Shown here: positions 1-64,000 of the stretch, piece after piece
Position numbering within the stretch: the stretch's first letter is position 1
Layout: each line of letters opens with the position of its first letter
Assembly: GCA_030141605.1 (NCBI GenBank)
Contig: JAQGDQ010000169.1
Location: 310,001-374,000 of the forward strand
Origin: Tubiluchus corallicola
Lineage: Eukaryota > Animalia > Priapulida
DNA: 64,000 bases
Direction of reading: 5' to 3'
Made by a program: the position numbers and the translations under genes
Notes under the pieces: model-generated
The model's input: the letters and a program-made list of their open reading frames with translations, nothing else
The model's database searches: none
Told to the model about the DNA's origin: nothing

Positions 1-1120
1 CTTCCATCAAAAGACGACAGAAACGTGTGACATTAATAGGCTTAATTATATATTATTCTATATTTTTGCAGCACTACATTTTTTCTCCTTGAAGAAGGAG
101 TCAATAAACTAACAAAGGGTAACATAAACCACACTAACTGCAGATAAAAAACAAATTTATTGATGTTACCAGTTATATTCATAAGCTTAACAAATTTATA
201 TTTTATCTGCCCTTTCATGATTTGTTAGTTGAAAGAAGATTGCATTAGCAGTCAAAACGATTTTTCTTGAAACGAGTCAGTGCTAAACTAGAGAATCAGG
301 TTTACCCTTATCATCAGCATAGTGGTCTCTCATATTACATTACATCAGCCATGCATCAGAAATGGGAAAATATTAATTTGCACAATTGCTGAAGTGGACT
401 TGATAAAGCTGCGTAAGCCTCAGGAGTAACGATATTTACTCTGCTGTTATTGAATCGTATCACTACCAAGCATTCAGTTAACTCCGGCTTCAGTACTATC
501 CATGGCTTCATCTAAAATAGAAAATGAATTTAAATTTTGTTTATCTAACATTTATGTAATTATTCTTAAGAGAAAGTTTTTGAAAGTCATTCGCTCCTGA
601 CTGGTTCAAACTGATTTTTTTCTATGAAAATGAGTCTTTAACGTTCACTTTCAAAAACTGAAGCACAGGAAAAGGAAATATTGCGTGGAAAAAGAATGAT
701 TATGTGGAAAACTGGTTCAGATTATTGAAATTAAATGCTAAATTTGTTGGAAAACTTAGTACCATTACTTTTGATAGCGTCTTTTGGAGGCTGCAATGCT
801 GGATTGACACCAGAAATTGCCATTTAGAATTAGTATGCTATAGAGGTTATACCAGTTAGGGTTTCCATTTTTAGTAGTGTTGCTTAGGATTGCACCTCAT
901 TGGCTGCTGGTTTAGATTCACTATACAGGTAATCAGTCAGAACTCCACTTCAGAGAGTGAACAGGTTCAACTCTATGCACTGCCATGTGAGGCCCTCCTC
1001 CGGTTAGCGCAGCATTCCAAAAACAGCTAGATGCAGGATAGTTTTATTCTAGAGATGACCAGTTAGGCTTTTCCGCTTCTAAGACTGCTAGTAATAGGTA
1101 CCACTAAATGCTGAACAACA

Positions 1121-1204
1121 TCTACTCTACTCTACTCTACTCTACTCTACTCTACTCTACTCTACTCTACTCTACTCTACTCTACTCTACTCTACTCTAC
1201 TCTA
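1121..1204. repeat. (TCTAC)n microsatellite
   Basis: Direct reading. Confidence 0.98.
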
Positions 1205-2567
1205 GACTATAGACTATACTGAACAAGATCTACTCTAGGTATATGTGGTACTCTACAGATCGCCACAGTCTCACTTTAAATACCACTGGCTAGGGTTCGC
1301 TACGGAGAAAGACAGAGAAAGAGAAGGAGAGAGAGAGAGAAGGAAGAGAGAGCACCAAATAGGATTCTATTCCATAGATTGGTAGTTGGGGTTTCATCTC
1401 AGAAATTACTTGTTAGTGTTCCTTTCCACAGCTTGTTATTTGAAGCTCAACGACGTCATTTAAACTCCACAAAATCTGTAAAGCTCAATGTATACAAAAA
1501 GACTGTAAATACCACTTGCTCAGCCGAGATGCTATTACAACAACTGAATGTTATAAAGGCGAAATCGGTAGTCTGTTGGTTACTTTGTAAGTGTAAACAG
1601 AAAGTCTGTTAAATGTCGCTAAAGCAAATTTTGCTTTTCTAATAACGTTTCCTTTTGAATAGTTTTCAGAATTCACATCACGCAAACTACGTTGAAAACG
1701 AGCCGTATGGGTAGTCCATACGTGTCGTGCTAACTAGACCCGACGCTACAGACATATAAACATGACATTCACCTTGTAAACAAGCAGCTTTATATTGTCG
1801 CACATATGCATACCCTTAATTACACAGCTAATTGTACATCGGCATAATAGAATCGCACAAGTATCTGTGACTAGTTGTAAACAATTTCCCACGAGTTTTG
1901 CATATCATATTTCGATACAACGATGCATCATACACGGCGATGACACATAATGGTGCATATGGCTTCTGCAATAAGCATGCAGAATCCCGCAAAAAATTAG
2001 ACGTAAAATTTCAATAAACATAGCATAAACATTCAATAACTGAGAAGAGAAATGATGATGCATCTCTCTGCACGGCAAAGAAAAATATGACAAAATCAAT
2101 CACAGCTCGATTTTTTACGATTTTTTCTTTTTCCTATAGATGAAGACAATGTTAGCAAGCTTTTGTAGGTATATAAGTCCTTTGGAATTTCGCTAGGTTG
2201 CACGACAAAGTAATTTTTGCTGATCAATCATTCCCTAAGAAACAAATAACAGGTAGGCCTGTAATCGGGCGGTCTGCAAGTATGCACGCTGCACGTGCAC
2301 ACGGAGAGGGTTAGGGGGCTTGAGCCCCTGCTCTTTTTGTTCTTCATATCAAAAGTGCCCTTTTATAGAAGGATTTATAAAAATGATTTTGGCAGAAGAA
2401 AATTTTTACTTGGGGTCGACTATTTATCCTGCTAATACTAAATCACTATTCAAAAAGTTGGAATGACAGGAATCCCTTAGCTTCCTTTTGTAGGAGGCCC
2501 AAAAATTATGACTGTAGATGAAAATAGGACAGGAAAATAGGACAGTTCTTAAATGAAGCAACAGAAA

Positions 2568-2760
2568 TTATGTTATGTTATATGTTATGTTATGTAATGT
2601 TATGGTTATATTATACATCATATCATATCATATAATATCATATCACATCACATCACATCACACCACATCACATCACATCACACCACACCACACCACACCA
2701 CACTATACTATATATATACATATACATTATAGTATTATATATTACATTGCATTACATTAG
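2568..2760. repeat. Compound pentanucleotide microsatellite
   Basis: TATGT, TATCA, CATCA, CACCA, CTATA and CATTA units in series. Confidence 0.9.
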
Positions 2761-4110
2761 ATTTCGGTTCTATAATATTTACGAAAACCTTGCAAATATA
2801 TTGAAGCAATAATGATTACTGACCCCCTAATGGTCATTAATGTCTATGACTCTATGGCGTGTTGAACACTAAATGAGTGTCAGCGTTAATTAGCCCTTTA
2901 CACGTAAAGTAGTGATTAAAAGTGTTAGGCAAGTGATCAAAATCATACGGCTTTTCAAATTTTACAGTATCTTGGTAAACAGATTTACGGCTTTCAGGGC
3001 TTTCAGTTGATAAAATCTGGGATGTACAGATGAATTTTTAAATAAACACGGAGTTTTTCAAGATTATGTTTTTACTATAACGCTTACATGTAACATCTGC
3101 GCTGGTAGAAAATTGGTCTAATCCATTACTTGGGAAAAAATAAACAGCCAAAAACTAACTAAGCTTTCCTGATTGAAGCCATCTACACTGACGTCATGCG
3201 GCGGACGCAGGATACGTTTCGGCTGGAGTCATTATTGTAGTGAATTATTAATAGAATCATCTAAAAATTTCACATCGCTTTCTGACGGCTTTATAATAGA
3301 GCGTAATAATGGATGCAGTTGGTAATGAGTATAATGAAAGGGTTTAGTTTACTGTCTTTCGAAATGAGTCATTTAACTACGTTTAATTTGTCAAAGACGT
3401 CAATTTGTCAATTTAATTTAACAAATTGCGGCAATATTTTAAACTTGTTAAAAAATGAATAAATTGGTTGATGTTTCACTTCGAATGAAGACAGTGCTAT
3501 TCTTTTTATACTAATTAAAATAAACTGTAAGATCAGTGTGCTGACACATTATATCAATTGAGACTATCCAACTGCACAGGTTTATCATTATCAGGTTTGG
3601 TTTATCATTTATTCATGTCCAATTTGCTCATTATTAAGTCTGTAAATAACACTTTGCTGGACAGTGGCCAGTTAAACAACTTAATGCTGCGGTAATGTAT
3701 TAAGTTAACGAGCAACATTTTTGCTTTGAAGAAATGTTTCAAAAACTATAATTCTGTTTCACTTTTAATTTGTGTCTTATGTGGACGTTTTGGCGAGTTT
3801 GATTTAAACCATTTATGCTGTAACTGTAAATTTTAGCTCATTTCTTATAATGCATGCTACGTTTTTTACATTGTTGATAATTAAAAATAAATAAAAGCGA
3901 AGTAAGTTCTGTGCAGTTGATTTTCTGCGTAGCTGACTGTGTAAAAGATAGTCTGTAAACATAGTGCGAATGAAAAGAATGCGTCGAAGAAGGGATATGA
4001 GGAAGAAAGAGAAAATGAACGCGAAAGAGAGAGAGGGAGAAGAAGAGCGAGTGAGCGAGACAGAGGGAGCGAGTAAGAGAGAAGAGAGAGAGAGAGAAGA
4101 AAAGCGAGAG

Positions 4111-4112
<2 letters not shown>

Positions 4113-4165
<53 letters not shown>
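4113..4165. repeat. (GA)n microsatellite
   Basis: Direct reading. Confidence 0.97.
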
Positions 4166-4168
<3 letters not shown>

Positions 4169-7100
4169 AGAGGGAGAAAAGCAGGTTTTTGATGTTCTGG
4201 CTTGTGGATAGTTACGCCTCGTCTAACGTTTTCATTGCGCCACGATAGCTGAATAATTTATAAAGACGCTGGACAGGCAGCGTAATGAGCCTTAGAAACG
4301 TTTGTAAATTGAACACACAACGAGGAACTGTTGCTGTGATTTTGTAGGCCGTGATTCGAATCAAACACCGCCATTTTATGTGAATATGGGCTTTGCTACT
4401 CAAATTAATTTGCATGCAGATGGTAATGGATGAAGCCTAAATGTGAAGTTCTTGTGAAAGTTGTATGAATTTCACATCTAAATTTACTACTATCATTGGT
4501 ATATCATCATTGTTTTACACACAATTCATTTTTACTAAATTCAAGTTGGATAAAATTTTGCAATAACCGCAGCAGCTGCATATATTCAAAGCATAATTCT
4601 TAGTCATTTGTCTAGGTTTCTGAGTAATTGAGCAAGTTACTGCAAGTGAATGCCAAAAAACTCATTCACTAAATATAATCAAATTAATTGTTTTAAGCAA
4701 TAACATATTTTGTATAGAGCCTTTTCTAAACTCTCACATACCGTCAGATGTATAGGACATTTACTTTACAGACTCATTGAACTGTTGTTATTACCGGCCA
4801 GACAAAAATACAGCACTAAATTCAAGGACCCCTTTAATCCACAATTACCTTGACACCCAGGCCTAACGTCGAATGTTACAGTTAGTTTGCTTTCTGCTGC
4901 CACATTTTGAAACTAGACCACATCAAACATTTCTTTTTCTAACAAAATTTTTATTGTAGTTGGGGGGAGAAACGAATTTAAATTTTTGGACTTATAACCT
5001 TGCGGTATAATTGTAATTATTCTACTACGTGAAACCATCTTAATAGAGTATTAAAGACTAATTATTGTCTGTGAGTCTCTTTCTGAACTGATAAGCAATG
5101 ACAATCAGTTTAGGCTTCGTGTTTAATTTCATGTTATGATACTTGTTTTGGCAGATCCATTGCAACAAATAAAATGAATTGTTTAGTATAAGTCTGCAGG
5201 TTATGTTAGTGCCACTGTGTGTTTGTGCGTGCGTGCGTGCGTGCGTGCGTGCGTGTGCGTGTGTATGTAGTATTAGCTTTGTATATGAAGGATTACAGTT
5301 TTTTTACACAATTTTTGCAGTGTTTTATGCACTAATAAATATCATATACAAATGCATGTTCTTGACATTTGTGATATTCAGTTTATTATAAAACAAATAA
5401 AGATTTTCAGACAAATAAATGAAACTAAAAGCTTAGGGCCTGAGTGTTCAGTAACGTCCAAGTTTCTTCGCGACCATATAGTGTCTGCTTGATGCTTTTG
5501 CTAAATTTTGCTAAAATGGGTCATCAGTGCCAAAACGGAAAGATAAGCCGCGTAGATGTAAAGGAGGGTTTACATTTTCGCCAAATGTGGCGCATTTTAT
5601 AATAGTATTCTTAAAAATATTCAGCTAATAAAGTAAACTACTAATTTTTCGGCAGAAAATTTTGTACGTAACGCACAGCAACAGCTCATCCACGGAGCAA
5701 AAATACTGTATAACAAACAAAAGTTTTCTATGAATCAGTGTGTGTTTCTGCTCTGTTACGCTTACCTGGCCTCTAGTAACAGGTGAGTACAGACGGGAAA
5801 TTTTATTGTTCTAATTGAGCGGCTACATCAATCACATACAATGCTGTCAAAGTGAAGCAGAATTATAGAAATCAATAAGTCAACTGTGGTCTTTTTATGG
5901 GCGAAAGCAAACGCATTTACAGCCTTGTAAGGAAAGAAGCCATAAAAAGAATTTATGGTTGCCTTAAATGTAATAGTTTTGGTGGAATGAGCAGCCCAAA
6001 TTCTTCAAGCGTTGGTCTAATCTGGCGTCTTCGTTCATTGTTTGCAAATAATTAACACTGATATTTAAGAGAATGAACAGAGAGAAGAAAATGAGATTGA
6101 TGGAAAATGGAAGAATGAGAGAGGGGAGGGGCGAAGAAGGGAAAGCGAGAGAGAGAGAAAGGAGAGAGAGAAGAGACGACAGAGAGACAGTGGGAAAGGA
6201 GAGCGTGTAAGAGAGAGATGAGAGAAAGAGAGAAAGGACAGAAAGAAAGAGATGGGGAGACTAAAACGGGTAGCTATAAAAGGTTGTAAATGATTTCCCT
6301 TAGACTAAGGCAAACTTTATGAATTTTGAAGAGATATTAACGTTTGCCTAAAATTACATTAAACTATAAAACAATGTTTCTTTAGTTACATAAGATTGGA
6401 AAGTTACCTAAGAGACTTAATTTCGGGATTTTTCACAGACATTTAAACTGCTTTTAAAAACCATTTGCTGCAAATGCGTTATGTGTACGTAGTAACATTA
6501 TTTATTTTAATATTAGCCACTATATTCACCAAAATTTATTTGTATGTTTGTGCCTTTACACATAACGCAACAAAATTATAATTTCTGTAGCTTTGGAAGC
6601 GCGGTTTGGCGCATACGTGTATCAACTCCATATCTGCAATTTATTCCATTAAGCTTAAGTGTGCATTGCCTATCTTTTACTTACATATAAAACAAGGTTT
6701 TTTGTGGTTGTTGTTAGAAATAATAATCGTTGATGACTTTCTGTTTATCTAACCCGTTACACTGTTTTGCTAGGCTTCACGCAAAATGAAGCTTTAAAGG
6801 CAAAGTGCCTGTATTCAGTGTGTTGCCGTTAATCACGTGTGCACAAGCATAACGTATGCGGTGTGTTACGCACTGCTAATTAGGTTTTGTTCTGCCCTAT
6901 AATTTAAATTCATAATTGATTTAGTAAAGTGGAGAAAATTTACAGTGTAGCAAACCTAATTACGAGGAAAATTCTGCATCACAGTTTGTGTGTGCGTTGG
7001 GGGGGGGGGATGTTTGTTGGCGGATTAGTGCTGCTTTTTAAATATTTGCGCGAGAACCAAGTCACCACTATGAAAAAAATTGTTCAGCAAATGTTTATCA

Positions 7101-8318
7101 AATGTTCAAATCTGGAGCTAATATGCGCGAAAGAGCATAAATATTGCGGCATGGCTGAGTGGTCACGGTGTCTTCTCCTTTTCTGTTTCTATTTATCTCA
7201 CTTTGATGGGAAACGTGCCGAAATACTAGGTCAAGTGTACACGCAAGATAACTGTTTCAAGAAATTATCCAACAGTTTCTCTTCAGGCGTCTTTTTTCTG
7301 AAAATGTCTTTGTCGTTGATTGGATTTCTCTTGGCGCAAACGAACTTTACAAACCTTTGAATTGGAAATGTCTTGATATGCTGACGGTCCTTGTGGTATA
7401 CGCAAGGTTTTCGGTTTCCGTTACTTTCCGTCATGCTGTAACGGCAAAGATAAATATATTTGGGCGATGAAGTTTAGCTAATGTCGTGATTAGAGCCTTG
7501 ATTAAGCTAATAGTAACTAATTTTCTGAGACATCGGTAGTGGCAGCAACAGCAGTAGCAACAGCGGCGGTAATAGCAAACAGCAGCAGTGAACACGTTTC
7601 ACTTATGATGCCTTCATGTTTTTTGCATAGTTAGCTAAATAGCAAATATAGACGGTGGAGTAAATATGAAAGCTTGTAAATTTCTCGAAATTTCTAACTC
7701 CTAACTTTAATTTTTCCTTACGAACGCACCAACGTCAAATTCAATATTTCTAAAAAAACTTTGCTTAGTGTTTTAAAACTGGACGTGTAACTGAAATTTC
7801 CAACCTAATAGCGTTGATGTTAGTTCCACTGCAATTGCTTGGCATGAAGAAATTGAGTAAAATTTTGTACAAAACGAGCAAACGTAGTTCTAACTAGTTT
7901 TAACTAAGTGGAGGCGGGAAGCTTAAAAGCTTCGGATGGGAGTGGTTGCCATGTTACGGCGCTCATGGGCTTTCACTCGAATGTGTCGGAATTAGAGATC
8001 CGTTTACACACGGTTGCTCTGCTTTCGATATTGTTTGACTTTAATTTGCTATCAGGATGAGGTTTCAACTTTTTGGCGGAACACGAGATATTAATTTAGT
8101 GACAGTGGATATCAATTATAGATGGGTACGCAGTCACAACGAAGTGATCATAATAGATAACTGACTTAACTGATATATTTATTGAACCACCGCTACAAAA
8201 ATTTAGAAAGCGACAGCAAGCTAAAAAACAAACAAATAAGATTAAATTGACAAGGAGACGTTTATCAGAGACAACATCCCCTTGCATCAGTTATTTTAAT
8301 GAAGAAGAAGAAGAAGAC

Positions 8319-8363
<45 letters not shown>
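8319..8363. repeat. (GAT)n microsatellite
   Basis: Direct reading. Confidence 0.97.
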
Positions 8364-8428
8364 AATGATAACGCGCGAGAGTGGTGGTGTTGGTGGTATG
8401 ATGGCAGTGAGCCGACGACTAGACAATA

Positions 8429-9614
8429 TGTCAGTAACAATGAATAATACGATGAGCTCAAGATATAAATGTTATTTTCAAAGACATTTCTTACTTTCTT
8501 TTTTCAAACTACATATCACGTTACACTTCCTTTGCTGTTGTTTTATTCATCATTTTCGCACTGATCTCTAGAATTTGTGTTATATCCTCAACATTGTCGC
8601 CTTGGCGTGTATTGTTCAATGTAATGATCTCAATTAGATCTCTTTTTCAAAGGAAGCATCGAAGTCTTTCACGGAATTTCTAACTTTATTGCTTTCATTT
8701 TCAGGAAAAATACAATGGAGAAAATTAAAGAGGCATTGGACAAAGTCTCAAATTTGTTTCAAAAAGTCATGACTGAATAATAATGATTATTATAGCCGTT
8801 TGGGCCGCCTTTCAATTTACTACGGTAATAACAGATCATACAGGTACGTAATTCATCCAAATTTTAAATTTTTCACAGTTTTATTAAGGGAACTTGCACA
8901 AACTAATGTATTAATATGCATTGCGGTTGGACACGTGTGAAGTGGAGCTCAAGATCATAAGAAAAAGTTCAAACTAGAGTAAAAAAACCAAATGGCTACA
9001 CATGTGTATTGTTCAACATAATAAAAATCACTGGCGGATTCATGGGTAGTAAAGTTTTATTCTTTTTTACAAGAAAAAAAAACAAAAAAAAACAGATATC
9101 TGGAAATCCATTGCGGGTTTCATCATCAGTGATGTGATTATGTAATGATTAATTATTCTATGTCCTGATTAGTAGTGTCATAATTATACTGATTATTGTT
9201 TTGGATTAATTTAAAGCATTGAAAGTGGCAGTTGCCGTCGAAACCACCGAAACTAATAAACAACATGTTAATTCCTAGAGGTTGGTTCTTTCATGTAGAA
9301 AGATTTTTATACTGATGCTCAGTAAATTTACCACATATGTTTAGGCTATTTTCATTTTCAACACTGTTGTGTAGCTGAGGCTGGACAGTTGCCCAAGAAC
9401 ACGAAAGAGCTGATTGTTTTTGTGTCGACTACACACTGAGATGATTTAATCTACTATGTTAATTTCGGTGGTTATATATAGCCAAGGCGACAATGTTGAG
9501 GATATAACACAAGTTCTAGAGATCAGTGCCAAAAATGATGAATAAAACAACAGAAATGTCTTTGAAAATAACATTAATATCTTGAGCTTATCGTATTATT
9601 GGTTGTTACTGACA
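8429..9614. repeat. Inverted repeat pair (arms about 8429-8606 and 9481-9614)
   Basis: The right arm GCCAAGGCGACAATGTTGAGGATATAACAC...TTGTTACTGACA is the near reverse complement of the left arm; the left arm carries an extra internal segment. Confidence 0.9.
8783..8843 (+). CDS. Candidate first coding exon of the receptor (signal-peptide-like [20 protein letters not shown])
   Basis: Acceptor TTTCATTTTCAG ends at 8704; first in-frame ATG after a TGA is at 8783; donor CAG|GTACGT is phase 1, matching the exon at 11612; hydrophobic N-terminus. Confidence 0.55.
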
Positions 9615-11496
9615 ATGTATATCTATATTGTTATGCGGGGTGAAATGCCATTTATTTTCGACCCACCCCTCTATGTTGTGGTGGCTCGCCCATACGAACC
9701 CATTGCATATTAGCGTTGAATACCAGGTATGAAATGGCCTCCTCCGTTCATTGGGCTGAAGGCCAGGTGCGTTTTCCACCTCAGCACCTGTTCCATAATG
9801 ACAACCGGCATGGAGCATAATGGATTAGATATCTGGCGAGTTACTTAATTCTATAATTTCACGTTTACTACTACTTTTTTGTGTTTTCTTCACATTACGC
9901 CGTGACATGCTTATAAGCACTATCCGCTGTACGTTACCATATATCGAGGCCACCTGGATGAACGAGGCAAAAAACTTCCAAAAATGGCCTTTTTTGCTCC
10001 CGGTTTTATACAAACCTATACCTCTTACTTCTGAAGATTGGGAAGGTGGGGGGGTGTCTGGGGATGTGCCAGTAATGGTTGAATAGTCCGTTTAACGGTG
10101 GGTGGCAAATTTAGATTTCACATGAAGGCCATGGTCTCCCACAACGGGCGTTTTCCCGGACCCAACTCCAAATTTATTCGAAATTTTGACCAAACATTCT
10201 GTAGAAAAAACATTCTTGCGGCGCCTGGTGGGAGTTTCGAGAGGAGATATATAGCTCTTTAAAAAGACGAGAAATAGGGCTACACGACGATGTGAGTTAC
10301 ATTTGAGGATGCCTCCACCAAAAGGAGTGGCGACTAGTTTGATTAGAGGTTTCATTTTCGGCAATTCTCGCTTGGAAAACTGCTGACGCAAAGCCATTGT
10401 TATGACGTCATTCCATTGTAACTTTGTTTAAGTGTTGTAACGTTGATCTATTACTATGATCAAAAGGAGCAGTTTGCAAACACTGTAGAATGTCCGTGCA
10501 TTATTGATCATTGGTGGATGGGTCTAAGAGCTTTTGTTACAGCACACGGTTTCAACTTTGTGCAAAATGTTTTGCAAGGTTACGCTATAATGCTGTGCTA
10601 TTGGTGTTAGTGTTATCGATGTTGTCATCGTTGTCGTCGTCATCATCGTCATTATCATCATCACCATGTGATGTAGTGGGTTTGGTGTGGCATGGTGTGG
10701 GTGGCGTGGTGTGGGAGTAATTTTATATGGTGTGGTGTGGTGTGTTGTAGATGATGTTAGTGTAGTATAGTGGGTGTGGTGTGTTCGTGCGTGATGTTGG
10801 AGCTGTGCTGTGGGTGGTGTGATGTGGGTGGTGTAGTGTGGTGGATGTGGTATGGTTTGTTATTGTGGGTTTATTGCAAATTTTTTGCGGGGTCTTGGCT
10901 AGTATTACATTATTTATACTATTTTACTCTCTATCCCTTACCACACCCATCTTTACCTTTATCAGCGAAAGCTTGTCTGTTGTTGCTGCGGCGTATTTTG
11001 TCCATTCATTAGGGCAGCAGCTATTATGTATATTGCATATTGAGCATGTTTCTCTGCTGCTACAACCATCTCTCCATTTACCTAGCTACATTTACCATTT
11101 GCTTTGTTTCCTCTTGGCTTCCTGGTAAACTTTGCTCCTTCATTAACTTCCTTTCTAATTGAACTGAATCCCGAAGACGGCCAAAACCAGCTTGCTTATG
11201 AAGAGACAATTTTTACCCTGGTTTTTCTGCTCTTTCAAAAGCTGTTCATAGTAATGTCGATACTGCAGATTTAGAGTTGCACTCACGTTATTAGGTCGTA
11301 TTACTAAAGCTATAAAAGCACGAACGCAAAATGTGCATCAGTGCCGTCTTCTGCGTATGTTTCAACAAAGACAACTGACACAATAAATACACATTTGGGA
11401 TGGGGCTATGATGATGGTGTGGTGGCATTGGGTACGATGATAATGATGATGACGACAACGGTGGTTAGTTACGATGTTGTTGTTGCTGCTGCTGCC

Positions 11497-11528
<32 letters not shown>

Positions 11529-14500
11529 GTGATAGTGATAGTGATAGTGATAACGAAGTTGATGATAGCTTGTAGTGCTACAAAAACTTTAAATGCTGAA
11601 CATTGACGCAGAGTTATCACGGTCATGCCATGACCTGTGGTTATACCACGAAGTCCGTGAATCCGGAGAATATGCCATCGATCCGGATGAAGATGGACCA
11701 CTTTCAGCATTTACTGTCCAGTGTCTGATGGGAAGTGACGTCAGAGATGTGACAACTGTTGTACATCATATGCAAGAAGAACGGGCGAGAGTTAAAGGCT
11801 ATGAATTACAAGGTAACTATTAAAAATTATTAAAGGAAACTATTTTCATTACTATAGGCTATAGCTATTGAAAAGTTCTTACCTTCTGTGTTGCTGTCTT
11901 GTGTTTGTGCGTGCATGTAAGTTTGGATATTATAATTAACAACCAATTTAAAATCATCGTTCTAACGTTATCACTATCTCTAAACCTTTACCTCTTTTTC
12001 GGTACGTAAGACCTGTGTAATAAATTACCATTCCAATTATTGTGCGGTCATCGACTTCATTAACTTCAAAAGCAATAATGCAAAATAATTTTAATGTGTT
12101 TTAATGATGAAAAAGGCTAATAACAAGTGCAAAAATGTTTGCAAAATATAGCACTACTCGGACTTGATGACCGGTTGACGGACAGCTTGATGATCACTAA
12201 AGGCGTCATAACATTCTTACTTTTGACGTGGACGTGCCATGAATTTTTTTAGCTCATGTGGCGCAAAATTAGCCCAAGGCCAAGCTGAAGGCCTTTGGGC
12301 ACATCACGATACTTAAAGTATGATTAAACTAGACGTAAATGGAATCAATCAACAATTCATTGACCACATTACAGTAAAGAAAGTTTTGTGACATGACACA
12401 TACTCCGCATAAACGGGAGTTTCACTTACACTTACTACAAAGATACGGCTGAAATGCATTTTGAAATTGAGAGAGCACAACTTATAAAGTTTGATGGATC
12501 TTACTCTTGTATTTCATTTTCTTACTTTTACTGAAATCAGGTGCTAGAATGTGACACGCAGCACGTCTTACTGAAACATATAATAATTCAGTGTAAAAGT
12601 TCGATTTATCAATATTTATACTGTCACGTGCAAAGCAGCTGTTTTCTTACTCGCGTCGATTATCCTTGTTCAGCTAGACGACATTATTTTCGACTAAATT
12701 GTGCAGGTTATTGGATCATATAATGAAACCAATTTCAAAACTAATGAGCCTATGGAGCATAATATAAATCGACCGTCTAAACGTGCTCCCAGAGTACGAC
12801 GGTTGAATTAAGCATGGGGTCTGGAAAAATGGCTCATAGATCAATTTATGATTGTAAATTATCGTAAGAAAGTTACTCGCCGACCTTGTTATAATTGATA
12901 TTTATTTTAAACTCAGATTTATTTTGCCCAATAACAGAACAGTCCTACGTGGGTAGCTGTTAAAATATCAATTTTTTTAAACTAAGAAACAGGAAATTGG
13001 TGGACATCATGACGCTTAACTGTCAATGTTTAACAGTATGGCAAAGTTTATTATTTGTTATTAGGTAAAGGCTAAATTACAAGGTAAAGACTTGCTGCCA
13101 AACGAATTGACGCATTTACAAATCACAAATGCTGGCTGCGTCACTAATACTATCAAGATTACTATAAAAATTCTGCTCCTCAGTATAAAGTATATACTTG
13201 ACTTTATTAGTGAAATCTGTTTGCTCCAAATACATTCCTTGAAAGTGTTGTTAAGTTAATTGTTTCATAGGAAAAATGGTTAAATAATTCAAAACAGAAC
13301 CGCCTAAGGTCATGAATTTTTTTTAGCGAAATTGCTATATATAGAAAGCTAAACTGAATTCCGGAAAGGTGTCTCAATAGTCAGCTTTCACGCTGTTGCC
13401 CTCAATTGCGACAATACGGCTTCTGTGCGCAGTGACACGTTTTTCTATACATGAACCATATTTACCTTAACAGCTCTGGGGTTAGTCATATAGATGAATA
13501 TACATTTGCTGTTATATTTTGTCAATGCTTTTTGTTAAAACGTGTGCACACTCTTATAGGATCATACGAGCTAAACGTGGTTTACAGCAATGCAACATAC
13601 GAACAGGTGGAAGCCCTCATTGATATCAGTACCGCATGTGAACAGTATATCAAATGGGAGTGCAAGGTAAACATTTATTTTACCTGGTGCAAGTTAGAAG
13701 TGAATTTAGAACATTTGCTACTTTGTATTAATTCACTTTTGTTCGAATTCCCCATTCACAGCGATACGTCCTTTTATCAAAGATTGCTACATATTGAAGC
13801 AAAACTCACGTCGTATATTAAATGTCATGTGTGGAATTTACTCTTAACTCTGTAGTAGTTGTATATTTCTGGGTTTATTAATTTATTGTGTTAATGTGTG
13901 TGTTTTGTTTCTTGTTTAAATATTTAAAATGATTTGTGCTATGAACCATTAACTTGAAATAAAAAACTATATAAAAAATTAGAATCTGTCACCCTTTCAC
14001 AGCGATGCATCTCTTTAGTTTATTTACTAAAAGGATGCACAATTATTAATTACACTTTGCTTCTTGCCTTCTTCAACCTACTTTATTTTTCTGTCTCTCT
14101 CTCTCTTCATCTCTCCCTCTCTCGCTCTCTCTCTCTCCCTCTTTCTCTGTCTATTTTTCTTTCGCCTTACTCTCATTTTCTTCCCCTTTCCCCTTCTGCT
14201 CTGTCATCGTTCTGTGCGAATTATTTGCTCGCATTCTCTTATCACCGTGCGAGACATTAGTCTCCATTAGCTCTCGGTTAATCTTCAGCATAGTATTATT
14301 GACCCTCCTCGTGCATTCATTTTGCAGTGAAGGTCGACAGAAATAAAAACGATTCCCCCTTTCATTATCCGGCAAACGGAAGCCAATTGGCCTTATCAGC
14401 TACGGTTTCTGATTAACTGCTAATATAGCTATTCTCGGGCTCGATTTTATGTTATTCGTCCCATACAAATGCCCTGTTTGCATTGAACCGCACGAAATGT

Positions 14501-16066
14501 AACAGTAGATCCAATAAGATCGTTTAGAGCTGATATTGATTGTTCCATATTATGTTCGGATAATAAGCTACCATATGAGCCTATGCGCGATCGTGACCCA
14601 ATTTATGGGAATATTTCTGGGAACAATACCACAGTAAATCAACAATCTGTTACATATTTCACGCTAATTCGGACGCGGCGAAATTAAGTCAGATAAGGTA
14701 ACTTGCTGTTAACAGATGCAGTTGACGTTATTTAACATTTCCTAGGGTCTAGTAGCTGACACACTTGGGATGTAAACTTCTCGTCACGTAAGCGAACTAA
14801 TTTGCACAGTTTACTTTTCCATGTTTCGAATTTTTTAAGCCAAGATTTTCAACACAGATATGCAATTGAATCACTTTTGTTGGTTTCGTTCATCGCCAAG
14901 GTTTCATTTTTTCAAATATTTCAGGGCACCATGTTTGGCTTCTGGTATGACGAGACTGACTCTTGGTGGGTGGGACGGAACGGCATCACTCACAAATATT
15001 GGGGCGGAGCAGCTCCGGGCAGCGAGGCTTGCGGATGCCATCCACATTGTCATCCTACATACCGAAACAGCACATGTAATTGTGATGCAAATGACGCAAT
15101 GAGATGGTTGTATGATGATGGACTTTTGCTAGATAAAGACAACCTTCCAGTGATCCAGTTAAGATTTGGAGACACTGGGCAGACAAATGAGGAGGGTTAT
15201 CATACACTTGGTCCATTAAAGTGCAGAACAATACATCATCAAGGTAAGAAAATACAATTACCAGGTGTGTATTATCTTTACAAATGCGTAAACAAATAAA
15301 ATGAAATGACTTACTGTTTCAGCGTTATAGAGACGTGAATAACATGATCATGGAAGAAAAAAAATCAGGATTTCTAGGCTGCCTCAACACATAGTATATA
15401 GTGGACATGCACAGTTCACCGTTTCACTGCATTATTTGTAGCTTGTGTTGTGTCATGTGGGCGAATTATCATGCTGACAAACTTATGTTAGAGACACAAG
15501 TAAAAATGACTAGTTTCGGGATGAGGACATGCTGCGAATTATTAGTTTCTTTTGTGTCCCACTCTGTTCTGTGATTTGGCTATTGATTTTATACCTTTGT
15601 GTTTCGCTTTAGTGTTTTTATTTACTGTGATTGTGTGCTTTCTCTACGTGCTCGTATCCGTTTTAGTGAGATAATTTTGTGTTTATAAGATGAACGAGCC
15701 GCTCACTTTCCGCCAAAAATTAGCGTTAGTAATTCCATGTGATTTTTCTTTCGCATGAGGATAAACTACAGTGATATTTTGAAAGGTCGCGGTTTTTCTT
15801 TTTTCCTCGTTTTTTAGTTGTGGGATTTTTTTAAATTCACTATTTAGTAATGTATTCAGTTAAGGTGTGTCCTTTACGACAGAATTAAGTGAAACCGAAC
15901 CAAGTCAGCAGTGAATAGGTGACCACCAGGAAAACTGTTTGCAGGCAGTATCATCTGTCATCTTGTTCCGCTACTGAGAAAAGACGTTTGTTCATCCGAA
16001 TAGGGCTAAGACACCTTTGCTGAATCAGTCTCTCTCTTTCTCTCTCTCTCTTTCTTTCTTTATTTC

Positions 16067-16121
<55 letters not shown>

Positions 16122-16536
16122 GTGTGTCTCTCTCTCTTTCTTTCTCTTCCTGTCTGATCTCAAAAGATTAGCACTAAAACTTAGATGGGTTTTGGTCCTA
16201 CCACAAACATCTAGTTGCCTGCAAATGGACTGACGAGAGTCGACCTTTCAAAGCTTAAAATGACACTCAATGCTAAAGGGCAATGCGTTACAAAATCGGG
16301 TTTGTGGCTATTTGCATGTTAATGCACTCTAATGCGTCTATGGCCTTTACTAGTGTACATTCCTTACTGCTTTTAGCCATGCATGTTTGAGACATTAGCT
16401 CGAGGCTTTCATTTTAGCGTGCTATGCTAGCTACTAGCTACATCTCCCTTCAAATAATGATAATGACGATGACAAGGACGAGGATGATTATAACTTTTTG
16501 TTTTGGTTCTGATGATAGTAAATAAAATTCTTTCTT

Positions 16537-16577
<41 letters not shown>

Positions 16578-19500
16578 CTCTCCTAAGCAATTTTAACTAT
16601 TTTTTACTTTAGTAATAACATTTTTTCAGAGGTCTTTATGGGCACGCTCACGGCGCCTACAGGCTTCAGCTCTCCTGGGTTCTACAAAACATATCCACCT
16701 CCATGGTCTCGCTACACCTGGTCGATTCTCATACCTGCGAATATGATAATGGAGTTGACTTTTCCTGTATATGACATTATGTACGCAGAATCCTACAGCT
16801 CACTGCCTGGATGCTCTTCAGCTATATCCGTGTCTTACACATCCAGCAGAATTCTACATCTCATTGAAAAGAAAGCTGATATGGCTCCGTATTTTATTTC
16901 TGATGGTTCTGAAACTTATCTGAACGTGACCTTAACCACATGTACCCGGATAAACGAGCAAACGTATAAAGGTTTTCAAGCAGTCGTAAGAGGGGCAGGT
17001 GAGTGGATAGTTATTATAAACTTAATGTCAAAGCTCAATGTCATTAATAATAATGAATTTACGAACGAGAGTTAATTCAGTTTTGATACTAAATTTGAAA
17101 AACTGAATGTGTGAAAAAGTTGTAAACAACCTGGATTTGAATCAGGGACCTGCTTTTTACAAGCACACGCCTTTGACCACTAAGCCACCGTACGTCGATG
17201 GTCAATGTAGTCTAAAGTTTATCCATCACAGTTGGCCAACCAAATTCAGCATTTCCTATGTTAGGTCCTTCACATTAGAGTAATTCTAATTAAATTATTA
17301 TTTTATCTTAATTAGTTTTGAGCCTGTAATTGATTGCGGGTTCGTACCATCAGGTGACTGTGTATTTATAGATCGGTAGGCTTGCCTTCATTAGAACCGC
17401 CACTGTTAAAATATTTTAGACCGCCGATTGAAATGACCTAGGAACTAAAAATAGCCCTGCTTTCCTTAAATATAATAATAACATCACATTATATAGCGAG
17501 ACTTGACGTTATTTTAAATTTACGCGATTTGTTAACTCTGCTTTGAAAAAATTCCTACGAGCTGCAACAACTGTTGTGATAAATTGATATTATCGTGATT
17601 TACCACAAGTAAGACGAACATTATTAAGAGGAAAAAATGTCAATTCAAAACGCCGAACTATATGGCCAGTCTGAATATTTGAAGCCATAAGTTGCTGATT
17701 GTTGCTTTCTTTATATTTTTAGAATGTGCCGCATGTAGCGTTGATGTAGACCCCCAGGGAGTGACCATGTGCACGGCAAGATGCGGAATCATCACGTCTT
17801 TCAGATATCCCTATTCACAGTTCTCTTCACTAAATCAAATTTATAACCAATCCTGGATCATAAGAGTGTCTCATAACAAGGCAATAAAAATGAAATTTAA
17901 TGATTTCGATATTTACGGCAACGATAACAACCTTTGTGACTCTGACGTTGGTTCCTTCCGGGTGTATAGTGGTGATGTCGCTGAGAAGTCGAACTTGATT
18001 GGCATTTTTTGTAATTATAACAAGCAGGGAATTATACATGTTCCATCAAGTGACGCCTTACTTTTCTTTAGTGTGAAACTGAAAAGCCTGGGAACTGGAA
18101 GAGGATTTCATCTGACATATGACGCTATTGACAGGGATCAGCTGCCAGAAAATGGCAAGTGAAATATTACAGCTTTTCGTTTCTGTTAATTTTCTTGAAA
18201 TGGACAGACAAAAACACAATAAAACCTGACGTGTTTCACAGATAAATCTATAATTATAATAATATTAAAGATAATTTGATGGCAAATGACACCAACGATG
18301 AAGATGACATTGGCAATAATGACGACTACTGCATCACAAATTTTCCAACAAGAAAAAAGTCTTAATATTTGGACCGTAGTCTAAAGCTTGCGTAGAATTT
18401 TAAATTTAATAACTGACAATTTCTATTTAGTTGATTTCAGTCAACTGGAAAATGTTGCCGAAGGAAAGCCGGCCAGTCAAAGTTCAACTTTTGAAAGAGG
18501 AAGCGCTGACCTTGCTGTAGATGGCAGAAGTTATGTCGAATTAGGAGCTGCTACGTGTGCGCACACTAACTTCGAAGCGGACCCCTGGTGGCGGGTTGAC
18601 TTGCAAGAAAGACATGAGATATACGGTGTTGAAATAGAAGCTCAACCAGAAGATAAGGCAAGTTAAATTTTATGCCATAACTACAGAGCCAAAATCGATT
18701 TAACTAATTATAATTAAACGTAGCTTAGTAACCTAATGCTCGCAATATTTGCTACAGTAGTTACATGACAGAGACCACAAATAAATAATTCATTCTTTTA
18801 TGTCACGTTATGCTTTAAATTTATATATCCAAGATACATTAATATATCTTATTATTTTCGCATTAATATCATTATTTGTTAGGTAACACCAAAGGCTAAA
18901 AGTCGCTGCTGCCATTTAAGTTATAGACAAAGAACTAAAACAGATGCTGATTTTTTTCTATTACTTTTCAGGTAGGAAGTGAAAGGCAAAGCTGGCCTCG
19001 CGGTAAGTATGCTTTGCCAATGCCGTGGACCGGATGTCCTAGTTCTGAACGGTTTAAATGGAAGACGGGTTTTTGGTTTCAAAATCTTGAATACAAAGTT
19101 CCATATGACAGCAAAGTTAGCGACTGGTCTGCGCAGATAAAACTCAAAGGACCACTCACATTCGACGGCCACCTGCACAATTTTTGTGTGAAAGCTGAAG
19201 ATGACGACAATGCCACTGAAACAACAGGAAGAGAATGGCCAGCTGGCAGCTACTGCATTTTTAAGTATGGAGATGCATGTCCCTCTGGTTTTGGTAGTGG
19301 TTCAATCCAGATGATTGACAGAGATGTAGGTGTCCATGACCGACCAAAAGGGTTTGTTGCAGCTGGTGTGTACGATCGTAACACCCAGTTTCATTTTTGC
19401 TGTCGTCGGGATGGAAGTCCTCATGTTCCTATCGATCTGCCAACTGAGAGACCATTTTATTTGTTTCCTTTTGGAGGGCCGGAATGTCAAAAGGTCACTG

Positions 19501-22500
19501 GAATGGTGCAAGACAGGCATTTTCTACACATTGCTGAAAGTAAGGTGAACAAAAGCGAAGCATATCTGCAGTCACTGCTAGTTTTTCCCCATCCATTTGT
19601 GGATTTCAAGACGTTTGAGGGAGATATCCAGTTGTTTTTCTGCTACTATGATATCTGTAAGTACATAAATATCCACATATTTGTGTTGGACATTTTTGTT
19701 TTTTTGGGGAGGGGGGAGAGTTAGGTGTAATATTTTTATATATATTAGAAGCAGCAATCAAGTTGCGATCTGCATTGGTTCTTGTTTTATGATTTACGTT
19801 TTATTCATGCAAAAAATTAGATAAGTCTTATTACGAACGTAATAATATAATATAATATAATATAATATAATATAATATAATATAATATATTATATTATAT
19901 TATATTATATTATATAATATAATATAATATAATATAATATAATATAATATAATATAATATAATATAATATAATATAATATAATATAATATAATATAATAT
20001 AATATAATATAATATAATATAATATAATATAATATAATATAATATAATATAATATAATATAATATAATATAATATAATATAATATAATATAATATAATAT
20101 AATATAATATAATATAATATAATATAATATAATATAATATAATATATCTATCTATCTATCTATCTATACTATATATGTATAGTATATGTCTATAAATATA
20201 TATGTGTATTATATGTCTATTTTTTTCATTTTCGTATTTCTAGATCAGAAGTTGTTAGGTTTCCGAGTTCTAGTGGATGAACACGGTTTTTCAACTGTTA
20301 GGCAGCTGGGCTTCTATGACAACGGCATCCCAGTAATGAGAGAAGGGAAATTTACCAGCAGTTTTTCTTGTCTTGATTACCCTGTAACCGAACCTATGTT
20401 TACTACCCTCTACAAGAACTGCAGTCAGCCTCTAACAGGACAATACGTCAGCATTCTCATTTACGGACGGAGTGATCTGTTAAAATTATGTGAAGTAAAA
20501 GTATACGGGAAAAGTAAGTGCAAGTTTAAATTAGGCCAGAGTGTGCGATTAGAGTCTGATCTCACTTTTTGTGCCAGTTTTACACTAAATAAATGAAGAA
20601 ACATTTTAAAAATTGTGAAAATATTTTACATTATTGCACATAAAAAACGACGCTGTGAGTTCTTGGGCTATGTTTCTGTATCGCGGCCTTGACCTGAGGT
20701 TTCCTAATTCATAGCTTTGAACGCACAATGTACAATATACTGATATGATATTCGTCTTTGTGTCATGTTACACTAATATTACGTTAGCAAGCTCGCAGCT
20801 TTTCAAATTTCTTGTTTTACGAGTTTGCTCTGGGGGAAAGTGCTTAATAATCTGTTTCATCATAAAAGATGTTATCAAGTGTCAATACAGTATTCTTTGA
20901 TTGTATTCCAAAATGCAATTACGCCCAGTCTTAATAAAACATAAAGTTAAGTACAGTTCTCCTGGAAATGAGCAAGTTCAAAGCTTATTAGTTTTCAGAG
21001 TAAATCATCGTCATAGTCTATGAGTAATATCGCGTCATTTATGTCAGGGATTGTTCAGTCTGACAGTTTGATTACTTGTCAGAGGCAATGTGATTGTTCT
21101 GTTTCGTTCCATAATCACTTCCGGCTAGAAACTCGGCCCAGCCAACGCACGCCAGAAAATATTTCACCACTGTTATTAAGTCTGGCAAAGCTGCAGTTCA
21201 CTTGACTTTATAACGGTGTAATATTATTCTGTTTCATGTTTGCAGAGAAGTGTGGTCAGCCACTCGGAATGGCTTCAGAAGAGATCTATGACTTTCAGTT
21301 ACGGTCTTCATCTTACTCCTCCGCAGAAAGATATTACATCAATGCAAGGTTGAACAGAGAATACGCATGGTGTGCACAAGCCAACGACACACGACCTTAT
21401 TTACAGGTTAGTTTTTCATGGAGTCAACTGGCATTGGCCACAATGTTAACGACGATAATGAAAACAATTATTGTGATGCCGACAATTATTCTGAGGGCAA
21501 CAACCACAGCAGTTATGATAGTGATTTCACTGGCGTCATACACAGATGATCATTTTAAGCATTTCACAAGATTCTAGTAAAGGTTATTATTTCCTCGCTA
21601 AAGATGAAATTCTAAACATCCAGAGAGGGCTTGAATTTTTCACATCAAAACTTCAATAAAATTAGTTTTGCGATTTTCTGACTGTCAGCCAGAGTGCTTT
21701 TCCATTTCTAATTTCATATCTGCGTAACAGCAGTGGGTGTTATCCATGACTGATGTGCTGCACAATGCGACCAGTGGGAATTATTCCATTACGTGGCTTC
21801 TCACGATTAAATTTCTCGGTTTTGAATCTAACGAGATTTTGTGCGTTTTAGGCTGATTTGCTTCACAACACGACCATAACGGGCATCATTACACAAGGCC
21901 TGCCACGAATCAACAGAAACACGTTTGTAACCCTGTTTAAACTTGGCTTCAGCATCGACGGTTCTGACTGGTTCTACGAGGAAAGTCCTATTGGGAAGCC
22001 AAAAGTATGCTTAGATTAATTAATGGATGAGTAAGATTAAAAATAACTCTAGGAATCACTAGAGAGCCTAAACATGACCTTATGCTTGGCTTCACTTTTC
22101 TGAATTTTTAACCCATCTGTAAGGAAGAAACTCTAGTAACTCTAAAAGTGTGTTTGGATTGATTAATTGATTAACTGGTAACTTCTTAATAGATACAGTA
22201 GGCAAGTAAAAAAATAGTAATGATGATGATGATGAGTTGCTGGTGATAATAACAACAGTAGTTTCATTTTGTGATTTAAGATCTACACTTGCGAAGAGTG
22301 CAAAGCTCTGAAAAGAATCCGCAAAAACCAAGAAGTTATAAACGACGTTCCTGTCCGGTACAACATGTTGCAGCCAGTAAAAGCTCGCTACGTAAGAATT
22401 TCTATAGAAGCCTATGAACAACAACCATGCTTGCGTTTAGAAGTGTTAGGATGCCGAAGCAATGGTTAGTAATTGTTATTACTTCATGCAATATTATGGT

Positions 22501-25500
22501 TAACCCGATGTACAGGAGGTGCGCGAAGGGCCAAGTTTCAGAATTAAAAATCATTATGCTATTGTTGCATCATTTTACTGTTGTTGCGGGAAAAACATTT
22601 CATCAATCAGATGTAGTAGATAAAACAATAATATAGGTATGGCTAATAGTTTATATTTAAATACCCAATACGTCGCATTTATACTCTGTCAAATTTTAAA
22701 TCATCTGTACTGTATTACATTTAAATGTTGTTTGTTAAAGGAAAATACTTTATGCCACATTTGAATGCTTTGTGCCACGTATAAATAGTCTATGTTGCCT
22801 TCGAGTTAAAATTTACAATTAAGCAGTAAATTCGACAAACACTATGAGGCCAGTCTGCATAAATACGTTAACATCTAACACGGTTGATACTGTTTTAGAA
22901 AACTGCAATTACGTCTTAACAGAAGAAGGTTCAATCAAGTCTCCTCAATATCCACTATATTATGGCCAACAAAAGAACTGCACGTGGACGATAGCGCCAC
23001 CTGATGGCAAAAACGTGCAGGTTGATTTCGTGACTTTTGATATTGCAACGCCCGAATCGCTATGGAAAGGTGGGACTTGCCAGGATCTGTTATCAATATT
23101 CTTCAACCACAAAGGTGGGTCTATGAAGGAGCTAGTACGCACTGGAAATGGAGAAATATTCCCAAAAAAGATCATATCAGACGGCGGCATGATGATTCAC
23201 CTGCATAGTTGCTTTCGTTACAGCATAAGCAGGTTCCAGGGATTTTATCTTAATTACACATTTGTAGGTAAGTTTTCTTTGGAAAATGTAAACCCTGTCA
23301 GCTACTTTGTGAAATTATGAAAAGGATTATATTACCATAACAGTGTAAAGCTCACTAGACCGATCAATATTCCGAGATAAAGCTAGAGGTCTCAGGTGTT
23401 TGCGGTCTCATCGAAGTTTTTTTGGTGTCACTGGTCTAATCAGTGTAATAATCGTCGTCGTCATCAACAACATCATCGTCACCGCGATCATCATCATTGT
23501 TATCATCATCATCATCATCATCATCATCATAATCACCATCATCATCATCATCATCACTATCATCATCGTCATCTTCGCTGTCATCATCTTCTTCGTCCTC
23601 ATTGTCATCTTTGTTGTCGTTGTTGTCACCTTCATAATCAGTCTTTAAAACTTAAAACCACCATAAAAACTCTGCGTCACAAACTTGTAATAAGTGGCTG
23701 TAAATAGTAATCTTGATAATATTACACCTTCAGTACATGCTGATAATTTTCTGAATTTTTTTTATTCTCACTGCGTCCAAGTTGTGTCCACGGTGTCCAG
23801 ATTTGGTGCCAAGGTGTAGGAGTGTCTGAATATGGACTCAGTCTTTTATGTGCAATTCATCCAGTACTCAAATTGCAGTCTATTTATGTTGATGCTTGTG
23901 ACGAGTCCAAAACCTACCTTATTATCAATGACAATTTCTTTAGCATGAGATACTGGCCTGGCAGAGATACCTCAGTCGTATTTAACTATGCATACATCCT
24001 CATTCAAAACGATAAATCACCCGTCTATTTATTAACCATGTCTATATAATAAACAGATTTATTATGCTCAAGCCGGGACGATTTGGTTATTTACCTATTG
24101 ACCTCACCTTTACCAATGTATACACTAAGCTCAGTTTTGTTCAGCTAAAAATTCGAGCTATAATCTTGGCTCCCTCTCTAGTCTGAATTGCGCATTAGGA
24201 TTTCAAAATACATCAAAAAACGCCAAATTGGTTCAACTTGGTAACCGTGACCTTTGACTTCTGCTGAACCAAAAATATGACCGAAATTGGTTCAGTGATT
24301 GCAAACGTGATGTCATCTAGGCGAGGGATTAATTTGACAGCTAAAGTTCTTGTCTGTCTTTGTATCAGTTAAGTTTTATTTGTAGATTGCCCTGGCTGTG
24401 GCATGGGGTATCAATCGTGTGGAGATGGTTTTGACTGCCGAAGTTCTTGTGCTGTCATTGCATCAGTCAACTACCCTCTGCCGTACGAAAGCAATCACCG
24501 CTGTCGCTGGTATATCAAAGTTGAACCACGCCGCTATATCAGCCTAGAGGTACTTCACTTTGATGTGGAAGGAGAAGATGGCTGCTTGACCGACTTTGTT
24601 GAACTTTATGACGGCGAAGTAAACAAAGACAACCTGATAGGCCGTTACTGTAATACACAGAAACCAGAGAGAGTCATCTATTCTAGTTGGAACGAGCTTG
24701 TAATTGAATTCTCAGCGGACAGTTGGGGAACTGCTAGAGGATTTCTGTTTACATACACTGCTGAAGAATACCAGTTTGAATATGGTCTGAGTAATCTACA
24801 CGTGTCTGGTTAGTATACATTTCAAAATCAAGATCATATTTGTTGGTGTGGGTGAACAGCAATTGGTGTGCAAACGTAGGTAAAGATTTTTCCTGTATTT
24901 TGGACAAACTCCCCTATAGACCTTAACATATAGTGAGACTTTTTATTCTTTGACTTAGCAACGGGAGTGTAGTTTGATGCAGCATAAAGCTAAGCGATAG
25001 AGTTAAGATGTTGAACGTGCCTAATGTGTTTTGTGAAAGTTTGAAGGAAAGGTAAAACAGTTTAAAGATTTTTATTTTAGTATTTCTTTTGCTTTCGTAC
25101 AGATTCGTTAACTATACTTATCATAATCCGAATTTTATCAAATTTTCAGGTATTCCTTTTTGTCCAAACGGATGGGAATACTTTGAAGAGAACTGCTACC
25201 ATTTGATGATTCACCCAAAGCCGCTGACTTGGTACTATGCAGAGGAGGAATGTGTTCGACTTGGGGGTCATTTAGTCAGCATCCTCAACAGGAAAGAGAT
25301 GTCCTTTGTACATTTTCTGTTAACTAATGTGTGGAGCCTGGAAAAGGGGACTATGATATACATAGGCGAGTAGTTTGGCTATTATGTAATATTTGATGGA
25401 CAAATCTTCTTGCAGTTCTTTCTATTCCTTTTTTCACTGCACACTTATTTAATGCGATTTTGTGGACTTTGATAATGAAAGTTTTATATACGTGTTGACT

Positions 25501-27153
25501 ATATACTATTATTTCATTACATCAAAATCTTGTTTTTATTACACATCTGATCTTGACATAAAGCTAAATTTTCTTTTTGATCGGTAGTTATAAAGCTATA
25601 GATACACGTTAGTAAGGCTGCAATGTCTGCTACCAATTAGTTTATAAAGAATGCTTATGATGATTTTCATGTTTCCTAATGGGTAACTTATAAACAATTT
25701 GTAACCCTAGACACACTGCTTATCTAATTAATAATGAAGTGTAGTGCATAAATCTCCAATTATTCGAGCTGCAAAATGGAAACACATGAAAGCTCTTTTG
25801 CGTCTCAGCAACCGTTTGTGTGCAAAAGTCACGCTAACTGGAAGTTTCTCTCAGGTCTCACGGACGAAGCGGTGGAGGGCAAGTTTAGGTGGAGTGACAC
25901 AAATCCATTTAGCTACACTGATTGGTGTGAAGGACGAGTGGGCGTGAGAGACAAACAACAACCCAATGGCGGCCAGTTTGAAGATTGTACAGCTTCGCTG
26001 CTACACAGCAGACATTTAACAAGCACTTGGCATGACGTGCCATGCTCTCTTAATACAATCACACATTACATTTGCAAAGCAAAAGCAACAGACCACAGTA
26101 AGTAATAGTAAGCGAACTAATTTCTGAAGTTAATATTTGAGGTAGTTTAATAGTGTCGTTGCTTTTCATTTCAACGATTATAAGTTCAGCTGTTCGATCA
26201 CATATAAGAATTTAGTCGAATTAATAAAGGGCTAATAATGCAGTTGAAATGTATTACCATACATTTAATTTTTTATTTTAGAGGCAATAACACTAGGAAT
26301 TCATGAACAACAGGACATATCAAGAATCAGTTCACCTGAGAATTGTGTTTCTGATCGTTTTTTCACTTGTAGCAATGGAGAATGTGTTTCTTTGTTATAC
26401 TTGTGCGATGGTAAACGCGACTGCAGAGACGGCAGCGACGAATCACACTGTGGTATATAGTATTGGTATTTTGGTATATAGTCATTTACGAAAAGTGGAG
26501 TCGGAGAGATATGGACAGTGAAGTGTATTGAAATGCAAAGTATGTTAAAATCTGGAGTGGAGGCGAGAAGATGCAGATGAGGCTTCGAAAGAATTGGAAA
26601 TTGATTGAAACTGCTTGGTATTGGCCGACATGGAATGGGTTAAAATATTACTAGTACAATGGATGTGTGGAGTAATTTAATTGGAGAGGAAATGGTTGGA
26701 GTTTATTAAATGTCAGTGAATGTGTGCAGTTCAATGAGTAGATCGAGAATGAAGTGGCACGAAATGAAGAAGTGTCGTGTGAAGTGTATGGGAGAGAAGA
26801 GTGCAAGTTGGCTAAGTTAAATGTAAAACAACATAGCATACAATTGAATTAAAAGGCAATCATCGTTTAGTGCCCAGATCGACAAAGCGACTGGTCAACT
26901 CGACCAGAAAAGTTTACCAAAAATGTCATATGGCGCGTTCAGACGTAGCGATTTCTCCCGTAATTTGTTTGCATCTCTCCGATAAGATGTGACCAGTTCT
27001 AACATTTTACATGCGTTATTTTACGTGAGATATCCATTCATTAACAAAAAAGCCTTTCAACTCGTTTAATTGTGAGATTTTTTCGAACCCACTGTTTCAA
27101 CGCGCTATATTATTTTATCTTTCTAAACCTATTTTGAATAGTAATCATCGTCA

Positions 27154-27226
<73 letters not shown>

Positions 27227-30200
27227 TTCTTCTTCTTCTTCTTCATCATCATCGTAACAAAATTAAGTTAGTTTCAGCCTGTCCACAAATCAGATAACAC
27301 CCTTTTTATGCATGATAACATTATGTTTCAAAAACGTCTTCGTCCAGGATTCTATAAAATGGTCGATTTCAGGTTGATGGTCTTAAATTAAGTAAACAGT
27401 CACACAGCGATCGTTTTGCTTTTTGGTCAACGATTTTTTTTGGTTGACTTTCAGTTGCTCAAAACAAAACCAGTTACCTATAAATGATATTTTACACAGA
27501 TTTAGTGTAGCACTCCTGTATTTGCTATAGGTGAGGAATGTGCAGAAGATAGCTTTACTTGTGCAAATGGTCAGTGTGTGTCCATTTCTAAATATTGTGA
27601 TTATGTTCCTGATTGCGAAGATCAGTCAGACGAAGTGGACTGTGGTTAGTATTTCTTGAGAATTTATTGACATAATTGCAAAGCAAAAACACAGAGAAAA
27701 ACCATTCCATTGCATCTGTTTTCTTATGCTAATGCTTCTGATGCATGTGGTTAAGTTAGAACAAGTTTTGCAAGGCGAGACTGCTGATGTGTTAGTATTC
27801 TGTGTAATGAAGAGTGAGTAACAAATAACACAAAAGGAAAAGAAATGGAAAAAGAAAGAAAGCGAACTGTTGCAGTACTTTTCTACCAACAGATTTGTGA
27901 CTGCATGTGGAAGTAAAGCAGGGGTTTTCCTAGTAACTCTTCTTTGAAATTAGCTTATTGTTTTTTGCCCTGTGACGATGGCACTTATTTTGATATTTTA
28001 GTTCATTCACTGTGCACAGCGGAAGAATTTACCTGTAGAAATGGACAATGTATTCCTTTATCGAGCATTTGCGATTTGATACCAGACTGTACTGACGGCA
28101 GTGACGAGGAATTATGTGCAGGTAGTACTTCTCAACTTTTGTAATCAGGATCCCGAAACTGGCCCCGAATTAATCCAGTTGAAGAAATATAATGGGTGGT
28201 TATGCTTTTCAAAAAAGGTTAAAAATATAACTAACTTTTATTTCTTATTCGACCCACATCACAATTTTAAAACATTATACATGTAATTGCATCATACAAA
28301 CAGATGAGAGCTGGGAGACCCACACATGGCAGTCCTACTGCCCATATATAAGACATCATAAGATTCACATGATTTTGGAGTCTTATATCATTATGTATAT
28401 ATTCCAATCGCTGTGCTATTAGTGATTGTTAACAGGTCATTGCAAAGAAAACACGACATTCCCGTGCTATGATGGAACATGCATACCAGCGTTACGTCGG
28501 TGTGACGGATATATTGACTGTCCAGGAGTGTTTCAAGAGGATGAACCAGCTGACTGTAGTAAGTCGCTTGAAAGTTTTTTCACTACTATGTAGGTTTCTT
28601 CATCAGATGCCACAGGAACACCTGGTGACGCAAGGGTGAATGGTTGGTGCCAATTTAATTGATTTTCAAAACTAGTTAAAAGAAATTGCAATTTGTTAAT
28701 CTGAATTATTAAAGCTTTTTTTTAAAAATTGCAAGATGTATATTTAATAACTGAAATCAAAGAACACCACATCATATTGTCGATAGTCATATAGTTTTGA
28801 TTTTGAGCTACCAAGAGCGCTGAAACACTTTAAGCTGGAACTACAGCAAGCACCAACTCATCAATAAAGCTTCAGCAATTATCTCATATACCATTTTGGT
28901 TGATCGTACGCTACACAAACAATTACAAATGTGCATAATCGTATAATCACAACAATCAACTTTAAGTGCTTTCTCTAAATACTTCGGTTTTAGCAAACGC
29001 CAAAAAAGTTGGTCGGTTGACGTTGTCTGTACGCAGCTTCAATTGTCTTTTTTCAGTTGACCATACGCACATGGTTTCTGCAAACTTCCATAACATTTAT
29101 CGTGCTGTTTTTATGAAGCCTTACTTTCCTTCTGATTTCAGTATCCGAATTCACTGACGTTTACGCTATTGAAGAAAACAAGCAAATGTGTAAAGACGTG
29201 TTTCACTCCTGTGACGAAGTTGTGCATTCGCTTGGGGAATTGACTTCCGGATCATATCTCATCGATCCAGATGGTGATAACGATCATTATGAGCCATTTC
29301 ATGTTTATTGCGACGTAAGAGAATTGAGTAATGGAAGCATCGAAGTGTGGACTGTTATCCATCACGACAGTGAGCAGAGGACGTATGTACGCTCACATAA
29401 CAATGGCCCTGGTGGTTACGTCCGCAATGTTTCTTACGTTGACCTGAGCATGAAACAGATCCGAGAGATTGTAGATAACAGCATCTATTGTCGACAGTTC
29501 ATCAAATGGGAATGTCAAGGTGCTGCGTTCATGTTCAGTAAGAGACCATTTTCTTGGTGGACATCCCCAGATTACATGCGCCATTACTACTGGGGTGATG
29601 CTAAACGTCCTTTTACTTGTGGGTGTTACCCTAACTGTACTGATCCCACACTACCGTGTAACTGTGATCAAAATCAACGATTTGTTTGGCAGGAAGATTC
29701 AGGTTATATAGAAGAGAAGTACAGTTTACCTATCACTCAACTGGCTTTGGGAGATACGTCTGGTACTGGTGAGGCTGGGTATTATACACTCGGTGCGCTC
29801 GAGTGCAGAGGTTCTAAGGGTAAGAGAATGTTAACATATTTGTCTGTTTTCAGTCATGCTAACTTTATTACCAGTGCTTGAAACAGCTTTTCTCAATTAA
29901 CTTCTCTAAAAAAATAACAGTGTTTATAAACCGTTATTTTGTAATATTTAGAAAATTTTACTTTTTTACGTAACGCTGTTGAGTTTGCGTAACATTGAAA
30001 CCCGTAAACTGACGCGAGGAAAAATCCTGTGTCATTTCTCAACACAGAATGTTGGATCGACATCCCATGTCGAGGACACAATATGAAGAGTACAACAGCA
30101 AAAGCCCTCGCGTTTTTTGGTATGGAGGGTTCTCGTTATAGTCTCATTTAGGTCTATATAGATATTAGCCTTTGAAAGTCGTATTTTTTAGCACAACCAA

Positions 30201-33200
30201 AAAGCAAAAAGAACTGCCTGCAGACTACAAATTGGCTTCGTTGTGAGAATGGTCATTATGTACATAAGAATGTTACATGCTTGTATGGTTTTGATCAACA
30301 TGGATACAACATAGGATGCACTGACGTATCTCACTTACGGGATTGCGGTACGTTGGTTTGAAAATTTAGTTGGTCATTGTCGCTGAAATGTGGAATGCAG
30401 GATTGTGAAACCATCTTTAATGTCTTGATATTTAAGTAATCTTCAGGGGTAGGAAGGCAATACGTGTAATTTCGAGAGGCAGGAAGACAATTTGTGTAAT
30501 TTACAGAGGCAAGAAGACAATACGTGTAATTTACAGAGGCAAGAAAGCAATACCAGTAATACCAGTACAAATAGATAGTCGCTTGAATGCTAAAAGTACT
30601 TTTTAAAGAATGGTACTTGCAAAGAGGCAGAGCAGAGAAATGCTAGCCTGATATTATTTGAAATTGGACTCCTACCAGCCCTTTACGACAACCTTCAATG
30701 TTAATAGCAACAAGACCATTAACTTGTTTTGTTTCTTTCATTTGGTAGTCTACACTAAACTACCTGCATACAGACTACCAGTACAGACTAAAAACACTAC
30801 TAAGGGTTTGATAAGTTGTAAAGGAATGTATTTTAAATTTATTAAAACAGTCGGAAACAAAATTCATACCCAATTTGTCACCAACCAAATACTCTTTTTT
30901 ACAAGAAAGTTTTATTTTTATGCGTGTGCTTGTTTGTGTCTATTCTATCTTTTTTCACTTTGCTTCTTTGAGTTTCTCTCAAAGTCTCACTAAATTTTAT
31001 GTTTTCAGGAACATTTTCTTGCCCGGACGAGTATCTAAAATGTCCCGAGTCATACTGCATACCTGTCCATAATGTCTGTGATGGAAGGTGGGACTGTCCT
31101 AATGGACATGACGAGATCAATTGTAACGAAACATTTACCTGTCCTGGACTATATAAATGTCACGAACAGACTTACTGTGTACCAATGTTTAAAATTTGTG
31201 ACGGCATCAGAGACTGCCCACTGGGAGATGATGAATTTTCGTGTGGTATGTAATCCTTTGCTTTTTGTTACTTATGTGGAGGTTTTGCATTCTCAACATT
31301 TTTTTGTAATTCTGCCACAGAAACACTTCTATATTTAAAGTTTTTTCTTGTACATTAGATGTAAGAGGTAATGCTAGCGATGAACAAATACAGACTGTAA
31401 TTTTAATTAAGGAAGTTATATGGGCTCTAGAACGTAATTGTTTTGATTTTTTGACAGGAATGAGTTGTACGCCATATTAACACATCTTACTTTCACTTAA
31501 TTGTATATATTCGCATTGCTTGCTAATCTTGTTAATTAATGTTTTTTTGCTTGTTGATCTGTTTGTTTATTTGATGTGATTGTACCACGAGTACGAATAA
31601 AAATATTATAGTTTTGTATTAACTTGTTAATTCATTTTTGTTGATACACATAAAATTGCAAATAAACGTCTAGAGCTACTCTTGTTTCTAGACCTATTTT
31701 TGATAATTTAATGGCTTAGAGCCTCAGTTGTAGGCTATAGTGTTGTGTAGTAGTGCAACTTATCATGGTTGCTAAAACAGTACTTCAGGAAAAAAGATAC
31801 CTGAAAGTAAAAATCATTTTAGTTGTCTTAACTGCATGCATGACAATGTTTCGTTTCTCACCGGTAGACTTGGAGTGTCCAGCAGAATGCTCGTGCTCTC
31901 TTCTTTCTGTAGCTTGCAGAAGCAGGGATTTGGTAACTCTTCCATCAAATGTGACCTTACTAGCCAGAAAATTGTAAGTTTTGCCTGTTTTAGTTTTGTA
32001 ATTTGTAAATGTTGTCTTTTAACTTTGGTGTATAAGGGTTTGTGGGTTACGTTATGATGTAGAAATTATGCGCCATATTGTATGGTTGTTTATTGAAGAC
32101 GAAAAGTGTAAATTTATAGACAGAGTAGCAATGTAAGGAATGTTCATGAACATCCGCGCCAGTGTCGCGCGCACTGTTTCTAGCCGACCAATCAAAGAAT
32201 AACATCCGACATCTTGTCGAAAATCATCTATTTGCTTGCTGTCGCTGGATGTGAAAACTCACCCTCTCGCCAACCACTACTAAAGTAGGATGGTAATTTT
32301 TGTGTGAACTTTAGGTTTAGGCACTTTTAACATTGCAGTGTTTTTTCAGTAATGTGAAATATTTATATAATATTATAATGTACCACTGTATATTGTTGAA
32401 ACTGCTTTTGGTATAATTTTGTAATGTATTATAGATTGCAAACAATGCTTTATTATGTTTGTAATCATAGATGCAAGTCAATACTGTGATTAGTACAGTC
32501 ATGTATTTGGTGGGACGGTATTTGGGTGTGCCCCACCTTTTTTGCTTTGCTATATTGATTGAATTATCATTTTAATAAATGACCTCATTTTATCAACTAA
32601 TTTCATTCTTGGTGCTTATGCGGAAAACTAGCCAGGTTCAACCAATTTTACCTTTAGATCGGTTTTATGAACATTAGCTTACAAAAATAATATTTATCGG
32701 TGCACTATAGCATCTTTAAGTATTTATTTTATTTCAGAGACTTGAGCCATAACCGCATTAATGTCAGTATTATCGACCTACACGATTTCGTTTATCTGGG
32801 CGAGCTGTAAGTCATTTTTTGGTTTCTTCAGTGTGAGATTATTGTTAGTTTTTAAATACTGGCGGGTAGGGGTTATGTAACTATATTCATTTGAAGTACG
32901 TAACATTTGATTTTGGTGATATTATGTTTAAAGCGTAGGACATAGAGGCAGAGTTAAGAAGCGCCAGGTCTGGCAAGTAAGCAGATTAGTGATCGTGGGA
33001 AAATTGCTTTTAGATTTTAACTTAGCATATTGCCTTTGTATATTTTTTAATGGTAGGGAGGATGAAAGCGAATCTAAACGCGACTAACTCGACTAACTGT
33101 CGGTGCAGTGTCTTACCTGAGATGATTATGTGTGTTAATAAGAAATTTCTCATTTTATAAAAAAATCCAACGCGCCTTTTTCTCGTCGTGCTGCAAACTC

Positions 33201-36200
33201 TAGAGCTGCTTTCCCTTGACCTACCCCAGTGGAAACAAATTGTCGTCGCACGCTACATTCTGTGTGCGTGTACAAACGTTGAAGATCAAGTGGTACTCAA
33301 AATAGACAAATATTTTCCTTTACTTTCAGGGATTTATCATATAACAGTATAGTGGAAATCCCTTCGAAAAAGTTTCACTATCTTCGAAATTTATTTTTAC
33401 TGTGAGTATATTCGAAAATGTTCTAATTAGGAATTACTTTGTAGGTTTCCGTGTAACTGTTCATGTTAGCGATTGGGAATTTTGATTCATATGAGTTTGA
33501 TATAATGTAAATTGTAAAAAATATTAATGAAACTATTTTGTAACTCTCTGTTGAGTTCTTAAAGTATTAATAATGTTTGTGTTTTATTGAATTTTAACAG
33601 AGATCTTCGCTGGAATAAATTGGTAGTTCTCCATGAAGGTGCATTTGATGGATTAATACGGCTAAAAATTCTGTAAGTGGAAGATTTAACGAGAAATTTT
33701 TTTTATTACTATTTTTTAAAATCTACTGCCTTTGCTTTAATTGTTTGGTTTCTTATCTTTTAGATTTCTGCTAAAGTTTACGGGTAAGCAAAAGCGTGTC
33801 TGCCAAATTTTCTATGCTACTAACTAAATAATTGATAACGCTTTGTTTTGCAGTTTATTAAGTGGAAATCCTAAGCTTGCTGACATTGAACCTGGCGCTT
33901 TTGAGGGCTTACATCATCTGAGCGATTTGTAAGTAGTTGTTTACCACACCAAATTGATAGCGTATGGCCGTATTCTTGTCAGTAATATCATAGGCTAATT
34001 AATATTTTTTATATCGCCATTACACATTTTCAATATGTGGTACGAACAATTTTTAAAAAATTGAAACCAATTTCAGTATTTTATAAGTATCCAGTATAAC
34101 AACATTCGTCAGTTAAATATAAATGGTTTAATGTGGACTTCATACTGGCTGTTTAGAACTTTATGCTGACTCAGCCTGACTAATTTGAATAAATAAGTTT
34201 AAGCAGTTTAAGCTGCAAGGCTTCCACACGTTGTGAAGAAGTTTGTGCTCACTAATTTGAATAAGCTGATTTGACTTACACAGACTTCTAAATCTTGAGT
34301 GGTAGTCTGTGTTCACTAATTCGTATAAGCTGATTTATGGTACAAAGATTTCTGGAAATATTATGTAAATGTCTATGTTCACTGATTTGAATAAACTGAT
34401 TAGGCTATATGGACTTCTACAGGGTTGTGCAGGAGTACCTCGGAGAAGAACGTTTTAAAGTCATGCAAATCTTTTCGGGCCCTTGCCCCACTGGCGGATA
34501 AGGCCCTTAGGCTCTTAGCGGGTCCTGGGCACAACAGTTAGGGTCTGGGAGAGCACTGTGGAGGTGTTTAGTTAGTTCGAAACTTTTGAATGCCTATTTT
34601 CAATTACATAAAATATGATTTCTGGACTGCAAAGTTCACAACCTTTTCATTTTATTACGTTTTTATGATACTACATTAACAACTTTGAACAAACATATCA
34701 AGCTTAACAATTGTCATGCAGAAACAATTTTTATAATTTTGGTCTTTTTGTGACCTTTGTTCTTAGAACCTGAAGTACCTCTTAAATTTAAATTTTATTG
34801 ATGTTCAGGCATTTAGCAGCTCATCATCTACGCTTATTAAAAACAAGCACATTCCGTGGATTAGAAGACCTGCAAAGCCTGTAAGTTTATTATCAGCAAG
34901 AAATTAAATATAGGCTTAATAGCTTAAATCTGTCAAATAATCTGTCATTTGTGATGGTAATGATATAAATTAAATGACATTTCCCAAAACAATGTTTATA
35001 AGCTGCCTTATTTGTTGGTTATTAAAATCTTAATGTCAATATTATTATTAATGTTAATGAAAATCCACAATTAACTGAATTCTGATAACAAACTTGAAAG
35101 GAAGAAATTCACAAGGTAGGTTAAACTTGGTCAAAATAAAAAAAATAATCTAATTACAGCTAGAATCACTCTAGTGTAATCTTACATCGGAAATGCTGAA
35201 TTCGGTTGGCTCCTATAAGAGATGAACTTTGAACTGCCTTAATCACTAAGGAAAACAGTGGCCTAGTCATATAAGGTATCTGTTTTGTAAGCAGATGTTT
35301 CTGGTTCAAATCCAAGGTGTATTCAAACTTTTTCACATTTCTTGTCTTTTTAGTTTGATATCAAAATTTAATTAATTGTGGGTTTGTACCATCATCCTTT
35401 TTCAGTTCTGAATTCTGCTCTGTCAGTTTTTTGCTCTGTGCGTTAATCTGTCATTAGGTCGAATTTCATCTAATATTTAATGATTAATCCAACTTTACAC
35501 TATATTCTTCTGCGATCTTTGTCACACATTTTCTTACAAAACATGTGGCAACTCCTTCAAGTTAACATGTTTGACTCACTCCGACTTACTATTATTTTAG
35601 GAACTTGTCTGGAAACAACATTGGCGTCATTGAGAAAGGAGCTCTGAGTGAACTGAAAAATGTCAAACACTTGTAAGTACAAAATGGTAAAAATTTACCT
35701 TTCAGTGGTTTTTCACTTAAAAAGCATTTTATTCCTCAGTTTAAGCATGTGAGGTATGCCTAGCTAGAAATAGGCTAGAATCTGCTTTGCAATATAAAAC
35801 TATAATATCAAAGGTAGTAAATTAGCAGTATTATTTTAGAAATAACTGTGTTTCGACGTATAAAAGCTCATTCGTTTTTTTTGCTTTTCAGAGATATTAG
35901 AGGAAATGATATCAGTGATTTTTCTGAAGACATTTTTCGAAGTTTAGCTTCGCTGGAGTATTTGTAAGTCGACACTGGATCGAAAACTAAAAATTTAACA
36001 CATTGCCAGTGCTTGGATTTTATCATAATCAATGAAAAGCCCAACGAGAATTACATCAGTTATCATTAAGATTAAAATGAATACCAATTGTCTCTATCTG
36101 TGGACTTTATTAAAAGTTAGATGTTTTCTGATGTGCAGTTCTAGTTATCAAAATCGTCTAGAATTATTTATATTGTGATACCAGTTCAAATTAGTGCCTT

Positions 36201-38565
36201 TACATTCGTGTAGGATGATAAATGTACAAATTACTTTGAATTTGTACAGTTTCTTGGGACGCATGTAAAATTTAACTATGTTGTTCTTAAAAAACATCAG
36301 TAGTACTTAACAGAATATATTTCTAAAACAACTCACCCTGATACCATGATATTTCTATGATATTCTAAAGTAATATAGATGGTGCCAAAAGGAGGCATCT
36401 TGTTGTTTATTTGGCGTATCTTTGTGTATTTGCTGAACATTTTAAAAATTGTTATCGTTTATATTAGGTTCCAGTTTTGTAATCCTATGCCTGCCATTTT
36501 ATTATTTCTGTACTTACTTTCTTTGATTTTCAGCTCTTTTTCGCCTTTTGTTTTACAGATACAGTGACTCATTCAAATTCTGCTGTTTAGCAAAATCTCA
36601 CATCAGCTTTGACAACTGTCTTCCTCAAGCGGATGAATTCTCATCTTGTGAAGATCTAATGAGCAATTATACGTTACGTCTTTCTCTTTGGCTACTTGGC
36701 GCCATCGCTTTCTTTGGAAATTTCTTTGTTGTAGTTTGGAGGTTCAAAACTAAGGAAGCCAACAAGATCAGTTCCTTATTGATTTTGAGTTTGGGGTGTG
36801 CGGACTTCCTTATGGGAATATACCTTCTGATAATCGCTGGTGTTGATTTGTACTACAGGGGGCGCTACATAGCGTATGCGGATCAATGGAAAAGAAGTGC
36901 GTTGTGTAAAATTGCTGGTTTTATATCAACGTTGGCAACAGAAGTCGGTGTATTTACATTGACTTTGATAACAGTTGACAGACTAATATGTCTAGCTTTC
37001 CAATTCCGAATAAGACGGTTCAACACTAAACAAGTGTATATTTTGCTTTCATTGGCATGGACCATTGCCTGTGTTTTGGCCATAATTCCATTTTTAATCA
37101 CTAGTTATTTTCATGGCCAGTTCTTTGCAAGATCCGGTGTTTGTCTCGCACTGCATATCACTGCAGAGAAGCATCCTGGTTGGGAGTATGCTGTCGCTGT
37201 GTTCTTGTGTATCAATTTTCTAGCATTTATATTTATAATTGTATCGTATGTGTATATGTATATTACTATTCGCCAGACTACAAGAGCTGTACAGAGAATC
37301 TCTATACAGAAATCAAAAGAATTGACTGTTGGCCGACAGATGGCGGTGATTGTATTAACGAACTTTTGCTGCTGGATGCCAATCATCATCATGGGTTTAT
37401 TGGCTCTAAGTGGTGCTGTAGTCATACCAGGTAGGCTAATTGGTTTACGTATTCCTTCCTATTCATATTGATGCCTGGGTCTGTTAAGATTCTTTTAAGA
37501 TTTTTGAATACATTTCGGGAAACTGCAAGACGGAATCTAGATCTCAAAAGCAAGGCCTTTTCGACAAGCTGTTTGTGCGCGAGCCGCATGACCAGAGACT
37601 GTGTCAGTATCGATGTTACTCTTCAAAGATAAGCCACTAAACAGGTGGAAGCAAGAGTTTTGGATGTACAGGTATACACGTTCTCCCTCTACGAGCGTAA
37701 CAGCCAAAGTTTACAAGTGATATTGTCAAAAGCGAGTATCGAACCCAGGTGCCCATTCGTCACTCACTTAAAGTGCGAACATAAGCGATTTCAATCATTC
37801 TTTGTGAAACTAGTCCAATTTTGATATTAGAAATGACCTGCTGGGTTGAAGATTCAAACCATCTTCCGCAGTCACTGTGTTTCAAAGCGACAAGTGTATT
37901 TCACAAAACTGATTTATTTTCCATCAAATTTTCCTGTTTTTGAAGAAAAGTGGTAAAAACCACATTCCGGGACTAACTTTAGAGTGATATCTTTCTTAGC
38001 AATCTGATTACTATAAATTCCAGTCTTCCACACATGTGCTATTAGTCCATAGTTATCCAGCTAATTGTATGATGTGCTGACTAGTTATCTTATTAATTGG
38101 ATGAAATCTTATTAAGAATGTTTTATAGGAGAAGTATATGCATGGACTGCGGTATTTGTCTTGCCTCTAAACTCTGCTACGAATCCAATATTATACACCA
38201 TATCATCTGTAGACAAGGATACAGTGCGACGGACTCTCTTCTGTGGAGCTGGTCATAAGTCGTCAAAATTTCACAGCACTATTGGCAATGGTATGTACCA
38301 AATAATAATAGTTTGTACCAAACAGTATCAGCAACAGTTCACACATATTTCTTCTTCGTTTTTCTTTATTCTAGTTTCTTTTCTGCAATTCTCCGCAGGT
38401 TTTAGCTTTTTTTCTTGATCGCTTTTGGAAATCGACAATGAAAAATATTTAATTTTTGCGTGGTAATAGATTGATAAAATATTTCACTTTTTAAAAACAT
38501 GGTTAAACATAAAAACCTACTGCATCTGCTTTCTTGCTACCTTTTACACACGTTCTTACTCTCTC

Positions 38566-38609
<44 letters not shown>

Positions 38610-38617
38610 TCTCCGTA

Positions 38618-38708
<91 letters not shown>

Positions 38709-38832
38709 GTCTATCTGTCTATCTATCCATCCATCCATCCATCCATCCATCCATCCATCCATCCATCCATCCATCCATCCATCCATCCATCCATCCATCC
38801 ATCCATCCATCCATCCATCCATCCATCCATCC

Positions 38833-38863
<31 letters not shown>

Positions 38864-41800
38864 CATCCATCCATCCATCCATCCATCCATCCATCCATCC
38901 ATCCATCCATCCATCCATCCATCCATCCATCCATCCATCCATCCATCTATCTATCTTTCTCTTCTATTTCTCTCTTCCTGCCCTGTCTATTTATTCGTCT
39001 ATCCTTTAACTAAACAAAAACGTACAAAATTGACCAAGTTGGAAGAAGGATGAGGAATACACTGCTTTTGTGAATTGCAACCCACAGTTCCCAGCTATTT
39101 GACTAGATTAGATTGTCTTAGAATAACTCAATGCATGACATAAATTAGACGTTTTCATCGTAGACCACAACCTTTGTGTGCCACGTGTTGGTTAGCTAAG
39201 TAGGGTCGTCAGCATGCCAAGTATTAGTTTAATAGAGCTTTGGCCATTGTGTTAGAATTATCATTTTCATCATGCTTAAAGTTTTAGTTAGTTTGCATGA
39301 CATGTGTTTTGCACAGAGGCATTCTACATGAAGAGGCTTAATTCTAGTCCCCTTCCTTCTCCACGACGATTTTCAACAGCTAGCACACATCTAAAAGGAA
39401 ATGGAATCTACAATGGTAAGATGAGAATTTGTATTTGTTGCATGTTACTTGTTCGTTATTTTATTATTTTTGCACGAATTGTTGCTTTCGTACTTTCCAA
39501 ACTAACTTGTGTATTATAAATGTTTTTGCTTAATACAGCGTGGTTGAAATACAGTGACACATTTTCGTTGTGAAGCATCTATTAAGTCTTTCAGGGCAAG
39601 AAATATATCTTTTGGTAGATAAGTTCTAAAAATTTTCTGAGGTATGTTGGATAAAAAGATTTATTTTCTGTACTTTTTAATTTAGTAGATTTCAGTTGAA
39701 AGTAAGGCAATTAACTTTTTCATGAACGAAAATTTGACTTAAATGAAAACTTATTATTTTACGATGAAGATACTGATCTGCTATCGTAAGTTTGCTAAGT
39801 AACATGTTACGATTACTCCTAGACTTGCAAACTCAGTGTGCGAATTGATGAGTGCTAAGTAACTCCGTATATTTTGCAAAGAAAGTTCACCTAGTCATGT
39901 AATATGTTCTCCCTTTGTGCAAGTGTCTCCTATCTGCGGATTCTGGACATTTGTATGATTCTAAAATACTACTGACACCTTACACTTTCAAGTAAGATGC
40001 CCCAGCCCTTTTCAAGACATGGAAGTATGCTTGAGGGCTATGAACACACTTTAATGGGTTCTTTGTGGTACGAAGTTTTAGCGCAGCTTTAAAGAAAACA
40101 AATATCTTTCATAACGGTATATTAATAATTAGAAGCAAATGTTTATTGGTGTATTTACTTTTACAAGTGCAGAAACATTTTTCATAAACATAAGCCTTTT
40201 TTCAGTAGGCACTGCAGAAAATAATTAGTAACACAAAACAGCAAACTCAAATCAATGAAATGTGACAAATGTGTTCTTGGTATTTCGTTGTTCTAAATGT
40301 GATGCTTTGTGTCATTAGTGTCTGCATTGTCTACTGAAAAGGTAGATGACTTGTAAATAGACTAATAAACATTTGTTTCTAATTACCACATATGAAAGAT
40401 GTTTGTTTTCTTCAAAACTCTAGCACGTAAGCTTGGCAAAAATAAATATCATTAATTCTTTTTATTATTATTGTTTATAATTTCTTGTGATGTACAAAAA
40501 ACTGTTATATCCGCTATCAATTTCTTCCTTTTACGTTACTGCCTTCTTCTTACAACTCCGCTAAGTGGAAAAAATGTTTTGTTTCATCTCTTCTTTTCAA
40601 ATTGCTATAATATTTGTATTGCCAACATTTACAGCATAAAAGCAATACTTCAAATCAAGCAATACTTAATACTCACAATACAAATTGTGACAACGATGTT
40701 GTAAATAATATGTTACAAACACCATCGTGGAGTATCAAATATGACACAAATGTTCAAATAATATGACATTAATTGATAACCCAAGAGCAGATTGATAGTT
40801 CCGCACCTTTTTGTAATTATATATAAATTTATTGTTTATTTTGAAATGCTATTCTCGCTTTTTTAAAAGATGCCGCGTGCATTTGATTTTACAGTGCCTT
40901 ATTTTTCACGTTTTGCAAAATACGATTCCACAATGTGCTAGTAAAATTTTTCTTCATCTCCTTTCTAGGTGCCTCATTTTATGAACGGCAAGCTAAATGT
41001 AACAATTACTCCATGGCCGAAGTAGGTGCAGTGGCCGATTCTGGTGGTTCAGCGCCTAGGAAGAAAGTGGTTTTCAATCATCGTGCTCCTCATGGTTACA
41101 TGTCACTCGCTCAGTATCTCAAAGAAACGAGACCTTTAGACATTGAAGAAATACGCTACATCACTAAAGTCATTTGCGAAGTTCTGCATCAAGTTCATAA
41201 AGCCGGATATGCACTAGGACAACTGGAACCAGACACTGTGTTCCTATCAAGACAGGTACATTGTAGAGCGCTAACTTCGAAGAAAAGTTCCTGTAAAAAA
41301 TAGTGCCTATACAATAATGTTGACTTTTTTATATACATGTACGCTCTGAAACTTGTATGCATTGGAAATGGTTATCATTGCTAACATTAAACATGCTTTG
41401 TTGCGCCAGGCTTTGAAAAATAAGAGACAAGTTCTGCAGGACACAAACTCAAGGCAACAGTTGAACTATCATACTAGCCTTTCTCGAATATACCCACTAA
41501 ACTTGTCCCCATTCTTCTAGTCTATTCCACTCATGGCCGAGTCAGTGGTTTGATTTATGCGGGCTGCTAGTCAATGGTTATAGGATGCTTATGGTTATTT
41601 GCGCGCTACATCTTTATCTGTATTTTTAAAAGTGTAAGTGTTGCTGGAAGTATCTGTGAATAGATCTTCTGGTATGTTGTTGTCTCATATATGAGGGATG
41701 GTAAATAAATGACGTCTCTGCCTCTGTCCATTTTAAAAAAGCTCTTATGTGGGCTGACCAATAGACATGTGAGTGTGCAGGTGAAAATCACGTAATGGTG

Positions 41801-42786
41801 CATGTGACGGGTAAGAAAAGGCTTAATCTTCCTGTATGGGTAGAACAAACTGGAGCAGAGTTGGAAGCAGATCTAGAACTAATTTTTATCAAGAGAGACG
41901 GAGAACATTAATTTATATAAACTTGTCCCCATTCTTCTAGTCTGTTCCACTCATGGCCGAGTCAGTGGTTTGATTTATGCGGGCTGCTAAAGTCAATGGT
42001 TATAGGATGCTTATGGTTATTTGCGCGCTACATCTTTATCTGTATTTTTAAAAGTGTAAGTGTTGCTGGAAGTATCTGTGAATAGATCTTCTGGTATGTT
42101 GTTGTCTCATATATGAGGGATGGTAAATAAATGACGTCTCTGCCTCTGTCCATTTTAAAAAAGCTCTTATGTGGGCTGACCAATAGACATGTGAGTGTGC
42201 AGGTGAAAATCACGTAATGGTGCATGTGACGGGTAAGAAAAGGCTTAATCTTCCTGTATGGGTAGAACAAACTGGAGCAGAGTTGGAAGCAGATCTAGAA
42301 CTAATTTTTATCAAGAGAGACGGAGAACATTAATTTTATAATATTAACTATGTTTGTGTGTTCTTGGGATTTTTCCCCCAAACATTTTCTTTTTGCAAGT
42401 ACAGAAAACCTGCTCACGGATTCTATGCAATAGTCAGACACATTTACAAAGCAGCCTGTCAGTCGTATTCTTGTACTTGTATTCAGTGGAAGAATGATCT
42501 CTTGAATAGTCTAGCTGCCCGTAGGCCTATACTATTTTCAAGCTTTAAGTTTCCACAATATTTAATCTAATAATTATACCTTAAATTTCAGAATGGGGAA
42601 CTTCATGTTTACGTGCCAGATCTGAACGCCTATAAAACAGGGATCTATCCTGCTCAAAAACACAACGACGACACAGCACAGGACATGGAAGATCTGGCTA
42701 ACATTGTTAAACGAATGTTGAGGGCTTATAAACTGCAGAATAGATTACATAGATCCGTACCAGATGTGAACGATTCCCGCTTATGA
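8783..42786 (+). CDS. GRL101-like LDLa/LRR G-protein-coupled receptor (LGR type C) with a giant lectin/CUB mosaic ectodomain, about 2747 aa, 36 coding exons
   Basis: Phase-consistent exons: 8783-8843, 11612-11812, 13560-13666, 14925-15243, 16630-16998, 17723-18154, 18431-18657, 18972-19656, 20244-20513, 21246-21406, 21852-22004, 22281-22464, 22899-23267, 24386-24808, 25150-25365, 25855-26097, 26282-26452, 27531-27644, 28002-28121, 28436-28558, 29142-29819, 30192-30347, 31009-31245, 31868-31973, 32738-32806, 33330-33401, 33601-33672, 33854-33928, 34809-34880, 35601-35672, 35892-35963, 36559-37430, 38129-38290, 39317-39415, 40969-41255, 42592-42786. Total 8244 nt, divisible by 3. The LDLa-LRR-hinge (FKFCC...[10 protein letters not shown])-7TM layout is the GRL101/RXFP class. 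The first exon is the least certain. Confidence 0.85.
11612..15243 (+). CDS. Receptor exons 2-4: Caspr/neurexin-IV-type fibrinogen-like module 1
   Basis: [68 protein letters not shown] match the Caspr fibrinogen-like region as I recognise it; GT-AG boundaries. Confidence 0.85.
16630..18154 (+). CDS. Receptor exons 5-6: two CUB domains
   Basis: FSSPGF..YP..W.I..LTF..YDI..GFQA and CG.ITS..YP..W.I..F.DFDI..C..G.FC..GRGF.LTY; each lies on one phase 1-1 exon. Confidence 0.8.
17040..17352 (-). mobile_element. Non-autonomous repeat family 1 with internal tRNA-like segment (copy 1)
   Basis: The reverse complement contains GGTGGCTTAGTGG..GATTCAAATCC (A/B-box-like) and shares blocks with 35056-35390 (GCCAACC.AATTCAGCATTT, AACTTTTTCACA). 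Confidence 0.6.
18431..20513 (+). CDS. Receptor exons 7-9: F-type lectin (fucolectin/FTP) domain interrupted by an apextrin C-terminal (ApeC) domain
   Basis: Exon 7 [30 protein letters not shown]; exon 8 [51 protein letters not shown]; exon 9 [22 protein letters not shown]. Confidence 0.85.
19843..20146. repeat. (AATAT)n microsatellite with an internal inverted (ATATT)n tract
   Basis: About 300 bp; orientation flips at about 19887-19914. Confidence 0.97.
21246..22464 (+). CDS. Receptor exons 10-12: discoidin / coagulation factor 5/8 type C domain
   Basis: [61 protein letters not shown]. Confidence 0.88.
22899..26097 (+). CDS. Receptor exons 13-16: two CUB domains and a C-type lectin domain
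   Basis: [15 protein letters not shown] and I.S.NYP.PY..N..C.W.I..FDVE..C..D.V..G.YC; CTL: CPNGW..F..CY..W..AE..C..GGHLVSI..YIGLTD..EG.F.WSD..QPNGG..EDC..WHDVPC..YICK. Confidence 0.9.
23455..23635. repeat. Degenerate (ATC)n repeat
   Basis: Direct reading; source of poly-H, poly-I and poly-M ORFs. Confidence 0.9.
26282..31245 (+). CDS. Receptor exons 17-23: four LDLa repeats, second Caspr-type fibrinogen-like module, three further LDLa repeats
   Basis: F.C.NG.C....CDG..DC.DGSDE..C repeats; single exon 29142-29819 has [27 protein letters not shown]; atypical LDLa C.YGFD..G..GC.D.SHL..C then CPGLYKC, as seen in GRL101-type receptors. Confidence 0.9.
27154..27250. repeat. (CAT)n(CTT)n microsatellite
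   Basis: Direct reading. Confidence 0.97.
30447..30546. repeat. 30-bp minisatellite, about 3 units
   Basis: GAGGCARGAAGACAATWYGTGTAATTTACA repeated. Confidence 0.85.
31868..35963 (+). CDS. Receptor exons 24-31: LRRNT and seven leucine-rich repeats
   Basis: CPAECSC..V.C; seven phase 2-2 exons of 69-75 nt, each encoding LxLxxNxI-type repeats (e.g. [22 protein letters not shown]). Confidence 0.92.
34179..34420. repeat. Degenerate minisatellite, about 4 units of 63-72 bp
   Basis: Core TGTTCACTAATTTGAATAAGCTGATT recurs near 34179, 34251, 34314 and 34381. Confidence 0.8.
35056..35390 (+). mobile_element. Non-autonomous repeat family 1 (copy 2), MITE-like with imperfect ~50-bp terminal inverted repeats
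   Basis: 35056-35108 is an imperfect reverse complement of 35337-35390; internal AGTGGCCTAG..GGTTCAAATCC at 35257-35313. Confidence 0.6.
36559..38290 (+). CDS. Receptor exons 32-33: hinge and rhodopsin-class 7TM domain
   Basis: [17 protein letters not shown] (TM1), L..ADFLMG.YL (TM2), DRL (DRY position), CCWMP (TM6), [13 protein letters not shown] (NPxxY). Confidence 0.97.
37560..37800 (-). mobile_element. tRNA-derived SINE-like family 2 (copy 1)
   Basis: Reverse complement CCTGGGTTCGATACTCGC..GTAAACTTTGGCTGTT..GTAGAGGGA..TGGCTTATCT is shared with 51822-52010. Confidence 0.55.
38558..38955. repeat. Compound (CT)n(CTGT)n(CCAT)n(CTAT)n microsatellite
   Basis: Direct reading. Confidence 0.98.
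39317..42786 (+). CDS. Receptor exons 34-36: cytoplasmic tail with a Ser-rich segment, degenerate protein-kinase-like C-lobe and C-terminal DSRL
   Basis: Phase-compatible GT-AG exons 39317-39415, 40969-41255, 42592-42786 (TGA at 42784-42786); AATAAA near 43273. Confidence 0.75.
41498..42340. repeat. Near-perfect ~420-bp tandem duplication in the last intron of the receptor gene
   Basis: 41498-41917 is repeated at 41918-42340 with very few differences (TCTATTCC vs TCTGTTCC; a 2-nt indel GCTAG vs GCTAAAG); the ORF track shows two identical 80-aa ORFs. Confidence 0.97.
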
Positions 42787-45172
42787 GACAAAATTATATA
42801 TATATGTTTATAGCCTAAGTTTTCAATTTGAACAATTTCAAACAGTCAACAAACTTAAGTTAATAAATCACCGTTAAAAAGTCAGTAAAGTTTGTAAAAT
42901 CGTATTTCTTTTTGAAAGTTAATGATCTAGTTGCATCGTGAATATGAGATTCTGCAATGTACATTTGTACATTAATCATCTTATAACAACAGCTGAGGTT
43001 ATACTTGACATAAAGCGAAGTTTGATACCCGCAACTAAGCATTTCCCATTCGCATAAATATTTACTTTTGAAGACATAATTCAATGTCATTTTCAGAAAG
43101 CTAGTAGTTAATTGCACTTGCAAAATACGTTCCGATCATAATTTGCAATCCGCGGTTATAATTTCCTGTTTAACGTCTGTATTCTAGTTAATGTTGTAAA
43201 TGTTTTTTATTGAATAATTATAAGCAACATACCTTTATTTATTTTGTTTGTCTTTTTTGTAAACAAAAATACAATAAAAGGATGGAAACTTTGAAGAAAA
43301 GGTTAAGTTACGGCAAAATTTAAAATTCGATGAACCCGCAGAACTTCAAAAGGGTGCTGCTACGACGGGCTAAAAAGGCATTTTAGGTTTCCTCTTGAAA
43401 TAGTAAACCACGACAATACATGTCTTCAAAACACGACACATACAAATACATGCAATAAAGACAAAAACAAAAGAAAGCAAAGCCAAATGACATGATGCAA
43501 TATAACATGCAAAATAGAATTTGATTTGAAATTTTCAAGCTCCCGGAGTTCTTTTTATACAGAAATTATGAGGGCCCTTCCTATAAAAATTGTAAACTTA
43601 CACAGCATGCGAGAATGCATGTATTTGTTCAGTTTTTTAAATCTCACGCAGATCCGACCTAACGACAAACACATAAAAGCGATGGTCAGGTTTTATAAAA
43701 TCACAATAATATTACACGTAGCACATATACTATATTCTTAATGTAGGTAAACGTTCATATCACGACAGTTACAACAGCAAATTGTCGCCAACCATGCAAT
43801 AAGAATGACAAAATGATTATTTAACAACAGTTACTCTTCTGCCATAAAAACCCATCTTACTAATTCGACTAGATTCTCTTTAAATCAAACGTGACGCATA
43901 CAGAACTCAGCAAGAGACTCATACCCACCGTAGACGGCCACTTCATTAGCGCAAAACTCGTATTTTAATTTTTAACTCACGAATAATTTGTTATACTTTA
44001 ATATAAATAACTATAACTATAAATAAGAAATATATACACGTATGTGTTTATATATTTGTTAATATTAATGTAGTATAATATTAATATGTTTCTAAATATT
44101 ATATATAGTACATTTATAAATATATATATATACATATATTATTTTAATTTTATTTTATAAACTTCATACTTAGATTCGTAACATGGCTACTGTTGGCTAC
44201 ACTTTTCTCATAAAACAAGGCGCATTGTCACGTTAATGAAAAAAATAACAACCATACATGCTACATAGGTCAAACTAACTTGTTACTATATTTATAAGAA
44301 CAATATTACAGTACGCAAAATGCGACTATAGTATGGGGCACCCAGAAAATTCAAAATTACGGGTTACATTACCAATGATTAATATATTAATTATTTTGTT
44401 CATGCGTTTATAAAATGATGTTAATATTTGTCCACATTGATTCACAGTTTACTTATTTCTAATAATCTTAAATAAGTCGGCTGTAAATATCCAGTGGTTA
44501 GATAAATATTTGGTGCCAAACATAAATAACGAGTGACCAAATTTCACTAATTGTTATCGGTCGCTCAATCTAGCTTACAAAACGCTGTCGTTAAAATAAA
44601 TATAGGGCGCATGCAGACAATATAGGATGCTAGAGCTTAGAGAAACCCTTGCATATGTAGTTCATGGAAGGTTTATTACAGAGAGTTTTGATACCTGTAG
44701 TCTCTTGCTTACACGCAGCGTAATGTAATTATAAGACGTTTGCGTTGCTCTAAATCGCCTTAAATTAGGCATTTATAACTTTTCGAACCCCTACCTGGAA
44801 ACTAATTCATTGCCGTTTAATGTTTATTTACCAATTTAAGTTTAATAATGCCGTGCCTTCCATATCTCTTAAATCGCTGTACCGTATCTAAGCGATTTTT
44901 CAAATCGAAACTATGATTGCCCAACTTGACTTTATTTACACTGTAATTATCTTCGGCCGAGTTGCCTAATTGTGCTGTCTTTTGATATAGAAAAGTGTTT
45001 TTCACTTGTTTCAATTGTTGCTCTGTGTTAAGTTGTTCTCTGCATGTCAGAATTTGGAATACGAACATTTTCCATTGAGCTTAAGAATACAGACAAACCT
45101 AATAGTAAACAAACGTTTGGGTGTTTCAAGACGTCTGTAAAGTGTGTATTCAGTACCACGCTGTTTCTTAAG

Positions 45173-48100
45173 ATGTTTGTAAAGCTTTTACTAGTAAGTA
45201 TTATCCCTATTAACTTTGCGCTAAAACAGTGCATTATTTTATTAAATCATACATGCACAACATTCGGCGAACAACACTTTTAGCTAGGATTGGATAAGAT
45301 TTGATTTTAGCTACGTGTAAAACTTTATTATCGTTCGTGAAACTTTGCACCTACAAAAATTTTATGATTAATTTAATAGGGTTAAGTGCTTATATAATTT
45401 TTAAAAATTTCTCGTTAATTTACTTCATTGATGACCCTGGCGCCTTACGTTGTAAATCTGTAGTAAATTTACTGCAGAAAATCTCACAAAACTAACACTA
45501 AAAGAAAGATATACATTTATGTTTAATTTCTGTATTTACAGTTGGCTACTTTCTTATTGACTGTTTCTTGTGAAGACTCTTCATCTGACGACCTTTCCTT
45601 GCGAAGAGAATCCGTTCTTAGAAGTGAACCGAAAATAGAGCGGAGGTATTATGAACCGCCATATGAAACTCAACAGAATGGTAACGATCGGCCAGGCCTC
45701 CAGCTTTCCGAAATATTCCAACCGTTTGCCGGTTCCGTCTTTGAGGAATACGGTGAAGGTAACACAGTTGCGCCAGATGCAAACGTGGTTTATGTCAGGA
45801 TTAATGCAAGTGGCGAAGTAATTGGACAACGTGGCTTAGCTGATTCTGAAATAAATGATTTTCCGTTTCCACCTGAAGAAGCCCACAAATACGTTTTTCA
45901 GGATCCGCCTCTCATTCTGTCACAGCAGGGACGTATTCGGGATAAGTACCAAACTGAAGTTTTCCCTTCCGGAAGAGATGATGTCTTGCAAGAAGATGTA
46001 CATCAAAATCGTGTAAGTGAAGAACAATATTACAGAAGAGATTACAGACCTACACGATATGAGAATCCACATTTAAGGACTGACAGTCAGCAACTTCCAC
46101 CTATTAAAGGTTACATCCTTCCGGTCACACCACCACTAGGTCTATCCTACGATAATCTTGAAAATTCGAATGACTATGTAGACGAGGCTTCAGTTTTACT
46201 GCCGTATAAACTGCTCAGATCTTCCAATGCTGGGGAAATAGCTGGACATTCGTCATATGCTGCACAGAACGACGACAATATATTAGGTTTGTGTCGTGAT
46301 TCCTAAGTATTTTTATAATAATTTTATACAGTGAAATGTAGGAACATTTATGAAGTGAACTGTTTAAACAGTTGGAACAGTTGAAAAAACGGTGGAAAAA
46401 GAAATGAAAAATTGAAAATGGGTTAATTGAATTAAACAGGCAGAAAAGAGAAAGCAAGGAAAAGAAAGGTAGAGAGGAAAAAGAAACAGATAAAGAAAAC
46501 GTAGAAAAAGAAAGAAAGATACAGTCCGAGAGTGGGAAAGGTGGAAAAAAGTGAAAGCGAGATGCAAAGAGAAAAAAAAGAGGAAAGGAAAGATTGGAGA
46601 AAACAGAGAAGTATGAAAGAGAGGGAGAGAGCGAGAAAGAGAGAGAAAGAGAAAGAGACAGAGAGAAAGAGAGAGAGAGGAAGAGAGAGAAAGAGAGAGA
46701 CAGAGAGGAGAGAAAGAGAGAAAAAGAGAGAAAGAGATGCAAAATGAGTAAGAAACATGGCGAAATTAAGAAAGGAATTTGAGGGGAAGGCACACACTTG
46801 CACGCACAAGATTTCTCTTTTTTATGTTCCATCTTCTTCTTCGTACGAATGTATTCTAAGTGATAAAACATTCGGATCTATTTATGGAACTTTGCCATCT
46901 CGAAGTTGTTCTGAAATTTACATATACGTTTGTGTCAAACTTCAGATGTGTTAGTCTCATGTCAGACTGGATACCAACAGGAAAAACTTATGGCCGTAGA
47001 AGTTCGTTTTAAGAACCCATTTTATGGACGGATGTACACAAAAGGCTTCTACGAGACAGAACATTGCACGTCACTCGGTAGAGGAGCACATGAGGCAGTC
47101 ATTGTTTTTCCTCTAGATGGATGTGGAACTGCGGAATATATACAGGTATATGCATAGTAAAAGTTTCTGCGTTTTTTCTGGTCTGTAACGCTAATACAGC
47201 TTCATAAATAGCGGACACCCTCTCAAGCGAATCATGTAGGTGTCATTCAGTCTGGTGAAGTTTTACCTTTCATCGCTATGCTCATGGAATGGCCTTGTGT
47301 TTAATGATGATGCTATTTTAATTTGTATAAGAAGATTAGTATACGTGATTTTAAACAATAATCTGCAAAACGTTTAACAATTCTATTAATTTTTATTTAG
47401 CCTCATTGAGTCATTTTTATTTTTTTCATAATAGGGTAACGGATATGACGGTAAGGGTGTTAGCTATGAGAATGTTGTTGTTGTTATGTTTGATGCTGAT
47501 GGACCAATCATTGCTGAGTGGGACAGAGCACTGAGAGTGAATTGCGAGTTTGAGCAGCCTTCACCAAAACTCCTGGATACTGGAGTTACTGTGCCGTGAG
47601 ATATAACTTCGTTTATTACTCGAAAGTAGAAATTTATTTATAGCGCGAGTTTGGTTAAAAAAATTTCAGGTAAAACTTTAGATGAACAGCCTTCCTTAAT
47701 AAAAGCATCGTTACAGAAATACTGACAGTTGTGCTGGTTATAAAACATTAAAATGTAAATCCTCTAGAAAATGAAGATCTTGTGGCGCTACTTCGTATTT
47801 TTCTTAAAAGCAAACCATGCGTGAGTGCACTAACTATGGTTTAATAATGCCTAACTATGCCTAACTAATGTCTAACTATGCCTAATAACATTTTTTTTAT
47901 AAATTTAAAAATTGACAATTATTAACCACTCACATTTTATAATGCATTACCAAAAGCTTTACTAAAGCGCGGCCTAAAATGTATCAGCAAAGAACTTAAT
48001 GCTTTGATTCCGCGAATTCGTCATTTCTATATTAACGCATTAGTTGAAATGCAAAATAATTTTGATTTTCAAATTCCAGTATGTTAGAATCAACGAAGAT

Positions 48101-51100
48101 AAAGCCTGGGAGCATCACCCTGCCATCAACAACTTTAAAAGTTATACAAGGAAAAGATTTCTCTGCACAAGCAGCAGATGTACTCCATGTTGGAGCTTAT
48201 AGCACTATGGTCGTAACGCTTTCAGATAACTGTAAATAAGTTCATTTTTTCTTAGATTTTTAGACTTTTGAAAAATATTATTCTACACAGAAGAGATAAA
48301 CTGAATTGTCTTTACTTTTTGCTTTAATGATATCTAGACACAACTTGGCATAGCAATGATGAGCTTTTAAAAACAATAAGAAAGAATGTATAGTAGATGC
48401 TTTTGTACAAGCCAGTTAAACAAAGACTGCAAAATTGAGCTTTCTTTCACGGAAATCTGTTGCGGTACTGGACACCATTCTTTGCCTGGTATTTTGATGT
48501 ATTTGCTGCTAAAATTGTTGCCCTGGAAACTACATAGCATTATGTGCTGTAAATTTTTCTTCAGAATGTACAACAAAAAAGATTATCTCAGAATGGCGTA
48601 GCAGTATGCAGATACATATACGCAAGTTTCATATCTTATGGCATTCCTTCATTATGCTTTCCAACACGTAATTTTACTGCGGCATTCCCTTGCCTTCATT
48701 AAAAAGGCTGCTTTAATGCTACTTCTAAGAACAAATGCTCTCCATTAAGATTGGTATTCGCTTTCCATACGACTATAATGTCTGTCAAAAATTATGTTTA
48801 CTATTCAGCTTAATATTTTCCAATTATTTTCTTGTTTTAAGCACTTTCTCAAGGTTATTCTCAACACATCGTGAAAGTGTGCACAATTTTTAACTTATGC
48901 CCATTGTTATTACAATATAATTATACAAAATGATAATAATCGTTCATAGTTGAATGGTTTCTAATGTTTTTTAGCATTTTGGGACGTGAAGGTACATGGT
49001 TGCATAGCACATGATGGATCGGGATACAAATCCGTCGCTCTGTTTGACGAAAATGGGTAAATTAAATGATTTCTTTTAATAACTTTGTAAATGAAGGTTT
49101 TTGATTGCCTGTCATTTGGAACTCGTTATCATCTACCAAATTTGATGAATTATCAATAATAGGCCATTTTTATTTGAGCTTTCAGTTCTATGATTCGTTA
49201 TCGTGTTTTCGTGCCTAGGTATGTAAATTTATCATTATTGTGAACTGATTTGAGTAATTTCATTATCAAGAATCATGCAGTTATTGAAACTCGGCGTATC
49301 ATTTAGCTTTATTCTCCCTTTCGTTTGTGTTTTTCTGTTTTATTTGAATTAGTTTTAAAAAGTAATGTGTTTTACACGACAAAAGTGTTAATTTACCTGC
49401 TTGCATAACTGGTGCGTGTACATATAAATAAACGATCATTTATAATTTACCGCAATAACTGGCATTCTGAAGGACAATCAGAAATGTTTAGATTAACTTT
49501 GCTAATTCCCACACAAACTATATTTTGATTCTGTATCACTACCTGCTGGATTAGTTGTTTACAGTCGTGCTTTGTGTAGTATAAAAAGAACACTATTTTT
49601 AAATTTTTATGTAAGTCACCAGACTCTTGTTTAGAAATCAGCGCCCTAATTATAATCTTCCGATGACTGATCCCGATTATTGATTTTATTTTATTTTAAA
49701 TGCAGAAACCTTTGGATTTCGCATCATGGAACTTATATTTCCAACTTCATTTTTTCAGTTTAATTTCTGTTCTAAGGCTACATATTTATTATGATAGGTT
49801 CTTTCCGCCATTACTTTAACCTCGTTTTGTTTTACAGTTTTGTATAAATATTTTGAAACTGCGGCGTACAAGCTTTACGTTTTTAATCTTGGCAACCGTT
49901 TTTTCATTTGGGCATTTTAGTGGTGACGTTGCCGAATAATAAGTCTGGCAATAATAAGCACCCACGGTGCTAATTTTTCACTATTTCTTTTCTACGCTTC
50001 TCTATTTTCGATTGCGAGTGAATGTGAGCATTATATAGGCGTAAATATACTTTCCTGTTCTTCAGTCTTCATTGCTTCTTGGTAGCTTTGTCTATAAGAC
50101 TTAGACACCAAGGACTACGCAGACAAATGTGCATTGCCTTAAACCTCAACAATCTTGAGTTCAGTAGATGACAATACAGTTGTGCGTCTGTCCTCATAAT
50201 GTAACATGCCAGAAAAATTAATGAAATTAACCTATAACAATGCGTGCTGCTCTGAAATTGCCTATATTTAGGTGTCCAGCTTCGGTGATTGTAGAACCGT
50301 TTCGGAGAGTGACAGATCGTCCAACGCAAGGACAGACGAATATTATTGCGCACTTCAAAGCTTTCAAGTTTCCAGATAAAACAAGTGTATATTTCCAATG
50401 CACAGTTGAGCTATGTTTTGAACAGTGCTATGAGGTAAATCCCGCAGTTATGGTCATGATTTCATATAATTTTATTGACGTATAAATGAATCTCCAAAGT
50501 ACATAGTGTCTTTTTGATGTGCTACTAGGGCGAAATCGAAACTTAAAAATGCCTTGCAGAGCAGGCATGAAGGCACTAGAGTGTCTAAAAGTAAAATGAT
50601 GAAAGTCCCCAAATAAATGTCGTCTAAACCAAAGTATTTTTTAGATGTTGCACATAATCATATAGGAATGTCATTCATGTCACTATTATTCATTCATTTT
50701 CGGGTAAGACGAACACTAATAAGTATCGTTGAGGCTTACATTTCTATGTATTATAATGTACGGCTTTCACGCCTTTTATAAAGTCTAATATTAATTATTC
50801 CGATAAGAATGAATGAACATTGTCGTACAACACACAGTTAGCCTATAGTTAGCAAATGCGAGTAAAAATAAGACTAATATATGTAACCACACTCGGGCTG
50901 GTAGTGGCTAGTTCAGCCTAACCTTGGTTGAAGCCTTATGTTGTATATGATGACGTTGCTACCTTAGGCAAGCCTGTAATTGTTCTGCCTTATTACTGTG
51001 TTACACTTTAAAGTATGCAAACAAGCAGTTTCTGGAGTAGCTAATTAGAAACAAGCTATTAAAATCAAGTGACCCGCTACAAATTACTAAACTAACGGCT

Positions 51101-52781
51101 GGTGCACTAACTTCAGGAAATGTCATATCTTTGTTCTTCTTTCACGGTGTTGCATATTCACACATACTCAGTGACAGGCATACTTCTAGAAATGCTTCTC
51201 GCTACTAAAAGTTACTAGAAGCTTTCTGTTTTATAGACTTCTTGCTCTGAATACGACAGCACAAATTCCCTTCGATACATCAACAGGAAGTTCAAACGTG
51301 ATGTAAGTTCCTCTTTCAATCAGGAGACCACAGAGAAGCCATTTGTCGTGACAGCTGCATTTCCTTACAACGCGACGCACGAAATGCGTGAATTGCACAG
51401 AAGTGTGACAGTTCAGATGCCTGGTGAACAGGCATATGTCATTGGTAAGTAACTAAATAAAGTGATTAAGTAAAAAACTTGTCAATGTCGTTGTGTTCAC
51501 AATCATAGTATTTTCGTAGCATTTCGTATCATTGGCTATATTTGCTTTGCCTGAGATCTTTTCAATTGTATACATTGAATTATTGGTATCTTGAGATTTT
51601 TGTTTATTAATAATACAATGATAAAACTAAAATTTGATAGTTTGTCTGTTATGCTAAACGAATTATTGCACTTGCCGAATTTTTTGTAGCAACTCGGTTG
51701 GTCTTTACTATTGTCCATAAAATATAAAAGTGACTGACTATTATTAAAAATTTATATATCATTGATACATGGAGTGGTTTATATTAAGTGTTTCCATTAA
51801 TGACTTGTGTTTATTGACGGGATTCATGGCTGAGTGGATAGGTACGCGCGTTTTCATGCGAGAGGCGTGTGGCTGCCTGGGTTCCATACTAGCAAGCTAC
51901 GAGCTTTATCATTCGTAAACTTGGCTGTTGTAGAGGGAAGATACATACACAACCAGAAAAAGTAGAGATTTGTACCATTTCAATGGCTTATCTTAGACGA
52001 ATATCCTTGTTAGTGAGCTAGATTCTAGTCGCGCCTCAAATACTTTATTGAGTAGATCTTGCTTATGATTACTGTATGCCGGCTTGCAGGGGGTGTGCTG
52101 AAACGCACAGGAAAATTAAAACTGCAATTTTGAGAATTGCGAAGACAATTCATACGAAAAAGGAAAGGCGGGAAAGCTAAGGCTATGATATCCGATTATA
52201 AAAAATCTGGTTATAACCAGATTTTTGTGTCATCAGATTAAAAAAGATCTAGTTATAACCAGATTTTTGTGTCATCAGGTTAAAAAAGATCTAGTTACAA
52301 CCAGATTTTTTGCCATCTGATTAAGAAAGATCTAGTTATAAACAGTTTTTTTTAATTGAAAATCATGGCCTAACACTTAACGATTTTTTGATAATTTATT
52401 ATAACTTTGTAATTGGTCAACCAAATTTTTCTCTTTCCGTTGAACGATTGTCGTTTCCTGCCTAGAACTTTTTTGCTCCAGAGATGTACAAACTGATCTC
52501 TTAATAACTAATACAGTCTAGTCTTTAATCAACTAATGCACTTGTTCATGTTAAATATTACTGTAATTTAAAAAAGCCGTCATTTGTTTTCAGGTTCTGA
52601 AGATAGTATGAACGTCCAGCAAACAGTCTGTTTAACTCGGCTGTCACTTTTATCAGCCTCCATTCTTCTGTGCAGTCTGTTAGGTTTCACCACAGCCACA
52701 TCACTTGCACTCTTCTTCAAAGTGCGGGAGTATTCAGTTAAACGAATACAAGATTTCAACATGTTTCCAACTCACCAGTAG
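45173..52781 (+). CDS. Cuticlin-like ZP-domain single-pass membrane protein, about 639 aa
   Basis: Exons 45173-45193, 45542-46286, 46946-47145, 47435-47595, 48080-48231, 48975-49056, 50272-50434, 51237-51444, 52594-52781 (1920 nt). Signal MFVKLLLLATFLLTVSC; ZP motifs PFYGRMYTKG..C, CGT, C.AHDG..LFDENGCP, AHFKAFKFPD..VYFQC.V.LC; basic cleavage site RKFKR; C-terminal TM helix. Confidence 0.88.
51822..52010 (+). mobile_element. tRNA-derived SINE-like family 2 (copy 2)
   Basis: TGGCTGAGTGG (A-box-like), CCTGGGTTCCATACTAGC (B-box-like), GTAAACTTGGCTGTTGTAGAGGGA. Confidence 0.55.
52198..52350. repeat. ~42-bp minisatellite built on a palindromic core
   Basis: AAAAAGATCTAGTTATAACCAGATTTTTGTGTCATCAG about 3.5 copies; the first unit has the perfect palindrome AAAAATCTGGTTATAACCAGATTTTT (52201-52226). 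Confidence 0.85.
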
Positions 52782-52957
52782 TACCACTAATCACACAGTA
52801 TTACAAATACGCATATAAAAATATAATATTATTGATTTGAGAGTGTCTGTAATCATTGAACAATTATTTGTTTCAATTTTGACATATTACTTACATTGCA
52901 TCGACAAGGCTACGTGGTTTCTTCAACTCATTTGTTCAGATTCGTCGTTTTAGGCAC

Positions 52958-53099
<142 letters not shown>

Positions 53100-54978
53100 C
53101 TCGCTCTCTCTCAATCTCTCTCTCTCCATCTTTACCGTTAATCAGAATTTTTGTTATATGCTGTTTCGAAATTATTCTTGTGCTTTCTTAAAAACCTGAT
53201 GCAATAAAAATAATTCTATTTATTGGAGATGATTATGAATACTTTGCAATAAATCACATGCAGGCAATATTTATTTCAATTTCATCTTCAAGCTTTTATT
53301 TCTAGAACACACAACAATTGTCTAAAGGTCTGTACAGCTATTTTTGCACCTACTTTACTTCTTTAATTATCAAAGAGCTTTAATTTTTGACTAGAAGGGG
53401 AAAATATTATGTAGCATCAAGGTCAGATTACACAATGCTATTCCATTGTAGTCTATACATTTCTGTACAACTAATTGCTGGGCCTATTCTCTTATTATCA
53501 CATTTGATACATCAATAACTTTTCATTGACTAACACAGAGAAAGAAGGTTGACTAGGTCACTTTGTAATTATTATTACTATTATCTTCTAATAGCATCAT
53601 AATTTGTTACAATCGCACCAATTATCAGTGTTCACCTTACCAAACGGCAAAAGGTTTTACTTACAATTACGCTATTATCTAACATTATCTGTACACTATT
53701 TACATATTTCACAGCAGTCTACCATTAAATGGGATTAAGCAAGCTATTAATGCCTAAGTAGGTGAATTAGTTTCGATTTTAGACTTCGCAGTTCTTACAA
53801 GAAATTAAACATGACACTGTTAGCCTAGTGTTAGGCGATAGTACATGTGAGTTACACAGTAATTGACCTAAAAGTTTACGATGAGCGTATTTTCTCGTAA
53901 CGCTTGAATTACAAAGTTTGTTTTTGTTTTACCGAGTTTGCAATAAACACACAGAAATACCAATAATCTAGTTACATGTTTAGAGTGATAACAGATATTC
54001 AACAGTATGTTTGTACATGAAAAAATTCTCATGCGCATAGAAAATAGAGGCCGAAGCACTTTTCCAAGAAAACCAAAGCTTCCATTTACCATGAAAAAAT
54101 GGTTTCCTATGCAGATTTAATATAAGACGTTGAATATCAGTCATAACAATTCGAAATGAATGTTGCCCTATTTCTTGATAGAAAGCACAAGTTGCATTAA
54201 AGTTACTATGTCCAAAAAACCTACATTTTTTAAGTTCCACAAAAAACTGGTATCGTGTGAGAAATAAAAGATTCATTATAAAATGTTTGTTTGGAGTATG
54301 ACTGCGTTGATGATGACGACGTTGATAATGATGATGATAGTAACGACAACAATGATGTTTGCGATGAATATGATGACGATGACGAATTGATGATAGCAAC
54401 AACTGCAAATACTGTAATGATGGTAATAAAGTTCTTCTTCCGCTAATAGGCCAATAGGCCATGTTGCAGCTATCACAACATTTTTTATCAATTTAATATA
54501 CTGAGCGTTTCACTGAATCGCTTAATTTTTCACAGGTGCAATGAATTTTCTAAACTACAACTTGCTAAAAACTTATGAACAAACACTAGGTAGCTGTCGT
54601 GCTTTGAACTACTAATCGACCTAATAAATCTCGAGTTAAACTATATAACACCAGAAATACGGCCAATGAGTATACAACCATTCTACAACAATGTATACAA
54701 TCATTTTATCGATTGAATAAACGTGCTTTCCAAATACTATTTTAAACATGCGTCATATACAACCATATTGCAGACTTTTGTGTATAAACAGAAATAACAG
54801 GCTATGCATAATATTATAGGCTCAATAGAAGTCACCATTTACTATTTTAGTCGGCTATTTTGAACTGTCGTTGTTGACTAGGGGTAGCAGCTCGTATCAT
54901 GGCCGAAGCTAGTCTCGAAACGCTTCGTCCAGATGAGGCCGAATATCTATAGACTGGCTCATCAGACTGGTAGAGTGA

Positions 54979-64000
<9,022 letters not shown>

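What the first reader, a model, noticed from the sequence alone, without database searches (positions are those of the whole stretch)
8783..42786. ~2750-aa GPCR carrying a whole panel of pattern-recognition domains on one chain
Seen in sequence: 36 exons join in one frame from signal peptide to stop, giving FBG(Caspr-type)-CUB-CUB-FTP[ApeC]-F5/8C-CUB-CUB-CTL-LDLa x4-FBG-LDLa x3-LRRNT-LRR x7-7TM-kinase-like tail. Established: Lymnaea GRL101 has only LDLa+LRR+7TM; ApeC, F-type lectin, C-type lectin and fibrinogen-like domains are invertebrate glycan or microbe-binding modules. Inference: a multi-ligand glycan or microbe sensor wired directly to G-protein signalling (innate immune, settlement or matrix sensing). 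I do not know this full architecture from a characterised protein.
Basis: partly seen in the sequence, partly recalled or inferred. Interest (0 to 1): 0.85.

Follow-up and report, generated by a model that had tools for sequence, protein, structure and literature searches.

The report
Giant orphan GPCR with half-kinase tail
This is one 36-exon reading frame for a 2,747-residue GRL101-type G-protein-coupled receptor whose long chain of lectin-like and adhesion-like modules is already in databases for ticks, spiders, scorpions and mites but is uncharacterised; it likely signals when large extracellular glycoproteins bind rather than reading a panel of microbes, and it carries a predicted dead half-kinase tail that I did not find described.

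Summary
Thirty-six exons (8783-42786) join into one 2,747-aa frame with canonical splice sites, three of them GC-AG. All named domains are supported, CUB1 and the fibrinogen-like pair only weakly.

The architecture is not unique. Thirteen of 235 fetched proteins, all named ones chelicerate, carry all 16 modules at 44-47% identity. The nearest relative is a partial Priapulus caudatus model (64%). Bivalve and nemertean relatives share most of the backbone. It is a conserved, uncharacterised GRL101/type C2 LGR lineage.

The 'panel of pattern-recognition domains' reading is only partly supported. ApeC sits inside the F-type lectin where the fucose-binding loop should be. The fibrinogen-like domains resemble COLFI/neurexin-4 modules. 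The C-type lectin keeps a sugar-site motif.

Two features I did not find in print: the nested lectin[ApeC] module, and a folded kinase C-lobe tail lacking N-lobe and catalytic motifs, traceable to sea anemone and amphioxus. Exon 1 is provisional, and RNA support is one short junction. The ligand is unknown.

The parts
8783..8843 (+). Exon 1, putative signal peptide (provisional)
   Evidence: Best donor and hydrophobicity score among candidates; no homolog support; stop variant in one X1 contig
11612..15243 (+). Exons 2-4 (11612-11812, 13560-13666, 14925-15243): fibrinogen-like/COLFI-type domain 1
   Evidence: Weak COLFI hit; mean 54% identity to 13 chelicerate proteins; homologous to domain 2
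16630..18154 (+). Exons 5-6 (16630-16998, 17723-18154): divergent CUB-like domain and CUB; exon 6 has a GC donor
   Evidence: Pfam CUB on exon 6 only; exon 5 weak profile hits to CUBs
18431..18657 (+). Exon 7: N-terminal half of the F-type lectin domain; GC donor
   Evidence: Matches the N-half of FBP32 3cqo, E 7e-22
18972..19656 (+). Exon 8: ApeC domain inserted into the F-type lectin
   Evidence: PF16977 E 1e-57; 8 Cys, three DXED motifs degenerate; same nesting in relatives
20244..20513 (+). Exon 9: C-terminal half of the F-type lectin domain
   Evidence: Matches the C-end of FBP32 3cqo, E 8e-8; both halves close into one lectin barrel in the P0001 model
21246..22464 (+). Exons 10-12 (21246-21406, 21852-22004, 22281-22464): F5/8 type C (discoidin) domain
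   Evidence: Pfam pieces; full hit in ortholog P0169
22899..24808 (+). Exons 13-14 (22899-23267, 24386-24808): two CUB domains
   Evidence: Pfam E 2e-12 and 7e-26
25150..26097 (+). Exons 15-16 (25150-25365 with GC donor, 25855-26097): C-type lectin domain
   Evidence: Pfam halves; QPN/WHD here, QPD/WHD in 13 of 13 relatives
26282..28558 (+). Exons 17-20 (26282-26452, 27531-27644, 28002-28121, 28436-28558): four LDLa modules
   Evidence: Pfam on each; exon 16-17 junction seen as a 19-letter loose end in run X2
29142..29819 (+). Exon 21: internal fibrinogen-like/COLFI-type domain 2
   Evidence: Atlas neighbours are COLFI/neurexin-4-like clusters; same position in mollusc, nemertean and Priapulus relatives
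30192..31245 (+). Exons 22-23 (30192-30347, 31009-31245): one atypical and two canonical LDLa modules
   Evidence: Pfam two stretches; atypical module found in 103 sequences
31868..35963 (+). Exons 24-31 (31868-31973, 32738-32806, 33330-33401, 33601-33672, 33854-33928, 34809-34880, 35601-35672, 35892-35963): LRRNT and seven LRRs
   Evidence: LRRNT Pfam; LRR pattern and phase-2 exons; aligned to orthologs
36559..38290 (+). Exons 32-33 (36559-37430, 38129-38290): hinge and rhodopsin-type 7TM
   Evidence: 7tm_1; best solved match RXFP1 7tmw E 1e-51; hinge, ECL2 and D-R motifs conserved
39317..39415 (+). Exon 34: unconserved cytoplasmic linker (least tested internal exon)
   Evidence: In frame with good splice sites; 1-6 identities to relatives
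40969..42786 (+). Exons 35-36 (40969-41255, 42592-42786): kinase C-lobe-like tail and stop
   Evidence: Tail profile scores the window at 98 bits; relative's tail folds at pLDDT 92 and matches kinase folds

Best explanation
One 36-exon frame encodes a conserved GRL101-type (type C2 LGR) receptor that likely binds large endogenous extracellular glycoproteins or matrix through its module chain, would pass that binding through the LDLa-LRR-hinge region to switch on G-protein signalling, and carries a predicted catalytically dead half-kinase tail that likely serves as a docking scaffold. Shown: the reading frame, the domain order, orthologs with the same order, an intact receptor core. Predicted from models of relatives: ApeC nested in a closed F-type lectin barrel; the tail as a kinase C-lobe. 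Inferred by analogy with RXFP1 and the glycoprotein-hormone receptors (recalled mechanism): activation by a built-in agonist (hinge decapeptide or ECL2), probably towards Gs/cAMP. Inferred and untested: that the ligand is endogenous; the C-type lectin (galactose-type motif) and ApeC are the most likely glycan contacts, and the split F-lectin is a stalk. Confidence is about 0.93 for the single-gene and orthology part; the number given is for the whole mechanism.
For: Single chain: 13 of 235 stored proteins hold all 16 modules, 11 in exact order and 2 with a shortened first domain; NCBI lists isoforms for the tick gene; one X2 contig runs from exon 16 into exon 17 in frame. Stability: the tree follows the species tree, (window, Priapulus) then (Strigamia, chelicerates), sister to a lophotrochozoan clade (quick tree, SH-aLRT 97-99); every module keeps 34-57% identity to chelicerates; X2 differences are synonymous in 12 of 17 codons. 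Module types: CUB plus discoidin gives neuropilins as top fold hits; fibrinogen-like domains are COLFI/neurexin-4-like. Receptor core: nearest solved structures are RXFP1, TSHR, FSHR, LHCGR; hinge S-x-C-x-D-L, ECL2 R-S-G-x-C-L-A-x-H and D-R-L are invariant in 13 of 13. Tail: all rows listed in both fold searches are kinase-fold proteins, best Z 10.0, rmsd 3.6 over 103 residues; HRD-like motif in 1 and DFG in 2 of 83 tail hits; most linkers after NPxxY are 27-76 aa, too short for a full N-lobe.
Against: No ligand, expression or signalling data exist in my calls. All ApeC domains tested so far bind peptidoglycan, including ones with degenerate DXED motifs (PMC9585378 section 27 and passages; PMC8361754 passages). 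CTL-bearing GRL101 genes sit in a schistosome-resistance locus of Biomphalaria (PMC12297450). Conservation does not exclude sensing of invariant microbial glycans. Copy number in this genome could not be checked. The lectin[ApeC] model is only moderate (pLDDT 56). Foldseek E-values for the tail are above 0.001.
Confidence: 0.42

Rival explanations
1. One reading: a pattern-recognition GPCR in which ApeC binds peptidoglycan and the C-type lectin binds galactose-type glycans of microbes or parasites, triggering G-protein signalling in blood cells or epithelia.
For: ApeC keeps all 8 cysteines and tested ApeC domains bind Lys-type peptidoglycan. QPD in 49 of 49 regex matches, WHD in 44. Biomphalaria CTL-GRL101 cluster in a resistance locus. 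Bivalve relatives also carry ApeC, in another position and no closer to the window's ApeC than an unrelated apextrin is, which fits separate recruitment of the same module.
Against: The fucose site is replaced by the insertion; fibrinogen-like domains are not ficolin-like; species-tree orthology and even conservation; the Biomphalaria link is association only and its validated variant lies in a neighbouring non-GRL101 gene.
Confidence: 0.3
2. A peptide-hormone receptor: an IGF- or insulin-like peptide binds the LRR and LDLa modules as proposed for GRL101, and the N-terminal chain only anchors or localises the receptor.
For: RXFP1 is the nearest solved receptor. Veenstra posits GRL101 as an IGF receptor (PMC8286064 passages).
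Against: That hypothesis is untested and concerns LDLa-only GRL101, which falls outside this clade. About 1,470 residues of N-terminal modules are kept at 34-54% identity.
Confidence: 0.15
3. A contact chemoreceptor for external glycans (mucus, biofilm, prey or host surface) on sensory epithelia.
For: GRL101-annotated genes are enriched in snail tentacles (PMC6573481 passage) and starfish sensory tentacles (PMC6267866 passages).
Against: Those genes were not shown to be this orthogroup. The same architecture persists from a likely marine worm to land ticks, spiders and parasitic mites.
Confidence: 0.09
4. Two neighbouring genes (a secreted lectin/CUB protein and an LDLa-LRR-7TM receptor) wrongly read as one.
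For: The Priapulus and Strigamia models start mid-way. No long read spans the gene. RNA support is one 19-letter loose end, below the tool's 31-letter bridging rule.
Against: No stop or second signal peptide inside; introns in the joining region are 184-1,118 nt; 13 full-length single-chain relatives, two of them on Logan contigs of about 8.5 kb, barely longer than their coding sequence.
Confidence: 0.04

Closest known systems
Lymnaea GRL101 / type C2 LGRs (orphan; PMC4079206, PMC8660763, PMC11863921 passages)
   Same: Several LDLa modules, LRRs, short hinge, rhodopsin 7TM nearest to relaxin receptors; no known ligand
   Different: About 1,470 extra N-terminal residues, a fibrinogen-like domain splitting the LDLa array, and a half-kinase tail; LDLa-only GRL101 from Biomphalaria pfeifferi falls outside this clade and has no tail hit
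Uncharacterised chelicerate orthologs (Dermacentor LOC126532264, Rhipicephalus LOC119172579, Caerostris, Argiope, Parasteatoda, Larinioides, Centruroides, Halotydeus, Oppia) and partial Priapulus XP_014664050 and Strigamia T1J3N1
   Same: Same module order; 44-47% identity over the whole length for the 13 complete ones; 64% to Priapulus in the C-terminal part
   Different: This copy extends the complete architecture outside arthropods; it has a longer linker before the tail and QPN for QPD
Mollusc ACP 'Group 9' (OWF42800.1; PMC9585378) and oyster XP_048738543
   Same: ApeC, F-lectin-like, discoidin, CUB, CTL, LDLa-fibrinogen-like-LDLa, 7TM and half-kinase tail on one chain
   Different: ApeC is N-terminal and the F-lectin-like domain is uninterrupted; no N-terminal fibrinogen-like-CUB-CUB block; common origin of the two ApeC domains is not shown
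Biomphalaria SudRes2 CTL-LDLa-LRR GRL101 cluster (PMC12297450)
   Same: C-type lectin joined to an LDLa-LRR-7TM receptor; immune role proposed
   Different: A tandem, polymorphic cluster of 12 genes described with CTL, LDLa and LRR only; no ApeC, CUB or kinase-like tail in the passages read
RXFP1 and glycoprotein-hormone receptors
   Same: Hinge, ECL2 and 7TM sequence similarity
   Different: They bind peptide or glycoprotein hormones, have one or no LDLa, and (recalled) no kinase-like tail

Membership tests
Type C2 LGR (GRL101 type) | More than one LDLa module | tested here: met
   Six canonical plus one atypical; definition from PMC8660763
Type C2 LGR (GRL101 type) | LRR array, hinge and rhodopsin 7TM nearest to relaxin receptors | tested here: met
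Type C2 LGR (GRL101 type) | One-to-one orthology with Lymnaea GRL101 itself | not tested
   Lymnaea sequence not in my trees; Biomphalaria 'GRL101' P0221 lies outside the clade
Type C2 LGR (GRL101 type) | G-protein coupling and ligand | not testable with these tools
   D-R-L, CWMP and NPILY motifs present
F-type lectin | F-type barrel fold | tested here: met
   Both halves match FBP32; model residues 117-525 align to 1k12 at Z 12.2, rmsd 3.5, 139 residues
F-type lectin | Fucose triad His...Arg-x-Asp...Arg (motif recalled) | tested here: not met
   His present in the window but in 0 of 13 relatives; no Arg-x-Asp; ApeC inserted at that loop
ApeC domain | About 200 aa with eight cysteines | tested here: met
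ApeC domain | Three DXED motifs | tested here: not met
   All degenerate at the positions I assigned by eye; ACPs lacking them still bind microbes
Sugar-binding C-type lectin | EPN/QPD plus WND calcium site | tested here: inconclusive
   QPN and WHD here; QPD and WHD in 13 of 13 relatives
Ficolin/FREP fibrinogen-type recognition domain | Full Fibrinogen_C match | tested here: not met
   Only profile positions 4-51 of 221, below cut-off; nearest Atlas clusters COLFI/neurexin-4
Protein kinase | Kinase C-lobe fold | tested here: met
   Pfam kinase hits above cut-off in Saccoglossus, Glandiceps and amphioxus tails
Protein kinase | ATP-binding N-lobe, HRD and DFG | tested here: not met
   Unconserved linker; HRD-like 1 of 83, DFG 2 of 83; partial N-lobe only in Nematostella and amphioxus

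The most novel reading that the evidence does not exclude
An ancient class A GPCR-kinase fusion, present from cnidarians on, was pared down to a dead C-lobe scaffold, and in ecdysozoans an F-type lectin swapped its fucose loop for a whole peptidoglycan-binding ApeC domain; the result would be a conserved GPCR that senses bacterial cell wall directly in ticks, spiders, mites and priapulids and signals through both G proteins and a half-kinase adaptor.
Probability: 0.2. Interest if true: 0.85.

Novelty: new variant of a known kind. Interest (0 to 1): 0.5.

Why it matters
GRL101-type receptors are a long-standing orphan class. This lineage is conserved across protostomes and sits unstudied in ticks and mites. 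It offers two concrete, testable oddities: a domain inserted into a lectin's binding loop, and a half-kinase fused to a rhodopsin-type GPCR tail. If the immune reading held, it would be a rare direct link from a pattern-recognition domain to G proteins in disease vectors. The architecture itself is not new to databases, which lowers the surprise.

Tried and rejected
Whole genome: none held, so copy number was not checked. Sequencing runs: no RNA holder listed. X1 behaves as genomic contigs of this species that run across exon-intron borders; X2 (RNA is a guess) gave two exonic contigs in 24000-38400 and none on exons in 8700-19800.

Candidate exon 30048-30119 rejected. GT alternatives to two GC donors score near zero (the matrix was trained on this gene's own sites). 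A scan for missed internal exons gave one weak 36-nt candidate, 28607-28642, not pursued.

The ApeC-exon search could only see 400-2,000 aa proteins and gave 2 hits. PDB sequence searches with the ApeC and internal fibrinogen-like exons gave nothing significant. Foldseek on the lectin[ApeC] model gave diffuse multi-domain hits. The careful tree did not finish; the quick tree is used.

No insect or crustacean protein with this architecture appeared; the searches are limited, so this is not proof of loss.

Literature: ApeC+GPCR (20 of 80 listed, none relevant), ApeC+apextrin+chelicerat, GRL101+pseudokinase, GRL101+kinase-like domain, GRL101+Priapulus. Li et al. 2021, the ApeC architecture survey that notes arachnid ACPs, is not held and may picture this architecture. 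Figure 1B of PMC9585378 could not be seen. Three look-ups of earlier findings returned nothing.
Full report
Observation. The window is AT-rich animal DNA with many microsatellites. Reading 8000-44000 I placed the exons by hand and checked them by script. After two coordinate slips were fixed, a 37-exon chain gave 2,771 aa and the same chain without 30048-30119 gave 2,747 aa, each with one terminal stop. The other frames hold 150 and 207 stops. Three donors are GC; the nearby GT alternatives for two of them score near zero.

Domains. Pfam on 28 exon translations confirms three CUB, ApeC, discoidin pieces, a two-exon C-type lectin, six LDLa, LRRNT and 7tm_1. CUB1 and the two fibrinogen-like domains are weak; the two fibrinogen-like domains are homologous to each other and nearest to COLFI/neurexin-4-like clusters (recognition value below the reliable range). 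Exon 1 is the weak point: best of the candidates, but unsupported by relatives, bracketed by inverted repeats, and read with a stop at codon 7 in one X1 contig.

One gene or two. No RNA holder was listed. X1 contigs cross exon-intron borders at 99% or better and support the assembly in pieces. One X2 contig, about 94% identical, ends at the exon 16 donor and continues with three extra letters and then 16 letters that fit the start of exon 17 with two mismatches, the best place in the window. That is weak, in-frame support for the lectin-to-LDLa junction. The stronger evidence is comparative. The 7TM exon found 4,980 representatives; the best long one is a Dermacentor protein with nearly the same module order. 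Searching with its longest isoform gave 46 proteins, 20 with both ApeC and 7tm_1, from ticks, spiders, a scorpion and mites. Of 235 stored proteins, isoforms included, 13 hold all 16 modules, at 44-47% identity; eight species are named among them.

Relationships. In a quick tree of 27 rows (one or two per lineage; most isoforms and unnamed rows left out) the window pairs with Priapulus caudatus (64%), then Strigamia and chelicerates, with a lophotrochozoan sister clade; a FastTree of 89 7TM regions agrees on the arthropod grouping. The source is therefore likely a priapulid or close relative (inference). Oyster, scallop, abalone, limpet and Lineus relatives keep the fibrinogen-like domain inside the LDLa array, and oyster keeps the same F-lectin-to-discoidin junction, so the backbone likely predates the protostome split. 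Hemichordate, echinoderm, amphioxus and Nematostella relatives have other N-terminal modules.

The nested lectin. Exon 7 matches the first half and exon 9 the end of fish F-lectin FBP32. A model of relative P0001 (pLDDT 56) aligns residues 117-525 to eel agglutinin 1k12 at Z 12.2, spanning the ApeC insert. The insert falls where the recalled Arg-x-Asp...Arg fucose loop lies; the fucose His is absent in 13 of 13 relatives. The barrel is thus likely a stalk for ApeC. ApeC keeps eight cysteines and lacks DXED motifs, which does not rule out binding. In bivalves ApeC is N-terminal and no closer to this one than an apextrin's ApeC is, so shared origin is open. The C-type lectin keeps QPD/WHD in relatives and QPN/WHD here.

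Receptor core and tail. The nearest solved receptor is RXFP1, then TSHR, FSHR and LHCGR, with invariant hinge, ECL2 and D-R-L motifs. The tail profile hits 85 of 215 stored proteins in round two. A relative's tail folds at pLDDT 92; every listed match is a kinase-fold protein (E 0.005 at best, Z 10.0), and Atlas neighbours with a family are mostly kinases. It is only the C-lobe core, without HRD or DFG, and with a linker mostly too short for an N-lobe. Amphioxus and Nematostella tails match Pkinase from profile position 34-37, so they keep part of the N-lobe. This suggests an old GPCR-kinase fusion that decayed to a scaffold (inference).

Mechanism. I favour an endogenous glycoprotein or matrix ligand captured by the module chain and relayed through LDLa-LRR-hinge to a built-in agonist (0.42), because of species-tree orthology, even conservation, neuropilin- and neurexin-like modules and the lost fucose site. 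Microbial sensing (0.30), an insulin-like peptide ligand (0.15), contact chemosensing (0.09) and a split gene (0.04) are the rivals. None is tested by function.

Literature seen. Passages: PMC8660763, PMC9585378 (section 27; supplement hits), PMC12297450, PMC11863921, PMC4079206 (which set the tail aside as poorly conserved), PMC6573481, PMC11521371, PMC8361754, PMC8286064, PMC6267866. Ten searches showed no description of the full architecture, the nesting or the tail in the listings and passages I read. The library is open-access only, and Li et al. 2021 was not held.

Verdict. Real, correctly read, and a member of a known orphan receptor kind whose giant form is already in databases. The nested module and half-kinase tail make it a new variant worth a focused study. 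Interest 0.5.

Noticed in passing
window 18155, 18658, 25366: Three of 35 introns start with GC, a high share for one gene.
   Followed up: partly
window 8429-9614: Inverted repeats (63 nt 94%, 25 nt 96%, 54 nt 96%) bracket a 1.2 kb stretch that contains exon 1; possibly a non-autonomous DNA element. One X1 contig reads a stop in exon 1.
   Followed up: partly
window 8715-8780: A 21-codon upstream ORF, just after an AG acceptor at 8704, ends two bases before the proposed start codon.
   Followed up: no
window 9700-10900: High-copy repeat in intron 1: X1 depth up to about 7,000 against 10-20 nearby; also present in X2.
   Followed up: no
window 41498-42341: Two tandem copies of a 422 bp unit, 99% identical, in the last intron; recent duplication or assembly slip.
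   Followed up: no
window 45527-51449 (+): Downstream cuticlin/ZP-domain gene: weak CUT_N and ZP-C hits.
   Followed up: partly
window 58761-59724 (-): MFS transporter exons (MFS_1); vesicular amine transporter-like by recall.
   Followed up: partly
P0064 and P0187-P0196: A mite branch including Fragariocoptes has a shortened form (CUB-CTL-LDLa-LRR-7TM-tail) without the ApeC half.
   Followed up: partly
P0151 residues 2093-2211; P0076 residues 3061-3166: Amphioxus and Nematostella GRL101-like receptors keep part of the kinase N-lobe in the tail.
   Followed up: partly
P0158 (Dermacentor LOC126532264 isoforms): These seven models lose the second lectin half and the discoidin domain, which other Dermacentor models have; likely an annotation or assembly fault.
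   Followed up: no

Follow-up and report, generated by a model that had tools for sequence, protein, structure and literature searches.

Rhodopsin-class G-protein-coupled receptors (GPCRs) usually end in short, unstructured tails. The locus examined here, in a window of 64,000 nucleotides from the priapulid Tubiluchus corallicola (GCA_030141605.1, contig JAQGDQ010000169.1, positions 310,001 to 374,000), raises the question of whether such a receptor can end in part of a protein kinase and, if so, what that part does. A first-pass annotation, made from the letters alone, had proposed that exons at 40969-41255 and 42592-42786 (all coordinates are those of the window) encode a degenerate kinase C-lobe fused to the cytoplasmic tail of a GPCR. 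Both exons lie where that annotation put them, with AG/GT ends and the translations quoted there. The tail contains, with strong support, a conserved, catalytically dead kinase-fold fragment of 105 residues that runs from the hinge to helix F.

The gene is that of a GRL101-like receptor, and its predicted exons span ~11.6 to 42.8 kb of the window. The exons of a large ectodomain (11605..35976, +) were recognized by Pfam on exon open reading frames and by collinearity with the tick protein XP_054927507 (2,592 amino acids [aa]), which follows the locus from 11.6 to 42.8 kb. Their units are fibrinogen-like, CUB (three), F5/8-type, ApeC, and C-type lectin domains, LDLa repeats, a second fibrinogen-like domain, and leucine-rich repeats (LRRs); no signal-peptide exon was found in this part (11605..35976). 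Collinear tblastn matches of Priapulus and tick proteins place the LDLa repeats and then the LRRs upstream of the seven-transmembrane (7TM) region, which is of the rhodopsin class and nearest those of leucine-rich-repeat GPCRs (LGRs), as in type C members of that group. The ectodomain is a very large mosaic that includes an apextrin C-terminal domain (11605-35976, +), and this mosaic, with its collinearity to the tick protein, suggests that carbohydrate or pattern recognition may operate upstream of the GPCR.

The hinge and TM1 to TM6 occupy one exon (36559..37430, +; 7tm_1, E = 7e-26; AG acceptor), and the next exon (38129..38290, +; AG/GT ends, in frame), which corresponds to Priapulus residues 981 to 1035, carries TM7 with its NPxxY and the first part of the tail. 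The 7TM exon best matches a GRL101-like protein of Priapulus caudatus (76% identity), followed by centipede and spider proteins (57 to 59%), and its identity to canonical GRL101 members is 44 to 51%; the 120 7TM matches listed are GRL101-like or unnamed 7TM receptors. The DRL, CWxP, and NPxxY motifs are intact, which makes coupling to G proteins plausible.

A maximum-likelihood tree of the 7TM region was built without an AU test from 58 of 123 rows, chosen for taxon spread, with rows of 230 or fewer aligned residues excluded. In this tree, the window receptor groups with that of Priapulus (support, 100/97) within an 18-row ecdysozoan clade (100/99), and a second clade (93/97) unites Lymnaea GRL101 with arthropod LGR5. 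The window receptor does not group with Lymnaea GRL101, as a canonical GRL101/LGR5 orthologue would, and Strigamia, Leptotrombidium, and Dinothrombium each have one gene in both clades. Since the clades are separate and some species have a gene in each, the window gene is, as placed by the tree, a paralogue of canonical GRL101. Judged by sequence, the receptor is a type C LGR that is GRL101-like yet not a GRL101 orthologue. It shares LDLa repeats, LRRs, and a rhodopsin-class 7TM region with GRL101 and arthropod LGR5 (kin of RXFP1/2). It differs from them in the far greater size of its ectodomain (CUB, ApeC, F5/8, lectin, and fibrinogen-like domains) and in its kinase-derived tail.

The exons at 36560-37430, 38129-38290, 39317-39415, 40969-41255, and 42592-42786 have canonical GT/AG junctions and form one open frame that closes with a TGA at 42784-42786, leaving 224 residues after NPxxY under the predicted splicing. 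The exon at 40969..41255 (+) encodes the end of a linker and, from 41085, a hinge-like PxGY, helix D, helix E, strand 6, a degenerate catalytic loop, and strand 7; the last exon (42592..42786, +) encodes strand 8, a degenerate DFG, strand 9, a short loop, helix F (to ~42735), and the stop. The whole kinase-derived module, delimited by identity and by fold matches, occupies 41085..42735 (+), 105 aa over one intron. A further candidate exon (39317..39415, +), with AG/GT ends and an open frame, would add a Ser/Pro/Arg-rich stretch of linker; it is 99 nucleotides (nt) long, and the frame is kept whether it is included or skipped. The Priapulus caudatus model runs directly from the 38290 exon to the 40969 exon, with Priapulus residue 1035 mapping to both 38292 and 40968. 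Neither a counterpart of 39317-39415 in that model nor a contig over it from the run guessed to be RNA (run X2) was found, and the exon is possibly alternative or unused. If alternatively spliced, it would alter the length of the linker and its possible phosphorylation sites.

Two junctions had been drawn around these tail exons, and they fared differently: 41255-42592 has contig support, but 39415-40969 has none, and the Priapulus model skips its upstream exon. The supporting contig (157 bases, from run X2, whose RNA status is a guess) covers 42589-42737 at ~95% identity, so it comes from a relative. Its 8-base loose end equals window 41245-41252 and differs from the intron bases before the acceptor; the contig shows junction 41255-42592 with a short overhang, at 11 bases under the 31-base bridging standard, where a given 8-mer would occur by chance at ~1/65,000. 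Several database fragments stop just past strand 7 or start just ahead of strand 8, and a long insertion separates these strands in the Araneus model. Because the fragment ends and the Araneus insertion coincide there, the intron between strands 7 and 8 appears to be conserved. The Araneus insertion (protein P0008) is itself of note, comprising ~375 residues with an RNase H, splitting the module at the intron position; it is probably an intronic retroelement caught by the gene model. Acidic low-complexity insertions of ~15 to 100 residues also lie between strands 7 and 8 in a subgroup of unnamed homologues (P0013, P0133 to P0136, P0138, P0140 to P0142, and P0153).

Structures were predicted on homologues (Priapulus and P0124) rather than on the spliced window protein. 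In the AlphaFold2 model of the Priapulus tail, made from a 13-row alignment, the first ~60 residues are of low confidence (linker pLDDT, 37 to 46) and the module is confident (mostly 82 to 95, with a dip to 58 before helix F). The module consists, in order, of a short helix, a long helix, paired strands, and a long final helix, which we take to be the hinge, helix D, helix E, strand 6, catalytic loop, strands 7 and 8, DFG position, strand 9, and helix F of a kinase, the short loop before helix F presumably standing where the activation segment belongs. When 48,161 chains were compared by VIA-align, all 50 matches listed were kinases, pseudokinases, or kinase-containing chains. The best match of the Priapulus model was Rad53 (Z = 10.5; rmsd, 3.3; 96 aligned), a second VIA-align comparison gave WNK1 (Z = 11.4; rmsd, 2.6; 93 aligned), and the fold matches span residues ~68 to 172 of the Priapulus-tail model. 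Foldseek returned nothing from the PDB at E ≤ 0.001 (best, 0.011), and the rows that it listed were all kinases. The top match in the ESM Atlas was a kinase cluster (0.96).

Sequence searches led to the same proteins. The best natural PDB match is the pseudokinase VRK3 (E = 0.002), with VRK1 lower down; the two entries ranked above it, designed coiled coils that matched in repeated weak stretches on helix F, were set aside. A profile of the tail, searched against 1.84 billion protein representatives, recovered 54 matches: 24 that include part of a 7TM region, 23 short fragments of 58 to 269 aa, 5 kinase-domain proteins (E = 1e-6 to 4e-4), and 2 unrelated proteins (a repeat protein and a helicase) that we attribute to chance. 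Profile-profile alignment to kinases gave a probability of 96% (reversed-alignment control, 0.2%) and an E value of 4.5e-9 that is optimistic in that the four kinases aligned were drawn from the same profile's matches; this alignment reproduced the mapping of the HRD loop, the DFG, and the helix-F Asp in the first-pass annotation. The helices (D to F), strands (6 to 9), and catalytic loop of a protein kinase-like fold are thus present by model, fold matches, and profile matches alike, and the kinase origin proposed at the outset holds, though of the searches for it VIA-align and the profiles matched kinases and Foldseek gave nothing at its threshold. No single kinase subfamily stands out as the donor of the module. 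Pfam assigned no family to the two tail exons and no kinase or KIND family to any of 13 aligned tail rows. A word-based homologue search with a single exon scored none of 79 candidates, a failure of sensitivity, because the Priapulus orthologue exists.

The description of the module as a C-lobe was right for the segment from the hinge to helix F but too generous beyond it. There is no N-lobe, the linker having no strands in either model, and helices G to I are also absent, a single helix F running to the C terminus in both. The distance from TM7 to the module is 42 to 100 residues in 27 of the 29 homologues measured, and after the motif that ends the module only 5 to 23 residues remain in the window protein and in the 11 homologues, of 13, in which the motif was found.

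As had been proposed, the module lacks the residues of an active kinase. Of the 41 family rows, none retains the HRD Arg (34 have Gly) and one, from a feather star, retains the catalytic Asp; the DFG Gly survives in 3 of 35 filled rows. The helix-E His is invariant across the 41 rows, and 29 of 34 filled rows have the helix-F Asp: scaffold residues are retained and catalytic residues are gone. The window protein has Gln at the position of the catalytic Asp and Thr at that of the Asn, and neither an N-lobe with a glycine-rich loop and lysine nor an HRD Asp with a DFG was found in the tail. Judging by its residues, the module can neither bind ATP nor phosphorylate in the usual manner.

The module is as conserved as the receptor that carries it. 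Between the window protein and Priapulus, identity is 75% in the module, also 75% in the 7TM region, and 35% in the linker; in comparisons with centipede, spider, and mite, it is 37 to 45% in the module and 55 to 59% in the 7TM region. The X2 contig differs from the window at seven sites, and of the six listed, five are synonymous and the sixth replaces Lys with Arg. Purifying selection on the module is strongly supported by comparisons of this kind.

A search of invertebrate GRL101-like homologues for the same tail found it in 14 of the 120 listed (E ≤ 3.4e-6), more than chance would give, and all 14 fall in the ecdysozoan clade. Within that clade, 17 of 18 rows carry the module, and the remaining row is a fragment that ends at TM7. 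Profile matches with names include proteins of tick, sea spider, gall mite, abalone, limpet, and scallop, and a related half-domain is present on receptors of Ptychodera, Antedon, and molluscs (profile-profile probability, 99%). A kinase-like tail is lacking in most canonical GRL101 receptors, so a receptor of this type can operate without one. In the available gene models, the tail is standard in the ecdysozoan receptor clade, with relatives in molluscs and deuterostomes, and the initial impression of an oddity on one rhodopsin-class receptor does not stand.

Several known systems resemble parts of this arrangement. KIND domains are used for protein binding, with a formin peptide sitting in the place of helix G, and retain helices E, F, H, and I, according to the accessible part of PMC3415841. 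Like the module, KIND is a derivative of the kinase C-lobe with no N-lobe or catalytic residues, but the module ends after helix F and has no counterpart of helices H and I. KIND occurs in cytoplasmic proteins and is not known from the tails of GPCRs, and it appeared neither in the Pfam scan results nor among the best 50 fold rows. By analogy, the module most likely works like KIND. GPCR-kinase fusions (GPCR-TKL/K and GPCR-TK) share with the window receptor a kinase-fold domain C-terminal to the 7TM region, but in the window receptor that domain is a dead fragment on a bilaterian LGR. Such fusions are known from oomycetes, amoebozoans, choanoflagellates, and sponges, with none functionally characterized, in the part of PMC12716839 available, and a 2025 survey recovered GPCR-tyrosine-kinases among animals only in sponges.

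Another resemblance is to GRL101 models of the acorn worms Saccoglossus, Glandiceps, and Ptychodera, which are likewise LGRs ending in a dead kinase-fold tail; Pkinase matches that tail at E = 2e-6 to 5e-5, short of the curated cut-off. Unlike the window module, the acorn-worm tail has both lobes, with 233 columns aligned to kinases, and belongs to the canonical GRL101 branch. This two-lobed pseudokinase tail (P0045, P0087, and P0099) is absent from those orthologues of echinoderms, molluscs, and insects that the tree includes.

A literature search, with supplements and most subscription journals outside its scope, returned no description of a kinase-like tail on GRL101-type receptors. In their accessible parts, PMC7357564 (Veenstra), which mentions chelicerate paralogues, PMC11521371, and PMC2396169 say nothing of such a tail. 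The arrangement is real and conserved and apparently undescribed as a variant, GPCR-kinase fusions and the C-lobe-only KIND being already known. Gene models of these receptors are already public, and that Pfam misses the module would explain why it was overlooked. A folded, kinase-derived module present from priapulids to arachnids would be an unrecognized signaling or regulatory element on a group related to the relaxin receptors; it extends fusions of GPCRs with kinase folds to bilaterians and suggests that the kinase-fold core from hinge to helix F may stand alone. With somewhat less than even confidence, we propose that these receptors form an undescribed, ancient bilaterian LGR subfamily, in which this minimal module is the most reduced state of a series from whole pseudokinase (acorn worms) to half-domain (ecdysozoans, molluscs, and feather stars) to loss, provides a second, G-protein-independent output or a gate, and is a smaller, independently evolved counterpart of KIND.

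As to function, we give even chances to the reading that the tail is a dead kinase-fold fragment on a predicted flexible linker, serving as a built-in docking module for a cytoplasmic partner. The ectodomain would activate the receptor and, as in other LGRs, G-protein signaling would follow; insulin-like ligands were proposed for GRL101 by Veenstra in the accessible part of 10.1101/2021.04.15.440029. With no helices G to I, helices E and F would have a bare face that could be open to a segment of the partner, much as the KIND of Spire takes a formin peptide at the site that helix G would occupy. Binding is the simplest reading because the module is noncatalytic yet under strong selection, and a scaffold role would fit both the conservation and the KIND precedent. 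The module may descend from a complete pseudokinase tail of the kind present on acorn-worm GRL101, although the profile match between the two is weak (probability, 5%; E = 0.007; three acorn-worm sequences only).

Docking of a separate partner has to be weighed against a role in cis, possible though rather unlikely, in which the module turns back on the receptor that bears it, at the cytoplasmic face, and gates access by G proteins or arrestins (autoinhibition or bias). No full-length stand-alone module was found among the 54 matches from the 1.84 billion representatives, and a linker of at least 42 residues has sufficient reach to fold back, but the variation in its length (42 to 100 residues) and its predicted disorder (residues 353 to 382) argue against such a role. 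A one-chain model of the 7TM region and tail reached a pTM of 0.72, above a rough estimate of ~0.64 for an unplaced module but under a rough estimate of ~0.78 for one firmly docked.

An improbable alternative to docking is self-association or trafficking, the module dimerizing or clustering receptors through faces bared by the loss of the N-lobe and helices G to I. Hydrophobic faces would, in the models, be exposed without the covering helices, and the end of helix F is conserved (Val, Lys, Met, Leu, and Tyr columns at ≥70%); against this, no positive evidence for self-association was obtained. A homodimer prediction for the P0124 module, made with no alignment, scored 0.04 relative to a mark of 0.32 and speaks neither for nor against it.

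It is more improbable again that the module is what is left, in decay, of an earlier fusion between receptor and pseudokinase and now does nothing past folding stably. Its truncation at both ends, the lack of a module in most canonical GRL101 receptors, and an identity to arthropods lower than that of the 7TM region could all be read as decay. Decay sits poorly, however, with the retention of the same borders in priapulids, centipede, and chelicerates, with a conservation between the window and Priapulus equal to that of the 7TM region, and with the mostly synonymous differences in the relative.

That the tail exons belong to a separate gene, the fusion being an artefact of gene models, is very hard to sustain. 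No contig of the RNA-guessed run X2 joins the 7TM exons to the tail exons, with pieces covered at 25910-26097 and 36998-37164, though such a lack of cover counts neither way, and many of the homologues are themselves predicted models. The fusion first proposed is nevertheless supported, since homologous proteins show the same join: independent models from Priapulus, centipede, spider, mite, tick, sea spider, and molluscs have the same fusion and borders, and the reading frame is open through canonical junctions. Residual nucleotide binding or catalysis, for instance with an N-lobe supplied in trans, is scarcely credible, for although 26 of 36 filled rows have an acidic residue (Asp or Glu) at the DFG Asp position and 18 of 41 have Asn at the final position of the catalytic loop, the HRD Arg and all but one catalytic Asp are gone from the 41 rows, there is no glycine-rich loop or lysine strand, and in the window protein Gln replaces the catalytic Asp and Thr the Asn.

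Within the intron dividing the module lies a near-perfect tandem duplication of ~420 bases (99%; window 41498-42341); no contig of the DNA run lies over most of it, and it could be of recent origin or an artefact of assembly. The product of the next gene (45527-47154, +), whose first exon is long, is likely secreted and carries a cuticlin/ZP-N domain (Pfam CUT_N, E = 4e-4). Farther downstream, exons of a major-facilitator transporter lie on the opposite strand (56647-60308, -; MFS_1, E = 3e-11), and this transporter presumably resembles a vesicular monoamine transporter.
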